A program made the position numbers and the translations under genes. From the NCBI GenBank assembly GCA_029263175.1, contig JAJCXZ010000016.1:24554-88553 (forward strand): a stretch of DNA of 64,000 nucleotides, read 5' to 3'. Shown here piece after piece: positions 1-64,000 of the stretch (position 1 is its first letter; every line of letters starts with the position of its first letter). Below the pieces are notes generated by a model. The model was not told where the DNA came from. It did no database searches and saw only the letters and a list, made by a program, of their open reading frames with translations. The stretch comes from Acidimicrobiales bacterium (GTDB lineage: Bacteria; Actinomycetota; Acidimicrobiia; Acidimicrobiales; Aldehydirespiratoraceae).

Positions 1-380
1 TGGTTCCGATCGCGGAAGGATCTATTCGGCGCATCGACGGCGATACCTGCCGCGTCCTCACGGTCGAACCCGGCCTCGGCTTCAGCAATCGAGGGATGCG
101 CCTGGAGTGACAGGGGGCTCCCCGCCGCCAGGACCTTCAACAGAAACGGCAGGCCACCGAAGCGGTCGGCCACGTCGCCGCCGATCGCCGCGACTGGATC
201 AGCGGCAATCAGGGCGTCGAGCGACTTGCCATCGCCACCAACCGTCGACGGCGCCGACGGATGCGCGCCAAGCCAGAGCTCGGCCCAGGGTTCGCCAGTT
301 GCGGGGACACCGAGCAGCTCAGGAATCGACTCGTGCGAACCCCACTCGTAGTGGCGAACCACGCCTTCAAGCAGCCGCAC
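1..380 (-). CDS. manA: Mannose-6-phosphate isomerase class I (5' part; runs off the left edge)
   Basis: Manual translation from GTG at 380 gives VRLLEGVVRHYEWGS...PWAELWLGAHP...LPFLLKVLAAGSPLSLQAHP, the PMI type I motifs. Not in the ORF track because no stop lies in the window. Confidence 0.95.
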   Translation of the reverse strand, partial: MRLLEGVVRHYEWGSHESIPELLGVPATGEPWAELWLGAHPSAPSTVGGDGKSLDALIAADPVAAIGGDVADRFGGLPFLLKVLAAGSPLSLQAHPSIAEAEAGFDREDAAGIAVDAPNRSFRDRN

Positions 381-383
381 GGC

Positions 384-1331
384 TCACTCTGCCGAGCGTC
401 GCCGCAGGAGCGCGGCGGCCACGGCATCAGCCAGAAGCACGAGGTCGAGGATCTGGGCGAGTGGTCCATCACCCGCGGCAGCAAATGAGTGGATGTCGTC
501 GAAGTGCTCGGGAAGGAGCGCCACGCCGGCGTCAAGGCCATCAGGCTCGAAATCATGGCGCAGCAAGATCAGGACCGCGCCGTTGCGGGTGGATTCGGCG
601 AGCCGCACGCCGGAGGCGACGTCAGCGGGTCCGGTCGGAAGCCGACGACGGACCGCGGCGACATCCCCGACACGATCGAGCTCCTGGACCCAGCGCCGCG
701 CCGCATGTTTCCCAACCGCACCAGCACCGGTGACGATGGCGAGCCGGTTGTCGAGCGCCGCCGCCAGCGCGTCGATGGTCTTGGTCTCACCGAGCTGGGA
801 GACTCGCTCGCTGAGTTGTTGCGCCGTCTTGGAGATCGCACCGCTCATCCCCGTGACGAATCGGAGCCGCTCGAGCACGACGAGTACGGGCACGATCGAC
901 ACAACCAGACCAGCCGCAGGGCCGGCGTCGGGATCGATCGGCACCACCGGGATCTCCCAGTCGATGCAGGCATCGGCGAACGTGCCAGGGGCAGCGACGG
1001 CGATGATCCGAGCGCCTGCGGCACGGGCTTCCTCGACCGCCTCGAGAGGGGCAGTGTTGTCGCCGCCGTCGGAGAGCGCGATGGCGAGTGTGCTCGGCGA
1101 TACCCACGACGGGCACCGCCCGCCGGTGGCGACGATGGGGATGCTCCCACGCAGCTCGCAGATTGCAGCGATGACATCGCCGGCCACGCGGCCGGCTCCG
1201 ATACCCAGGATGATCACCTCGGTGACCCCCTCGGCATCAGGCAAGCCCTCGGTGTCAGCCGCCGCAACCGCAACGTCGCGAACCTGGTTCGGCAGGTGGC
1301 GGACCGAGTCGAGCAGCTCGTCCGGAGTCAT
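384..1331 (-). CDS. SIS-domain protein (divergent bifunctional PGI/PMI-like, Rv3256c-type)
   Basis: Two-SIS layout (VIILGIGAGRVAGD; LAIALSDGG) and position between Trm112 and manA. ATG at 1331 is chosen because it lies just after the Trm112 stop. Confidence 0.8.
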   Translation of the reverse strand: MTPDELLDSVRHLPNQVRDVAVAAADTEGLPDAEGVTEVIILGIGAGRVAGDVIAAICELRGSIPIVATGGRCPSWVSPSTLAIALSDGGDNTAPLEAVEEARAAGARIIAVAAPGTFADACIDWEIPVVPIDPDAGPAAGLVVSIVPVLVVLERLRFVTGMSGAISKTAQQLSERVSQLGETKTIDALAAALDNRLAIVTGAGAVGKHAARRWVQELDRVGDVAAVRRRLPTGPADVASGVRLAESTRNGAVLILLRHDFEPDGLDAGVALLPEHFDDIHSFAAAGDGPLAQILDLVLLADAVAAALLRRRSAE

Positions 1332-1332
1332 G

Positions 1333-1569
1333 TCAGCCGCCGAAGGTCGGCGCGATCCCCTCGGACGCGGCCTTGGCCACCAGACGCTCATGCTCGACGT
1401 CGTCGACGTCGGTGGCCTCGTCGGGCAACATCACGGGGATACCTTCATGGATTCGGTACTGCTTCTTCAGACGGGCGTTGTAGAGAATCGCTTCGTCGGC
1501 GAAGTACAGCAGTGCTCCCTTGTCGATCGGACAGGCAAGGATCTCGAGAAGACGGGCGTCGAGGGTCAT
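1333..1569 (-). CDS. Trm112-like (UPF0434) small protein
   Basis: LLEILACPIDKG...YRIHEGIPVMLPDEA motif. Confidence 0.92.
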   Translation of the reverse strand: MTLDARLLEILACPIDKGALLYFADEAILYNARLKKQYRIHEGIPVMLPDEATDVDDVEHERLVAKAASEGIAPTFGG

Positions 1570-1579
1570 GGGACCGATT

Positions 1580-2923
1580 CTACGATCCGAAGTGGGCCTT
1601 CACCTCGGACACTCGCGCGTCGACCTCGGTCTGGGTCGCTGCCTCGAGGTTCAATCGGAGCAACGGTTCGGTGTTGCTCGCCCGCAGGTTGAACCACCAA
1701 TCGCCGAGATCCACGGTGAGTCCGTCCAGTCGATCCTGGGCATGGCCGCGGTAGGCGTCGGCCACGCGTTCGATGACAACCTGCGCATCCGCGACCGTGG
1801 TGTTGATCTCACCAGACGCGGCGTAGCGATCCAGTGTCGACACCAGGTCGGAGAGCCCTGCCGGGTGATTTCCGAGCGCCTCGAGAACGACCAGGGCCGC
1901 AATGAGGCCGCTGTCGGCGCGGTAGTTGTCGCGGAAGTAGTAATGGCCGGAATGCTCCCCACCGAACACGGCTCCGGTCTCGGCCATCACGTCCTTTATG
2001 AAGGAGTGGCCCACCTTGGTGCGCACTGCAGTGCCGCCGCCTTCGGCGATCACCTCCGGCACGGTCTTGGAGCAGATCAGATTGTGCAGAACCGTGCCGC
2101 CCGGCTCGTTCTTGAGGATCGAGCGGGCCACCATGGCGGTGGTCAGCGAGCCGGAAATGGCGCGAGCCGTCTCGTCGACGAGGAACACTCGATCGGCGTC
2201 ACCGTCGAATGCCAACCCGATGTCGGCACCTGTCTCGAGGACGCGGGCCATCAGATCTCGCTGGTTCTCGGGCTGGATCGGATCTGCCGGGTGGTTCGGG
2301 AACGTGCCGTCGAGCTCGGGATACATGTGATCGAGCCTGAACGGCAATCCCGCGAACACCGCGGGAACGACGAGGCCGCCCATGCCGTTCGCCGTGTCAG
2401 CAACGACCTTGAGCGGCTTGAGGCTGTCGATGTCGACAAAGGAGCGAACGTGGGCCACGTACCCCTCGAGGATCTCGCTCTCGGTACGGGTGCCCTTGTG
2501 GTCGGTCGGCTCCGCTCCGGCCTTCGCCATTTCCTTGATGTCGCCGAGTCCGGTGTCTGAGCCGATCGGCGCGGCGTGTGAGAGGCACATCTTGATGCCG
2601 TTGTAGCCGGCGGGGTTGTGCGAAGCGGTGAACACGGCTCCCGGCAACCCGAGCGAGCCGGATGCGTAGTACATCATGTCGGTGGCGCAGAGTCCGACGT
2701 CGACGACGTCGATTCCGTGATCGAGTGCACCATCGCCAAACGCGGCGGTGAACTCCTCGCCGTCGGGGCGCATGTCTCGCCCCACAACGATCGCGCGGGC
2801 GCCATGGCCCTTCACGAATCGACCGAAGGCACCGCCAATGGCGCGGGCGCCGGCAGCGTCAATCTGATCGGGGACGGTTCCCCGCACGTCGTAGGCTTTG
2901 AAGATCGCGTCGAAATCGGTCAC
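1580..2923 (-). CDS. manB: Phosphomannomutase/phosphoglucomutase
   Basis: FKAYDVRG, TASHNP (catalytic Ser), FDGDADR (metal binding), GGEHSGH, LRASNTEP. Confidence 0.96.
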   Translation of the reverse strand: MTDFDAIFKAYDVRGTVPDQIDAAGARAIGGAFGRFVKGHGARAIVVGRDMRPDGEEFTAAFGDGALDHGIDVVDVGLCATDMMYYASGSLGLPGAVFTASHNPAGYNGIKMCLSHAAPIGSDTGLGDIKEMAKAGAEPTDHKGTRTESEILEGYVAHVRSFVDIDSLKPLKVVADTANGMGGLVVPAVFAGLPFRLDHMYPELDGTFPNHPADPIQPENQRDLMARVLETGADIGLAFDGDADRVFLVDETARAISGSLTTAMVARSILKNEPGGTVLHNLICSKTVPEVIAEGGGTAVRTKVGHSFIKDVMAETGAVFGGEHSGHYYFRDNYRADSGLIAALVVLEALGNHPAGLSDLVSTLDRYAASGEINTTVADAQVVIERVADAYRGHAQDRLDGLTVDLGDWWFNLRASNTEPLLRLNLEAATQTEVDARVSEVKAHFGS

Positions 2924-2932
2924 GAGGAGAAA

Positions 2933-4165
2933 CTACTTCCCGCCAGGGAGTTGGTCGTCGACGGGGCGTGTCGGCAGGGCGCCGGATGGAAGTGCATCAG
3001 CGGCTAGCGACGGGTAGTGCCCGTGCCGGCCCGCCCATCGCACCCGAAGGATGTCGCCGAATACCGTGAGGCCGTCGCGCACCGCGCTGACCGTCGACGT
3101 TTCGCTGTTCACGACCTCGACAGGCAACTCTCGCAGGGTGAAGCCGTAGCGCTCCACAAGATGCAGAATCTCGATGTCGAACGCGAAGCCATCGACCCTT
3201 CCGACACCGAACACGATCTTGGCGACGTCGGCCCGAAAGGCCTTGCAGCCGCATTGTGTGTCGCGGTAGTTGCCAAGCAGGAGGAGGTTGGTGGCCATGT
3301 TGACCACCCTGCTCCCGAAGGATCGCAGCGCCGAGGTGCCACGGAGCGTTTCAGTGTCTTCGTGATGCCGATTGCCGATCACCACGTCGTATCCCGACTC
3401 GACCGCGTCAGCGAACGCGACGAGCTGATCCGGGGCGTAGGCGAGGTCGGCATCGGTGAACGCGATGGTTCGACCCGTCGCCGCGGCGACTCCCGCTCGT
3501 ACCGCCGCACCCTTCCCCCGGTTCTCGGGCAACACGATGACCTGGTCGGCGCCGGCCTCTCGGGCCACGTGAGCGGTCGCGTCGTTTGAGCCATCGTCGA
3601 CGACGACGATCTCGAGATCACCCTCACCGTGGTAGACGGCCAGGTCGGAGCGCACTCGCGTAACCGTCTCGCTGATCCGCCGCTCCTCCTTGAAGGCCGG
3701 GATCACCACGGTGAGACGAGCTGCGCCGGCGGGAGGCGGCCGGTCGATCCGACTGCCCTGCTCCCGCCGCACATGCCGGAACAGGACCGATCGATGGAAA
3801 ACGGATCGCACGACTGCCGCCGCTGCAACCGCAGCGAGCTTCGCGACCCAGTCTCCCAGCGACGTGACGCCGACGAACACCGCAAGGTCGATCAGCCCGG
3901 CGATGAAGGCGGCGGTGAAGAACACCGGAGGTTGTCGGATCCATCGATCGAGATCATCACCGCGAAGTGTCACGCGAGCATGGAGGTAGCGGGCGACTAC
4001 CGCGGCCACGAAGAGCGCCACGAGGTCAGCAAGCAGACGACCAACCGTTGGGCTGAGGCCGACCGCGAGCCCGACATCGATGGCAGTGGCGAGAATGCCG
4101 ACCGCGATGAATCGACCCGGATTCGGTCGTGTCGACCCGAAGCCGGCGTCGAATTCCGCGGTCAT
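2933..4165 (-). CDS. GtrA-like flippase fused to a GT2 polyprenyl-phosphate glycosyltransferase (DPG-synthase-like)
   Basis: N-terminal ~4 TM GtrA-like segment (RFIAVGILATAIDVG) followed by VVIPAFKE, VVDDGSND, NRGKGAAV, DADL, DTQCGCKAF, FAFDIE. ATG at 4165 overlaps the upstream stop (ATGA). The ORF-track extension to 4414 is spurious. Confidence 0.88.
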   Translation of the reverse strand: MTAEFDAGFGSTRPNPGRFIAVGILATAIDVGLAVGLSPTVGRLLADLVALFVAAVVARYLHARVTLRGDDLDRWIRQPPVFFTAAFIAGLIDLAVFVGVTSLGDWVAKLAAVAAAAVVRSVFHRSVLFRHVRREQGSRIDRPPPAGAARLTVVIPAFKEERRISETVTRVRSDLAVYHGEGDLEIVVVDDGSNDATAHVAREAGADQVIVLPENRGKGAAVRAGVAAATGRTIAFTDADLAYAPDQLVAFADAVESGYDVVIGNRHHEDTETLRGTSALRSFGSRVVNMATNLLLLGNYRDTQCGCKAFRADVAKIVFGVGRVDGFAFDIEILHLVERYGFTLRELPVEVVNSETSTVSAVRDGLTVFGDILRVRWAGRHGHYPSLAADALPSGALPTRPVDDQLPGGK

Positions 4166-7023
4166 GTCGTGGCGTCGCCAGCCGTCGTGGCCGAACGTTC
4201 GGGGCCGGCGATCAGGGCGGCAACCCGTTCGGCGCGGCGCGCCTTGGCCGTGTCGACGATCGCCGGTAGTACCCAGAAGACGAGGATCGATCCGCCCAGG
4301 ATGCTGGGCAGATAGACGCCGAGCGCCGCGAGTGTGTCGTCGGCACCGGGCGCCACCACGACCCGACCGACCAACGTTGCCAGCAGCGCCATGACTGCGG
4401 CCGCGGTGACCCAAAGCGTCCGCCGTTGCAGGTCATCGATTCGCAGACCGAGGTCGTTGATCTCTGCCCACCCTTGATCGCCGGCGTAGACCGCCTCGAC
4501 GAGCAGATCCGCATCGGTCACCTCGGCTCGATCAGCGCCGAGGTCCCAGAGTTCAACCTCGGACTCGACTCGGAATCGCCGGAGGAAGAACAAGCCCGCC
4601 AGACCCAGGAGGGAGATCAGAATGCTGAGGAGTTCGATGCCCGAGCGGCCAAAGGTCAGCTCCACATGGGTATCGGTGGGCACGACGACCATGAGATTGG
4701 GCGCCACCCGATATGGACCCTCTCCTCCGCTCGCCGACCAGTTGGGGAAGTAGCTGCTCCTGACCAAAACCGGAGTTCCGATCTCGTCGACATCGAAGCT
4801 GATCGAGAACTCGTCGACCGCAACATTCGACACCGTGACGGTAGAGGTATCCACTCGCTCGAGAACCGATGGGAACGCTGCCGCGAGTTCGTTCATCAGC
4901 GAGACTCGACTCTCTTCGCCGAGTCCGGCCAACCCCGGCCACGCCTCTTCCATCTCGGCCACCGAGGTACGGGGCCATTCGGCGGGGCCCGAGGCCGCGA
5001 CCAGCGGAGCATCATCGGCTTCCCACCATGCCACCGTCGGGATAAGCCACTCTTCTCCACCGGCGTCGAGGCCCTCGACGACCACGGGTTGGTGATCGAG
5101 CGGCACGACAAGGCCGGAGTCGCTGACAAGGAAGATCACCCAGGCACCGGCCGTCGCTATCTCCGTCAGCTCCGGAACTGCTCGGCCTTGTGCCACCGCT
5201 TCTTCGGAGAACGCCATGTAGTAGCGCACGCCGAGGTCTTGTAGATGGCCGGTGCCGCGAAGGGCGTCGAGAGACGAGTAGGGAAGGTCGCGCTGCGCCC
5301 GCGACGGGCGGGCGGAGAGTTCGGACTGCAGCAGGAAATGGTAGGGCGTGGTGGCTGATGCCTCGAAGTAGAGGCCCTCCATGGAGCCGATACAGCCGTC
5401 GGTCCAGTGCGGTAGCAGCATGGGCGCCATGGGGGTGCCGTAACTACCGAGCCGGTCCGGCCCGTACTCCCACAGCGAACGTCCGCAGCCGAACTCCGAA
5501 CCCACCTGGTCCATCGTGGCGACGAAGTAGGCGTATTCGGTCCAGCCGCTTGCGCCTTCGTAGCCGTTGAAGTTGTGGCGCAACCAGCCCGGACCGAGGT
5601 TCTGCTCGGTGGTTCGAAGACCGGGCCATCCGTATTCACCGCTCTCGTTGAGCCCTGCGAACGGCAACTGGCGCAGGGGAAGGGCCAGGAACACGATGAG
5701 GAAGAGGCTGCCGAGCACCACGGGTCCCGCGGCCAGAAGGCTGTGGATATCACGGTTGCGCTCGCCCCGTGCCGGCCACGCTTGTGCGATCCACCGGCCG
5801 ATCTCCGCTACTGCGAGACCCGCGCTGAGGTAGATCGCCAGGTAGTAGAACGGCACGATCCGAACGTTCCACAGCCGACCCTCCGGCAGCAGAACGAATG
5901 CGATGGCGAAGATCATGGCGACGAGAGAGAGGGCCATTCCCAGCCGCACTCGCCTGATCGCGAAAACCACGGCGCCGATGATGGCAAGGATGACGAACAG
6001 CTGGAGCGGCGGATCGTTGACGAGGAACTCCTGGTCACCGAACGAGCCCGACCGGTTCCACAGCGCGGCGACGTAGCGACGCTCCTTGCCCCACCCCATG
6101 TCGTTGAGGAGCGAACGGTTCCAGAAGAACGGAAGCACCCAGAACGCGGCGAGCATCCCCGCCAGCGAGCCCATCGCCGTGGTCCACACCGTGTTTCGGA
6201 TATTTGGCCTCGTGATGAGCAATGCGGCCGTGACGACGAGGGCGAAGAAGGCGGCGAAGAGGTGGGTGAGGCCCGCGAGCGCCAGCAGCACCGCCGCCAG
6301 CCCGCGGCCCTTACCAGTCTCGAGTCCGCGGGCGGCGACGCCCACGTAGACCACGGCGATGGTCAGACCCAACGAGTAGGCGAACTCACCGGCCATCGTC
6401 GACATCAGGTTGCCGCCGTAGATGTTGTAAGACCGGTCGAACAGGAACGGCAGCGTCATCACGGCAAGCACGGCCGGACCAGGGAATGCGAGCCCGCCGA
6501 GCTTTCCTGCGCTCCATGCCGCGATCGGCAGCAACAACATGCCGGCCACCACGACGAGCTTCATGGCGACCCCGTACTCGATGGGAACAACCAGCACCCA
6601 CAGGAAGAACGCCGTGCCGTAGATCGTCGCGATGCGTGCCGGCGATGTGCCGTATCTCGGGCGGGCCCACAGTGAGGCCGCGGCGAGAACGATCGAAGCA
6701 GGGATGGCGAGCCACCACACCAAGCCGACGTTGACGAACACGATCAGCAGCGAGGGAATGACCATGTAGAACGTGAACGCGGGGAACCCGGCGTACCAAT
6801 CCGGCGACCAACCGGTCAGCCGGAAGTTTGGCAGCAGAACGTCACGCAGGTAGGCCGGCGACCAGACATGGGCGCCCATGTCTCCGCCGGTTGGCGTGGT
6901 CGACGAGAACCAGTGACTCGGCTCGAGGCTCTGGAAGAGGAAGAGCGTGGCGCCCGCCACCAAGAGGAATGTGATGACCGCTTCAAGCGACGGCCGGGTC
7001 TTTTCGGTCATGTTGTCGACCAT
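4162..7023 (-). CDS. Large multi-TM membrane protein, PTPS-related/GT-C-like family (probable extracytoplasmic glycosyltransferase)
   Basis: GGDMGAH...GWSPDWYAGFPAFTFY N-terminal motif, many TM helices, large extracellular domain ending SYFPNW...PYRVAPNLMVV. Start is 7023 or 7011. Confidence 0.75.
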   Translation of the reverse strand: MVDNMTEKTRPSLEAVITFLLVAGATLFLFQSLEPSHWFSSTTPTGGDMGAHVWSPAYLRDVLLPNFRLTGWSPDWYAGFPAFTFYMVIPSLLIVFVNVGLVWWLAIPASIVLAAASLWARPRYGTSPARIATIYGTAFFLWVLVVPIEYGVAMKLVVVAGMLLLPIAAWSAGKLGGLAFPGPAVLAVMTLPFLFDRSYNIYGGNLMSTMAGEFAYSLGLTIAVVYVGVAARGLETGKGRGLAAVLLALAGLTHLFAAFFALVVTAALLITRPNIRNTVWTTAMGSLAGMLAAFWVLPFFWNRSLLNDMGWGKERRYVAALWNRSGSFGDQEFLVNDPPLQLFVILAIIGAVVFAIRRVRLGMALSLVAMIFAIAFVLLPEGRLWNVRIVPFYYLAIYLSAGLAVAEIGRWIAQAWPARGERNRDIHSLLAAGPVVLGSLFLIVFLALPLRQLPFAGLNESGEYGWPGLRTTEQNLGPGWLRHNFNGYEGASGWTEYAYFVATMDQVGSEFGCGRSLWEYGPDRLGSYGTPMAPMLLPHWTDGCIGSMEGLYFEASATTPYHFLLQSELSARPSRAQRDLPYSSLDALRGTGHLQDLGVRYYMAFSEEAVAQGRAVPELTEIATAGAWVIFLVSDSGLVVPLDHQPVVVEGLDAGGEEWLIPTVAWWEADDAPLVAASGPAEWPRTSVAEMEEAWPGLAGLGEESRVSLMNELAAAFPSVLERVDTSTVTVSNVAVDEFSISFDVDEIGTPVLVRSSYFPNWSASGGEGPYRVAPNLMVVVPTDTHVELTFGRSGIELLSILISLLGLAGLFFLRRFRVESEVELWDLGADRAEVTDADLLVEAVYAGDQGWAEINDLGLRIDDLQRRTLWVTAAAVMALLATLVGRVVVAPGADDTLAALGVYLPSILGGSILVFWVLPAIVDTAKARRAERVAALIAGPERSATTAGDATT

Positions 7024-7069
7024 GCTGCCATCTGGACGACCTCTGATCGCGGCGCCCCGAGGCAGAGTT

Positions 7070-7300
7070 CTACGGGCGATACCTGAGGCGGGGTGCTTCG
7101 GGCTGGCCGAGTTCGCCGATGACACCGTCGAGGGTCGTCAACCGACCGTCCCGCTGCCACCATCGCTGGTCACACCGGCCGCAGCTGCACATGGTGCGCT
7201 CACCCGCGCCGACGTTAATCGTGATCGTCACCAGAGGAGATCCGCATGCGGGACAGGCTGGGTTCGACATCACTGGATTCGAAATCACTGGTTTCGACAT
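7070..7300 (-). CDS. Small zinc-ribbon protein (CPAC...CGRC)
   Basis: 76 aa with two CxxC pairs; GGAGAG ribosome-binding site just upstream of ATG 7300. Confidence 0.75.
   Translation of the reverse strand: MSKPVISNPVMSNPACPACGSPLVTITINVGAGERTMCSCGRCDQRWWQRDGRLTTLDGVIGELGQPEAPRLRYRP
7256..7300 (-). repeat. Three imperfect 15-nt tandem repeats encoding MSKPV-ISNPV-MSNPA
   Basis: ATGTCGAAACCAGTG / ATTTCGAATCCAGTG / ATGTCGAACCCAGCC on the minus strand. Confidence 0.8.
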
Positions 7301-7360
7301 GGGCGTACTCTCCACTCGGCGTCCTGAATCCTTCGGACGTGAAGTGGGCCATTTGAGCCA

Positions 7361-7399
7361 TCTCACCCAGATTTTCTCACTTTTCGTGAGATTTTCACC
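7361..7399. promoter_or_regulatory. AT-rich intergenic element with inverted repeat TCTCAC-N5-GTGAGA and repeated AGATTTTC (possible operator)
   Basis: Visible at 7375-7391, upstream of the zinc-ribbon gene. Confidence 0.35.
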
Positions 7400-7412
7400 T
7401 TCTCTGAGTGGT

Positions 7413-8207
7413 CTACACTCGAACGAGAAGGGTGACGACTGCTGTGAGATTGAACCCGACATGGGTCCAGATCGCCGTGCCCAGGCGGCCGGTTCGGTGC
7501 ATCACCGATGCGGCCACGACAGCAAACGCAAAGAGGCCGGGCAGCTGGACGGCCTGAAAGTGTGATGCCGCAAAGAGAAGAGACGATGCGGTGGTTGCCA
7601 GCACGAGCCCGAATCGGCCCATGTCGAGGTGCATGTCGACAAGGCTCTGGTGCAGGAGCCCTCGATAGAGAATCTCCTCGGCGATCGGAGCCCCGATCGC
7701 TGTCAACAAGACGAGGGCCGCAACGTCAAAGGGGGTGTCGACCGCGGCAATCAGGTTGCGAGCGGCTCCCTCCACGTCCTGGTTGCCGAACAGCGCGAAC
7801 ACCGGGATGTAGACGAGCGGGATGATCACCAACTGGGTGAGCACGCCGAGAGCGAGTCCGACGGGCGCGTCGATGGTGCGAAAACCCCAGTTGAGGTCTC
7901 GACGCCACTCGAGTCCCTCGGCGCGAGCCCAGATCGGACCGGCGATCAAACACAACCAGAGGGGGATGCTGAGGGCCACCACCACGCCAGTGGGTATCCG
8001 GTTGTCATCGAGCGGCGCGTCGGCTGCCATCTGAGCCGCGGTGCGACCGATCTCCGCTCCGGGAGCCGACGAGACCTCGATCTCCCATCCACCAGCCTCG
8101 ACGATGGCGAGACCGATGAAGCCGGCCATCAAGATGCCGGCGCCGACTGAAACGATCGCAACAACGACCCGCCACGAAGGTTGTGGCACTACGGATGGTT
8201 CATCCAT
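7413..8207 (-). CDS. CPBP/Abi (CAAX-type) intramembrane metalloprotease
   Basis: APIAEEILYRG, FAASH and HVGFN motifs; multiple TM helices. Confidence 0.93.
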   Translation of the reverse strand: MDEPSVVPQPSWRVVVAIVSVGAGILMAGFIGLAIVEAGGWEIEVSSAPGAEIGRTAAQMAADAPLDDNRIPTGVVVALSIPLWLCLIAGPIWARAEGLEWRRDLNWGFRTIDAPVGLALGVLTQLVIIPLVYIPVFALFGNQDVEGAARNLIAAVDTPFDVAALVLLTAIGAPIAEEILYRGLLHQSLVDMHLDMGRFGLVLATTASSLLFAASHFQAVQLPGLFAFAVVAASVMHRTGRLGTAIWTHVGFNLTAVVTLLVRV

Positions 8208-8219
8208 CTGGTGCTCGAG

Positions 8220-8447
8220 TCAGCTCACGTAACGAAGGCGGGTGACGACAGGCTCTTGTCGCCGATCGCGGAGCTCCCAGCCACGAGGTGGCTGCGTGCG
8301 GTCGGCGTGCCGCCGACACAAATCGTGATTGGCCGGATGGTCCTCCGTGGCCAGGTCATCGAGCCAGACAACCTGCTGCGCATACGCGAAGGAGAGCGTG
8401 TTGTCGGCTGCGTGACCACAGCCCGGACGGGCGCACCGGCGGTTCAT
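8220..8447 (-). CDS. DUF3499 family protein (Rv3258c-like)
   Basis: RRCARPGC...TLSFAY...HDLCRRHA...PRGW. TACGGT lies 6 nt upstream of ATG 8447. Confidence 0.88.
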   Translation of the reverse strand: MNRRCARPGCGHAADNTLSFAYAQQVVWLDDLATEDHPANHDLCRRHADRTQPPRGWELRDRRQEPVVTRLRYVS

Positions 8448-8541
8448 GCGAGCACCGTAACAGCCACTCACAATCCGTCCGAGGATTCCGATGGAGAGAC
8501 ACGCTTCGTCTGTGCGAGGCGGATGACCCGCCCGACGGGTC

Positions 8542-8547
8542 TACATT
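8542..8547 (+). promoter_or_regulatory. Putative -10 box (TACATT) of a leaderless ftsH transcript
   Basis: TANNNT 6 nt upstream of ATG 8554, with no Shine-Dalgarno sequence. Confidence 0.55.
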
Positions 8548-8553
8548 GACCTC

Positions 8554-10491
<1,938 letters not shown>

Positions 10492-10494
10492 GCC

Positions 10495-10914
10495 GTGGAT
10501 CGAGTACTCCTCGTTCTCGGAGCACTCGCGATCGCCGGCGCGGTTGCCGCGCTGCTCGGCGGATTGGGCCGCACCAGGTACGTGCAGGCCACGCATGTCC
10601 CCCAGCTGCTGGACCGACGAGACTTCGTGAGGCCCGAGGCGCCGTGGCTCGTCGCCGTCTTCACATCCGCCACTTGCGATACCTGCGCCGGGGTCTGGGA
10701 ACGAGCCCAACACCTCGAGAGCGACGCCGTGGCGGTGCAACAGCTCGAAGTGGGCGCGGAGAAGCGCCTTCATGAGCGCTATCGAATCGACGGCGTGCCG
10801 ACACTGGTCGTTGCCGACGACGACGGCGTCGTCCAGCATGCGTTCCTCGGCCCGGTGACGAGCGCCGAACTCTGGGCTTCGGTGGCCGCTACTCGATCCG
10901 ACTCAGCGGAGTGA
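10495..10914 (+). CDS. Membrane-anchored thioredoxin-fold protein
   Basis: N-terminal TM, CDTC (CxxC), cis-Pro motif GVPT; starts 3 nt after the ftsH stop. Confidence 0.82.
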   Translation: MDRVLLVLGALAIAGAVAALLGGLGRTRYVQATHVPQLLDRRDFVRPEAPWLVAVFTSATCDTCAGVWERAQHLESDAVAVQQLEVGAEKRLHERYRIDGVPTLVVADDDGVVQHAFLGPVTSAELWASVAATRSDSAE

Positions 10915-12301
10915 CCTCGCCCACGGCCGCTCCCGCAAGGAGCTGACGCGAAGTGAACCCGGTGAGGTCACGCCCCACGATCACCGGAGCCGTCGCTTCC
11001 ACGATCACGATCGGTCGACCCTCGCCGATCTCGGAGACAGGAATCGTGGTGCGTCGCCCCGGGCCGAGCTCGAGGCTCAGAGCCAGTCGCTGACCCTCGC
11101 CGTCGACAACGCTCACCTCAACAGTGGCGATCGAGGTGAGGGAAGGATTCACAACCGCCAAGGAGCCGGCTCCGCCTTCCATGGGGGCGATCCACATCTT
11201 CGAGGCTCCATCGATGCCGACGACTGCGGCGGTACCCGGCACACCTTCGGTGGCGAGCCCGGCAGAGCTCTCGAGCATCACCGCGACCGGGATCCCGTTC
11301 AACGAGCGAGCCATCAACGAGAACGCGCCGAGCTCCCCGAGCCGGTCCTCGGTGCTCATGTCGATTCGAACGGTGCGACCGGGCCTCACCGTGAGCTCGA
11401 TCGGGTCGGGGGAGACCGAGCCATCAGTGAGTATCTCGAGATCGACTTCGGCCGCTTCGGTACCATGAGGGTTCGTGACGGTGACGGTGTCGATCGTCTG
11501 GCCCGTGCCGAGAATGGGCAACACCGAGACCTCGGCCCCATCGACGACCGCGGGGGTGACCGCCAACCCTCGCAAGGATTCGCTCTCCCTCGTTTGGACG
11601 CGTCCCACGGACAAGCGCCCCGCGATCACGTCAAGGGATGCGGCAACTCGGCGGGCCACGGTGACCTCGTCGGTCACATTGATGGCCACGAGTTGCTGAC
11701 CAGGCACGACCACGGCATCGAGCGAGTCAGGGCCCACGTCAGCCACGAACGAGATATCGACGACAGCGTCCTCCTGGAAGGGATTGAGGAGCAGAAGGGT
11801 CATCTCCTCACCATCGGAGAGCACACGGGTCGCCCCATCGGTGACGACAAACGAAGCACCCGCACGGGTCGCGCACGTTGAACGGTCGGTGCCGGTCGGC
11901 CCCTCATGGGATTGTTCGACGATCACCATCGAGCTGTCGACCTCGACAACCGCACCGACCCACTCCGAGTCGGGTGCAAGTTCCGGTAGTGCGATTGCGA
12001 CACGTTCCCCAGGCGGGAGCGCCACCTGTGTCGACGACTGATCTCCGGCGGTGGACCCCAGGGCTGCGACCTCCGCCGTAGCGGGCTCGGTTCCTGCGTT
12101 CACGATCTCGATGCCGACAACAGCCGGCCCACCCTCACCCGAACCGCCCGGGCAGAACCACGTGCCGCTCGACGTGCTCGGGACGCCGAGGCGATCCACC
12201 GCGGCGAACTCGTCAAAGGTGCGGGGCTCTCGGTCGAGCACGAAGCCGACGACGAGCGAACCCAGGATCACGATGATGGCGCTGACCCGCATCGCCCTCA
12301 C
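10889..12301 (-). CDS. DUF5719-like secreted/membrane-anchored protein
   Basis: N-terminal TM, WFCPGG, repeated beta-sandwich units (xVNP motifs). GTG at 12301 overlaps the GT2 stop (GTGA); alternative start ATG 12292. Synteny downstream of the large GT2. Confidence 0.72.
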   Translation of the reverse strand: MRAMRVSAIIVILGSLVVGFVLDREPRTFDEFAAVDRLGVPSTSSGTWFCPGGSGEGGPAVVGIEIVNAGTEPATAEVAALGSTAGDQSSTQVALPPGERVAIALPELAPDSEWVGAVVEVDSSMVIVEQSHEGPTGTDRSTCATRAGASFVVTDGATRVLSDGEEMTLLLLNPFQEDAVVDISFVADVGPDSLDAVVVPGQQLVAINVTDEVTVARRVAASLDVIAGRLSVGRVQTRESESLRGLAVTPAVVDGAEVSVLPILGTGQTIDTVTVTNPHGTEAAEVDLEILTDGSVSPDPIELTVRPGRTVRIDMSTEDRLGELGAFSLMARSLNGIPVAVMLESSAGLATEGVPGTAAVVGIDGASKMWIAPMEGGAGSLAVVNPSLTSIATVEVSVVDGEGQRLALSLELGPGRRTTIPVSEIGEGRPIVIVEATAPVIVGRDLTGFTSRQLLAGAAVGEVTPLSRIE

Positions 12302-15300
12302 GACTCGGCTCCCCAGAACTGGCGGCGGAGCCGATCGGTCACGAGGAGCACCAGCACCACGAGCTGCGCCATGATCGCCGCGCGATGGCTGAATGGCGTC
12401 TGGTACGAGAGTTGTGCGTCGCCACCCGACACCGGAACGAAGGCGTGCGCCCATCCATTGGCGACCCGCCGGGCGGCTTCCTCATCTCCCACCGTGAGAA
12501 CCCAATTGGTGTCTGGCGTCTGGCTGACGAGGATCTCCGTCCCTTCCGGGATCGGGCCGGTGATCTCATGACCGATGCCGCTGAGAACGCCCACCGTGCC
12601 GGTCAGTGGCTCGACTCCGAGGTCGGCCAGCTCGGTGACGCCCTGATCGAACCCCGCGACCGCAGCGGCGCGAACGCTGGTCCACTCAGTGTTCTCGTAC
12701 ACGCGCGTCGCCGAGTTCGACCCGACGATCTGACGAAGATCGAGCTGCCGGCCGAACGCATCGATCACCACATCAGGAGTCGGTCGGGCTTGAGAATCTG
12801 AACTGTACGGGGCGGGCGCCAACCGCTCGAGCAGCACCACATAGCGAACACCAAGTCCACCGAGGAGCCGTCCGGCGCGCTGCGTTGAACCGCTGACCAC
12901 ATTGTCGAGCACGCCGACCATCAACCCGGCCGACCCGAGGTCGGGGGCGACGGTGCGGTCGGCCACCGTAGGGAGGCCATCGAGAGTCGCCACCCACGCC
13001 AGACCTCCTTCGAGCGGGCGCCCCTCGGCGGGGAGCACTTCGGGAGCTCCGATCCAGACGACCCGGTACGAGCCGTCGACTCCTGGGTCGACGAACGGCA
13101 TCGCCTCCTCGAAACCTCTACGGGCCAATCCCCATCGTCCGGTTTCGACCAATCCCAGCGTCGGGAGCGATCCGAGCACGGCCGCGACCAGGGCAATAGG
13201 CACCAGCGCCTGGCGCCAGCCGAACCCGGCCCGGCGAAGATCGTGCTCAACTGCGACCACGGCAAGGCCCAAGAGCCCCGCGACCGCTGCCGCGGCCGGG
13301 GCGATGAGAAGCGCGGGGTCAGCCAGGCCGAAGTCGAGAAGCCCCCGACTCGCCACCAGGGCCAGGCCCCATGAACACAGGGCCACCGTCCAGAGACGGA
13401 CACCGAGGTCGAAACGCCAGGCTCGTCCGAGCAGAAGCGGAACGAGGCAGGCGATGCCGAGGAGCCAAACGAGCGGGTCAGAGTCAATCGGTCCGACCGA
13501 GAATCTGGTCAATGCCTGGAGCGAGACCGTCGATGCCGCGCCCGTCCTCCCCCCGGCGAACACGTCCCAGGAGAAGCGCGAGTTCACGAGGTCCATCGTC
13601 TGAGGAAGGGCGACGAGCGCACCGACCAACATCACCAGCGGTGCTGCGCCCAGGAGCCGGTGAGCTCCCGCCGGGTGCACCGCGATCAGCGAACCCACCA
13701 GTAGCCCCCCGAAGACAACCGGCACGATCAAGCCGGCGGTTGGTTCGAAGATGACGGCCAGCCCGACTGCGGTGCCGAGCCCGATCGAGGCTCGAATGGC
13801 GCCGCGAACCGGCCCGGTGGCAATCCGATACGGGGCCGAGGCCTGGATGCGAAGAACGCCGATCAACAACCACGGGGAGAGCGCGAACCCGATGAGGCCG
13901 GGCATCGACGCGGCGGCGATGCTCGCCCACGCCAGCGGGAGCGCGGCGTAGCCGACGAGTGAGCCGATCTGAGCCCGCCTCGATCCTGTGACCCCGAGCA
14001 AGCGCCAGGCTCCGAGTAGACCGACGAAGACAGGTCCGAGCACCAGCCATGTGCGCACGAAACCGGGTGATCCACCCAGGATCCACGCCATGATTCCGGC
14101 GAGTCCGTAGCCAGTGGGAACGGCGGCAGCCGAGCCGAGATCGCGGTGCACCCAGCCGCTCCACCAATCGCCGACCAGTTCGCCGGCCGAACTCGGGAAG
14201 GCGGCGAAGTCGCCCACGGCTGCGGGGCCGTCCGTGATCAGCTGGCGAGAGCCGAACAGCACAAACAAAACGACGAGCACCCACGACAAGACGGCGAATC
14301 GGGTGGTGCCGGTCTGCATTGCGCTCACGAGTTCGTTCCCGAATCGGCGCTCTCCCCGACCGATCTGACCACGAATGAACGCGTTGATTCGCACACTTCC
14401 GAGCTGTTGAAGTGCTCGAACGTCGGCGTCCGCGGCCTCCACGGAGGATCGGACGAACGTGCGACGCCGGCGGGTCTCGCCGAGACGCCGGACATTCCAT
14501 ACCCAGGCGTGGGCGACATCTCGAACGTGGGAGAAGCGCAGAGTCACGAGCGCAAAGAAGAGTTCGCCCACCGCCAGGGCGCCCATCAGGGGCAGGGTCA
14601 CGAGCAGTGCCGGATTGCTGCTGTTGACCATCACCGTGCGGAGTTGATGACGCGCTCGGGTTCGGCGAATGTCGTCGACCCCTGTTCGTTCCACCAGTTG
14701 CTCTCGGTGACGGACCAGTGCGTCAGGCGCCACGATGACCCGGGCGCCCCTGAGCTGGGCCCGCCAGCAGAGGTCTACGTCTTCGCCGCGCCGGGTGATC
14801 ACCGGGTCGTAGCCGCTGAGTTCTCGGAACAATGTGGTGCGCACCAACAGGCACGCGGTGGGAACAACGAACACGTCGGTGACGGCGTCGTACTGCTCCT
14901 GGTCGAGCTCGGCGGGCTCGACCACCTCGTCGGTGACGGCGAACCGGTCGGCGACCAGGCCGACATGCTGTAGCTGTTCGGGGTGATCCCAAGCCACCAG
15001 CTTGGGGCCGGTGATACCGGCGTTCGACCGAAGGGACTCGGTGACGAGCGTTCGTACCGCATCCGGGGCGAGGGCGACGTCGTCATGACAAATCAGCAGG
15101 AACGCTGAACTGAGATCCGTCTCCATGGCGGTGTTTGCCGCCGCGGCGAACCCGACCGTGTCGGATGCGTCGAGCAACGTGGCGGCCGGCGCGACCTCGC
15201 GCAACCGCTCCGCGAGGTCGGTGTCGCCGGCCCCATCGATAACCATGATGTCGAGGCGCGGATAGTCCTGCGAGACGAGACTGTCGATCGTTTCCTCGAA

Positions 15301-15411
15301 CCACTCGCCGGGATTGTGCGTGACCACGACGGCGGTGACCGACGGAGTGGCCGCCCGCGTTTCGGGAGCAGACTCAGCGTCTGGGCGCGAGGGTTCGACG
15401 GTGGCGGCCAC
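12298..15411 (-). CDS. Large GT2 glycosyltransferase with multi-TM C-terminal region
   Basis: VTAVVVTHN, GFAAAAN, CHDDV, GEDVDLCWRAQLRG, followed by more than 10 TM helices and an extracellular domain. Confidence 0.9.
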   Translation of the reverse strand: MAATVEPSRPDAESAPETRAATPSVTAVVVTHNPGEWFEETIDSLVSQDYPRLDIMVIDGAGDTDLAERLREVAPAATLLDASDTVGFAAAANTAMETDLSSAFLLICHDDVALAPDAVRTLVTESLRSNAGITGPKLVAWDHPEQLQHVGLVADRFAVTDEVVEPAELDQEQYDAVTDVFVVPTACLLVRTTLFRELSGYDPVITRRGEDVDLCWRAQLRGARVIVAPDALVRHREQLVERTGVDDIRRTRARHQLRTVMVNSSNPALLVTLPLMGALAVGELFFALVTLRFSHVRDVAHAWVWNVRRLGETRRRRTFVRSSVEAADADVRALQQLGSVRINAFIRGQIGRGERRFGNELVSAMQTGTTRFAVLSWVLVVLFVLFGSRQLITDGPAAVGDFAAFPSSAGELVGDWWSGWVHRDLGSAAAVPTGYGLAGIMAWILGGSPGFVRTWLVLGPVFVGLLGAWRLLGVTGSRRAQIGSLVGYAALPLAWASIAAASMPGLIGFALSPWLLIGVLRIQASAPYRIATGPVRGAIRASIGLGTAVGLAVIFEPTAGLIVPVVFGGLLVGSLIAVHPAGAHRLLGAAPLVMLVGALVALPQTMDLVNSRFSWDVFAGGRTGAASTVSLQALTRFSVGPIDSDPLVWLLGIACLVPLLLGRAWRFDLGVRLWTVALCSWGLALVASRGLLDFGLADPALLIAPAAAAVAGLLGLAVVAVEHDLRRAGFGWRQALVPIALVAAVLGSLPTLGLVETGRWGLARRGFEEAMPFVDPGVDGSYRVVWIGAPEVLPAEGRPLEGGLAWVATLDGLPTVADRTVAPDLGSAGLMVGVLDNVVSGSTQRAGRLLGGLGVRYVVLLERLAPAPYSSDSQARPTPDVVIDAFGRQLDLRQIVGSNSATRVYENTEWTSVRAAAVAGFDQGVTELADLGVEPLTGTVGVLSGIGHEITGPIPEGTEILVSQTPDTNWVLTVGDEEAARRVANGWAHAFVPVSGGDAQLSYQTPFSHRAAIMAQLVVLVLLVTDRLRRQFWGAES

Positions 15412-15505
15412 GATCGACGGAGGCTACCGCTCAACCTCAACGATCATGGGACACCCCGGGGCTAGAATCTCGCCCAATGGACCAGCCTCGGCTCGACTAC
15501 TGAAC

Positions 15506-16411
15506 ATGCGCGCACTGGTCACCGGCGCCGACGGATTCGTCGGGCGCTACCTCGTCGCTCTCCTCACCGCCGCCGGCGACGATGTCGTTGAGTCCGCGAC
15601 CGACATCACCGACCGCAAGCGCCTGCTCGGCGCCTTCGATGACGCCGCCCCCGAAGTCGTCTACCACCTGGCCGCCCAAGCTGATGTCGGCGGATCGTGG
15701 GATGCGCCTATCGAGACGTACCGGGTCAATGTCGAGGGCACGGTCAACGTTCTCGATGCCGCCCGCCTCGCCGGGGCCCGAAGGGTACTCGCGGTCACCA
15801 GCGCCGAGATCTACGGCCCCGTACACGAGAGCGATCTCCCCCTCGACGAATCCCAGCCGCTGCGCCCTGTGAGCCCATACGCCGCCAGCAAGGCCGCGGC
15901 GGAGATGGCGTGTGCGCAGGCCGGGTACGGCTACGGACTCGACGTCCTCCGGGTCCGAGCGTTCAACCACCTCGGTCCGGGCCAAAGCGACCGTTTCGTG
16001 GCTTCCGCCATCGCCAGCCGGATCGCCCACAACGAAGTCTCCGGTGAATCTGTTGTCCGGGTCGGCAACCTCGGTGCCCGTCGCGATTTCACCGATGTTC
16101 GCGACGTGGTCAAGGCGTATCGAATGTTGATGGTCGACGGCCAGGCCGGCGAGACCTACCACGTCTGCACCGGCGTCGACCGTCCCGTCAGCGAGTTGGC
16201 CGACATCCTGGTCTCACTCGCGACGACACCGATGCACCTCAAGGCCGACGCGACCCTCCTCCGACCAGTGGACGTGCCGATTCTCCGCGGCGACAACGGC
16301 AAGCTCCGCGAGGCCACGGGATGGGCGCCCGTAGTCCCGATCGAACAAACCCTCGACGATCTGCTTCAGCACTGGCGCCAGGTAGCGTCAGCAGCCACGT
16401 CGTCGACCTGA
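15506..16411 (+). CDS. Extended SDR related to GDP-mannose dehydratases; probable GDP-4-keto-6-deoxy-D-mannose reductase (Rmd-like)
   Basis: [54 protein letters not shown]; directly upstream of gmd. Confidence 0.78.
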
Positions 16412-16436
16412 CCGTCGTCATCAGACAGGAATCACC

Positions 16437-17417
16437 GTGACCAAGCGCGCACTCATCACCGGAATCACCGGGCAGGACGGCTCGTATCTCGCCGAGTTCC
16501 TACTCGAACAGGACTACGAGGTCATCGGCATGGTGCGGCGGTCGAGCACCGTCAACTTCGAACGCATCGCCCACATCCAGGACCAGGTCACGTTCGTGCC
16601 CGGCGACCTGCTCGATGAGGTGTCGATGATCGAAATCCTCCGGACGTATCGCCCCGAGGAGGTCTACAACCTCGCCGCTCAATCGTTCGTACAGACGTCG
16701 TTCGGACAACCAGTCCTGACCGGGGAGACCACCGCGCTCGGCGTCACCCGCATCCTCGATGCCATCCGCCTCGTCGACCCGGAGATCCGGTTCTATCAGG
16801 CGAGCTCGTCGGAGATGTTCGGCAAGGTTCATGAGGTCCCCCAGACCGAGTCGACCCCGTTTCATCCCCGTAGCCCCTACGGCGTGGCCAAGGTCTATGG
16901 ACATTGGATCACCGTCAACTACCGCGAGTCCTACGGACTGCACGGCACGTCCGGCATTCTGTTCAACCACGAGAGCCCCCGTCGTGGTCTCGAGTTCGTC
17001 ACCCGCAAGATCAGCCATGGTGTCGCCCAGATCCATCTCGGACGCCAGACCGAGCTTCGCCTCGGCAACCTCGATGCCCAACGGGACTGGGGTTTCGCCG
17101 GTGATTATGTCGACGCCATGTGGCGCATGCTGCAACAGGACACGCCTGAAGACTTCGTGATCTGCACTGGGGAGACCCACTCGGTTCGCGAGTTCTGCGA
17201 CGTTGCGTTCGGTCACGTCGGCCGTGATTGGCAGGAGCACGTCACTATCGACGAAAAGTTCATGCGCCCGGCCGAAGTCGATCTCCTTGTCGGCGATGCC
17301 ACAAAGGCAGAAACCGATCTGGGATGGAAGGCCACCACCACGTTCGAGGACCTCGTGACATCAATGGTCGATGCCGACCTCGACCTGCTCGAGGGCCGCT
17401 TGCGCGGCCTCGCCTGA
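16437..17417 (+). CDS. gmd: GDP-mannose 4,6-dehydratase
   Basis: [47 protein letters not shown]. Confidence 0.97.
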
Positions 17418-17418
17418 C

Positions 17419-18345
17419 ATGCACACGGTGCTGGCCGGAGGCGTCGGCGCTGCCCGATATCTCAGCGGCGCGCTGGAAGCATTCGATCCATCGACCGTCA
17501 CCGCCGTCGTCAACGTCGGTGACGATGTCGTACTCCATGGACTCCACATCAGTCCTGATCTCGACACCTGCACCTACACGCTCGCCGGAGCCATCGATCC
17601 CGAGCGGGGCTGGGGTCTCGTCGACGAGTCCTGGCAGGCGATGGCCGAGCTCGGTCGCTACGGCGGCGACAACTGGTTCGGCCTGGGCGACCGTGACCTC
17701 GGCACCCATCTCTTCCGGACCGCTCGGCTCCATGCCGGCGCCAGTCTCACGTCCATCACCGCGGAGATCACCGCCACATGGGGACTCGCCTGCCGGTTGC
17801 TTCCCGTGACCAACCAGCGCGTCGAGACCCGGGTCACGCTTGCCGACGGATCCGAGATCGGATTCCAGGAGTATTTCGTACGCCTCGCGCATTCGGTCGA
17901 GATCACCGGCGTTCGGTTCGCCGGCGCCGCCACGGCCATGGTCAGCCGGGAGGCCCTCGCCGCCATTGACGACGCCGATGCACTCGTCATCGCGCCTTCC
18001 AACCCCATCGTGTCCATCGCCCCGTTGCTCGCCATCCCTGGTGTGACCGGAGCAGTCACGGCCCGTCGCGATCGAAACGTGGCCGTCTCCCCGATCATCG
18101 GCGGCGCCGCGCTGAAAGGCCCTGCCGATCGCATGTTGCGTGAACTCGGCGAAGAGTCATCGGTCGTCGGGATCGCTCGCCGCTATCGAGACCTGGCCGC
18201 CACGCTCGTGATCGACGAAGTCGACGCCGATCTGGCGCCCGCGGTCGAGCAGGCGGGCATGCGAGCCGTGGTGATGCCCACCATCATGAGCCGACCCGGC
18301 GTGGCTTCCGCCCTCGCCACAGCCTGCGCGGAGGCATGCCTATGA
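17419..18345 (+). CDS. cofD: 2-phospho-L-lactate transferase (F420 biosynthesis)
   Basis: LAGGVGAA, NVGDD, SPDLDT, WFGLGDRDLGTH, FQEYFVR, PSNPIVSI, KGPAD. Confidence 0.95.
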   Translation: MHTVLAGGVGAARYLSGALEAFDPSTVTAVVNVGDDVVLHGLHISPDLDTCTYTLAGAIDPERGWGLVDESWQAMAELGRYGGDNWFGLGDRDLGTHLFRTARLHAGASLTSITAEITATWGLACRLLPVTNQRVETRVTLADGSEIGFQEYFVRLAHSVEITGVRFAGAATAMVSREALAAIDDADALVIAPSNPIVSIAPLLAIPGVTGAVTARRDRNVAVSPIIGGAALKGPADRMLRELGEESSVVGIARRYRDLAATLVIDEVDADLAPAVEQAGMRAVVMPTIMSRPGVASALATACAEACL

Positions 18346-19040
18346 ACCTCGAAATTCTGCCGATCACGGGAATCGGCGAGGTTCGTCCCGGCGATGATCT
18401 TGCTGAGCTGATCGCCGCGGCCGACGCTGACATCCACGACGGCGACTGCCTCGTGATCACCCAGAAGGTCGTCTCGAAGGCCGAAGGTCGCCTCGTCGAC
18501 ATCGACCCCGACGATCCTTTCTCCCACAAACCGCTCGTCGAGCAGGAGTCCGTCCGGATCGTGCGGCGCCGCGGTGAGTTGATCATCAGCGAAACCGAGC
18601 ACGGCTTTGTATGCGCCAACGCCGGCATCGACCTGTCCAATGTCGAGCGCGGTCAAGCCGCCTTGCTTCCGGTCGACAGCGACCGGTCGGCCCGCGGGAT
18701 TCGCGACCGTCTCAAAGCCCGTCACGGCCTCGAAGTCGGCATCGTCATCAGCGATACTTTTGGTCGCCCGTGGCGCCGAGGTGTCACCGATGTCGCCATC
18801 GGTTGCGCCGGTATCAAGGCCATCGCTGACCTACGCGGCACGACCGACGCCCTCGGCCGCGAGTTGATGGTCACCGAGGTCGCGATCGTCGATGAGATCG
18901 CTTCCGCCGCTGACCTCGTCATGGGCAAGGCGAAGGGTGTCGCGGTCGCGATCGTCCGAGGCCTCGATCCTGAATGGTTCGGCCGAGGCGGTGTTGTCGA
19001 CGAGATCGTCCGCGACCCCTCCGAAGACCTGTTCCGCTGA
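18342..19040 (+). CDS. cofE: Coenzyme F420-0:L-glutamate ligase (stand-alone, no nitroreductase domain)
   Basis: TQKVVSKAEG, CANAGIDLSN, SDTFGRPWRRG; ATGA overlap with cofD and GGAGG RBS. Confidence 0.95.
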   Translation: MNLEILPITGIGEVRPGDDLAELIAAADADIHDGDCLVITQKVVSKAEGRLVDIDPDDPFSHKPLVEQESVRIVRRRGELIISETEHGFVCANAGIDLSNVERGQAALLPVDSDRSARGIRDRLKARHGLEVGIVISDTFGRPWRRGVTDVAIGCAGIKAIADLRGTTDALGRELMVTEVAIVDEIASAADLVMGKAKGVAVAIVRGLDPEWFGRGGVVDEIVRDPSEDLFR

Positions 19041-19061
19041 CGATTCGCTCCCGAGCAGGGG

Positions 19062-20072
19062 TCAGGCGAAGCCCTGGGGGTTTTGGCGCTGCCAGTTCCA
19101 GTGGTCGCGCATCATGTCAGCCAGATCTCGCTTCGAGCGCCAGCCGAGGATCTGCTCGGCGTACGCGGGGTCGGCGTAGATCTTCTCGATATCACCGGCG
19201 CGGCGCTCCACGATTTCGTGGGGGATCGGCGACCCAACTGCGTCAGAGGCGGCACGGACCACGTCCAGCACTGTGCTTCCCACGCCCGTGCCGAGGTTGA
19301 CCGCAGTGCAGCCGGAAAGCCTTCCGTTGAGGGCATCGAGCGCGGCCACGTGACCCTCGGCGAGATCGACCACATGGATGTAGTCGCGAATGGCGGTGCC
19401 GTCCGGGGTGTCGTAGTCCCCACCGAACACCATGAGCTTCTCCAGGCGGCCGACAGCCACCTGCATCACGAAGGGCACCAGGTTGTTCGGAATCCCGTTG
19501 GGGTCCTCGCCGAGGGTGCCGCTCTCGTGGGCGCCGACAGGGTTGAAGTAGCGGAGGAGCACAACATCAAGGTCAACGGCGGCAGCCGCGTCACTCAGGA
19601 TCTGCTCACTCATGTACTTTGTCCAGCCATACGGGCTCTCGGCTCCGGTGGGAGCAGCCTCGGTGACCGGGATCACATCGGGCTGGCCGTACACGGTGCA
19701 AGAGGACGAGAAGACGAGCTTCGAAACGTCGGCTTCGACCATCGCTTCGACGAGTCCGATGGTGGTGCCGAGATTGTTGCGGTAGTAGTCGAGGGGCTTG
19801 GCGACGGATTCGCCGACCGCCTTGTACGCCGCGAAGTGGATGACCTCGTCGATGTCATGCTCCTTGAAGACTCGAGCCACGGCATCGGAGTCGAGCAGGT
19901 CAGCTTCCACCATCGCCATGGAGTCGGTGGTGAGCGCACGGATGGCGGCGACCGCCTTCGGCGAACTGTTGGCGAAGTTGTCGATCAGGACTACTTCGCG
20001 ACCCTCCTCGTGGAGGGCAACCGCCGTGTGGCTTCCTATATAGCCGGCTCCGCCGGTCACAAGAACAGCCAT
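19062..20072 (-). CDS. galE: UDP-glucose 4-epimerase
   Basis: TGGAGYIGSH, HFAAYKAVGES, PYGWTK, LRYFNPVGAH, PNNL. Confidence 0.96.
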   Translation of the reverse strand: MAVLVTGGAGYIGSHTAVALHEEGREVVLIDNFANSSPKAVAAIRALTTDSMAMVEADLLDSDAVARVFKEHDIDEVIHFAAYKAVGESVAKPLDYYRNNLGTTIGLVEAMVEADVSKLVFSSSCTVYGQPDVIPVTEAAPTGAESPYGWTKYMSEQILSDAAAAVDLDVVLLRYFNPVGAHESGTLGEDPNGIPNNLVPFVMQVAVGRLEKLMVFGGDYDTPDGTAIRDYIHVVDLAEGHVAALDALNGRLSGCTAVNLGTGVGSTVLDVVRAASDAVGSPIPHEIVERRAGDIEKIYADPAYAEQILGWRSKRDLADMMRDHWNWQRQNPQGFA

Positions 20073-21076
20073 CACTCGCTCTCCGGGATCTTTGCGCCTA
20101 CGTACGCGGCGTTGTCTTCGATCTGGGCACCCTCGCCAACCATCGTCATCGCGGCGAGCCTCGAACCGGCGCCCACGATGGCGCCTGGCCCGACGACCGA
20201 CCCTTCGATCACGGCGCCATCGCCCACAACAGCATTCATGGACACTACCGATTCACGTACGACTGCGTTGGCACCAACCGTGGCGCCGCTCATGACGACC
20301 GAACGTTCGACGAGCGCGGACGGGTCGACGGTGGCGTCGGTCGAAATGCCATCCACAGCCGGCCCGCGAACTCCGTCGAGGAGGTCGAGTTGGATCTGGA
20401 GGTACGTCTCCGGCGTTCCCGCATCAACCCAGTAGGCGTCAGATTGCACAGCCCACAGGCCACCATCGGCGACGATGGCCGGAAACGTTTCGCGCTCGAT
20501 CGACACCTTGCGGCCGGTCTCGATGCGTCGAAGTACCGACGGCTCGAGTACATACGTGCCCGCATTGATCCAATTGGTGGGAGCTTCACCCACGGGCGGC
20601 TTTTCGACGAAGCCGAGAACCCTGCCGTCGGTATCGGTGGGCACCACGCCGTAACGCGATGGATCGTCAACCGGTGTCAGGGCAATGGTGGCCTCTGCGC
20701 CGACTTCATGGTGACGGTTCCACACCGACGTCACGTCGAGGTCGGTGAACACGTCGCCGTTGATGACGATGAATGTCTCATCGATGCCCGCAGCCTCGGC
20801 GGCGAACCGCACCGCACCCGCCGTGTCGAGCGGCTCGGGTTCGACCGCGTATTTGAGCGCAACTCCAGCGCACTCGCTGTTCGGATACGCCTCGCGGAAG
20901 ACGTCTTCCTTGTAGCCGAGTGAGAGGACGACCTCATCGACACCGTGCCGGCCAAGACCACCGATCACGTGTTCGAGCATGGGCCGGTCGATTACCGGCA
21001 ACATCTGCTTCGGGCTGGTCAAGGTGAGGGGCCGAAGCCGCGTTCCGAACCCGCCGACGAGAACTACCGCCTTCAT
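20072..21076 (-). CDS. manC: NDP-sugar synthase, probable mannose-1-phosphate guanylyltransferase
   Basis: LVGGFGTRLRPLT..PK, EPLDTAGA, NGD, FVEKP, INAGTY, C-terminal hexapeptide repeats; GGAGGT RBS; synteny with cofD/cofE. Confidence 0.85.
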   Translation of the reverse strand: MKAVVLVGGFGTRLRPLTLTSPKQMLPVIDRPMLEHVIGGLGRHGVDEVVLSLGYKEDVFREAYPNSECAGVALKYAVEPEPLDTAGAVRFAAEAAGIDETFIVINGDVFTDLDVTSVWNRHHEVGAEATIALTPVDDPSRYGVVPTDTDGRVLGFVEKPPVGEAPTNWINAGTYVLEPSVLRRIETGRKVSIERETFPAIVADGGLWAVQSDAYWVDAGTPETYLQIQLDLLDGVRGPAVDGISTDATVDPSALVERSVVMSGATVGANAVVRESVVSMNAVVGDGAVIEGSVVGPGAIVGAGSRLAAMTMVGEGAQIEDNAAYVGAKIPESE

Positions 21077-21119
21077 GGGACCTCCTGCGATCCAAGGCGC
21101 GGCGCGCCCCGATCCACCC

Positions 21120-21141
21120 GTCGGCGAGCGGGTTCGCCGAC
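21120..21141 (-). other. Perfect 8-bp hairpin in the manC leader
   Basis: GTCGGCGA-N6-TCGCCGAC; a TAGGTT -10-like box lies just upstream on the minus strand (21149-21154). Confidence 0.45.
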
Positions 21142-21209
21142 TTGAGCGAACCTACTTGTTGTGATCTCGATGGGTGACGCGTGTCAATCGGGGATACACC
21201 TGGCGATCA

Positions 21210-21929
21210 CTATCCGTCAGATTCAGGCGCGTCGCTCTCACCATCAGTGGCATCGACCGCAGGCTCGAGCGGCACTGGCGCCTCCGAGATCTGGCCGGTG
21301 CCAGTACTGGCCTCGAGCTGGGCAAGGGCCCCCGCGCTCGGGGCGGGCGGATCCTCACCGACCGGAACCCTGGCGATTGTGAAAGCCTCACGGTTACTGA
21401 GGAACTGAACATCCTCGAAGTCCTTGTCGTAGACGGCAACCAACCGAACCTCGGGGTCGACCGCGAAGCGGCCGATCTTGATGACCGCAGCCTCATCGCC
21501 ACAGCCCTCATCGGCCACGATGGTGCCGATCCCGGGGCCGGTGATCTGGTCGGTGTCGACGGTGACCTCCATGGCCTCGAAGAAGACCCCCAGCTGAGCA
21601 TCGGTGCCGGTGGCAGAGCTGTTGAACGGATGGATGTGGATCAGACCATCCTGATGGCTGTGGATACCGTCGGGGTCAGCGGTGCTGGTGAACTCACCCG
21701 CCACGGTGCCACAGTCGTAGACCGTGTACGCGGCGTGCCAGTGGTCGGCGGTGGTCGGTGCGACAACCTCGCGGCTCTCACGGGCAATGAAGACCAACGC
21801 AATGCCGAGAATGACGACGGCCGCGACGGTGAGCGGGAAACCCAGCTCCCGCTTTTCCGACGCACCTCGCGAAGAGGCTGCTGCTTTGGCGGCCCGCTGG
21901 ACCTTCTTGGACGAACTTGCTTTACCCAC
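21210..21929 (-). CDS. Membrane-anchored hypothetical protein with His-rich motifs
   Basis: Basic N-terminus, one TM, DHWHAAY and GIHSHQDGLIHIHPF. GTG 21929 is preceded by TAGCGT. Confidence 0.78.
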   Translation of the reverse strand: MGKASSSKKVQRAAKAAASSRGASEKRELGFPLTVAAVVILGIALVFIARESREVVAPTTADHWHAAYTVYDCGTVAGEFTSTADPDGIHSHQDGLIHIHPFNSSATGTDAQLGVFFEAMEVTVDTDQITGPGIGTIVADEGCGDEAAVIKIGRFAVDPEVRLVAVYDKDFEDVQFLSNREAFTIARVPVGEDPPAPSAGALAQLEASTGTGQISEAPVPLEPAVDATDGESDAPESDG

Positions 21930-21981
21930 GGCGAGCAACGCTAGCGGCCCCGCGGCACTCATCCGCGCGCGCCCACCCGGA

Positions 21982-23214
21982 TTAGCGACTGGTTCTCAAC
22001 TCTTCGAAGAGCTCGATGTAGGCCGTGGCCACACCGGCCGGCGACACCCAACTCTCGACGAACCGGCGACCCCGCTCACCCATCGCCGTCGTCGACTCCG
22101 GATCGTCCAGCAACTCACGCAACGAGTCGACGAATGCCCTGGTGTCCTCAGGAGGGCACGTGACGCCGCACCGGTTGGTCAGCAGCACCCGCTCGACCTC
22201 GGTATCGGGGTCGATCGAGGCAAGTACCGGTCGACCGGCGGCGAGAATCGAGTAAAGCTTCGAGGGCACCGACGACCGGGCCAGACCTTCGCGCAGGGCG
22301 ATGACGTGGATATCGCCGGCGGCGAGTGTTTCGGCCAAACGCTCCGCCGGCTGGAAGTCGACGAACCGCACATTGCCGAGACCGGTCGCAACCTCCTCCA
22401 GGCGTGCTCGCTCGGAGCCCCCGCCATTGATGACGAACACCACGTCTTTTCGATCACTCAGACTGCGTGCCGCGTCGATCATCAGATCGAGGGGCTGGGA
22501 GAATCCGAGATTGCCGGCGTACATCACGACCGTGCGATCGCCGAGGTCGAAGTCCTCTCGGTACGAGTTGCGTCGATCCGATGGTTGAACCCGCTCGGTG
22601 TCGACAAAGTTCGGGATGACACGCACTTCGGTCTCCGAGGCGTGACCGATCTTTGCGCAGACGTTCTCGGCGAGGTCCTCGGACAACACCGTCACCGCGT
22701 CGGCGCGTCGGTAGATGAACCGCTCGAGCCATCGGGCCACACCGATGACAGTCGGATTGGTGATCGCCCCGACCTCCACCGCCACATCAGGAAAGATGTC
22801 TTGCACGTTGAACACGAACGGGGCCCGGCGGACCCGAGCGGCGACCCACGCCGGCAACCCGAGCGTGAGCGGTGGCGACATCGCAAGCACGACATCAGGG
22901 CGGCGCCGCCGACATATCAGGAGCAGTCCTGCCAGGCCGGTGAACCCCGCAAACGCGAACGCCCTCGCAGGGATGTTGCGCTTGTCCGTGGGGAACGGAT
23001 GGACCCGGGTGACCCGGCCCCACGCCGTTCGTTCGGTTCGCCAGGGCCGACCCCGCCACTCGGGCTCGACTTCGTGGTCGGTGTACCACGGCAACGAGGT
23101 GACGATCTCGACCTCGTGACCCTGTTCGACGACTCGATGCACGATCTCGGTCATGACAACACCGGTCGGTGCCGGGTCAGGATCGAAGTGGGGACAGATC
23201 ACCAATACACGCAT
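21982..23214 (-). CDS. Glycosyltransferase family 4 (WbuB/WcaI-like)
   Basis: HFDPD, FNVQDIFPD, YAGNLGFSQ, VPSKLYSILAAGRP. Confidence 0.9.
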   Translation of the reverse strand: MRVLVICPHFDPDPAPTGVVMTEIVHRVVEQGHEVEIVTSLPWYTDHEVEPEWRGRPWRTERTAWGRVTRVHPFPTDKRNIPARAFAFAGFTGLAGLLLICRRRRPDVVLAMSPPLTLGLPAWVAARVRRAPFVFNVQDIFPDVAVEVGAITNPTVIGVARWLERFIYRRADAVTVLSEDLAENVCAKIGHASETEVRVIPNFVDTERVQPSDRRNSYREDFDLGDRTVVMYAGNLGFSQPLDLMIDAARSLSDRKDVVFVINGGGSERARLEEVATGLGNVRFVDFQPAERLAETLAAGDIHVIALREGLARSSVPSKLYSILAAGRPVLASIDPDTEVERVLLTNRCGVTCPPEDTRAFVDSLRELLDDPESTTAMGERGRRFVESWVSPAGVATAYIELFEELRTSR

Positions 23215-23226
23215 CTCTGACCCTCC

Positions 23227-24339
23227 CTATGCGACCGCGTCGTGCCAGACGCCGAGCAGAGCGGCGGCCGACGACGCAGGAGAATAGGCGTCGGCTCGAG
23301 CGGCGCCTGCCACGGCCAGTTCGGCCCGGCGCATGTCGTCGCCGAGGAGCTCATTCAGGGCCTCGGCCCAGCCGTCCACGTCGCCCGGATCAACCAACAC
23401 TCCAGCGTCGCCGAGGACCTCGGGTATCGCGGTGGCGTCCGCCGCGACGACTGGCGTCCCCCGGTGCATCGCCTCCAGAATCGGAAGGCCGAAGCCCTCA
23501 TAGCGTGAAGGGAACGCCATGACGTCGGCTCGAGCGGTCAGCTCAGCGAGTGTGGCCGCCTCGACTCTCCCGAGATGACGAACGTGACGTCCGTCCGGGT
23601 CGAGTGCTCGAGTTGCGGCTTCGAGCGGGCCGGCATACCGGCCGGCCCCGCCGGTGAAGACCACGAGCACGTCGGGATGAGCGTCGATCACCGCAGGTAG
23701 TGCGTCGAGCAGAACCCGGTGGTTCTTGTGCGGGTGGGACACCGCGGGGTAGATGATCAGCGGACGTTCACCGAGCGCGGCGACAACCGGGTGAACGGTG
23801 CCATTGATGACACCGGGATCAGACGTGGAGGAGACCACCCGCACCCGAGCCGGGTCGAGCCCGAAACGGTCGATGATCTGTTGGCGGACCCAGCGCGAAG
23901 GGGTCACCACGACGTCCGCGCCGTGTACCGTTCGCGGCAGGGAATACCCGAGGTAGCGCTGCTTGAGCGCGGAGAAGTTCTCCGGCATGTCGAGCGGCTG
24001 GATGTCGTGGATTGTGACCACGGTCGGACACCCTGGTCGGCGGGCCGGGATGCGTCCTCCGAAGTGGTGAACCAAGTCGAAGCTGCGGGTGGCGTGGGCC
24101 AGCCACGTCGACTCGACGGCAACTCGGTATGGCCGGCGTTGAACCGGGCCCCGAAACGCCAAGGTGGAATGCCCGCCGAACTTCGGATGGGCGGCAAACA
24201 AACTCTTCGACCCCACAACCGTGACATCGATCTCGTCATCACCGTGATCGGCGAGCGCACGGAGCAATCGCACCGAGTACTCCTCACTTCCTCCAACCGC
24301 TCCGGGGACCACAAAGGCGAGGTTGGCGGCAACCTTCAC
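23227..24339 (-). CDS. Glycosyltransferase family 4
   Basis: VTIHD, HKNH, PSRYEGFGLPILEAM. Confidence 0.92.
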   Translation of the reverse strand: MKVAANLAFVVPGAVGGSEEYSVRLLRALADHGDDEIDVTVVGSKSLFAAHPKFGGHSTLAFRGPVQRRPYRVAVESTWLAHATRSFDLVHHFGGRIPARRPGCPTVVTIHDIQPLDMPENFSALKQRYLGYSLPRTVHGADVVVTPSRWVRQQIIDRFGLDPARVRVVSSTSDPGVINGTVHPVVAALGERPLIIYPAVSHPHKNHRVLLDALPAVIDAHPDVLVVFTGGAGRYAGPLEAATRALDPDGRHVRHLGRVEAATLAELTARADVMAFPSRYEGFGLPILEAMHRGTPVVAADATAIPEVLGDAGVLVDPGDVDGWAEALNELLGDDMRRAELAVAGAARADAYSPASSAAALLGVWHDAVA

Positions 24340-25433
24340 GACGCCACCTCGCGATAGACCGCCGCCGTCAGGTTCGCGGTGTTCTCCCAGCTGAGCGCGG
24401 CAGCGCGCGACCGGGCTCGTGTCGACAGTTGCTCGCGCAGCACGGCATCGCTCAGCACCTCATCGATCGCCACCGCGATGGAGCCGCTGTCGAGCGGGTC
24501 GATCAGTCGGGCGGCGCCGCCGGCGACCTCCTCGGTCGCCGAACCTCGACTGGTGATCACGGGCGTGCCCTGCGCCATGGCCTCGAGCACGGGCATACCG
24601 AACCCTTCCATCAGGCTGGGATACACGAATGCCGTAGCGAGCTCGTACAGGACACTCAGAACAGACTCCGGAACAACACCGAGATGCCGCACACGATCAG
24701 TGCCTCCAGGATTTCCGAGGGCCGCGTCGCTTCCCCACCCCTGGGGGCCGACGAGCACCAGCGGAATGTCGGCCTGAGCGCGCTCGTGGGCCTCGAGCAG
24801 CGCCGGGAGGTTCTTGCGAGGTTCTGCGGTGCCAACCCACAGGAGGAAGTCGTCAGGGAGCGAGTAAGCGCTTCTCACACTCGCCTTGTCCGGCTCTGGG
24901 ATGATGGCGGGCCGACAACCCCAGGGGATGACCCGTAGGCGGCGGAGCTCGATCCCTGCGCTGAGGCAATCCTGCGCCGTCGTCTCCGATGGCACGATGA
25001 TCAAATCGGCCTCTCGCTGGGCCAGTTCGAGGGCACGCGACATGAACGACACACCGCGCTTGGTGAACTGCTCAGGCCGATGCAGGAACGCCAGGTCGTG
25101 AATCGTGACCACGAGTGCTGCCCCGGATCGGGGGGGAACCACTCCCCCGGTGGCGTGGACCACGTCGATCGGTCCGGTCCACCGAGAAACTGCCGGGCGG
25201 CGGAAGCGATGCCACGTTTCGTACAGCGCCACACGAGCGAGGGGAAGGTGCTCCACAGGGATGGTCGGCGCGAGATCGGCAGGAGCGGGCTCACTGTGAC
25301 GGGCCGCGACGCCGACCAACTCCAGGTCGGCATGGCTTGCCAACGCATCCAGAGTGCGGATCGTGGACGTCGCCGTTCCACCCGGAACACGATGCCAGCT
25401 CTGCTCGACGACCGCAGCGACTCGAGTACCCAC
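24336..25433 (-). CDS. Glycosyltransferase family 4
   Basis: VTIHDL, EPRKNL, PSLMEGFGMPVLEAM; start taken as GTG 25433. Confidence 0.92.
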   Translation of the reverse strand: MGTRVAAVVEQSWHRVPGGTATSTIRTLDALASHADLELVGVAARHSEPAPADLAPTIPVEHLPLARVALYETWHRFRRPAVSRWTGPIDVVHATGGVVPPRSGAALVVTIHDLAFLHRPEQFTKRGVSFMSRALELAQREADLIIVPSETTAQDCLSAGIELRRLRVIPWGCRPAIIPEPDKASVRSAYSLPDDFLLWVGTAEPRKNLPALLEAHERAQADIPLVLVGPQGWGSDAALGNPGGTDRVRHLGVVPESVLSVLYELATAFVYPSLMEGFGMPVLEAMAQGTPVITSRGSATEEVAGGAARLIDPLDSGSIAVAIDEVLSDAVLREQLSTRARSRAAALSWENTANLTAAVYREVAS

Positions 25434-25470
25434 GATCGGAGTCTGGCAGGACAAGCTACGATCTCCTCCG

Positions 25471-26433
25471 ATGGAGACGCCGTTCGAATCTCAGCGGATC
25501 TACCTCACGGGAGGCACCGGTTTCCTCGGCTCTGCTGTGCAGACCGAGCTGCGGTCTCGTGGAGTCACGCATATCGAGGCACCTTCGAGTGCCGACGTGG
25601 ACTTTCGTGACCCCATGGCCACCAACGAGGCAATCCGCGCTGCCGCTCCCGACACCGTGATTCACCTCGCCGCTCGCGTCGGCGGCATCGGCGCCAACAT
25701 GGCTGCGCCGGCCGAGCTGTATCTCGAGAACCTGCTTCTCGGCACCAACGTCATCGAGGCGTGCCGCCACGCCGGGGTCGACAAGACCGTGGTCGTCGGC
25801 ACGATCTGCTCCTACCCGAAACACACGCCGGTCCCCTTCGAGGAGACGTCGCTGTGGAGCGGCTATCCGGAGGAAACCAACGCGCCCTACGGCATCGCCA
25901 AGCTTGCGCACCTCGTACATCTCCAAGCCAACCGTGCCCAGTACGGCCAACGCGGCGCGTATGTCATGCCGACCAACTTGTACGGGCCCGGCGACAAGTT
26001 CCATCCGGACGTCTCCCACGTGATCCCCGCCTTGATTCGCAAGTGCGTGATCGCTCGGGAGACAGGTGCCGAAGAGATCGAGGTCTGGGGAACCGGCGGG
26101 GCCAGCCGCGAGTTCCTCTACGTCGAGGACGCGGCACGAGGGATCGTCGCCGCCGCGGAACTCTATGACGGACCGGAACCCGTCAACCTGGGTAGCGACG
26201 CCGAGATCCTCATCAAGGAACTGGTGGAAATCATCGCAGAAGTCACCGGCTTCGAAGGCCGACTCGTCTGGGACTCGACTCGGCCGGACGGACAACCGCG
26301 CCGGTCGGTCGACGCCAGCCGGGCACGCGAGTACTTCGGGTTCGAGGCCACCACAGATTTCCGCGACGGGCTACGCGCCACCGTCGACTGGTACGAGACC
26401 CACCGCGACGAGGCCGAGGCCCGCCGGAACTAG
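25471..26433 (+). CDS. fcl: GDP-L-fucose synthase
   Basis: [51 protein letters not shown]; TACGAT upstream of ATG 25471. Confidence 0.93.
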
Positions 26434-27368
26434 TGGTCGACCACCGTCTTGAAGTAGTCAACGGTGCGGGCGACGCCTTCACGAAGCTGCACTTCCGGTT
26501 CCCAGCCGAGAATTTCGCGAGCTCTGGTGATGTCGGGACAACGCTGAGTCGGATCGTCCGTTGGCAACGGATGCATCTCCACCGTCGATGACGAGCCGAT
26601 GGTCTCGATCACGATATCTGCGAGTTCCTTCACCGTGAACTCGTTGGGGTTGCCGATGTTCACCGGGTTGTTCTCATCGGAGTCCAGCAGTGCGATCAGC
26701 CCCCGAACCTCGTCGTCGACGAAGCAGAAGCTGCGCGTCTGGGTGCCGTCGCCATAGATCGTCAGTGGCTCGCCGCGGAGTGCCTGGACGATGAAGTTCG
26801 ACACGACACGACCGTCGTCGGGGCGCATGCGCGGACCATAGGTGTTGAAGATCCGAACAATCCGGGTCTCGAGCCCGTGATAGCGGTGGTACGCCATCGT
26901 GATCGCTTCGGAGAACCGTTTGGCCTCGTCGTAGACACCACGAGGACCGATCGGGTTGACGTTGCCCCAGTAGTCCTCGGTCTGTGGGTGCACGTGCGGG
27001 TCGCCGTAGACCTCCGAGGTCGAGGCGAGGAAGAACTTCGCACCCTTCTCCTTGGCAAGGCCGAGGCTGTTGTGGGTGCCGAGGGAGCCGACCTTCATGG
27101 TCTGGATCGGCATCTCGAGATAGTCGATCGGAGATGCCGGACTGGCGAAGTGCATCACGACGTCGACCTCACCGGGGACCCAGATGAAATCCGAGACGTC
27201 GCGCTGGCTGAACGTGAACTCCTCGCGGCCGAACAAGTGCTCAACGTTGGCGATGTCGCCGGTGCTGAGGTTGTCGATGGCGATGACGTCATCGCCGCGG
27301 CCGAGAAGCAGGTCACAGAGGTGCGAGCCGAGGAACCCGGCACCACCGGTGATGACGACGCGGGCCAT
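26430..27368 (-). CDS. UDP-glucuronate decarboxylase (UDP-xylose synthase) family
   Basis: [50 protein letters not shown]; coupled to ugd. Confidence 0.92.
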
Positions 27369-28639
27369 CAGGACCGCCCCACGCCCTGGTAGGTGAATCC
27401 CCGGCGACGAAGAGCGCCGCGGTCGAGGAGGTTGCGAGCGTCAACGACGTTGCGCGCAACCATCACATCCCCGATCTTGTCGAGGTCGAGCCATTTGAAG
27501 ACGTCCCACTCGGTGCCGACCACGAGCGCGACGGCGCCCTCGCACGCGGCGTAGGCATCACCGACAACCTCGAGGCCCTCCATGTCAAGGCTCTTCACTG
27601 CGGGGTCGAATCCACGCACTTTGGCGCCTTTGGCGATCAACCGCCGGGCAACCTCGACGGAGGGAGATTCGCGGACATCGTCGGTGCCTGCCTTGAACGC
27701 GAGACCGAGCATCGCAACCGTGGCGCCATCGATGTCGGCGACCGACTCGACCTTGCGTACGATTCGATCGAACTGTTCCTCGTTGACCGCCACCACGCCT
27801 CGCATCAGCGAGAAGTCGTAGCCGGCATCCTCAGCGATCGCGATGATCGCCTTCGAATCCTTCGGGAAACAGGAGCCACCCCAACCCGGGCCGGGGCGCA
27901 GGAATTCGTGACCGATGCGATGGTCGTAGCCCATGCCGAGCAGGACATCGTTGACATCGGCGCCGACTGCCTCACACACTGCGGCGATGGCGTTGGTGAA
28001 CGACAGTTTGGTGGCCAGAAACGCGTTTGCTGCGTACTTGCAGGTCTCCGCCGATGCAGGATCGGTGACCATGATGGGAGCACGAACGCCCAGGTACAAG
28101 GCGGCGACGCGACCCGCGGCGGCCTGGTCATCGCTACCGATCACGACACGGTCGGGGTTGAGGAAGTCGTCGACCGCGGTGCCTTCACGCAGGAACTCGG
28201 GATTCGAGACGACGGGGATGTCTGAACGACCCAAGGCCTGCTCGACAAGAAGTGTTGAACCGACGGGAACGGTTGACTTGTTGACGACCACTGTGCCGGG
28301 CTGAAGCTTTGCGCTGATCTCGCGAGCGGCAGCCTGGAGGTATGTCAGGTCGGCCGAACCATCGGCACCCTGCGGAGTCGGTACGCACAGGTACACGAAC
28401 TCGGCGTCAGCGACTGCGTTCTCGGCGCCGAGAACGAAGCTGAGTGTGCCGGCTTCGATTCCTTCGCGAACGATCTCTTCGAGGCCTGCTTCATGGATCG
28501 GGATCTCGCCGCGCTTCAGCGACTCGATCTTCTCGGGGACGATGTCGGCGCAGATGACGTCATGGCCGAGTTTCGAGAAACAGGCGCCGGTTGTGAGGCC
28601 GACGTATCCGGTGCCGACTACGGCAATAGTGCTGGTCAT
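27368..28639 (-). CDS. ugd: UDP-glucose 6-dehydrogenase
   Basis: [40 protein letters not shown]. Confidence 0.94.
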
Positions 28640-28722
28640 CTTTGCTCCTGAGATGGTGCTGAAACACGCATCGGCACCCGCACGACAACCCTGAGTCTAG
28701 AGACGCAAAGTGGCAGGAAAGT

Positions 28723-30330
28723 TCATCCGCAGGATTGGCCTTCTGGCGGGCGCCCGCGGGTCGATTCGGCAGTGGTTGTGGGCGGGACTGTTGTGGGCGG
28801 GACTGTCGTGGGCGGCGCCGTGGTCGGCGAGACCGAGGTCGCGGGAGCGTCGCTGGCGGTCGATGACGGTGCAGTCGAAGACGGTGCGCTGGTGACGCCG
28901 AGGTCGGGCGGGGTGACCGATCCATGGGCCTGGACTGCGGCGAGCGTGCTCGCGAGGTCGCGCGGGAAGAGGTAGGAGACCTCGGCGTGGTCAGAGCCGA
29001 TCACAAGCGTGATTCCCGTGGCAGTCGGCTCTTCGACGATGGCGGGGACGGGGTCGAGATACTGCGCCAGCAACTGGGCACCTCGGGCCGAACCAGGCGG
29101 GTGGATGATGACGGTCGTGTCGACCTCGACGAAAACCTGGCGTTGAACGGTGATCACGAACCCGGCATCGTCCTGGAGCGCGGCGGCCACGTCCTCGACC
29201 TGGACGAGGTCAGCGCCGGCCACGGAAAGCTGGACCTCGGTAGGGGTGACGCCGTCGGCTACCCCGCGAAAGATCTGGAACATCTCCTCGTTCGCACCGG
29301 GGACGGCCTCCAGGATTGCGGTCAGGTCTCCCCGATCCTCCACCGGCCTCACCACCAGCGAGAACCGATGCAGGGATTCGGGATCGAAGTCCGTGAACGC
29401 TCCGCCGAGGTCGATGAGTTCGGCAGGGGTCAGGCCCTGGTCGAGTACTACGCTGTCGGCGCCTGACTCGATGAGCGCCGACATCGCGGTGATGTTTCGG
29501 GCGCCGCGTGCGATCGCTCGCTCTAGGGCGAGCACCACGAAGTCCTGCTGCCGTTCGATCCGACTGAGGTCGGGTTGGTTCGGGTCGAGCAGTTGCCAGG
29601 TGCCGTCGATGTATTCTTCGTAGCGCCGCGACCGCACGTATGACAGCGCCGCGGCGCCGTCCATCAGATAGCAGCCTCCCACCGCAGGGATGTCGTAGAC
29701 CGCGAAACCGGTGGCCTCGTCGCGAGCCGGGTTCTCGAACCATACCGATACACCGCCCAGCTGGTCGACCACTGAGCGAAAGGCCAGGAAGTCGAGCTGG
29801 ACGTAGTGGTTCAGCTGGATGTCGAAGGCGTTGCTCAGTGCCTCGGCCAATAGCTCGGGTCCCTCAACCAGCGTGAGGGAGTTGATCTTTCGCTCCTGGC
29901 CATTGCGGGGGTCCTCGATGACCATGTCCCGCGGTATCGACATCACCCAGGCCTGGCCGGACGCCGGGTCGATGCGCACCAACGCAATCGTGTCGGCGTG
30001 GAATCGGTTCCGGGAATCGATGATCCGACCGTTGTGGATCGGGTCGTCGGGGTCGATCCCTTCGGCACTGTCTGTGCCGATGATCAGGAAATTCACCGGC
30101 GTCCCGGGAGGAGTATCGGTCATCAGAAGATCGCCGGAAAATAGCACGCGACCGATCTCGCCGACACCCGCATAGACACTTTGCACGAACCACGAGGCCG
30201 CCAGTGCGGCACCGATTACACCAAGGCACGCGAGGATCACGAATCGCTGGGGCCACGTCCGCCGCAGGACCACCTTGCCGTCAGCTATCACGGCGCCGGA
30301 TCGTAGTGCACCCGTGCGGCCCTCGGGCAT
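28723..30330 (-). CDS. LCP (LytR-CpsA-Psr) wall-polymer ligase with LytR_C-like domain and Pro/Thr-rich tail
   Basis: N-terminal TM, NFLIIGTDS, ADTI, SIPRD, ALSYVRSR, RIERQQ. Confidence 0.92.
   Translation of the reverse strand: MPEGRTGALRSGAVIADGKVVLRRTWPQRFVILACLGVIGAALAASWFVQSVYAGVGEIGRVLFSGDLLMTDTPPGTPVNFLIIGTDSAEGIDPDDPIHNGRIIDSRNRFHADTIALVRIDPASGQAWVMSIPRDMVIEDPRNGQERKINSLTLVEGPELLAEALSNAFDIQLNHYVQLDFLAFRSVVDQLGGVSVWFENPARDEATGFAVYDIPAVGGCYLMDGAAALSYVRSRRYEEYIDGTWQLLDPNQPDLSRIERQQDFVVLALERAIARGARNITAMSALIESGADSVVLDQGLTPAELIDLGGAFTDFDPESLHRFSLVVRPVEDRGDLTAILEAVPGANEEMFQIFRGVADGVTPTEVQLSVAGADLVQVEDVAAALQDDAGFVITVQRQVFVEVDTTVIIHPPGSARGAQLLAQYLDPVPAIVEEPTATGITLVIGSDHAEVSYLFPRDLASTLAAVQAHGSVTPPDLGVTSAPSSTAPSSTASDAPATSVSPTTAPPTTVPPTTVPPTTTAESTRGRPPEGQSCG
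28775..28819 (-). repeat. 15-nt tandem repeats encoding (A/V)PPTT x3 in the LCP tail
   Basis: GTTGTGGGCGGGACT twice plus one variant on the plus strand. Confidence 0.75.
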
Positions 30331-30337
30331 CGGCGGA

Positions 30338-31111
30338 TCATGCGGGGCGGAGATGCACGACGTCGCCGGCGTGGAAGGACCGCATTTCCCCGTCTACATC
30401 CACGATCAACTCGCCGGCCGCGCCGATGTCGACGGCGACGCCTTCCACAAACGTCTCGCCGGGAAGCTCGACTCGAACCGCGCGTCCAATTGTCAGCGAA
30501 TGAGCTCGCAGCTCGGCAAGCGCTCGCCTCGGGGTCTCTCGTCGCGACGCAAGGTTCTCGATCACCAGGCTCAAGATGTGATCTCGCTCGACCGGAGCGC
30601 CGACGGCCGACAGCGATGTTGCGCCGTCCCGGTCAGTCGCCCCGAGGTTCAAACCAACGCCGACGATGACCGCACCCGGACTCCCGGCGACGTACTCGGC
30701 CAGCACTCCCGCGAGCTTACCGGGTCGCGGACCCTCCTCGATCACCAGATCGTTGGGCCACTTGAATCCGACCGGGACGGACACCTCGGATGCCACCGCC
30801 TCCCGTACGGCGGCCGCCACCGCGACCACCATCAAGGACGCATCGTCAACGCCGGCCGGAAGCCGAAAGCTCATCAACAGGTGCTCTGCCTCGGTCGCTT
30901 CCCAGACCCGGTCGAGTCGCCCGCGGCCGGCCGTTTGCAGGTCGGCGACCAGTACACACGTCCCGAGGTCGCCGGCTCGCGCCTCGGTCGCCAGGTCCGT
31001 ATTCGTCGAACCGGTTTGTCCGATGTGCCGGACCTCGATGCCGGCTCGTGCACCCGCGGCTTTGGCCCCAGGAAAAACATTCTCTGGCGGTGTCGCATGT
31101 TGGGTGGTCAT
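30338..31111 (-). CDS. birA: Biotin--[acetyl-CoA-carboxylase] ligase (no HTH domain)
   Basis: TGSTN, QTAGRGR, KWPND, KLAGVL, GVGLN, AGDV; start uncertain (31111 or 31123). Confidence 0.93.
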   Translation of the reverse strand: MTTQHATPPENVFPGAKAAGARAGIEVRHIGQTGSTNTDLATEARAGDLGTCVLVADLQTAGRGRLDRVWEATEAEHLLMSFRLPAGVDDASLMVVAVAAAVREAVASEVSVPVGFKWPNDLVIEEGPRPGKLAGVLAEYVAGSPGAVIVGVGLNLGATDRDGATSLSAVGAPVERDHILSLVIENLASRRETPRRALAELRAHSLTIGRAVRVELPGETFVEGVAVDIGAAGELIVDVDGEMRSFHAGDVVHLRPA

Positions 31112-31129
31112 TCGGCTAGTCATTAGCAC

Positions 31130-32875
31130 GTGTTTGCCAAAGTACTAATCGCCAACCGGGGCGAAATCGCCGTACGAGTGATCCGCGGCTGCCGCGAACT
31201 CGGCGTCGCCACCGTCGCCGTCTACAGCGAGCTCGATCGCAACGCCCTCCACGTCCGGCTCGCCGACGAGGCATACGCGCTCGGGGGACAGACCGCGGCG
31301 GAGTCCTATCTCAACACCGATGCGATCCTCGATGCCATCGAACGCAGCGGCGCCGACGCCGTGCATCCGGGCTATGGCTTCTTCTCCGAGAATGCCGATT
31401 TTGCTCGATCGATCACCGATCGCGGCATTGCGTTCATCGGTCCCCGTCCTGAGTCCATCGAGGTCATGGGCGACAAGATCTCTGCCCGCGAAGCGGCCGA
31501 GAAGGTCGGTGTCTCCGGCGTTCCCGGCTCGACCGAGCTGCTCATGGACGCCGGAGAAATCGTGACGTTCGGCAACGAGGTCGGCTGGCCGATCGCCATC
31601 AAGGCCGCCTACGGCGGCGGCGGGCGCGGCATGAAGGTGGTCAAGAACGCCGACGAGGCTGCTGACCAATTCGCCTCAGCCAAGCGCGAAGCCACCGCGT
31701 ACTTCGGTCGAGACGAGTGCTACATGGAGCGCTATCTCACCAAACCCCGCCACGTCGAAGTGCAGATCATGGCCGACAGCCACGGCAACTGTGTCTACCT
31801 CGGCACTCGAGATTGCTCGGCTCAGCGCCGCCACCAGAAGCTGATCGAGGAAGCACCCGCTGCCGGCATCCCCGCGGAGATCATCGCGGCGATGGGCGAT
31901 GCCGCCGTAGCGGTGGCCAAGGGCTGCGGCTATGTCAACGCCGGCACCGTGGAGTTCCTCTACGAGGACGGCGGCTTCTACTACCTCGAGATGAACACCC
32001 GCCTTCAGGTCGAGCACCCGGCCACCGAGATGATCACCGGCGTCGACCTCGTCGAGATGCAGCTCCGGGTGGCCGCCGGCGAAGCGCTGCCGTTCAGCCA
32101 GGACGAGGTCCGGATTCGCGGCCACGCAATCGAGGTCCGTATCAACGCCGAAGACCCGGCAGGCGGAGCGTTCCTCCCCTCCCCCGGCCCCATCACGACC
32201 CTCAAGACCCCCGATGGCTTCGGCACCCGTTTCGACACCGGCTACGAAGCCGGCGACGAGATCAGCCAGTTCTACGACAACCTCGTCGGCAAATTGATCG
32301 TCTGGGGCCACGATCGGCCGACCGCCATCGCCCGAGCGCTGCGTGCCCTCGGCGAACTGGTCATCGAAGGCGTGGCCACCACCATTCCGGCCGACATCGC
32401 GATCCTCGAACATCCCGATTTCGCCGCCCTCGAACACTCGACGAAGTGGGTCGAGGACACCCTCGACCTCACTGGCGTCGGATCCACCACGGCCACAGCA
32501 CCACCTGACGATGAACCGCGGGTCAGGCGCGATCTCGATGTGGAGGTCAACGGCAAGCGCTTCAGTGTCTCCATGTGGGTTCCCGAATCGGCGGCAACGG
32601 CAGCGCCCTCGGGCCCCGCGAAGCCTCGACGCGCCGGCGGTGCCGCCAGCGGAGGAAGCAACAGCGGCGAAGTCACCGCGCCGATGCAGGGAACAATCGT
32701 GAAGGTCAACGTCTCCGTCGGAGACAAGGTGGAAGTCGGCGACGCCATCGTTGTGCTCGAAGCGATGAAGATGGAAAACAACGTCGGTGCGGAGAAGTCC
32801 GGCACCGTCACCGAGATCCGAGTCAGCGAAGGCGACTCGGTTGGCGGTGGCGACGTCGTCGCCGTGATCGAATAG
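31130..32875 (+). CDS. accA3: Acyl-CoA carboxylase alpha chain (biotin carboxylase fused to BCCP)
   Basis: ANRGEIA, HPGYGF, GGGGRG, EMNTRLQVEH, EAMKM biotinylation site. Confidence 0.94.
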   Translation: MFAKVLIANRGEIAVRVIRGCRELGVATVAVYSELDRNALHVRLADEAYALGGQTAAESYLNTDAILDAIERSGADAVHPGYGFFSENADFARSITDRGIAFIGPRPESIEVMGDKISAREAAEKVGVSGVPGSTELLMDAGEIVTFGNEVGWPIAIKAAYGGGGRGMKVVKNADEAADQFASAKREATAYFGRDECYMERYLTKPRHVEVQIMADSHGNCVYLGTRDCSAQRRHQKLIEEAPAAGIPAEIIAAMGDAAVAVAKGCGYVNAGTVEFLYEDGGFYYLEMNTRLQVEHPATEMITGVDLVEMQLRVAAGEALPFSQDEVRIRGHAIEVRINAEDPAGGAFLPSPGPITTLKTPDGFGTRFDTGYEAGDEISQFYDNLVGKLIVWGHDRPTAIARALRALGELVIEGVATTIPADIAILEHPDFAALEHSTKWVEDTLDLTGVGSTTATAPPDDEPRVRRDLDVEVNGKRFSVSMWVPESAATAAPSGPAKPRRAGGAASGGSNSGEVTAPMQGTIVKVNVSVGDKVEVGDAIVVLEAMKMENNVGAEKSGTVTEIRVSEGDSVGGGDVVAVIE

Positions 32876-32892
32876 CCACCGTCGTTCGAGAT

Positions 32893-34254
32893 CTACTCGG
32901 CGGCTTCGGCCAACGCTTCGGCGAGGGTCGGGTGCACGAGCAGGCTCTCGTGGATGTCGGTCACGGTAAGACCGTTCGTGACTGCGATCGCCAAGATCGA
33001 GATCAGCTCAGCCGCATGCCGACCAACGATTGAGCCTCCGAGCACAACGCCGGTGGCAGGGTCGGACACGATCTTCACGAAGCCGCGCGGATCGTCATTG
33101 ATGAGCGCCTTGGCGTGCGATGAGAACGGCACCTTGGTGACACGAACCTTGCGGCCTTCCGAGAACGCATCGGTTTCCGCCAAGCCGACATCGGCGATCT
33201 CGGGCTCGGTGAAGATGGCCGACGCAGCTTTGTCGTAGTCGATCTGGCGTTCTTGGCGATGTGAGTACGCACCCATCGCGTGCTCCGCGATCTTGCGACC
33301 CTGCATCGACGCCACCGACGAGAGAGGGAGACGCCCGGAGAGGTCGCCTGCGGCGTAGATGTGCGCAATGTTGCTTCGAAGCTGATCGTCGACCGGGACA
33401 TACCCACCCTCGGTTACGACGCCGGCGCTCTCGAGGCCGAGCTGATCGCTGTTGGGGATCGAGCCGATGGCGAGCAAGGCGTGAGAGCCGGTGGCCACGC
33501 GTCCGTCGTCGCAGGACACGACCACCTCGTCGCCGATGCGCTCCATTTTGGTGGCGCGGGCTCCCTTGAAGAGCCGGACGCCACGCCGCAGGAAGTCTTC
33601 CTCCAATGCCGCAGCCACTTCGGCATCCTTCTGGGGAAGTACATGCTGGCGGCTCACGACCAGCGTGACCTCGGCGCCCATCGACTCGAACATGTGGACG
33701 AACTCCACGCCCGTCACGCCCGATCCGACCACGATTGCATGGCTCGGCACCGACGATGGCGGATACGCGTCGCGGGTCGAGAGGATTCGATCACCGTCGA
33801 CTTCGACCCAGTCGGGAATCCGAGGACGGCTACCGGTCGCCAACACGATGATGTCGGCATCGAGGGTGCGTTCGCCATCGGCGGTGGTGGCGACCACGGT
33901 GCGCGGACCCACGAGATGGCCGGTGCCATCGATCAACTCGACGCGCTGGCTCGTGAGCAGCGAACGGACCGAACCCTCGAGGCGCGTCTCGATGGCGCGG
34001 AGGCGCTCACGCAACTGGACCAGGTCGACGTCTGATTCCACTTCGGACAAGCCCATACGGACAGAGCGACGCAGGAACGAACGGGCGTTGCCGGTGGCGA
34101 TCATCGCCTTCGATGGGATGCAATCCCAGAGGTGGGCGGCTCCACCGATCGTGTCTCGTTCGATGAGTACCACCTCGGCACCCAAGCGCGCGGCAGTGGT
34201 GGCACAGGTGTTCCCGGCCGGTCCACCGCCGATGATCACGATCCGTGTTCTCAT
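32893..34254 (-). CDS. lpdA: Flavoprotein disulfide reductase family; LpdA-like NAD(P)H:quinone reductase
   Basis: GGGPAG, single-Cys HLWDCIPSK, VGSGVTGVEF, FTEPEIA; TAGCCT 7 nt upstream of ATG 34254. Confidence 0.8.
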   Translation of the reverse strand: MRTRIVIIGGGPAGNTCATTAARLGAEVVLIERDTIGGAAHLWDCIPSKAMIATGNARSFLRRSVRMGLSEVESDVDLVQLRERLRAIETRLEGSVRSLLTSQRVELIDGTGHLVGPRTVVATTADGERTLDADIIVLATGSRPRIPDWVEVDGDRILSTRDAYPPSSVPSHAIVVGSGVTGVEFVHMFESMGAEVTLVVSRQHVLPQKDAEVAAALEEDFLRRGVRLFKGARATKMERIGDEVVVSCDDGRVATGSHALLAIGSIPNSDQLGLESAGVVTEGGYVPVDDQLRSNIAHIYAAGDLSGRLPLSSVASMQGRKIAEHAMGAYSHRQERQIDYDKAASAIFTEPEIADVGLAETDAFSEGRKVRVTKVPFSSHAKALINDDPRGFVKIVSDPATGVVLGGSIVGRHAAELISILAIAVTNGLTVTDIHESLLVHPTLAEALAEAAE

Positions 34255-34335
34255 TGGCCGGAGGCTAGCCGCGGACATATACGTTCAGAGACGATTCGTC
34301 GGTGTCGACGGTCCTCAGCACTAGGTTCAATCGCT

Positions 34336-35418
34336 GTGAACGAGATGATCCGCGTCGGGCTCGACGTCACGCCACTGATCGGCGCCCCGAGCGGAATCCA
34401 TCAGGTCACGCGGGGGCTGCTCGATGCCCTTCGGGCGCGAGATGACATCTCGGTCTCCGGGTGGCTGCTCTCGGCACGCGGTGCGATACCCGAACTCGGG
34501 ATCGACGTTCACCGGTCGCGGCTGCCGGCGGAGCTCGTACAGCGATTCTGGCGCCACAGCTCGTTTCCCGGAATCCGCCGAATCGCGGGCGACGTAGATG
34601 TCGTGCACGGCACGAACTTCCTTGCTCCTCCATCGCCTCGCTCAATCATCTCCGTGCAGGATCTGACGCCGCTCTCTCACCCCGAGTGGGTCCAGCCCGC
34701 GGTTCGGTCAAAGGCCGGCGCGCTCGAACGGGCGCTGGCGCAGGGAGCCACGGTGCACACATCCTCGGAGGCGGTCGCCGACGAGCTCGTGCAACTCATG
34801 GGGACCGATGAGGACCAAATATGTGTCGTGCACCATGCGGTTCGCGAGGTCGAGGCCGCGTCGGCAGACCTCGCGGCTCGGCTAGTAGCGAGCGAGCGCT
34901 TCATCCTCGTCCTGGGCACGGTCGAACGCCGCAAGAACGTCGAGGCCGCAGTGGATGCAATCGCTGCCCTTCCCAACGACATCAGCCTGGTGATCGCCGG
35001 ACCACGGGGCAACAGCGAGAGCAGCGTTCAACGGGCGATCAGCGAATCGCCCGCTCGAGACCGGATCGTTCGCCTTCCCGACATCAGCGCAGCAGAGCAC
35101 GCCGCTCTTCTCCGCCACGCGCTCGTCTTGTGCTTCCCCTCGTTCTATGAGGGTTTCGGCCTGCCACCACTGGAGGCACTGCGTGTCAGGACCGCGGTAG
35201 TCGCCACGGCTGTCGGGGCACTACCAGAGTTGATCTCGGACCGAGTCCCGCTAGTGACGCCGGGCGACACGGTTGCGCTCACCGAGGCTCTCGTGGCCGC
35301 AGCAGAGGCGCCTGCTGTGGACCCTGTGGTGGTCGAACGCATCACGGCCATGACGTGGGAACGTTCTGCCAAGGAGATGACCGCGGTCTACCAGCGCGTC
35401 ACCGACAACAACAGCTGA
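34336..35418 (+). CDS. Glycosyltransferase family 4
   Basis: VVHGTNF, GTVERRKNV, PSFYEGFGLPPLEA; GTG 34336 preceded by TAGGTT. Confidence 0.9.
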   Translation: MNEMIRVGLDVTPLIGAPSGIHQVTRGLLDALRARDDISVSGWLLSARGAIPELGIDVHRSRLPAELVQRFWRHSSFPGIRRIAGDVDVVHGTNFLAPPSPRSIISVQDLTPLSHPEWVQPAVRSKAGALERALAQGATVHTSSEAVADELVQLMGTDEDQICVVHHAVREVEAASADLAARLVASERFILVLGTVERRKNVEAAVDAIAALPNDISLVIAGPRGNSESSVQRAISESPARDRIVRLPDISAAEHAALLRHALVLCFPSFYEGFGLPPLEALRVRTAVVATAVGALPELISDRVPLVTPGDTVALTEALVAAAEAPAVDPVVVERITAMTWERSAKEMTAVYQRVTDNNS

Positions 35419-35422
35419 ACCG

Positions 35423-37465
35423 CTACGAGGCGACTTCTCGGTGCAGCATTGCCGCAGCCTGAGCCCTGGTGACGTCGTCGCCCGCGGCGAAGGTGGTCGG
35501 CGTGATGCCAGTCGTGATTGCCTGTGCCTTCGCCCACGCCACGGCGACTGAGTAGTACTGGCCCGCGGGTACGTCGGCGAAGCCATGCGCAGGCTGGATG
35601 CCGGGCGATCCCGCCCGGCGCCAGAGCAACGTGGCCAGTTGACCTCGGGTGACAGCGGCATGGGGAGCGAATGTGGTTGGTCCGGTCCCTGTCGTGATGC
35701 CTTCAGCCTTGGCCCACGCCACCGCGTCGTTGAAGTAGGTCTCGGCACCCACGTCGCTGAAGCCATGGGCCGGGTACCCGGTCGGCGTGCCTTCCTGGCG
35801 CCAGAGGAAGGTCACCATCTGTGCCCGGGTCAGGGCCAGGTTCGGGCCGTAGAGCGTGGGTGTGATCCCGGTGGTGATCTCCTCGTCGACCATCCATTCG
35901 ACCGGAGTGGCGTAGTAGGCCGCGTCGGAGACGTCGCAGAAGGTGCCGGACGCTCCGGCGAGTGCGCAGAGCGAACCACTCGGCGCGCCAGATCGGGCCG
36001 GCGACCAACCGGCCATTGGCCATGCGTCGGTCGCCGTTGTCGGCGGCAACGAATACGCGGCGACACGCGTATTGCCGTTCGGGGTATTGAAGCCGGTGAA
36101 CACGATCCGACGTTCACCGTCAAGAATTCCGATCGCAGGAGCTGCCTCGTGCGACCACGCAAAGCTCATCCGATTGGTCCAGTACAGACCACTCTCGAGG
36201 GATGCGCCGTTGTGGCCGTCGAGAAGGGCCAACCCCTTTTCGGTGCCGATGACGACATCCTGGTCGCCGTCGCCATCGAGATCAGCGATGGCCGGGGATC
36301 CAGTTGCGCGGCCTGTTCCGAGGTGTGCGAAATCGGGAATCACCGACCAGTAGGTCGCCCCGGTTCCGTGCCATGCCCAGACCTTGTTGTCCCACGAGCC
36401 GATCACGACTTCGGGTATTCCATCGCCGTCGAGATCGCCGAGCGCAGGATTGCCGATGACCGTGCCGCCCGTGCTCTGCGGCCACCCGGCGACATTGGAG
36501 CCGTCGTCGAGGTGGAAGGCGAAGACCTTGGTGTGGTCGCTCGCGGTGCCGGTCACCGAGTTCCAGTTGTCGCCGGTACCGACGATCGCTTCGGGTCGGC
36601 CATCGCCGTTGATGTCACCGATGGCGGGAGACGAGTGGAAGACCTCGTTGGCGGTGCGGTTCCACATCTCCGTCACCGTGCCGTCCTCCCAGTCGAGGGC
36701 TCGAAACACACCACCTTGGTGGTCGAAGTAACCGCCCAGAGTCGAGTCACCACCGACGAAGATCTCCATGTCATCGTCGCCGTCGGCATCGAAGAGAGCG
36801 GGCGAGGACCAGACCGAGTCATCATTGTTGACCGGGAAACCCGACAATGGCTCGCCGAAGCGATCGACGGCCCAGATCATGAAATCGAATGAGGCGAAGA
36901 CAACATCGAGGTTGCCGTCGCCGTCGACGTCACCGATCGCCGGCGTCGAAAACACACCTTCGCAGTAGCCGTCGAGATTACCCGTATTCGCCCACACGTC
37001 GCCTGTGTCGCGTCCGTGATCGAAGTTCCACTCGAGGGCACCCGTCTTGCCGTCGAAAGCGACGACGCTGCCGTTTTGGTTGGCGACCCACGTGGATCCC
37101 ACACCGACGATCACCTCGGGCGTGCCGTCCTTGTCGATGTCGGCCACCGCAGGACTCGAGTCGATGGCACTGGCGCCGGACTGCCCCTGACAGCCGGGCC
37201 CGATGCCGGGAACTGCGGCGCTCGCCCACTTCAACGTGCCATCGGCCTCATAGGCGCGAAGCTTGCCGTCCTGGTGGCCGAACACGACCTCGTTGGCGCC
37301 ATCGGCATCGATGTCGGCGATAACCGGTGAAGAGGATCGGTTCCAGCCGTCGAGAAGGAACGCCCATTCCTTGTTGTACGGCGTGGCAGCTTGTGCCGGA
37401 GCAGTTGAAAGCGCCACAGAACAGAGGGTGAGGGCGGCAACTGCCGAAAGTAGACGTCGAGCCAT
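35423..37465 (-). CDS. Secreted FG-GAP repeat beta-propeller protein with three C-terminal SLH domains
   Basis: Signal peptide (AQA-A), seven SP-x-x-x-D-x-D-x-D-G type repeats, three FxDV...W...ITTG...TR[AG]Q units. Confidence 0.9.
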   Translation of the reverse strand: MARRLLSAVAALTLCSVALSTAPAQAATPYNKEWAFLLDGWNRSSSPVIADIDADGANEVVFGHQDGKLRAYEADGTLKWASAAVPGIGPGCQGQSGASAIDSSPAVADIDKDGTPEVIVGVGSTWVANQNGSVVAFDGKTGALEWNFDHGRDTGDVWANTGNLDGYCEGVFSTPAIGDVDGDGNLDVVFASFDFMIWAVDRFGEPLSGFPVNNDDSVWSSPALFDADGDDDMEIFVGGDSTLGGYFDHQGGVFRALDWEDGTVTEMWNRTANEVFHSSPAIGDINGDGRPEAIVGTGDNWNSVTGTASDHTKVFAFHLDDGSNVAGWPQSTGGTVIGNPALGDLDGDGIPEVVIGSWDNKVWAWHGTGATYWSVIPDFAHLGTGRATGSPAIADLDGDGDQDVVIGTEKGLALLDGHNGASLESGLYWTNRMSFAWSHEAAPAIGILDGERRIVFTGFNTPNGNTRVAAYSLPPTTATDAWPMAGWSPARSGAPSGSLCALAGASGTFCDVSDAAYYATPVEWMVDEEITTGITPTLYGPNLALTRAQMVTFLWRQEGTPTGYPAHGFSDVGAETYFNDAVAWAKAEGITTGTGPTTFAPHAAVTRGQLATLLWRRAGSPGIQPAHGFADVPAGQYYSVAVAWAKAQAITTGITPTTFAAGDDVTRAQAAAMLHREVAS

Positions 37466-37522
37466 GCATGATCATTCGGTCAAGACCACGCCGCGCCTGA
37501 GCAATCTAGCTCAGGCATTCGG

Positions 37523-39217
37523 TCACACGGGGTCACCGAGATCGATCAACCAGTCCTCGCCGTGCCGGGAAGCGCGTGCGCCACCCTCGACCGCTGCCGT
37601 GGCGATTGCGGCCGCATCAGCCGCTGCATAGGCCGGGAACCCCTGCTCCGACCCGGTGTGCAGGATCACATACCGCACGTCGAGCCGGTCGATGGACGAG
37701 AGTGCTTCCGCGGCCGGGAAGCTGTTCAGAACATCACCCAGCCCGTCGAATTGCTGGGGCGCCGATCCGGAATAGCCGTTCACCCGGGGGTTGAAGTCGA
37801 TCGTGGCGTGATACATCCGTGGCGCTTCGACGAATGGCCAGGCGAATCCATCGTTCGGCGTTTGGATCGGCAACTCGAGCACCACGCCATCGTCCATGTC
37901 GGCGATTGCCTCATAGACCAGCCGGCGATCACCCTCTGGCACCTCGACTCGTCCCATTGGTCCGCCCACCTCGATGATGATCATGAGCACGACAAACGGA
38001 ACGAGCGCCGCTCGCAATCTCGGGTTCACACGGGGTTGGAGCCAGCGAACGGCGAGAACCACGAGCACGGCACCGGCCACGAAGGTCACCACCGCGAAAC
38101 GTGCGGTGGCACGTACCCCATCGAACCCGGGAACGTACGAGTGGAAGAGCCGGAACGGGCCCGGCCAGCCGTTCGGTGACGGCCCGAACGCGAGCACGAG
38201 GGCCACGAGTCCGGCGGCGACGACCGCGATCAACTCCTCGGAACGAACGCGGCCTTCATCGAGACGCGGCCCTTTCCGGATGAGCACGACCATGAGCGCG
38301 GCACCGATGAGCCCAAGCCCGAGCGCGGTGAATCCAACGAAGTAGGGATGCTCACCAGGCCGTCCGAACGAGTTGAGCGAATCGAGCGAACTACCCCAAC
38401 TCCAGTTGTCGCGCTGCGGGGTGATGAGATCACGCAAACCCAGCGAGTTGGCCGGCTCGTACCCGCGACTGACGCCTTGGGTGTCAAGGGTGCGCCGATA
38501 CAACAACGCCACCGGCCCCATCACCGCAGCTGCACCACCGGCCGCAGTGATGGCCACGGGCAGCAGAGAACGGATCGGCGGCAGCGCTCGGCGAACCGCC
38601 ATCGTCGCAACGACCGCAACCGCGGCAACGACCCAGATGAGCCCGTACAGGACGTTGGCCAAGGCAAGCACCACAGTCGCCGCCGCCAACGCGACGCCAT
38701 CGCGCTTGCGCTTCAGTTCGACGGCTCTCAACAGCAGCAGCAGACACAGCGAGATCAGCCCGAACGTCTGGAGCTGAGGATGATTCTGCTGACCGAACAC
38801 GAAGCTGTTGCAGCAGACGACCACGGCGAAGAGAACCGCGAGATCTTCTCGATCGAAGAGCCGCTTCCCGAGGGCATGGGCCGCCACCAGCGCAAAGACG
38901 AACATGGCGATGACCAACAGGTTCAAGGCAACGATTCCGTCACCGCTGAGCCAATTCAAGACGCCGAACACCGGGGCGAGTGACAGCATCGAGTCAGACA
39001 GCGCCAACGTGTTCGCGTGCGGGTAGAAGATGTTGGCGTCGAAGACGTCGAGCGGCTGGGTCGCCAAGCCGTGTGCACCCCACGACAATGTCCACGTGAG
39101 GAACATGCTGTCGCCGAGGTCACCGGCCACCGAAGTCGAGATCCGGTGCGGCGTGGGTTGGAGTAGCAGCACGGTGAGCCCAAGCCACAGGAGCCACCGC
39201 TTCAGACGTAAGCTCAC
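37523..39217 (-). CDS. Multi-TM GT-C-like membrane protein (probable extracytoplasmic glycosyltransferase)
   Basis: DLGD..F..W.L.W, FDANIFYP, RATARF, VNGYSG, VRYVILH. GTG 39217 has GGAG upstream. The ORF-track start overlaps the divergent gene. Confidence 0.72.
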   Translation of the reverse strand: MSLRLKRWLLWLGLTVLLLQPTPHRISTSVAGDLGDSMFLTWTLSWGAHGLATQPLDVFDANIFYPHANTLALSDSMLSLAPVFGVLNWLSGDGIVALNLLVIAMFVFALVAAHALGKRLFDREDLAVLFAVVVCCNSFVFGQQNHPQLQTFGLISLCLLLLLRAVELKRKRDGVALAAATVVLALANVLYGLIWVVAAVAVVATMAVRRALPPIRSLLPVAITAAGGAAAVMGPVALLYRRTLDTQGVSRGYEPANSLGLRDLITPQRDNWSWGSSLDSLNSFGRPGEHPYFVGFTALGLGLIGAALMVVLIRKGPRLDEGRVRSEELIAVVAAGLVALVLAFGPSPNGWPGPFRLFHSYVPGFDGVRATARFAVVTFVAGAVLVVLAVRWLQPRVNPRLRAALVPFVVLMIIIEVGGPMGRVEVPEGDRRLVYEAIADMDDGVVLELPIQTPNDGFAWPFVEAPRMYHATIDFNPRVNGYSGSAPQQFDGLGDVLNSFPAAEALSSIDRLDVRYVILHTGSEQGFPAYAAADAAAIATAAVEGGARASRHGEDWLIDLGDPV

Positions 39218-39220
39218 GCC

Positions 39221-40138
39221 GTGAACTCCGTCGCCGAACTCGACATCTCCATCGTCTTGCCCGTGCACAATGAGGCCGGACACCTCGAAGCCGAGCTCAC
39301 CCGTATCCATGAGTCCATGAGCGCATCATCGTATTCCTGGGAACTGATCATCGTCGATGACGGTTCGAGCGACGGTTCAAGCGATATCGCGATGGGCCGT
39401 CCGAACACTCGCGTGATCCGTGCAGAACGCAACGGCGGCGCCGGTACGGGTCGCCGTATCGGGACCGAAGCCGCCAACGGACACATCGTGGTCTGGTCCG
39501 ATGCCGACATGTCGTACCCCAACCATCGCATCCCCGAGTTGGTCGCCGAGATGGGTGACGCCGATCAGATCGTCGGCGCCCGCACCAGCGAGGAAGGCAC
39601 GCTCAAGATCTTCCGGGTCCCGGCCAAGTGGATGATCCGCCGACTCGCCTCGTATCTCACGAAGACCAAGATCCCAGACCTCAACTCCGGCTTCCGTGCC
39701 ATGCGCCGCGACGTGGCACTGCAGTACATCCATCATCTACCTGCCGGCTTCAGCTGTGTCACCACGATCACCATGGCGTTTCTGATGAACGGCTATCAGG
39801 TGAAGTACGTCCCGATCGACTACGAAACCCGCGCCGGCACATCGAAGTTCCACTGGCTCGCCGACACGCGACGCTACGCCCTTCAGGTCATCCGGATGAT
39901 GTTGTCGTATGACCCGTTGCGGGTGATGCTCCCCATCGCCACCCTTCTCGGACTCATCTTCGTCGGCAAGCTCGGCTACGACTTGGTCGACAAGGACTTC
40001 CGTCCTGCCGCCAACACACTGCTGCTCGGCTTTGCCATGTTCCAGGTGCTGGCTGTCGGGCTGTTGGCCGACCTGGTGGTGCGGGTGAACAAGCCACAGT
40101 GCGCAATCCGTCCTGCCGACGTCATCGAGCGGAGCTAG
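39221..40138 (+). CDS. GT2 polyprenyl-phosphate glycosyltransferase-like protein with two C-terminal TM helices
   Basis: IVLPVHNE, VDDGSSD, DAD, DLNSGFRA, R.GTSKF; TAAGCT 6 nt upstream. Confidence 0.88.
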   Translation: MNSVAELDISIVLPVHNEAGHLEAELTRIHESMSASSYSWELIIVDDGSSDGSSDIAMGRPNTRVIRAERNGGAGTGRRIGTEAANGHIVVWSDADMSYPNHRIPELVAEMGDADQIVGARTSEEGTLKIFRVPAKWMIRRLASYLTKTKIPDLNSGFRAMRRDVALQYIHHLPAGFSCVTTITMAFLMNGYQVKYVPIDYETRAGTSKFHWLADTRRYALQVIRMMLSYDPLRVMLPIATLLGLIFVGKLGYDLVDKDFRPAANTLLLGFAMFQVLAVGLLADLVVRVNKPQCAIRPADVIERS

Positions 40139-41310
40139 TCGAGCCGGTCCAGCAGCGCTTCATAGCGCGCCCGGACCGACTCCCAGCAGAAGAACCCCTC
40201 GGCATAGCGACGGCCCGCGTCCGCCATGTTCTGACGAAGAGACTCACTACCCAGGAGCCGGCTCAGCGCCACCTCGAAGTCGGCGATCCCGGTGTACCAG
40301 AGACCCCCGCCGGAGTTCTCGCAGTGCTCGCGTAGGGGGAGGCACCACCCGTTGACGAGTACCGGCGTTCCCACAAGAAAGGCCTCCGGGACCACGATCG
40401 AAAACGACTCGTGCGGGGAGGGGTTGATCAAGACGTCGGCCGCAGCCAGCAGACCGAACTTGTGCTCGGCATCCACAGGCCCGAGCACGACCACACCGTC
40501 AGTTTCAGGCAGAGCGTCGATCACCGGGCCGGCGAGCACCAGCCGACCACGGCCGGTTCGGGCGCGGAAGTCCGAGAACCGGCGGACGAGTTCGTGGGTG
40601 CCCTTCCCGATGTCGATCCGGCCCAGGGCCACGACGAATGGCTCGTCGCCGAGACCGAGCGCTGAACGTGCCCGTTCGGGATCAACCGGGCCATCGACCT
40701 CGATCGGCAATCCGAGGACGACCTGTGGATGACCGCTCGTTGATGGGAACCGCTCGAGTATGAGGTCCTGCTCGGCTCGGCTGTGGTGGGCGAAGCCGGA
40801 GGCGGCACCGAACACCTGCTCGAAAATCCGAAGGCCGAGAGCCGGCTCGGGATGACACGCGCCGTGCATCACCGAAGGGACTCTGGCGCGCAGAATGCCG
40901 CGAGCCGTCGGTTGATAGAGGTAGGGGTAGAAGCCGAGTACGCCACCGTCGACCTCGGCGACCGCGTCCAGCAGGGCTGCACTGGCAGGCCCCTGACGGT
41001 CGATCCAATCCCACGCTTCGGCGCTCGACACACTCCCGGCCTTGGGCAACACCCGATCGCTGAGCCGATCGAATCCCGGGTCGCGAGGATGGTCGACCCG
41101 GAATCGGTTGACCCGGACGCCTTCCTCCAACGTCTCCCCGGCGGCGAACTCGTCCGCCCAGGTGACGTGAGAACGGGCACAGCTGCTGAGGACCTGCACA
41201 TCCCAACCTTCAGCGGCGAGTCCGACGGCGAGACTTCGGGCGCCCTGCTCGGCGCCTCCGTGCACGTCCGCGCCATAGCGGGGTGTGACGAAGGTGACGC
41301 GACGACTCAT
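40135..41310 (-). CDS. Glycosyltransferase family 4
   Basis: PRYG...GGAE, GRID.GKG, PSPHESFSIVVPEA. Confidence 0.9.
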   Translation of the reverse strand: MSRRVTFVTPRYGADVHGGAEQGARSLAVGLAAEGWDVQVLSSCARSHVTWADEFAAGETLEEGVRVNRFRVDHPRDPGFDRLSDRVLPKAGSVSSAEAWDWIDRQGPASAALLDAVAEVDGGVLGFYPYLYQPTARGILRARVPSVMHGACHPEPALGLRIFEQVFGAASGFAHHSRAEQDLILERFPSTSGHPQVVLGLPIEVDGPVDPERARSALGLGDEPFVVALGRIDIGKGTHELVRRFSDFRARTGRGRLVLAGPVIDALPETDGVVVLGPVDAEHKFGLLAAADVLINPSPHESFSIVVPEAFLVGTPVLVNGWCLPLREHCENSGGGLWYTGIADFEVALSRLLGSESLRQNMADAGRRYAEGFFCWESVRARYEALLDRLD

Positions 41311-42359
41311 CGGCCTGCCTCCAGAAAGCCGGCCAGCGCACGGATGTTGGTGCGACGAGACACCGGTCCGGCGAAATTCGCGGCCCGGGCGTATCCCGCC
41401 GAGCGGAGCGATTCCCGCAACTCTGCGTCGGACAGGACTCGGTGGAGAGCGGCGGCGATCGTGGCCGGGGCCTTGTCGCCGAGCAACAGTGCGGCATCGC
41501 CGACCGTCTCGGGAACCGCAGCCGCTCGATGGGCGACCACCGGGAGGCCGTGATGCATCGCTTCGATGATGGGCACACAGAACCCTTCATGAGCAGACAG
41601 GCATGCGAATACATCGGCACGCTCGTACCAGGACGCGAGCTCACCCCCCGAGACAGCGCCTGTGAAACGCACCCGCTCCCCGATTCCGAGCCGACTGGCG
41701 AGGCGCCGAAGTGCGCGTTCGTACCGTCGCGAGGCCATGGATCCCACCAGGACCAACTCCGCCTCGGGACGTCTGGAACCCAGTGCCGCCATCGCCGCGA
41801 TCAAGTCATGATGGCATTTGTTGGGAGCGACGCGACCCACGAAGAGCACGGTCCCACCGTTGGTGGGGGCAAGCCGATGCTCGCGCTCAGCAGCGGCGGG
41901 TAGGGTCCAGAGAACGGGGGCAACGTGAACATCGCCGAACCCGGCCGACCGCATGTCGCGGGCGTTGAACTCTGAAACCGCCAAGCCACCCCGAGCAACC
42001 GGCGCCAGCTGATCGAGTTGTGAGCGACCCCAACGCAAGCCCGAGATCAGGTCTGCGTCCCATGCTTCGACGAGTTCTGGCGGCGTCACATTGTGATAGT
42101 TGACCACCACGGGGATTCGCTCCCGGATCGCTCGATCGGCGATATCTGAGCCGATCGCGTGCTGAAGAACCGTCAGGTTCGCCGTTGCCTTCCAGTCCTT
42201 GAGCAGGGTGACCGGCTCGTCAGAGGTGACGAACTGCACGACGATGCGAACGTCGGCGCCCTCGTCGACCAGGAGGTCGCGCATCAAACGGGTGTGGTTG
42301 CTCGTGGCGTCGTGAGACCCGAGCTCTGAAAGGAGCAGATCAACGCTAAGACCCTTCAC
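41307..42359 (-). CDS. Glycosyltransferase family 4
   Basis: YHNVTP, FVGRVAPNK, HEGFCVPIIEAM; GTGA overlap at 42356-42359. Confidence 0.9.
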   Translation of the reverse strand: MKGLSVDLLLSELGSHDATSNHTRLMRDLLVDEGADVRIVVQFVTSDEPVTLLKDWKATANLTVLQHAIGSDIADRAIRERIPVVVNYHNVTPPELVEAWDADLISGLRWGRSQLDQLAPVARGGLAVSEFNARDMRSAGFGDVHVAPVLWTLPAAAEREHRLAPTNGGTVLFVGRVAPNKCHHDLIAAMAALGSRRPEAELVLVGSMASRRYERALRRLASRLGIGERVRFTGAVSGGELASWYERADVFACLSAHEGFCVPIIEAMHHGLPVVAHRAAAVPETVGDAALLLGDKAPATIAAALHRVLSDAELRESLRSAGYARAANFAGPVSRRTNIRALAGFLEAGR

Positions 42360-43411
42360 CTCGCCTCCAGGAGTGGCCGAAGGGCTGCGGCAAGGGCCGC
42401 TTCGGCCATCTCCAGATCGAAGTCGGTAGCTCGGGCGACTCCGAGTTCGGCCATGCACGAACGGAGACGATCGTCGCCCAGCAGGCGATCGACCGCGCCG
42501 GCGAGCGCCACCGGATTCGGACCGTCGATGAGCAGTCCAGCATCGCCGAGCGTCTCGGGCACCGCGGCGGCATCTCGAGCGACCACCGGCAACCCCGCGG
42601 CCATCGCCTCGATGAGCGGGACACAGAAGCCTTCGTGCTCCGACGCCGACACATAGACCGCTGCCTCGGCGTAGAGCTGATCGAGGGTGGCATCGTCGAT
42701 CGATCCATGGAAGCGGACCGCATCCGTCAGGCCCAAACGCTCCACCAACTCCCGCACGGCAGTGGCATACCGCTCAGAGGAAACACCGCCGACAAGATCC
42801 AGCACCACGTCGGGTCGACGAACCCGAAGGATCGCCATCATGGCGATCAGATCCTCGTGTCGCTTGTTCGGCGCAATGCGCCCGACGAAGAGCACGCTGG
42901 CTTGGCGGGCCACGGGCGCGAGGGCCTGGCGAACTCGTGGCGGTCGCCAGAGCACGGGGACGACAGTCACCTGTTCCATGCCCAACGCCTCCAGCTCAGC
43001 CGCGTTGTAGTGGCTGTCGGCGATAGCCGAGTGTGCGTGCCGGGCGAGTCGGGAGAGTTGACGGCGGGCCGCGTCGAGCTCAGCGCCGATATGGGGCTCC
43101 CAAGGTTCAAACGAGCTCGATGGCGTGACGTTGTGGTAGTTCAGTACGAGTTTGGTGTCGGACTCCAACAGGTGCTCCGCCACCGGCGATCCCGTGGACA
43201 TCTGGTAGATCAGCAGATCTGGCGGGGCAAAGCGTTCGTGATCCCGAAAGTTGTGGGCAACCATCCCAGCATCGGCGTTCACGTGAGCGGCAAAGTTCTC
43301 GACAACACAGCCCATCGACCGCAGCACTCGATCCACTCCGACGGTGTGCTGGCCGACCGCATCTCGACCGGCGAGCACAGCCGTGAACTGATGAACCCGC
43401 GGCGAATTCAC
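42356..43411 (-). CDS. Glycosyltransferase family 4 (paralog of the adjacent gene)
   Basis: YHNVTP, FVGRIAPNK, HEGFCVPLIEAM. Confidence 0.9.
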   Translation of the reverse strand: MNSPRVHQFTAVLAGRDAVGQHTVGVDRVLRSMGCVVENFAAHVNADAGMVAHNFRDHERFAPPDLLIYQMSTGSPVAEHLLESDTKLVLNYHNVTPSSSFEPWEPHIGAELDAARRQLSRLARHAHSAIADSHYNAAELEALGMEQVTVVPVLWRPPRVRQALAPVARQASVLFVGRIAPNKRHEDLIAMMAILRVRRPDVVLDLVGGVSSERYATAVRELVERLGLTDAVRFHGSIDDATLDQLYAEAAVYVSASEHEGFCVPLIEAMAAGLPVVARDAAAVPETLGDAGLLIDGPNPVALAGAVDRLLGDDRLRSCMAELGVARATDFDLEMAEAALAAALRPLLEAR

Positions 43412-44337
43412 GGTGTTGTGGCGATGACCAGGCGGGTTACTCGAGGCCCGGGCGAGTCAACCAGGCTGACGGCCGCCCCACGGCGCTCCAACAAGTGCGC
43501 CCACGTCTCCGGCGAGATTCCTCGGCCCTGCCGCAGCTCGGCTTCGATAGGTGAACGATTGCCCGGGTCGGCAACGGCGACAACAACACGACCACCGACA
43601 GCGAGGCGATCCAGGGAGATGTCGATCAGGTCGACCAACATCGCGACAGGCAGCGTCTCCACGAACCCGGCCAGGACGAGACCGTCGACCGATCCGGTTT
43701 CGAGTTCGACCAGATGGGTCCGGGGATCACCGGTCCGGAGATCAAGCCCGCGTTCGACGCCAGGCAGAAGCGCCACCGCATCACGATCGACCCCGTACGC
43801 GGATCCGCCTGCTTCGTCCAGCGCTGCCACAACCTCACCGTCGCCACAGGACAGCACCACCGTGCGACCGGAGCCCACTTCTCGAGCAATGGCGGCCGAG
43901 GTTGCCGGCGAGGGTGCGTCCGGCGGGTCGAGCAGTTCTCGGTCGTCGCGATAAATGCCGACGACGTGCTCGACGTGATCGAGGCGCTCGTTCATCCGTC
44001 GCAAGAGCCGCGTCAGCACGCCGGAGAATGCATTCATCTGATCGGTGACGTAGCGGAGGTACCAGTACGTGGCCTTCCTGATCGCGCCCTTGACCTCACG
44101 GACGCCGCGCCGCTCCCCTATCGGCGCATCAACGTCGATGAGTGCCAGTCGATCGGCTCGGTCCAGCAGCAGCTCCCCTGGATCATCTCCCGCCGCACCC
44201 GGGGGCGCGACGTCGATCCAGGCGCGCTCGATGTCACGCTCGAGCCGAGCCAGCTCGGGGTCCTGTCGACGACGGGTCTCCGCATCGGCTTCGATCTCGG
44301 CTCGTATCCGGTTGATGTCGAACGACTTCTCTGGCAC
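43408..44337 (-). CDS. Helical/coiled-coil N-terminus plus degenerate class I SAM-methyltransferase-like domain
   Basis: VVLSCGDG (motif I-like), AYGVD, GSVDGL, RLAVGGRVVV; N-terminal helices. Confidence 0.65.
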   Translation of the reverse strand: MPEKSFDINRIRAEIEADAETRRRQDPELARLERDIERAWIDVAPPGAAGDDPGELLLDRADRLALIDVDAPIGERRGVREVKGAIRKATYWYLRYVTDQMNAFSGVLTRLLRRMNERLDHVEHVVGIYRDDRELLDPPDAPSPATSAAIAREVGSGRTVVLSCGDGEVVAALDEAGGSAYGVDRDAVALLPGVERGLDLRTGDPRTHLVELETGSVDGLVLAGFVETLPVAMLVDLIDISLDRLAVGGRVVVAVADPGNRSPIEAELRQGRGISPETWAHLLERRGAAVSLVDSPGPRVTRLVIATTP

Positions 44338-44338
44338 G

Positions 44339-44352
44339 CCTGGACGCTACCG
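44339..44352. repeat. 14-bp direct repeat, copy 1 (CCTGGACGCTACCG)
   Basis: Identical to 47051-47064; the two copies flank the YfhO-like gene. Confidence 0.7.
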
Positions 44353-47046
44353 GTCAGAGGTCGCGCGCGAGCGGAGTCGGGTCGGGGCAACCCAACACCC
44401 GACGCAGGCGAGCAGCGCGAGCAGGAAGACCGCAACACTCAGATCGAGACGTCGTGGCCGGAAGTTCAGCTCGACGGTGTGTTCGCCTGCCGGGACGACT
44501 ACTCCGATGAACGACGCTTCGGCCTGCACGATGTCGGCGGACTGGCCGTCGATACGAGCGGCCCAGCCGGGATAGTTGTTGACGGAGAACACGACGAGAT
44601 GTGGTTCGTCGGATGAGACATCGGCACGAATCGAATCGGTCGCATACTCGACCCCGTCGATCCGCCCGGCGACCGCGGAACCGAGGTCGACCAACTCGTC
44701 AACCACCGCGACCGACGGATCTTCTCCGGTTCTGGTCGCAATGATTCGAGCTGCCGCTACGGGATCGGGTTCAACGACGGCACCCGCAAAGCTCCGAACC
44801 CCGGTCGCCCCGAGTCGCTCCGTCAGCAAGACATCACCGGCCCGAATCAGCCGGTAGTCGTCGCCGCCGGCGATCGTGCCGAGAACCGCCGCGCCGTCCT
44901 CGCCTGCCGCCACGACGACTGCACCCCCGACATCGGCGCGGATGCTGACTTCGATCGGCGTACCCGGGGTGTAGTGCTCGCCCACGAGCGCGACCGGCAT
45001 GAGGAACCAGTCCGATCGCTCGCGCCAACGACGGTCGACATGCGTATCACCATCGACTTCGATCGTGACCGTCACGAATGAGGGTTGGGGGATCGATAAA
45101 TCGAAGACCACGGCGCGGAGACCACCCGTCGGCACGGTTGTCTGTCCGGTCAGCTCATTCACCGCGTCGAGCTGAGTGGGGCCGAACGCGGGCTTGTGCA
45201 ACTCGCCGATCGGTGTGCTGTCAGGGAACTGAGCCCAAACACCGACGGCCATCGCGTCCCAGACAGGACTCGTGAGGTCGGTGTCGATCCCGATGTTCGG
45301 GTAGGTGGGTGTGCCCCCGCCCGCTGGCAGCAACATGTTGGCGTCGATCGCTCGGAACAGTTCCTGGTAGCCGGACGGCTTCAGCAGCTGCCCGCGCGCA
45401 TCGTCGATACCGAAGTGGGCGGTGGTGGCGGGGAAGAAGGTCCGCCCCTCCCCGGCAAGGCGTTCGCCGGGATCAAGGGCCTCCTGCACGACGGCGTGAG
45501 CGGGGGTTGCGTGAAGCCGCTCCGCGCGACTGACGATCGTCGGCACGGGCATGGCGAAGAACAAGAGCTCGAACGCAACCACGGAAACGAGCGCCCACCC
45601 CGCGACGCAAGGTCGGATCCATCGGCGCCACCGGGCGACGAGGACTGCCACCACTGTCAACCCAGCAATAGTGGCGACCGCGCTCGTGGCAACCGACTCC
45701 TCGATCGTTCCCGCGGCACGAGCAGCGCGGACCCAATGGCGGACAGATGGGAGCATCACGATGCCAACGGCCATTGCGATCAACGCCGCGAAACGAAGCC
45801 CTCGTCGCACCTCGATTCGATCACCCTCGTGCCACGAATTCGCCCAGCGGTCGACGCCAAGCCCTGCCAGCGCGGCTCCGGCGATGGCGATGAGTACTTT
45901 CGCCCTCGTCATCAGGCCGCCCTGGTTCCCGACAATCGAGTCGAGTGCCGTACCGAGCGGGCCGCCGACATAGGCGACGAGCACGCCGAGAAGCCCCACG
46001 GCGGCCAGGGCGGCCGTCACCGACCGACGGGCGCGGTCAGCGAGTCCTGCGCCAAGACCCATGAGAGCGAGTAGCAGCACGGATGCACCAAGGTGGGTAT
46101 TGAACTCAACCCAGTTGCCTTCGCCGAACCATGGCGCCCCGACGGCATCAGCACCCCAGACCGATGGCGCCAGGGCGCTGAGTAGATATTCGGTGCCGGC
46201 CGACGAGTCGTTCGGGCCTTGACCGCGATGCGACGTGTCAGCCCAGTCCAGGTACTCGCCAAAGGCGATCAGATGGGGCGCGGCGAGACCCACCGCGAGA
46301 AGAGCCGCAACGCCACCGACAATCCCGAGCGTGAGGAGCCGTGAGCGATCATCGGCCGCCAGTGTTGGAGTGACGCGAACAACGGCGTAGGCCGCGGCCC
46401 CGAGAAGGACGTAGAGGCTGACTTGCGGGAAGTTGGCCCAGATCATTGCCGCGACGATCACGCCGATCGGAACAGATCGGCGGAGACGGGGATCCTGGAT
46501 CGCTCGTTCGATGGCCCACAGGAGTCCCGGAGCGAGAGCCGCCACTGACGAGTGAGGCCAGTTCATCCATCCGACCATGAACCCGGAGAAGCCGAAGGCA
46601 AGACCACCGGCAAGGGCGCCGATACGACCGCTGCCGAGGGCACGAATGAATCCGGCCATCAAACCGATCGCCGCGAGCGCGCGTATGGCGGCGACCAGCC
46701 CCGGAGCGAACCATCCCGGCACAACCAGATACCCGACGTTGAAGATCGGCACCCCCGCCTTCATCGACGGTTGGCCGCCCGCCAAGCGAGGGTTCCACCA
46801 GCCGAACTCACCGGAACGAATGTCGTGCGCCAACGACTCCCAGTGAGCATGGATGTTGATCGGGTCGCCCGGGCCGTTTTCGTAGGTGTAGGACGCCGGA
46901 CGATGCGCGTCGAACGGAGCTGCAGTGGCCACCAGATCGTGACTGACGAGGGAGCCGCCACCGATCAGCGCTCGCCAGAACGCGAAGACCACGATCGCCA
47001 CGGCCACCAGAGCAGGCAGTCGTCGATCACCCAGGAACCGTCGCAT
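44347..47046 (-). CDS. YfhO-like GT-C membrane protein
   Basis: WWNP...GGQP, LAFGFSGFMVGW, many TM helices, C-terminal NYPGW.A.IDG...GEH.VE..F.P plus a final TM. Confidence 0.82.
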   Translation of the reverse strand: MRRFLGDRRLPALVAVAIVVFAFWRALIGGGSLVSHDLVATAAPFDAHRPASYTYENGPGDPINIHAHWESLAHDIRSGEFGWWNPRLAGGQPSMKAGVPIFNVGYLVVPGWFAPGLVAAIRALAAIGLMAGFIRALGSGRIGALAGGLAFGFSGFMVGWMNWPHSSVAALAPGLLWAIERAIQDPRLRRSVPIGVIVAAMIWANFPQVSLYVLLGAAAYAVVRVTPTLAADDRSRLLTLGIVGGVAALLAVGLAAPHLIAFGEYLDWADTSHRGQGPNDSSAGTEYLLSALAPSVWGADAVGAPWFGEGNWVEFNTHLGASVLLLALMGLGAGLADRARRSVTAALAAVGLLGVLVAYVGGPLGTALDSIVGNQGGLMTRAKVLIAIAGAALAGLGVDRWANSWHEGDRIEVRRGLRFAALIAMAVGIVMLPSVRHWVRAARAAGTIEESVATSAVATIAGLTVVAVLVARWRRWIRPCVAGWALVSVVAFELLFFAMPVPTIVSRAERLHATPAHAVVQEALDPGERLAGEGRTFFPATTAHFGIDDARGQLLKPSGYQELFRAIDANMLLPAGGGTPTYPNIGIDTDLTSPVWDAMAVGVWAQFPDSTPIGELHKPAFGPTQLDAVNELTGQTTVPTGGLRAVVFDLSIPQPSFVTVTIEVDGDTHVDRRWRERSDWFLMPVALVGEHYTPGTPIEVSIRADVGGAVVVAAGEDGAAVLGTIAGGDDYRLIRAGDVLLTERLGATGVRSFAGAVVEPDPVAAARIIATRTGEDPSVAVVDELVDLGSAVAGRIDGVEYATDSIRADVSSDEPHLVVFSVNNYPGWAARIDGQSADIVQAEASFIGVVVPAGEHTVELNFRPRRLDLSVAVFLLALLACVGCWVAPTRLRSRATSDR

Positions 47047-47050
47047 CGCC

Positions 47051-47064
47051 CCTGGACGCTACCG
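47051..47064. repeat. 14-bp direct repeat, copy 2 (CCTGGACGCTACCG)
   Basis: Identical to 44339-44352. Confidence 0.7.
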
Positions 47065-47077
47065 TCGCGGGCAGTCC

Positions 47078-48454
47078 ATGGCCGTTCTCCTCCTCTCGCT
47101 TGCTGACACGAGCCCCGTCCTCGTGGGTTTCCCCGACGGCGCCCGGCTCCACGAACTGGCGGCTGACATCATCACCAACGCGTTCAGTGCTGACCCGTCC
47201 ATCGACGCGATCATCACCGACGCGATCGTCGACGGAGTGAGTCGGCGACGCCCGGGGTGGTCACCCACGACAGTGCTCACCGACCCGACGGAACTCTCGC
47301 TTCTCGCCGTCCGCGGCGACCGTGCACCTCTCGGCGGAGGTGCACTACACGAACGGATTGCCGCCGCCCGGCTCCTTCACGCTCAGCGAGCCAACGTCGC
47401 ACACATCCCCGCGCCCCTCCTCACCTCGACGCGTGAAGCCGTGGATGGCGAGGCACAGTCGGCGCTCGACGGGTTCGCTGCCGCGCACTTCGATGACGCG
47501 AACTTGGTCGCGGCCGAACGCCCCGGCACGTTTCGGCTCAGGGGCGACAACTCGCCGGCCATGACCGCCGTGATCCCGACCGCAGGAACGCCCGGACCGG
47601 ACGGTTCGCCGATGGTAGAGCAGGCGATCCTCGCCGCGCTCTCGGGCTCACCGGCGATGTCCGTCATCGTGGTGATCGGCGACGAATACCCCGGCGAGGC
47701 CACCTTCCGCGACCCGCGGGTGTCGGTGGTCCGTCGAGCTCCCGGACCGTTCAACTTCTCTGTGGCGGTGAACACCGGCATCCTTCACGCCACTACCGAA
47801 CTCGTGATGCTGCTCAACGACGACGTGAGCGACGGTGCCGCTCACCCCGCCGACCTGGGCTGGGCCGATCAGATGGCAGTTCACCTTCAGGACCCGTCCG
47901 TCGGCCTCGTGGGTGCACTCCTGCGATACCCGAACGGTTCGATTCAACACGCGGGGATCGTGCTCGACGACGCGCGCCCGCTGCACTCCTTTGTCGGGTC
48001 AGCCATCGACGACCTGATCCACAACCACGCCGATGTTGCACGCGATGTGATTGCGGTGACTGGCGCGTGCATGCTCATCCGGCGGTCGGATGCGCTTGCA
48101 GTCGGCGGTTTCAGCACCGAGTTCCCGCTGTCGTTCAACGACATCGACTTCTGTCTGAAGCTTCGCCGGATGAACCGTCGTGTCATCATCGAGCCTGCCG
48201 CATCGCTGACCCATCACGAGAGCGCAAGCCGTGAAGCCGTCGCCGCGCCGTGGGAGTGGGACCGCTACATCGATCGATGGGGCCACGTGGAGGATCCGTG
48301 GTACCACCCCGGCCACGCCCGGCCCGACGATCCCCGTCATCTCGCCCGCAACGCCGACCATCTCGACCCGGACCAGGTGCCATTCATCGCCGAGCCGCGC
48401 GGCACCGCGATCCGATGTCGGGTCCACCACAGTCGTATTCCCGACGCCGGTTAG
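47078..48454 (+). CDS. GT2 glycosyltransferase (RfbC/WsaE-type C-terminal domain, degenerate N-terminal domain)
   Basis: FNFSVAVN, LLNDD, IQHAG, AVTGACM, FNDIDFCL, HHESASR. Confidence 0.85.
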   Translation: MAVLLLSLADTSPVLVGFPDGARLHELAADIITNAFSADPSIDAIITDAIVDGVSRRRPGWSPTTVLTDPTELSLLAVRGDRAPLGGGALHERIAAARLLHAQRANVAHIPAPLLTSTREAVDGEAQSALDGFAAAHFDDANLVAAERPGTFRLRGDNSPAMTAVIPTAGTPGPDGSPMVEQAILAALSGSPAMSVIVVIGDEYPGEATFRDPRVSVVRRAPGPFNFSVAVNTGILHATTELVMLLNDDVSDGAAHPADLGWADQMAVHLQDPSVGLVGALLRYPNGSIQHAGIVLDDARPLHSFVGSAIDDLIHNHADVARDVIAVTGACMLIRRSDALAVGGFSTEFPLSFNDIDFCLKLRRMNRRVIIEPAASLTHHESASREAVAAPWEWDRYIDRWGHVEDPWYHPGHARPDDPRHLARNADHLDPDQVPFIAEPRGTAIRCRVHHSRIPDAG

Positions 48455-48463
48455 AGTCCGAAC

Positions 48464-48715
48464 GTGTCCAAACCGCTGAACGACCCGATCGACAGCACCG
48501 ATCCGGTTGCGCTCAAGGCTGAGATTCTTCGAGCCCGAGACGAAGCACACGGCGCTCGCACCGAGGCCGAGGTACAAGCCGATCGCGTCGCCGAACTGGA
48601 GGCCGAACTGCACGCACAAGGCGCCGTGCTCGAGGGCCTCGGGGTGGAGATGAACGCCCCTCTCGTGCGAATCGCTCGCTCGATCCAGCGCCGCCTTCCC
48701 GGCACACGGTCATGA
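48464..48715 (+). CDS. Small coiled-coil protein
   Basis: 83 aa heptad-rich helix ending in a basic amphipathic tail; TAGAGT 6 nt upstream; ATGA overlap with the next GT2. Confidence 0.7.
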   Translation: MSKPLNDPIDSTDPVALKAEILRARDEAHGARTEAEVQADRVAELEAELHAQGAVLEGLGVEMNAPLVRIARSIQRRLPGTRS

Positions 48716-49707
48716 CTCGCCCGATCGACGATCTCCTCGGCGGTCTCGGCACCATCTCTTCGCCGTCCGCCGGAACACCGTCGTTCACCGTGATCGTCCG
48801 CACCCAGGGCAACCGACCAGGTTCGCTCGCCGAGGCACTTGCATCCCTCGCGGCCCAAACGCACTATCCGTTCGATGTCGTCGTCACCGTTCACGACGAT
48901 GACCCCGACGCGACCCCTCGGGTCGAGTCTCTCGCCCGAGAGTCGGTCCTGCCCGACGCTGTGCGTTTTGTGCCCGTGATTGGCGGCGGCCGCTCACGAC
49001 CCCTCAACGTCGGTCTGACAGAAGCCACGGGCCACTATGTCTGCTTCCTCGACGACGACGACCTGGCGATGCCCGACTGGCTCGCTGCGTTTGCCCGGGC
49101 GTTGTCCAAGAACCCGGGGGCCGTGGTCCGGTCAGTCAGCCAATCGCAGGCGTGGACCACTGACGGGGGCGCGGAGCCGGTTCGAGCCGTCGGTCCGATC
49201 GAACGGCCCTTTGCGCCGTCGTTCGACCTCCTCGCGCACTTCAGTCACAATGAAACGCCCATTTGTTCAATCGCTCTCCCGCTCGAGCTACTCCGTTCGG
49301 CGGAGATCACGTTCGACGAGTCGCTTCCGGTCTACGAAGACTGGGATCTCCTCATGCGAGTGGCCATGCTGGCTGGTGTCGTTTCCATTCCCGACGAGAC
49401 CTCCCTGTACCGTCGCCTCGACGACGCCAACGCCGACAGCGCCGAGACGGTGGCCATTTGGGAAGCGACCCACACCAAGGTGCTCGACCGCTTGTCGGCC
49501 CGACCTCTCGTGCTTCCCGCGGGCGACGCCCGACGGCTGGCCAGCGCCCACTTCGACGTCGGCGGCGGAAGTCGCCACGATCGCGAACTCGTCGAAGCCC
49601 GTCAGGAAATCGATGAGCTCACGAAGTCGCCAGCGCGCTGGGCTGTTCGCTTCGCAAAGCGGGCGAGCGGAGCGGTCGGTGCCAGGATCTCAGCGCGGCG
49701 GCAATGA
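48712..49707 (+). CDS. GT2 glycosyltransferase with C-terminal helical tail
   Basis: VIVRTQG.R, GRSRPLN.G, FLDDDD, FDESLPVYEDWD. Confidence 0.88.
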   Translation: MTRPIDDLLGGLGTISSPSAGTPSFTVIVRTQGNRPGSLAEALASLAAQTHYPFDVVVTVHDDDPDATPRVESLARESVLPDAVRFVPVIGGGRSRPLNVGLTEATGHYVCFLDDDDLAMPDWLAAFARALSKNPGAVVRSVSQSQAWTTDGGAEPVRAVGPIERPFAPSFDLLAHFSHNETPICSIALPLELLRSAEITFDESLPVYEDWDLLMRVAMLAGVVSIPDETSLYRRLDDANADSAETVAIWEATHTKVLDRLSARPLVLPAGDARRLASAHFDVGGGSRHDRELVEARQEIDELTKSPARWAVRFAKRASGAVGARISARRQ

Positions 49708-50857
49708 GCAGAACCCAGTTATAGGAGAACCACAACACAAAGCTCTCGGTGGCGTTCTCCACGACCAGAAACAGTGTCAACGCCAGCCAGAACCACGACC
49801 GGGCCGATGGTTGATGCCACGCCCAGCGCAGCGTGCCGGCGACCGCGGCGAGAACAACGACTGCCCAGAGGACGAGCCCGACGACACCGAGACCGAGCAG
49901 GATCTCGGGCACCGATCCGTGGGCACTGCCCCGTTGGAGCAGTTCGTGTTCGCCGATGAGCTCGGGAACGGTCCAGAACCCTTCGAACCCTGAGCCGCGA
50001 ATCGGGTGGTCAGCGATGCGTTCGCCAACCAGGTCCCAGATGGTCCGCCGCTGCACGAATGTCGACTCGTCCCAGCGAGAAGCGACTGCCGCGACCGCCC
50101 CGAACAGCCCGAGAGCTCCCGTCACGGCCGCCGCGGCCGGGACCAGGGGTCCCGAGCGTTCGCTCATGAGTCGGCGGGTCCAGACAAGCAGCGTCGACCC
50201 ACCGAGTGCGACGAACAGCGCTATCCATGCCGTTCGGCTTCCCGTGCCCAACAACGAGATCCCGGAGATCGCGAGCAGCCCCACCCCTGTCGCCCGACGC
50301 CCCTGCAGGACTCGATCGATCCCCAGAAGGAACGCCACCGCGCACACGGGCGCAAAACCGTTGCGATTCGTGAAGATGCCCTTCCAATCGTCGTTGCGAT
50401 CGAGGCCGGTGCTCGACCAGAACACGACGAGCCCCACGCTGACGAGCACCAGCGTCCCGAACGCAACCGTGGCTGCCCGGCAGAACCGGTCGTGGCTCAG
50501 ATCAGCGAGCACCCATGCGGTGAGCGGCAGTGCCATGTAGACCACGCCTCGCCACAGGGTCGGCTCGGGATTGACACTCCACAGCACCGACAACGCAGCC
50601 CACGCGCCAAACCCGACGGCGGCAGCCATGAGAACACGATTCGGACGAAAGAGTCGCCGCCCCGATACACGCTGCGAATCGAGCACCACGAGCAGCACGC
50701 TCAAGAGCACCGTTCCCACGATCATCGGCCGGACAATCGGACCCTCCCAAGTTCCGGGAAGATCGAGGCCCTTGCGTTCGATGAAGAAGAGCGGACCGTT
50801 GGTGAGTACCACCAAGGTGAGGGCCGCTACAGCGTCTCGCACCGGGCTCGTGACCAT
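49619..50857 (-). CDS. O-antigen ligase/polymerase (Wzy_C/WaaL-like) membrane protein
   Basis: About 12 TM helices, W.GIF.N.N, TGSRTA, RRTIW, PIRGSG, SAHG; TACGAT 6 nt upstream. Confidence 0.85.
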   Translation of the reverse strand: MVTSPVRDAVAALTLVVLTNGPLFFIERKGLDLPGTWEGPIVRPMIVGTVLLSVLLVVLDSQRVSGRRLFRPNRVLMAAAVGFGAWAALSVLWSVNPEPTLWRGVVYMALPLTAWVLADLSHDRFCRAATVAFGTLVLVSVGLVVFWSSTGLDRNDDWKGIFTNRNGFAPVCAVAFLLGIDRVLQGRRATGVGLLAISGISLLGTGSRTAWIALFVALGGSTLLVWTRRLMSERSGPLVPAAAAVTGALGLFGAVAAVASRWDESTFVQRRTIWDLVGERIADHPIRGSGFEGFWTVPELIGEHELLQRGSAHGSVPEILLGLGVVGLVLWAVVVLAAVAGTLRWAWHQPSARSWFWLALTLFLVVENATESFVLWFSYNWVLLIAAALRSWHRPLRSPALRSEQPSALATS

Positions 50858-50919
50858 CTGTGCATCGTAGCGACGGTCGGCTCGCTAGGATCACAGCGCG
50901 CATCAGCGCCTGTCGAACC

Positions 50920-51732
50920 ATGCCAACGTTGTCTCCCTCGGTGCGAAAGAGCGCCACGCTCATCTACCACTTCGCCGAGCGCGAATCGAAGGCTCGCTAC
51001 AAGCGAAGCATTCTTGGTTGGTTCTGGTCGTTCATGAACCCGCTGACCACAGTGATCGTGTACAGCTTTGTGTTCGGTGTCGTCTACGGGGCCAAGGCGC
51101 CGCTGACCAGCAACGGCAATGCCGAGAACTTCGGCCTCTACCTGTTCACCGGGCTCGTGGTATGGAGTCTCTTCACCGGCATCGTCAACGGTTCGATGGG
51201 TTGGCTCACGAGCGTGAGCGACCTCCGCAAAAAGATCTACTTCCCCACCGAGACCGCACTGCTCGGTGGAGCAGCGGCGAATGCGGTGCAGACCAGCCTT
51301 GAGGTTGTCGTTCTGATCGCCATCATGCTCGTGGCCGCCAACCTCTCCTGGACACTCATCTTCTTGCCCATCGCGGTGCTCATGGCTTTGTTCTTCGCAC
51401 TTGGTCTCGGATTCATCGCGGCGATCTACAACGCCCGCTATCGAGATATCCAGTACCTCGTCGGCATCCTGCTCAACGTGGCCTTCTTCGCCGTGCCGAT
51501 CGTGTACACCCCAACGCTTCTCGACAACGACGACATCCCCGACATCGTCCGCATCCTCGTCGAGTGGAATCCGCCGGCCCTGTTCGTCGAGATCGCCCGC
51601 GACGCGACGTACTTCCTCGAAGTGCCCCAATGGAATCGGATGCTTGCGGCGCTGGCCTGGACCGTTGTCACCTTCTCGATTGGCTGGTGGTACTTCCGGG
51701 ACCAGAGCATGGCCATCAGCGAGGAACCATGA
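50920..51732 (+). CDS. wzm: ABC-2 polysaccharide exporter, permease
   Basis: KARYKRSILGWFWSFMNPL, KKIYFP, YRDI, PIVY, WNP. Confidence 0.93.
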   Translation: MPTLSPSVRKSATLIYHFAERESKARYKRSILGWFWSFMNPLTTVIVYSFVFGVVYGAKAPLTSNGNAENFGLYLFTGLVVWSLFTGIVNGSMGWLTSVSDLRKKIYFPTETALLGGAAANAVQTSLEVVVLIAIMLVAANLSWTLIFLPIAVLMALFFALGLGFIAAIYNARYRDIQYLVGILLNVAFFAVPIVYTPTLLDNDDIPDIVRILVEWNPPALFVEIARDATYFLEVPQWNRMLAALAWTVVTFSIGWWYFRDQSMAISEEP

Positions 51733-52496
51733 ACACCGGGTCCATCCACGTACGAGGTGTCTCCAAACGCTTCCGGCTGGAACGCAATCGGCCGAGCTCG
51801 CTCAAAGAGGCGCTCCTGCGCACCGGCAAGAAGAAAGATGTCGACGACTTCTGGGCCCTGCGCGACATCGATCTCGACATCGAGCCCGGCGCGTTCTTCG
51901 GTCTGATCGGCCACAACGGCAGCGGCAAATCCACCCTGCTACGCCTCATGGCCAACATCCATGCACCCACCACGGGTGAGATCGAGGCCACCGGTCGACT
52001 CTCGGCGCTGCTCGAGCTGGGCTCGGGCTTTCATCCCGATCTGACCGGTCGGGAGAACGTCTACCTGAACGGGGCCATGCTCGGCCTCAGCCGCCGGCAG
52101 ATGGCCGAGTCGATGGACCGCATCATCGAGTTCAGCGGCATCGGCGAGTTCATCGACGAGCCGGTGAAGATCTACTCGAGCGGCATGTACGTGCGGCTCG
52201 GCTTCGCCGTGGCGGTCAACGTCGACCCTGAGATCTTGCTGGTCGACGAGGTCATCGCGGTCGGCGACGAGGAGTTCCAGCGCCGATGCATGGATCACAT
52301 GCATCAGCTGCGCGACAAGGGCACCACGATCGTGCTCGTCTCCCACAACGCCGGTCTGATGAGCCGCCTGTGTGACCGTGTGGGCTGGCTCGACCACGGT
52401 CGCCTGCTCGCCCTCGGGGACGCGACCGAGGTCGTCGATCGGTATCTCGCCCACGTCAACTCCGCCGGCGACAACACCCTCACCACTCACGACTAG
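51729..52496 (+). CDS. wzt: ABC polysaccharide exporter, ATP-binding subunit (no C-terminal carbohydrate-binding domain)
   Basis: FWALRD, GHNGSGKST, YSSGM, LLVDEV, VSH; 255 aa; ATGA overlap with wzm. Confidence 0.93.
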   Translation: MNTGSIHVRGVSKRFRLERNRPSSLKEALLRTGKKKDVDDFWALRDIDLDIEPGAFFGLIGHNGSGKSTLLRLMANIHAPTTGEIEATGRLSALLELGSGFHPDLTGRENVYLNGAMLGLSRRQMAESMDRIIEFSGIGEFIDEPVKIYSSGMYVRLGFAVAVNVDPEILLVDEVIAVGDEEFQRRCMDHMHQLRDKGTTIVLVSHNAGLMSRLCDRVGWLDHGRLLALGDATEVVDRYLAHVNSAGDNTLTTHD

Positions 52497-52549
52497 TCAC
52501 GCTGGGGACAGCGCTTGCGCTGCGACGACGCAGCCCCAGTGTGACTTGC

Positions 52550-53518
52550 TCAGCCGCCGCGACGGCCGACGAGGAAGCCGCTCCCCCAGCCGAGATGAAT
52601 GGTGGCGAACGCGGCGAGCAGGACCATGCGATTGCTGAGACCGGTCACCTCGCACCGGGTCGAAGCAAAGATCGCGGCAACGAGGTAGATCACCGGGATG
52701 ACCAGTCCCAACAGGCTGCCCGCAAACAGCGCGCCGAGGGAAAACGCGAGACCGACCACAAGAGCGGGCGCCACGAGCTGCCGGATCCGGAGCGACTTCG
52801 GGGCCCGTAGCAGGCTGTAGCGCTTCCATGCACCGTACTGCCAGTGCTGATCCCACAATCGGCCGAGGGTCGGACGAGGGCGGTATTCAACGACGAGTTC
52901 GGGGTCGAACCACACCTGATGACCGGCCGCTCGCAATCGCCAATTGAGGTCGTAGTCCTGGTTGCGGCGCATTGACTCATCGAAACCACCGACTGCTTCG
53001 AGCGCGGCCCGAGAGAAGACGCCGAGGTAGACGGTGTCGACCGGGCCCTCCTCGCCATCTCGACGAAACCGCGCGGGCCCGGGGCCGAATGGCGAAGCCA
53101 TTGCCTCGGCGATGATTGCCTGGCGGCCGTGACCGCCGACGGGTCGCTGGATACCGCCGACGTTCGCCGCGCCGGTTCGTGCGAGGGTCTCCGAGGCCCG
53201 GCGCAGGTATCCGGCGGGGAGAATCGACTGGGCATCAACTCGAGCAATGATCGGGCCAGCGCTCGCGGCGATCGCCAGGTTCAGTGCTGCCGGTGTAGCC
53301 CCCGATGGATTGTCGACCACCCGCACGTTGGGATTGGTGCTCGCGGCGGCCTCCGCTATGGCCCACGTGTCGTCATTGCTCGGCCCGACAGCGATCGTGA
53401 TGTCGAACTCAGTGTCGACATCCTGAGCCAGAACGGCCTGCAGACAGGATCCGAGCGTGGCCGCGGCCTGCAATGCCGGAATCACCACGGAGATGCCCGG
53501 GGTTGTTGTCGGACTCAA
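52550..53518 (-). CDS. GT2 glycosyltransferase, succinoglycan ExoA-like
   Basis: VDNP....PAALN, RVDA, DTVYLG, RNQD..LN.R, QH..YG.W, C-terminal TM helices. Confidence 0.85.
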   Translation of the reverse strand: MSPTTTPGISVVIPALQAAATLGSCLQAVLAQDVDTEFDITIAVGPSNDDTWAIAEAAASTNPNVRVVDNPSGATPAALNLAIAASAGPIIARVDAQSILPAGYLRRASETLARTGAANVGGIQRPVGGHGRQAIIAEAMASPFGPGPARFRRDGEEGPVDTVYLGVFSRAALEAVGGFDESMRRNQDYDLNWRLRAAGHQVWFDPELVVEYRPRPTLGRLWDQHWQYGAWKRYSLLRAPKSLRIRQLVAPALVVGLAFSLGALFAGSLLGLVIPVIYLVAAIFASTRCEVTGLSNRMVLLAAFATIHLGWGSGFLVGRRGG

Positions 53519-54885
53519 CGGGCGCTGCGGCGAAGCATGACGAACACGGTCTCCGCCATGATCGAAAGGTCGAGAACGGGCGACCAGTTCACGACGTACT
53601 GGAGATCGTGGCCGAGCTTGTACTTCGCGTCGGTCTGATAGTGCGCTCGGACCTGGGCCAGACCCGTGATGCCTGGGGGAATGTCGTGGCGACGGCCGTA
53701 GCCCGGGAGAATCTCCTCGAACCGATGGACGAACTCCGGACGCTCCGGGCGCGGACCGACGATCGACATCTCGCCCTTCAGCACGTTCCAGAGTTGTGGC
53801 AGCTCATCGAGACGAGCCTGCCGCAGCCAGCCGAGCCCGCGTACTACTCGGGGGTCGTCCTCGGTGGCGAGTTGAGCGCCGGCGGTCTCCTCCGCGTCGT
53901 GGCGCATCGTGCGGAACTTCACCAGCGTGAAGAGTTCACCGTGTCGGCCAACCCTCGTCTGGCGAAAGATCACGCCTCGCCCGGCACGAGCCCGCGTGTA
54001 GAGCGCCACTGCAGCGACCACCAGAATGATCAGGGGTGACAGGACCAGAAGCACCGCCAGATCCAGTGTGCGCTTGAGTCGCAAACGGTGGCCCGGCACC
54101 GCGTGGGTTCGGAGAGCCACGAAGGGCATCCCGGCGATCTGACGGCTTCGCTGGAGTCCGAGCAACGTGTCGACCGGGGTGATTCGTCGGTAGACACCGA
54201 TCTTTCCGGCCTCGAACTCTTCCAGCGGGTGCGGGTAGATGGAATCGAGTGGGGCGCCGCTCAGGAGCAACACATCGGTGCTGTCGGTCTCTTCGACGGC
54301 CTCGGACAACGCACCAAGGCCGTCGGCGCGCCCGGCCACCTCGATGCCGCGGCCGCTCTCTGCCAGATGCTGCGCCGCCAACGACGCATCGTCGGGATTG
54401 CCGACGAGGAGGACACGAGGGCTCCCGAAGCGCCGGTAGCGGAGCCGGCGAGAGACAAGACGCATCGTGGTGACGCTGGCGCTGCCGAGCACGAAGAGCG
54501 CCGCCAGGTTGATCCGGGGCATCAGATAGCGGCCGGTGACCAGCGCGATGGTGGCGCTGATCAGGACCGCGGTACCCGTGAGCACGGTGGCCGAGGGCAG
54601 AACCGTCGGCGCTCCCAGGCGCTGCTCGTACTGGTACATCCCCCCGAAGTAGTAGACGACGAGATGGACCGCGGTGGCGAAGGCGAAGCCGATCAGATAG
54701 TGGCTCAGCGGGAACGTCGGCCAGTCGAAACCGAAGCGACCGACTGTGATCAGAACCATCAGCCCGTAGAGCGTGAGGGCATCGATCACATGGAGGAATC
54801 TGAACCCCCTTGCTCGCATTCGAGGCATGACCCGGCGTGAATGAGGTGCCTCGACGGCGGGAGGAGAGAGTGACTCGATCTGCAT
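53515..54885 (-). CDS. Initiating polyprenyl-phosphate sugar-1-phosphate transferase (WcaJ/WbaP/ExoY family)
   Basis: N-terminal TM helices, KRTLD, KFRTM, LDELPQLWNV..GEMSIVGPRPE, PGITGLAQV. Confidence 0.93.
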   Translation of the reverse strand: MQIESLSPPAVEAPHSRRVMPRMRARGFRFLHVIDALTLYGLMVLITVGRFGFDWPTFPLSHYLIGFAFATAVHLVVYYFGGMYQYEQRLGAPTVLPSATVLTGTAVLISATIALVTGRYLMPRINLAALFVLGSASVTTMRLVSRRLRYRRFGSPRVLLVGNPDDASLAAQHLAESGRGIEVAGRADGLGALSEAVEETDSTDVLLLSGAPLDSIYPHPLEEFEAGKIGVYRRITPVDTLLGLQRSRQIAGMPFVALRTHAVPGHRLRLKRTLDLAVLLVLSPLIILVVAAVALYTRARAGRGVIFRQTRVGRHGELFTLVKFRTMRHDAEETAGAQLATEDDPRVVRGLGWLRQARLDELPQLWNVLKGEMSIVGPRPERPEFVHRFEEILPGYGRRHDIPPGITGLAQVRAHYQTDAKYKLGHDLQYVVNWSPVLDLSIMAETVFVMLRRSAR

Positions 54886-54943
54886 GAGGTGGTGGGTCGA
54901 CGACAGAGGCCGGAACCTGCGTAGTGATGCTAATGCCGCTCGG

Positions 54944-55996
54944 TCAGGCTGAGCGGGCGCACTGGCTTATGAACGACGCGACACGCTCACGGACAAGGTC
55001 GAGCCCCTCGGGCTCATATGGCGTCAGCCGAGGGGGCCGATCGAGAGCGACGAGACCCTCCCAATCGTCGATCCGGCGAATGCGTTCCGTGTCGCCGATC
55101 TGTGCGACGAGCGAGCGAAGCTTGGCCTGTTCGCTGAGAACCACTGTGGGCACACCGTTCTGCACCGCAACCAGCGACGAGTGGTAGCGCGAGGAGATCA
55201 AGAGATCCGCACCGGCGATCGCATCGAGCGTCTCGTCGATGTCGGGAATGACGATCTCCGTCGAGGCGGCCATCCGCGGCGCAACCGCCTCGGCAAGTGC
55301 GGTATCGCGCTCACCGCGAACGCTGACGAAGGCCACCCCTGCATCCAACCGTTCGGCCACGACATCCAGAGCGGCCGCGATCGCGGGGGGATCGTCGCCG
55401 GCGATTCGGCGAGCAGCGGGCAGCAGTGATCCCGGCGCCACCGACCCACCGACCGCCACCACGATCCGGTTTCCGCCCGAGTCCTTCACCACCTTCCTCA
55501 GCGGCTGAGTGAACGCGATATCGGGCGCCACGGTTGCGTTGACACCGGCTTCCAGCATGGCCGCGGCCGAGTCCGTGTCGCGAACGATCGGTTCGCGATC
55601 ACCGAGGGTGCGGCGCAACAGCCAGCGCGACGATCGGCGGCGCAGGACCTCGGCGCCGAGCCCTACCCCAGTGACCGGTGTGCCCCGCCAGCGACGGACC
55701 AGCGGTCCCGCCAGATGTCCGAAAAGGCTCCACGCGCTGCTCGAGTCTTGAATGATGCCGCCGGGACCAACGATGATCCCATCACAGGTCCGGCCGGTCC
55801 ACGCCGTGGCCGGCCCCCATCTCACCGACTCGACGCCGTGGTGCAATTCGCTGGTGGCCACCGGGGCGCGGCTGGCAACGACCGCATGACCGCCGGCTGC
55901 AGTCACCAGATCGATCATGGAGCGGGTCAGTAGCTCGTCGCCGATGTTTCCTGCCCCGGCCCACCCGCAGATCAGTATTCGGGGCGCTGGAGTCAC
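54944..55996 (-). CDS. csaB: Polysaccharide pyruvyl transferase, CsaB-like
   Basis: GWAGAGNIGDE, GPGGIIQDSSS, VRD..S, PD, SRYHS match the CsaB/PS_pyruv_trans motif order; TAGGTT 7 nt upstream of GTG 55996. Confidence 0.78.
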   Translation of the reverse strand: MTPAPRILICGWAGAGNIGDELLTRSMIDLVTAAGGHAVVASRAPVATSELHHGVESVRWGPATAWTGRTCDGIIVGPGGIIQDSSSAWSLFGHLAGPLVRRWRGTPVTGVGLGAEVLRRRSSRWLLRRTLGDREPIVRDTDSAAAMLEAGVNATVAPDIAFTQPLRKVVKDSGGNRIVVAVGGSVAPGSLLPAARRIAGDDPPAIAAALDVVAERLDAGVAFVSVRGERDTALAEAVAPRMAASTEIVIPDIDETLDAIAGADLLISSRYHSSLVAVQNGVPTVVLSEQAKLRSLVAQIGDTERIRRIDDWEGLVALDRPPRLTPYEPEGLDLVRERVASFISQCARSA

Positions 55997-56034
55997 CTTG
56001 AGCAACCTAGCGGCGCTGGTAGCCTTGCTCCCGC

Positions 56035-56769
56035 ATGTCCACTCCGTCTGTCACCCCTTGCCTCTCGGTTGTGATGCCCTGTTACAACGAGACGGCCACG
56101 ATCGCTCAGATCGTCAAACGTGTGCTTGAAAGCCCTTACACGGCCGAGCTCGTCATCGTCGACGACGGCTCGACCGACGGCACACGCGATCTCCTCGAGA
56201 CGCTCACCGATTCACGGGTGAAGGTCTTCCTTCAGCCCGTGAACCAGGGCAAGGGCGCCGCCATCCGGCGCGGCTTTCAGGAAGCCACCGCCGAGTTCGT
56301 CATCGTGCAGGATGCCGATCTCGAGTACGACCCGGTCGACTACGACCTGATGCTCGAGCCGCTACTGGGGGGCAACGCCGATGTCGTCTTCGGTTCACGA
56401 TTCCAGTCCGGTCGGCCCCGCCGCGTGCTGTACTTCTGGCATTCGGTCGGGAACCGACTGCTCACCTTGTTGTCCAACATGTTCACCGATCTCAACCTCA
56501 CCGACATGGAGACCTGCTACAAGGCCTTCCGCACCGAGGTCATCCAGGGGATCGAACTCGAGCAGGATCGCTTCGGGATCGAGCCCGAGATGACTGCCAA
56601 GGTCGCCGCCGGCGGCTGGCGGGTGTGGGAAGTCGGGATCTCCTACTCGGGTCGGACCTACGCCGAGGGCAAGAAGATCAACTGGCGCGATGGCGTTGCC
56701 GCCGTGAAATGCATCATCAAATACGGCATCGCCACCCGTGGTCAGAAGTCCGGTCACCTCCGAGGCTGA
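56035..56769 (+). CDS. GT2, DPM1-like polyprenyl-phosphate glycosyltransferase
   Basis: VMPCYNE, DDGSTDG, NQGKGAA, QDADLEYDP, TDMETCYK, GKKI.W.DG. Confidence 0.9.
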   Translation: MSTPSVTPCLSVVMPCYNETATIAQIVKRVLESPYTAELVIVDDGSTDGTRDLLETLTDSRVKVFLQPVNQGKGAAIRRGFQEATAEFVIVQDADLEYDPVDYDLMLEPLLGGNADVVFGSRFQSGRPRRVLYFWHSVGNRLLTLLSNMFTDLNLTDMETCYKAFRTEVIQGIELEQDRFGIEPEMTAKVAAGGWRVWEVGISYSGRTYAEGKKINWRDGVAAVKCIIKYGIATRGQKSGHLRG

Positions 56770-56806
56770 GGCTCAGATAACCCCGATCTGAGCCGATGAG
56801 AACGTC

Positions 56807-58066
56807 ATGCGTTCGGATTTGGTCATCATCGGATTGGGTTACGTCGGACTACCTCTCGCTCAGGAGGCGGTGGCCAGCGGCCTCACGGTCGTGGGCCTCG
56901 ATGTCAACGAGTCGATGGTCGGGGGACTGATGTCCGGCGTCTCGCATGTCGACGATCTCGACAACGGCGACATTGCGGCGATGCTTGCCCGTGGCTTCCG
57001 AGCGACGACCGATGCGACCTGTATCAGCTCCGCTGATGCGGTCGTGATCTGTGTTCCGACCCCGCTCAGTGGGGACGGAGTCCCGGACCTCACCGCCGTC
57101 ATGGGTGCCGCGAAATCGGTCGGCGACAATCTCCGCGCCCGGACCCTCGTGGTCCTCGAGTCGACCACCTACCCCGGAACGACCGAGGATGTCCTTCGTC
57201 CCGCGATCGAAGCCGCCTCCGATCTCACCGCCGGGGTCGACTTCCCCCTGGCCTTCTCGCCGGAGCGAATCGACCCGGGCAATCCGACTTTCGGTGTACG
57301 CAACACCCCAAAGGTCGTCGGCGGCATGACCGCCGAGTGCACGGATCGGGCGGTCGACCTCTATGCGCGAATCGTCGACACGGTCGTGCCTACGGTCGGC
57401 ACTCGCGAAGCAGAGATGTCGAAGCTGCTCGAGAACACCTACCGCCACGTGAACATTGCGTTGATGAACGAGATGTCGGTCTTCTGCCATGACCTCGAGA
57501 TCGATCTGTGGGCCGCCATCGACGCGGCCAAGACCAAGCCGTTCGGCTTCCAGGCCTTCTATCCGGGCCCCGGCGTCGGTGGGCATTGCATACCGATCGA
57601 CCCGAACTATCTGGGCTACGCAGTGCGGTCGCTGGGCTATCAGTTCAAGTTCGTGGAGCTGGCGCAGGAGATCTCCGGGCGCCGCCCGTCATATGTTGCG
57701 TTCCGTTCACAGGAACTGTTGAACGAAGCAAAGAAGTCGATGAATGGTTCGAAGGTCGTGCTTCTCGGTGTGACGTACAAGTCGAACATCAGCGACGACC
57801 GCGAGACTCCGGCCCGTCCGGTTGCGGCCAAGCTCAAGGGCATGGGCGCCGAGGTCAGCTACTACGACCCGTTCGTCGACCACTTCGAGGTCGAGGGCGA
57901 GACCCTGCCGGCGGAGCCCGACCTTGGTGAGGCCATCGTCTCAGCCGACCTCGTGGTGTTGCTCACCGCTCACGACGTGTTCATGGACGAGCCGCTACTC
58001 GGCAAGGCCGATCGCATTCTCGATACGCGCGGTTCGATCAGCGGCGACAACGTCGTCCGGATCTGA
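56807..58066 (+). CDS. Nucleotide-sugar dehydrogenase (UDP-HexNAc 6-dehydrogenase, WbpA/WecC family)
   Basis: GLGYVGLPLA, ESTTYPGTT, SPERIDPGN, KLLENTYRHVNIA, GGHCIPIDP. Confidence 0.92.
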   Translation: MRSDLVIIGLGYVGLPLAQEAVASGLTVVGLDVNESMVGGLMSGVSHVDDLDNGDIAAMLARGFRATTDATCISSADAVVICVPTPLSGDGVPDLTAVMGAAKSVGDNLRARTLVVLESTTYPGTTEDVLRPAIEAASDLTAGVDFPLAFSPERIDPGNPTFGVRNTPKVVGGMTAECTDRAVDLYARIVDTVVPTVGTREAEMSKLLENTYRHVNIALMNEMSVFCHDLEIDLWAAIDAAKTKPFGFQAFYPGPGVGGHCIPIDPNYLGYAVRSLGYQFKFVELAQEISGRRPSYVAFRSQELLNEAKKSMNGSKVVLLGVTYKSNISDDRETPARPVAAKLKGMGAEVSYYDPFVDHFEVEGETLPAEPDLGEAIVSADLVVLLTAHDVFMDEPLLGKADRILDTRGSISGDNVVRI

Positions 58067-58094
58067 TCGAGCGCAGCGAGAACCCTGCTTGCTG

Positions 58095-60002
58095 CTAGAA
58101 GAGCGCGCCGGTGGGGACCGGGACGCCTGCACCCCATGCGTCTCCGGCGTTGACGAGGCGCCACAGGAACGTGATCATCTGTGCTCGGGTCACGACGTCG
58201 TCGGGTGAGAAGGTCGTCGGCGTGGTGCCGGTGGTGATCGCGAACAACGCCATCCAGGTGACCGGGGCGGTATAGAACTGCCCGGCGGGAACGTCGCTGA
58301 AGCCGCTGTTGGTGCCGTAGTCGGGTTCGCCGGTCAGTCGCCAGAAGAACGTGGCGACTTGGCCTCGGGTGACCCCGGCGTCGGGTTCGAAGGTCGTAGG
58401 GGTCGTTCCTGTCGTGATGTCGAGCTCGGCGGCCCAGATGACGGCTTCGGTGTACCACGTCCCAGCGGGGACGTCGGTGAAGGGGTTCGCGATCGTGGGA
58501 GCCGGGCTGCCCATCAGGCGCCACAGAAAGGTCACCGCTTCGGCGCGGCTGAGAGTGCGGGCATGGTCGAACTCGGTCCCGCCGGTGCCGGTGGATACGC
58601 CCGTCGCCTTGGCCCAGTCGGCGGCGATCACCCAGAAGCCGTAATCGGCGTCGGTGAACGGTTCGAAGTCGAGAGCGGCCAGCGCTCGCGGTTCAGGGAA
58701 GCGGGGGTCACGGTCCGAGGGGCTCGGGGTCACGAACGTGATCATCTCGCCGGTGGCTCGGAGCAACTCCATCGACCGTTCGGGCGACCAACCGCTGTGG
58801 TTCCCATCGAGGAGCGCCAGCAAGGCGGCGACGTGGGGCGCAGCCATGGACGTGCCGTTGAAGCTCCCGATTCCATCGCCGTCATAGTCGAAGAGAACGG
58901 TTGAGTCGATGCAGACTCCCGGAGCGACCAGGTCGATCGCCGGCCCGACCTGGGTGAAGGGAGCAACCTCGGCGGGGACGTCGCTCGAACAGATGAAGCC
59001 AGGACCCGAGGGTGTGTGGCGGCCGGTTGCGCCGACTGCGATCACTCCGTCGAGGCACGCGGGGAACGCGACCGGTTGGCCGTCGGTATTGCCGCTCGCT
59101 GCAACCACCGCGATTCCGGCGGCATTGAGCGCATCGATGGGACCCGCCCAGGGACCCGGAGCACAGCCATCGGCGGGCCCACCCAGGCTCAGGTTGACGG
59201 CCGCGATGTCGGTGCCACCCTCGTGAAGCTCGAGGACGTGGCTGAGGGCGGCGAGAACCGCAGCCTCTGGAATGTTGTCGGCAGCGTCGTTCATCACTCG
59301 GATGGAGACGACCCCCACATCGGGGGCTACGCCGTCGACTTCGGTCTCGGCCCCGATCGTCAGCGAGCTTCCGGTGATGATTCCGGCCACATGGCTACCG
59401 TGGGAGCAGTCCTCGACAGGCCCGGTGCAGGGTGTGCCCGTTCCCGGCCCAGTGGCGGTCTTCGTACCGGAAACCGGACAACGGCTCGGGTCACCCGGCA
59501 GGAGTCCGGTGAGGAAGCATGCTTCGCCGACGACGCTGGCCGAAAGCCCAGGGTGAGCGGTGTCGATACCGGAGTCGATCACGGCGACGACCTTGCCGGT
59601 GCCCATGGCGCCTGCCGCTCGGATCAGATCCCCTTCCACGATGCCCACAGATGCTTCAACGAAAAGCTCCAGCCGGCGCGACTCGGTCACACCGCCGACG
59701 ACCGAGAGCTGTTCGACCAGAGCCTCGCCGGCGTCGGTGGCCGCCACCGTCAGAAGACCGAAGCGGGGATTGCTGTCGATGACCTCGATGTTTCCGCCCG
59801 CGATCACGTCGAGCACCGCTCCCAGCTGTGCGGGATCGACCTCGTCGTCTACTTCCACGATCAGTGTGGCCGAGCGAGCAGATTGCGCATCTGCCATCGG
59901 CCCCGGCTGCTCCTCGGGTGCGTCCACCGCCGCGGCCTCTGTGGTGGCAGCAACCGTGCCCGAAGCAAGGAGGACGGTCAGCGCGGCAGCAACAAGTCGC
60001 AT
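58095..60002 (-). CDS. Secreted subtilisin-like (S8) serine protease with three C-terminal SLH domains
   Basis: Signal peptide, prodomain, catalytic triad VIDSG / HGSHVAG / GTSMAAPH, three SLH units. Confidence 0.92.
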   Translation of the reverse strand: MRLVAAALTVLLASGTVAATTEAAAVDAPEEQPGPMADAQSARSATLIVEVDDEVDPAQLGAVLDVIAGGNIEVIDSNPRFGLLTVAATDAGEALVEQLSVVGGVTESRRLELFVEASVGIVEGDLIRAAGAMGTGKVVAVIDSGIDTAHPGLSASVVGEACFLTGLLPGDPSRCPVSGTKTATGPGTGTPCTGPVEDCSHGSHVAGIITGSSLTIGAETEVDGVAPDVGVVSIRVMNDAADNIPEAAVLAALSHVLELHEGGTDIAAVNLSLGGPADGCAPGPWAGPIDALNAAGIAVVAASGNTDGQPVAFPACLDGVIAVGATGRHTPSGPGFICSSDVPAEVAPFTQVGPAIDLVAPGVCIDSTVLFDYDGDGIGSFNGTSMAAPHVAALLALLDGNHSGWSPERSMELLRATGEMITFVTPSPSDRDPRFPEPRALAALDFEPFTDADYGFWVIAADWAKATGVSTGTGGTEFDHARTLSRAEAVTFLWRLMGSPAPTIANPFTDVPAGTWYTEAVIWAAELDITTGTTPTTFEPDAGVTRGQVATFFWRLTGEPDYGTNSGFSDVPAGQFYTAPVTWMALFAITTGTTPTTFSPDDVVTRAQMITFLWRLVNAGDAWGAGVPVPTGALF

Positions 60003-60185
60003 TTGGGGAGATCTCCGGACGTTTGCGATCTGCCCTCCATCGGCCAGACCGGACCGAATATTGACCCACGTTCACTTGCATCGCGGGTCAGGGGACCGGG
60101 GAGCGCCGTCCTGATGACGATTGTGTGACGATTCGATCTAAGATGTTCCTTCCGGAACGCGGGCGGACTGTCGTCAGGGACACGA

Positions 60186-62111
60186 ATGCGTCGAACAACA
60201 TTCGCCCGAGTGGCACTGCTGGGGCTCATCGCAAGCTTTGTCGTGCCCACCGGGCCGGCGGCCGCGGCGGTCCCCGACGAACCGTTCATCACCATCGTGG
60301 GCGGCGGCTGGGGCCACGGCGTGGGCATGAGCCAATACGGCGCGCTCGGGCGAGCCGAAGCAGGCCACACTCCCGAAGAGATCCTCACCTTCTATTACGA
60401 CGGCACCACGATCGAGAATCGCTCCGAGGCGATCGACACGATCCTCGGCACCGGACTCCGGGTCCGCCTGAGCCCTCCACCCAATGGCAGTCGGCCCACG
60501 AGCGCCACCGTGACCGCCGAGGGAGATGCGAAGCTGTCGATCGAAATCGGCGCCTTCTCACAGGCGGAGGTCGGGGGGTCGGCAATCGTCACGATGGGAG
60601 CGATGGTCTCTGGTGCGGGCACACCTGCTGAAGATGACGACACCTGGGAATGGCATGTCGACGCCGGGGCCGGAGATATCTGCGGAGCAAGCTGTGTCGC
60701 CCGCGCCGCGCGAGTCCTGCGTCCCGAAGGCGCTGTCATCGACATCAGCGACAACGCCCAGGGCGCACAAGGCAGGCATGACACCGGCAATGTCGAGCTG
60801 GTCGGCCAAGACCAGAGCGTCGATGGCTTCTTCATCGTGCTGGCCGACGTTCCCATCGATGAATACCTCCAGGGAATCGCTGAGGTCCCTGCATCCTGGC
60901 CCGCCGAAGCCATTCAGGCGCAAGCGATAGCCGCCCGGAGCTACGCCGTCGCCAAAGCGGAGAGTCGCCGGGCCGGTGGCCTCTCATTCGATGTCTACGA
61001 CTCGGTCTGGGATCAGGTGTACGGCGGACTCGATACGGAACACCCGAACATCACCGCCGCTGTCATGGCCACCACCGGTCAGGTCGTCGTCTATGACGAC
61101 GCCATTGTGCGCACGTTCTACACCTCTTCGAACGGCGGCTACACCTCTGCTTCCGAAGACAGCTTCACCACGGCTGAGCCGTTTCACATCGCCAAGCCCG
61201 ACCCGTTCGATCCCGCTCCTGATGAGGACGGGGAACCCCAGAACGGGCGTTGGCAGTGGACGCGCATCTACACCCTCGACACCCTCTCGACCTGGTTGGA
61301 GAACCACAACACCACCGATGGTGCCGGCCAGGTTGACCGCATCACGATCAGTGGGGTGCCCCCGTCAGGCCGGGTCAACGATGCCGACGTCACGATCTAC
61401 GGATCGGCCACGACACTTGGTGACGATGAGTCCCTCCACGGAATCTCGCTCTACACCGCGATCAACAAGGGAGCGTCAGACTGCAGCAGCGGCGAGACCG
61501 TCGATTGTGGCGACCTGTACTCGACCAACTTCCAGATCATCACCTTCTACGACGTGCCGATCGATGCCTACTACTTCGATCCGGTCACCTGGATGGTACT
61601 CAACCAGCTGACCACCGGGGTCTCGCCCAACCAGTTCGCGCCGGACAAGGCCATCTCGCGGGCGGAGGTCGCCACCTTCCTGCACCGCTTCGCCGATCAA
61701 CCGCCCGCAATCCTGCCCGGGCCCTTCGAGGACGTCGAGATCGGGGCCTTCTACGAGGAGGCAGTGTCGTGGATGGCAGAGACGGGGATCACCACCGGCA
61801 CCAGTGCCATGGCGTTCTCACCAGGCGAGACGGTAACCCGCGGCCAGGCGGCCACGTTCCTGTGGCGGTTTGTCGGCTCACCCGCGCCGACCGTCGACAA
61901 CATCTTCGACGATGTCGCCGGGGGCAGGTATTACACCGATGCAGTGCGCTGGATGGTGGAATGGGATATCACCACCGGCACATCCCCCACCACCTTTGCG
62001 CCCGACGACCCGCTGACACGCGCCCAGATCGCCACCTTCCTGTGGCGCCTCGCGGGTGCGCCGGGTGCATTCCATCCCGGCACCACTCTCCCCTCATCGA
62101 TGCGCCTATGA
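60186..62111 (+). CDS. Secreted SpoIID/LytB-family lytic transglycosylase with three C-terminal SLH domains
   Basis: GWGHGVGMSQYGA, YLQGIAEVPASW..EA..AQAIAARSY, DQVY, three SLH units. Confidence 0.92.
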   Translation: MRRTTFARVALLGLIASFVVPTGPAAAAVPDEPFITIVGGGWGHGVGMSQYGALGRAEAGHTPEEILTFYYDGTTIENRSEAIDTILGTGLRVRLSPPPNGSRPTSATVTAEGDAKLSIEIGAFSQAEVGGSAIVTMGAMVSGAGTPAEDDDTWEWHVDAGAGDICGASCVARAARVLRPEGAVIDISDNAQGAQGRHDTGNVELVGQDQSVDGFFIVLADVPIDEYLQGIAEVPASWPAEAIQAQAIAARSYAVAKAESRRAGGLSFDVYDSVWDQVYGGLDTEHPNITAAVMATTGQVVVYDDAIVRTFYTSSNGGYTSASEDSFTTAEPFHIAKPDPFDPAPDEDGEPQNGRWQWTRIYTLDTLSTWLENHNTTDGAGQVDRITISGVPPSGRVNDADVTIYGSATTLGDDESLHGISLYTAINKGASDCSSGETVDCGDLYSTNFQIITFYDVPIDAYYFDPVTWMVLNQLTTGVSPNQFAPDKAISRAEVATFLHRFADQPPAILPGPFEDVEIGAFYEEAVSWMAETGITTGTSAMAFSPGETVTRGQAATFLWRFVGSPAPTVDNIFDDVAGGRYYTDAVRWMVEWDITTGTSPTTFAPDDPLTRAQIATFLWRLAGAPGAFHPGTTLPSSMRL

Positions 62112-64000
62112 CGCTCCCGCGCCGCCAACTCCTCCGGGCGGCCGCAGCAAGTCCAGTGTTCTTACTTGCACCCGGATTCGCGCGGCGTGCTCTTGCCAAT
62201 CCCACCGCTCCCTCGGTGGTGGGAACCACGCGTGTTGCCACCGCGAGTGGCGGTGTGTCGATCAGCTGGCACGCCGGTTCGAGTCCGGAGACGGTGGGCA
62301 CCATCCGAGCGCTCGTCGACGGGGTCTGGTCAGCCCCGATCCCCGTGCACCCCGATCATCACCATGGACCCGAGAGCACCGACGGACGGACCCACAGCCA
62401 AGCGGTGATCGTGCCGGGCGCGGCGGTCTACGAGATCACGCCGGCAAGTGCCGGATTTCGCTACGACATCCACCCCCTTGATCCCGCGCCCCGCCGCCTG
62501 GGCCTGCTCGCCGACGACGGCCTCACCCGCTTCGAGCCACTTCCGGGTCTTGAAATCATCGAGCGCAGCAACTGGACCGACCGTGCACGCCTCGACACGA
62601 TCGACTGTGTGATCGGGTCCTCGGTCTTCGGACTCGGCTGTCGTTCCGACGTCGGCCTCCGGCACGCCGTCATTCATCACACCGTCAATGTCAACGACTA
62701 CGCCATGGAAGACGTGCCCAGCCTCCTCGACGGAATCCAGCGTTACCACATGTTCACACGCGGTTGGGACGACATCGCCTACAACTTCGTGATCGATCGC
62801 TTCGGGCGCATCTGGCAGGCTCGAGCGGCCGATCTCCTCGAACCCATCACCGGTGGCCACACGACAGGGCTCAATGCCGAGAGCGTCGGCGTCGCCCTTC
62901 TCGGGACATTCACCGACCATGATCCGGGTCAATCCGTGACCGACTCGCTCGGCCTGCTTCTGGGGTGGAAGCTCAGCCTCCACGGAATCGACCCACTCGG
63001 CGTCACCGAGGTCCGCTCCGGTGGCGGCGACTATGCCGAGCCCGGCGAGCGGGTGCTGGTCGACAATATTTCGCCGCACCGAGCCAACCAGAGCACGAGT
63101 TGTCCGGGAGACGGCACCGTGGCTCGTCTCGACGAGATCCGCAGCGCCGCAGCTGAACTGGTGCCGGTCTTCGGCACCGTGGTCCCCCGCTACACCCTCG
63201 ATCAGGTCGACGTGAGGGGCTGGGCAATCGATCGATTCTCACCAACCACTCCCCTCGACATCGACGTTGTCGTCGACGGGGTCGCCACGACAACGGTGAG
63301 TGCACAAGACCTCGTGGCCGACCTCCAAGTGGAGTATCCGCAGGCCGGCAACGGTCACGGCTTCTCCCACACGGTTCCGATCGACCTCGACACAACGTCG
63401 ATCGTCGTCACGGCGAAGACGGGCGACGGACGCAGCGCCGAGTTGATGGATCTCACGCTGTTCGCCACGTTCATCGATGTCGAGCCCCACCGATTCTTTG
63501 CCGCCGGTGTCTACTGGCTCCGGGAGAACGAGCTGACGACGGGTACGTTGCCAGGCCTGTTCGAGCCGATGGACGAGCTGTCTCGCGGGCAGATGGCCGC
63601 CTTCCTCTGGCGGTTCATGGACCACCCCGTCGTCGACGACCAGGCACCGTTCATCGATGTGCAACGACCGAGTTGGTACGCCAGCGCCACCGACTGGCTC
63701 TTTGCCAGCGGCATAACCACAGGCACCGCCCCGGACCTGTTCTCGCCTGACGAATTCGTGACCCGGGGGCAGATGGCGACGTTCTTGTGGCGCCTCTGCG
63801 GGTCGATCGCACCGGATCAGCCATCGTCATTCGAAGATGTGCCCGTTGGCCGCTACTTCACCGACGCGGTGGCGTGGCTGGCGGAAACCGAGATCACCAC
63901 CGGCGTCACGCCGAAGCTCTTTGCCCCCGAGGCCTTTGTCACACGCGGCGAGATGGCCACGTTCCTCCAACGTCTGGCCACGACGCCCAAGGCTTGGGCC
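62108..64000 (+). CDS. Tat-exported N-acetylmuramoyl-L-alanine amidase (Amidase_2/PGRP type) with three SLH domains; runs off the right edge
   Basis: Manual translation from ATG 62108 (ATGA overlap with SpoIID) gives PRRQLL, HAVIHHT, GWDDIAYNF, GGHT...N, PHR....TSCPG, then three SLH units. No in-frame stop was seen. Absent from the ORF track. Confidence 0.92.
   Translation, partial: MTLPRRQLLRAAAASPVFLLAPGFARRALANPTAPSVVGTTRVATASGGVSISWHAGSSPETVGTIRALVDGVWSAPIPVHPDHHHGPESTDGRTHSQAVIVPGAAVYEITPASAGFRYDIHPLDPAPRRLGLLADDGLTRFEPLPGLEIIERSNWTDRARLDTIDCVIGSSVFGLGCRSDVGLRHAVIHHTVNVNDYAMEDVPSLLDGIQRYHMFTRGWDDIAYNFVIDRFGRIWQARAADLLEPITGGHTTGLNAESVGVALLGTFTDHDPGQSVTDSLGLLLGWKLSLHGIDPLGVTEVRSGGGDYAEPGERVLVDNISPHRANQSTSCPGDGTVARLDEIRSAAAELVPVFGTVVPRYTLDQVDVRGWAIDRFSPTTPLDIDVVVDGVATTTVSAQDLVADLQVEYPQAGNGHGFSHTVPIDLDTTSIVVTAKTGDGRSAELMDLTLFATFIDVEPHRFFAAGVYWLRENELTTGTLPGLFEPMDELSRGQMAAFLWRFMDHPVVDDQAPFIDVQRPSWYASATDWLFASGITTGTAPDLFSPDEFVTRGQMATFLWRLCGSIAPDQPSSFEDVPVGRYFTDAVAWLAETEITTGVTPKLFAPEAFVTRGEMATFLQRLATTPKAWA

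Follow-up and report, generated by a model that had tools for sequence, protein, structure and literature searches.

The analysed window is a stretch of 64,000 nucleotides from a contig of an Acidimicrobiales bacterium (class Acidimicrobiia). It carries a cluster of glycan genes flanked by four genes for exported SLH proteins. The relevant features are the following (coordinates in the window, strand, description):

12298-28639, mixed strands, left-hand wall-glycan genes: a 1037-aa GT2, GDP-mannose 4,6-dehydratase, epimerase/reductases, sugar-1-P nucleotidyltransferase, three GT4, UDP-glucose-type dehydrogenase
28723-30330, minus, LCP-family glycopolymer-peptidoglycan ligase (PF03816 93.5 bits; TIGR00350 91.4 bits, cut-off 62.3)
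34132-35418, plus, GT4 glycosyltransferase, left boundary of the cluster (Glycos_transf_1 78.4 bits)
35423-37465, minus, exported beta-propeller protein with FG-GAP repeats and 3 SLH (680 aa; Pfam SLH E 6.5e-23)
37523-39310, minus, 11-TM protein without family match (595 aa), divergent from GT2_a
39221-40138, plus, GT2_a, GtrB/ArnC-type GT2 with a C-terminal pair of TM helices
40135-41310, 41307-42458 and 42356-43411, minus, three GT4 glycosyltransferases (Glycos_transf_1)
43408-44337, minus, methyltransferase-like gene (MetW-like 22.7 bits, cut-off 21)
44347-47046, minus, YfhO-like membrane protein (PF09586 48.3 bits, C-terminal part only; 14 TM-like segments)
47078-48454 and 48712-49707, plus, two GT2 glycosyltransferases (Pfam GT2 families)
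49619-50857, minus, Wzy_C-domain polytopic membrane protein (PF04932 45.9 bits; 8 TM-like segments)
50860-51732, plus, Wzm permease (ABC2_membrane; galactan Wzm model)
51564-52496, plus, Wzt ATPase (ABC_tran; TagH and galactan Wzt models)
52550-53518, minus, GT2_d, GT2 with 3 C-terminal TM-like segments (PF00535, PF13641)
53515-54885, minus, initiating polyprenyl-phosphate phosphoglycosyltransferase (PGT), Bac_transf (PF02397 191.9 bits; TIGR03025 301.4 bits, cut-off 295.55; 4 TM-like segments)
54944-56005, minus, CsaB-like polysaccharide pyruvyltransferase (353 aa from a TTG start; PF04230 81 bits)
56035-56769, plus, GT2_PPsynth, soluble DPM1/PpgS/AglJ-type GT2 (PF00535 117 bits)
56807-58066, plus, nucleotide-sugar 6-dehydrogenase (TIGR03026 402 bits, cut-off 189.8; Pfam UDPG_MGDP_dh N, central and C domains)
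58095-60002, minus, exported Peptidase_S8 (subtilase) with 3 SLH (635 aa; Pfam SLH E 3.3e-18)
60186-62111, plus, exported SpoIID-domain peptidoglycan enzyme with 3 SLH (641 aa; Pfam SLH E 2.1e-23)
62108-64000 (window end), plus, Amidase_2 (N-acetylmuramoyl-L-alanine amidase) with 3 SLH (641 aa; Pfam SLH E 4.2e-20)

Five GT2 and four GT4 genes lie between or beside the SLH genes, and the Pfam and NCBIfam matches bear out the cluster with a PGT, Wzm/Wzt and many glycosyltransferases described in the original prediction. The four exported triple-SLH proteins that it placed around this cluster were likewise recovered, with a C-terminal match to PF00395 in each. Pfam detected 3, 2, 3 and 2 SLH stretches in gene order and an SLH profile built from the same genome three domains in all four. 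The Amidase_2 gene is truncated by the window edge; its true end lies 33 nt further and the full protein contains three SLH copies. A hydrophobic signal-like segment was found at all four N-termini by a Kyte-Doolittle heuristic, which is not a signal-peptide predictor, and that of the Amidase_2 protein includes an RR (Tat-like) motif. The SLH region of the FG-GAP protein aligns with the SLH domains of SbsB and Sap and carries the motifs LTRAQ, VTRGQ and VTRAQ. The putative clients of the polymer are not confined to these four proteins of the locus: in the genome, 78 Pfam matches were distributed across 31 open frames and the genome-specific profile gave 90 domains across 34 ORFs. Among the 27 SLH ORFs located outside the window, 14 of the 20 examined with Pfam contain an extra catalytic or binding domain, and the whole set includes proteases, wall hydrolases, pectate lyase, phosphoesterases and others. 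The arginine of the TR[GA][QE] motif is kept in 90/90 SLH domains, the SLH glycine in 89/89 and the tryptophan in 74/89. In SpaA of Paenibacillus alvei, SLH-Trp13, Gly29 and Arg43 bind 4,6-Pyr-beta-D-ManNAc (Blackler et al. 2018, PMC6081394); the conserved arginine is the counterpart of the pyruvate-binding arginine of SpaA.

These 31-34 SLH proteins coexist with a single match to PS_pyruv_trans in the whole genome, the gene of the window. Its product matches TIGR03609 (CsaB) over positions 1-290 of the 301 in the profile (E 1.8e-41) and scores 142.5 bits, by far its best NCBIfam match, the WcaK model reaching 15 bits. The AlphaFold model (pLDDT 87.3) matches a generic GT-B-type fold. By tblastn against 72,556 plasmid records, the protein retrieved no EPS-type enzyme; the sole matches were one Paenibacillus record and two genes annotated as csaB. 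Its homologues in Acidimicrobiia MAGs already carry the name CsaB from JGI or NCBI. Judged from its sequence, the enzyme is thus CsaB-like and not WcaK-like, as had been proposed. Its score remains below the NCBI equivalog cut-off for CsaB (213.1), which would suit the decoration of a capsule or exopolysaccharide in a WcaK/ExoV-like role with no SLH link, the SLH proteins binding peptidoglycan or another polymer. We consider this very improbable in view of the low WcaK score, the plasmid search, the arginine invariant in every SLH domain of the genome and the distribution of the two families.

The expected co-occurrence of both families was observed at two scales, in counts for which related genomes are not independent samples. 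In the class sample, full-length CsaB-model matches of at least 134 bits, a line set after the score gap was seen, were found in 8 of 201 genomes; SLH (E<=1e-7) was present in 7/8 of these versus 8/193 of the others. The phylum sample (n=401) comprised 28 genomes with both families, 14 with CsaB only, 11 with SLH only and 348 with neither, i.e. SLH in 28/42 CsaB-positive versus 11/359 CsaB-negative genomes. The double-positive genomes span 11 coded families. The unpublished G449 (both) and G422 (CsaB only) are counted here; leaving them out gives 27, 13, 11 and 348. Exceptions, which favour the capsule reading, occur in both directions: SLH at E<=1e-9 was absent from 14/42 CsaB-positive phylum genomes and no PS_pyruv_trans was found in 4/15 SLH-positive class genomes (G070, G114, G126 and G154, 95-96% complete). 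The association is therefore strong, but not strict. With 28/401 sampled genomes having both families, their joint presence is not rare in the phylum. A preprint already mentions SLH/CsaB, as a Terrabacteria trait, retained in 'a few examples within Actinobacteria'. For Acidimicrobiia, the literature search found no paper on an SLH/CsaB wall-anchor system, in line with the original prediction.

The genomic context was compared among 33 loci of Acidimicrobiia with 35-71% identity in the CsaB-like gene. An SLH-triplet ORF is located within 5 kb of this gene in 25/33 loci, which also speaks against a capsule role and gives the predicted synteny. The commonest SLH neighbour in the related loci is the SpoIID-SLH gene. 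The block amidase-SLH / SpoIID-SLH / S8-SLH / GT2 / csaB recurs in L034, L056, L062 and L066. In L035, L036, L056, L059, L061, L062 and L066, an S8-SLH orthologue is found next to GT2_PPsynth and the CsaB-like gene. The most constant neighbour is a DPM1-type GT2, found within 500 bp in 25/33 loci and always divergent, as GT2_PPsynth is in the window. GT2_PPsynth reaches neither cut-off with its best NCBIfam models, AglJ (129.7 bits) and PpgS (82.6 bits); its best PDB matches are dolichol-P-mannose synthase 5mlz and ArnC, making it a candidate polyprenyl-phosphate sugar synthase. This neighbour is replaced in G066 and G182 by an orthologue of GT2_a, whose PDB matches are all GtrB, ArnC or DPMS (7/7); the best solved relatives of both GT2 are thus polyprenyl-phosphate glycosyltransferases. 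In L035 and L036, the space between GT2_PPsynth and the CsaB-like gene is occupied by a YfhO-like gene. The YfhO-like protein of the window, which has a weak PgfM1 match, is a candidate GT-C transferase using a polyprenyl-phosphate sugar. No Pfam or NCBIfam match was obtained for the 595-aa protein; its Atlas look-alikes ('GT39 family'/DUF6311, score 0.98) are a lead only.

These neighbours could indicate a carrier-lipid route. The CsaB-like enzyme would pyruvylate the polyprenyl-monophosphate sugar made by the adjacent GT2, and the pyruvylated sugar would be flipped and then attached extracellularly to the wall polymer by the YfhO-like GT-C protein. If so, the SLH ligand would be a side-branch installed extracytoplasmically. 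The local module of Aldehydirespiratoraceae also fits, consisting only of rmlA/B/D, a membrane protein, SpoIID-SLH, GT2, csaB, Wzt and Wzm with no PGT or other GT nearby. Nevertheless, we know of no precedent in which a polyprenyl-monophosphate sugar is pyruvylated, the family of the GT2 does not tell which acceptor it uses, and the co-orientation of csaB with the PGT and GT2_d genes in the window fits a lipid-PP acceptor equally well. Such a route therefore seems rather unlikely to us, despite its resemblance to the way in which GacI/GacL provide the side chains of streptococcal rhamnopolysaccharides (abstract of 10.1101/180810), and despite the lipid-linked substrate of P. alvei CsaB (see below).

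The csaB, PGT and GT2_d genes form a co-oriented run with the PGT gene directly downstream of csaB. The PGT gene adjoins the CsaB-like gene in 9/33 loci and is followed by a GT2_d-like gene in L034, L036, L050-L052, L056 and L059. Wzt is found within 5 kb in 26/33 loci. The window Wzt consists of the nucleotide-binding domain only, the TagH and galactan Wzt models aligning to residues 60-300; since its ORF overlaps that of Wzm, the true start is probably later. A Wzy_C gene is kept after Wzm in L036, L050-L052, L056, L059 and L064, and counterparts of the GT2 pair (47078-49707) follow Wzy_C in related loci; the Wzy_C protein is a candidate ligase, polymerase or O-oligosaccharyltransferase. Next to their CsaB-like gene, L045, L060 and L064 carry the methyltransferase-GT4-GT4-GT4 block. 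The LCP ligase predicted at 28723 was confirmed and is one of two in the genome, the second being on contig C45. This second LCP, and the BirA, AccA and Lpd genes that break up the region, count against the surface-display reading favoured below. The LCP-BirA-AccA-Lpd-GT4 neighbourhood, including the orthologue of the GT4 at 34132-35418, adjoins the CsaB-like gene in L045.

PGT, Wzm/Wzt, Wzy_C, the methyltransferase-like gene and the GTs at the centre of the cluster have an slg-like make-up. The slg clusters for S-layer protein O-glycosylation in Geobacillus and Paenibacillus combine WsaP (PHPT), Wzm/Wzt, a Wzy_C O-OTase and a methyl cap (PMC2943079). The ABC-transporter cluster could accordingly glycosylate surface proteins, with csaB merely parked there and the pyruvylated SLH ligand built elsewhere, for example by the separate cluster on contig C15 that carries the sole TagA/WecG gene of the genome with Wzx, Wzy_C, GT2 and GT4 genes. 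However, WecG/TagA was not found in 5/5 CsaB+/SLH+ relatives (97-99% complete), so TagA cannot be the general partner. The linkage of the CsaB-like gene to Wzt/Wzm and PGT, the LCP gene conserved beside the cluster in L045 and a Wzt devoid of the additional C-terminal domain to which the slg model assigns cap recognition also argue against two separate glycans, which we hold to be improbable.

[quoted passage not shown] In contrast, the window csaB runs with a Bac_transf PGT and a GT2, is divergently paired with a DPM1/ArnC-type GT2 and is linked to Wzm/Wzt. The nucleotide-sugar 6-dehydrogenase gave 244.5 bits with the UDP-ManNAc dehydrogenase model, below the cut-off of 459, and is predicted to make a uronic-acid precursor. 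The sole Epimerase_2 gene of the genome lies among NeuB/CMP-sugar genes for nonulosonic acid, which leaves no evident source of ManNAc of the kind that P. alvei has. On the basis of these gene assignments, the SLH/CsaB system does not replicate that of Firmicutes, the genes predicted to make its glycan being different; the description as a grafted Firmicute-style system is not supported, nor was WecG/TagA found in the five relatives.

Overall, we find it fairly probable that this bacterium has a surface-display system of the SLH/pyruvyl-glycan type with its core in the window. The observations concern the genes present, the identity of their domains, copy numbers, conserved residues, co-occurrence and synteny; the chemistry throughout, which sugar is pyruvylated and the binding by SLH domains are inferred. 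If P. alvei CsaB is a guide, the single CsaB-like enzyme would take pyruvate from PEP and attach it, in ketal form, to a lipid-linked sugar at the cytoplasmic face. The likeliest acceptor would be a short lipid-PP-linked unit begun by the PGT and extended by GT2_d, in place of TagO and TagA. The glycan would be elongated by GT4 and GT2 enzymes, with deoxyhexose and uronic acids supplied by the sugar-nucleotide genes to the left, and exported by Wzm/Wzt. Two pairs, each of a polyprenyl-phosphate-sugar synthase and a polytopic (GT-C-like) membrane protein, may decorate it outside the membrane, and an LCP enzyme would join it to peptidoglycan. The exported SLH proteins would then bind the pyruvylated sugar non-covalently with their conserved Trp/Gly/Arg pocket. 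Surface anchoring by SLH domains and a pyruvylated wall sugar is known; what differs here from the Bacillus-type bacteria studied so far is the set of genes predicted to make the sugar.

The original prediction described four secreted SLH proteins bracketing a glycan cluster that contains a pyruvyltransferase, an initiating enzyme, an ABC exporter and many glycosyltransferases, with an LCP ligase close by. This gene list was borne out almost entirely by an open reading frame (ORF) listing and by Pfam and NCBIfam scans of the window. The features on which the argument turns are the following:

28723-30330, minus strand: LCP ligase (LytR_cpsA_psr domain and N-terminal membrane anchor)
35423-37465, minus strand: FG-GAP propeller protein with C-terminal SLH domains (Pfam)
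37523-39310, minus strand: 595-aa protein with 11 transmembrane (TM) helices, without family match
39221-40138, plus strand: GtrB/ArnC-type GT2, called GT2_a
44347-47046, minus strand: YfhO-like protein with 14 TM helices
52550-53518, minus strand: membrane-associated GT2, called GT2_d
53515-54885, minus strand: Bac_transf phosphoglycosyltransferase (PGT)
54944-56005, minus strand: pyruvyltransferase
56035-56769, plus strand: soluble DPM1/PpgS-type GT2
58095-60002, minus strand: subtilase with C-terminal SLH domains (Pfam)
60186-62111, plus strand: SpoIID protein with C-terminal SLH domains (Pfam)
62108 to window end, plus strand: Amidase_2 protein with C-terminal SLH domains (Pfam)

Between the SLH genes, the cluster runs from a GT4 gene, the 11-TM protein and GT2_a through three more GT4 genes, a marginal methyltransferase match (22.7 bits against a cut-off of 21), the YfhO-like gene, two GT2 genes, a Wzy_C protein, Wzm and Wzt to GT2_d, the PGT, the pyruvyltransferase, the DPM1-type GT2 and a nucleotide-sugar dehydrogenase. 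Further sugar-nucleotide and glycosyltransferase genes extend leftward to about 12.3 kb of the window. According to family models, Wzm and Wzt are an ABC-2 permease and an ATPase of the TagH or galactan-Wzt type, the ATPase consisting of the nucleotide-binding domain only. Since all equivalog scores fall below their cut-offs, the family is assigned and the substrate is left unassigned. Genes for BirA, a biotin carboxylase/BCCP (AccA-like) and a dihydrolipoamide-dehydrogenase-type flavoprotein (30338-34278) separate the LCP gene from the glycan cluster, and this LCP-BirA-AccA-Lpd-GT4-csaB neighbourhood is kept in one related locus (L045). Far to the left, FtsH (8554-10491) lies between two minus-strand ORFs of 987 aa (4162-7125) and 521 aa (10889-12454) without a Pfam match at E<=1e-5; in DNA of 65% G+C, these may be spurious or encode unknown proteins.

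The genome (4.40 Mb, 97% complete) encodes exactly one PS_pyruv_trans protein, a stand-alone enzyme. It matches PF04230 over profile positions 1-277 of 280 with 81 bits (cut-off 25.3) and the CsaB model TIGR03609 over positions 1-290 of 301 with 142.5 bits (E 1.8e-41). The sole other NCBIfam match is WcaK with 15 bits, about 127 bits behind the CsaB model. The TIGR03609 equivalog cut-off of 213.1 is not reached, and the enzyme is therefore named CsaB-like rather than curated CsaB; among the 42 CsaB-matching genomes of the phylum sample described below, only 8 exceed that cut-off. The 73 database relatives all come from Acidimicrobiia-type MAGs, and several already carry the label 'polysaccharide pyruvyl transferase CsaB' from JGI or NCBI. 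A tblastn search of 72,556 plasmid and chromid records returned three matches, two annotated csaB genes and one Paenibacillus record, and no EPS-type enzyme. By these profile scores and this tblastn search, the window enzyme appears to group with CsaB and not with EPS enzymes, and we regard a role in EPS synthesis unrelated to SLH as very improbable.

The database gene call for the enzyme, P0001 (324 aa), begins 29 residues late and cuts off GWAGAGNxGDE, a conserved N-terminal stretch that every aligned homologue retains; translation more probably begins with the TTG at 56005. The structural comparison used the 324-aa call, without the first 29 residues. In its AlphaFold model (pLDDT 87.3), two Rossmann domains form a GT-B-like fold, and the structural neighbours are only generic. 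A PDB sequence search gave no match at E<=1, and the top Foldseek matches listed were generic GT-B enzymes and 2-epimerases, with no pyruvyltransferase structure among them; the modelled fold thus indicates the fold class and nothing beyond it.

The putative clients of this single enzyme are numerous. Pfam finds 78 SLH matches in 31 open frames of the genome, above the cut-off, well matched to the model and arranged as tandem triplets. With a profile derived from the SLH domains of this genome, the count is 90 domains in 34 ORFs, 26 of which carry three copies. The four window proteins have Pfam SLH E-values of 3e-18 to 2e-23, three SLH copies each by the genome-specific profile and, by a hydropathy heuristic, a signal-like N-terminus each. 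The amidase-SLH protein (641 aa, with its stop 33 nt past the window end) has a twin-arginine motif in this N-terminus. Outside the window the genome has 27 SLH ORFs, of which 20 were scanned with Pfam (three cut by contig ends and four others were left out). The triplet is N-terminal in ten and C-terminal in ten; six have SLH only and 14 have a further domain: two trypsins with fn3, S9 hydrolase, M23/M28, VanY, pectate lyase, two DUF1501, CAP, metallophosphoesterase, 5'-nucleotidase, glucose/sorbosone dehydrogenase, PASTA and PKD. The two DUF1501 proteins, C101:62380-64254 (L006) and C48:3357-5201 (L013), have C-terminal SLH triplets and RR-containing N-termini; members of this uncharacterized family are usually exported by Tat, and these two would be wall-anchored versions. 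Because the genome also encodes one sortase, SLH display is not its sole anchoring route.

The binding residues are kept as well. In Paenibacillus alvei SpaA, SLH-Arg43, Gly29 and Trp13 form the pocket for 4,6-pyruvylated ManNAc, the Arg touching the pyruvate (excerpts of PMC6081394). In the present genome the SLH motif is T-R-[GA]-[QE], with the Arg in 90/90 domains, the loop Gly in 89/89 and the upstream Trp in 74/89.

The original prediction also suggested testing whether pyruvyltransferase and SLH genes co-occur and lie together across Acidimicrobiia and other Actinomycetota. Co-occurrence was found in class and phylum, as an association that is strong and not strict, and synteny in Acidimicrobiia. 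In a class sample of 201 genomes, full-length TIGR03609 matches of 134-202 bits were found in 8, followed by a gap down to partial matches of at most 91 bits, and SLH (E<=1e-7) in 15; SLH was present in 7/8 genomes with full-length CsaB and in 8/193 others. In a phylum sample of 401 genomes, 42 had CsaB-model matches (E<=1e-25) and 39 had SLH (E<=1e-9): 28 genomes from 11 coded families had both, 14 had CsaB without SLH, 11 had SLH without CsaB and 348 had neither; leaving out the unpublished genomes G449 and G422 gives 27, 13, 11 and 348. Fisher tests of the association gave very small p-values on genomes that are related and not independent, and the 134-bit class threshold was set after the scores were seen; for both reasons strictness is not claimed.

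The exceptions are of several kinds. Genome G191 has a full-length CsaB-model match (C19:45373-46326, 137.6 bits) and no SLH at E<=1e-7; its enzyme was not matched by the window enzyme in tblastn (E<=1e-5) and, judged by sequence, belongs to a different pyruvyltransferase lineage of the same order. Four of the eight other SLH-positive class genomes contain partial pyruvyltransferase matches inside open frames of 640-1010 aa. Relatives in families f14 and f26 (e.g. G186:C8:3222-3770 and G094:C58:9930-10451) similarly have the CsaB model covering only about positions 124-292, in open frames of 550-1300 aa. These long frames probably encode GT2-GT2-pyruvyltransferase fusions. SLH was found in 6/6 f26 genomes and in only 2/20 f14 genomes (E<=1e-7). 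The other four of the eight, G070, G114, G126 and G154 (95-96% complete), are SLH-positive and showed no PS_pyruv_trans; either assembly gaps hide the gene or their SLH domains use another ligand.

Gene order was compared, by tblastn with the window proteins and with the SLH profile, in two sets, which may overlap: the 10 kb on either side of the CsaB-like gene in seven class relatives, and 33 Acidimicrobiia loci from named MAG records with a CsaB-like gene 35-71% identical. A related-locus search returned 38 loci, all from Acidimicrobiia-type MAGs, with no named Firmicute or Thermus CsaB among them. An SLH-triplet ORF lies within 5 kb of the CsaB-like gene in 25/33 loci; of the other eight, six have a flank shorter than 8 kb, and in L045 and L065 the flanks are complete and SLH is absent. 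Wzt is no more than 5 kb away in 26/33 loci and directly adjacent in 17, and the PGT adjoins the CsaB-like gene in 9/33. The window order (amidase-SLH, SpoIID-SLH, S8-SLH, the dehydrogenase, GT2, csaB, PGT, GT2, Wzt, Wzm, Wzy_C, GT2, GT2, YfhO) was found again, whole or in part, in L034, L036, L056, L059, L062 and L066. In Aldehydirespiratoraceae, the genes around csaB are pared down to rmlA/B/D, one for a membrane protein, one for a SpoIID-SLH protein of 916 aa, GT2, csaB itself, Wzt and Wzm, after which come unrelated metabolic genes. The membrane protein lying between the rml genes and the SpoIID-SLH/GT2/csaB module at L040 (5345-6271, minus strand; 308 aa) has a sub-threshold LPG_synthase_TM (UPF0104-like) match and is a possible candidate for a lipid-linked-sugar flippase.

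The most constant neighbour of the CsaB-like gene is the DPM1-type GT2, which lies within 500 bp in 25/33 loci, always divergent, and within 3.5 kb in 27/33, the YfhO-like gene intervening in L035 and L036. The best PDB relatives of this soluble enzyme are Pyrococcus furiosus DPMS (5mlz) and ArnC. This constancy favours a route not known from any bacterium, in which the CsaB-like enzyme would pyruvylate a polyprenyl-monophosphate monosaccharide made by the divergent GT2, the product would be flipped, and a YfhO-type GT-C would graft it onto the ABC-exported polymer. SLH anchoring could then do without TagO, TagA and perhaps ManNAc. We consider this route rather unlikely. The YfhO Pfam match spans only the C-terminal 73 residues of the 14-TM protein. 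A second candidate pair of the same kind stands at the other end of the cluster. All seven PDB matches of GT2_a are GtrB (5ekp), ArnC or DPMS, and it has two C-terminal TM helices, as is typical of GtrB and ArnC. The closest solved relatives of both GT2 enzymes are thus polyprenyl-phosphate glycosyltransferases. For the divergent neighbour of GT2_a, the 11-TM protein, the ESM Atlas shows a resemblance to GT39/DUF6311 clusters, which is a lead only.

[quoted passage not shown] Unlike in that organism, the window csaB is unlinked to tagA and tagO, its co-oriented partners being the Bac_transf PGT and GT2, and the conserved csaB neighbours in Acidimicrobiia are the DPM1-type GT2 and Wzm/Wzt. The sole WecG/TagA gene of the genome lies on contig C15 in a Wzx/Wzy_C cluster, and the family was not found in any of five CsaB- and SLH-positive relatives (97-99% complete). 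The C15 cluster (7000-26500, L025) is a second glycan cluster with GT2, Wzy_C, a Polysacc_synt flippase, the WecG/TagA gene, another GT2 and an 872-aa double GT4; as a general acceptor source it was rejected because TagA is missing from all five relatives.

Nor is an MnaA-type epimerase evident in the genome, again unlike P. alvei. Three of the five relatives (G066, G182 and G038) have an Epimerase_2 gene at a distance of 1-2.5 kb from the CsaB-like gene; none was found in G167, the relative from the window's own family. The only Epimerase_2 gene of the present genome sits on contig C35 among NeuB, CMP-transferase, aminotransferase and acetyltransferase genes, surroundings on which it was rejected as MnaA; it looks like a nonulosonic-acid pathway enzyme. 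That cluster (C35:9500-29000, L026) is of the legionaminic/pseudaminic type, with a DegT aminotransferase, Epimerase_2, a nucleotidyltransferase with CBS, a PglF-like dehydratase, NeuB, a PglD-like acetyltransferase and a CMP-transferase; a further Wzm/Wzt pair lies directly upstream (C35:10557-12078). Since its only Epimerase_2 gene is in the NeuB cluster, ManNAc supply in this genome is doubtful. Given the distribution of TagA and Epimerase_2, pyruvylated ManNAc is plausible in some Acidimicrobiia lineages and unsupported in that of the window.

The reading that we prefer, with moderate confidence, is a six-step route. The co-oriented and abutting csaB, PGT and GT2_d would make and pyruvylate a lipid-PP-linked unit, taking the place of tagO and tagA without being orthologous to them. 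Elongation would be the task of the GT4 and GT2 enzymes, Wzm/Wzt would export the glycan, and the two polyprenyl-P-sugar/GT-C pairs would decorate it outside the membrane, as described for streptococcal rhamnopolysaccharides in excerpts of 10.1101/180810. The LCP enzyme would then join the glycan to peptidoglycan, and the SLH proteins would dock on the pyruvate-bearing sugar. We hold with considerably more confidence the broader claim that the SLH proteins rely on a glycan which the CsaB-like enzyme modifies.

This route shares elements with three known systems. Like the P. alvei SCWP/SLH system (MnaA, SpaA, SlhA) and its Bacillus counterpart, the locus combines a PS_pyruv_trans enzyme for which CsaB is the best model with many exported SLH-triplet proteins keeping SLH-Trp13, Gly29 and Arg43; csaB lies beside SLH genes and beside an enzyme initiating a wall glycan, and an LCP ligase is nearby. 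CsaB is defined functionally by PEP-dependent formation of a 4,6-pyruvate ketal on beta-D-ManNAc of a lipid-PP-disaccharide. The window enzyme scores under the TIGR03609 cut-off. The streptococcal and lactococcal GAC/RGP systems comprise GacO, rhamnosyltransferases, an ABC exporter, the Und-P-GlcNAc synthase GacI, the GT-C GacL and LCP. A lipid-PP-primed polymer, ABC export, side-chain addition by a polyprenyl-P-sugar synthase together with a polytopic transferase, and LCP attachment (excerpts of 10.1101/180810) are predicted here from gene content, and deoxyhexose genes are likewise nearby. In contrast to GAC/RGP, the initiator is a Bac_transf PGT and not of the GacO/TagO type, the locus includes a pyruvyltransferase and SLH clients, and the host is an actinobacterium.

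The slg clusters of Geobacillus stearothermophilus and P. alvei contain WsaP, Wzm/Wzt, the Wzy_C O-OTase WsaB and the methyl cap enzyme WsaE (excerpts of PMC2943079). The window resembles them in clustering a WbaP-family PGT, Wzm/Wzt, Wzy_C, a methyltransferase-like gene and several glycosyltransferases by surface-protein genes. The ABC cluster might be an slg-type protein O-glycosylation system, with the Wzy_C protein as candidate O-OTase, separate from the SLH ligand. The Wzt, however, lacks the extra C-terminal domain and, unlike slg, the window has a CsaB-like gene and LCP; a glycosylated S-layer protein is a further component of the slg systems. We judge this split improbable.

Some of this has precedent. 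SLH and CsaB are kept 'in a few examples within Actinobacteria' (excerpts of Witwinowski et al., bioRxiv 10.1101/2021.05.31.446380), SLH was counted in 33 actinobacterial species (excerpts of Blackler et al., PMC6081394) and Actinobacteria are among the phyla richest in SLH matches (Hager et al. 2019, PMC6801904). A full-text search found no paper on an SLH/pyruvyl system in Acidimicrobiia; it did not extend to the supplement in which Witwinowski et al. list the Actinobacteria with SLH/CsaB, and which may include Acidimicrobiia. The kind of system is known and the anchoring principle is not new; the novelty appears to lie in a conserved gene context that is independent of TagA.

Acidimicrobiia occur in large numbers in sea water, soil and activated sludge. 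To our knowledge, the detailed studies of SLH/pyruvyl-glycan anchoring are confined to Firmicutes and, where it serves as an outer-membrane tether, to Thermus, cyanobacteria and Negativicutes. The protein side follows the same logic here, in an actinobacterial class that is little studied and for the most part uncultured: the pyruvate-binding Arg is invariant, and there is one pyruvyltransferase for dozens of clients. On the sugar side the gene set is different, with the PGT, the DPM1-type GT2 and Wzm/Wzt, and without TagA. If the proposed chemistry is true, the acceptors of CsaB would be broader than TagA-made ManNAc, and the conserved five to six genes would provide an annotation marker for SLH display in Actinomycetota. 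It would also explain how wall hydrolases, proteases and nutrient-scavenging enzymes are retained at the surface of Acidimicrobiia.
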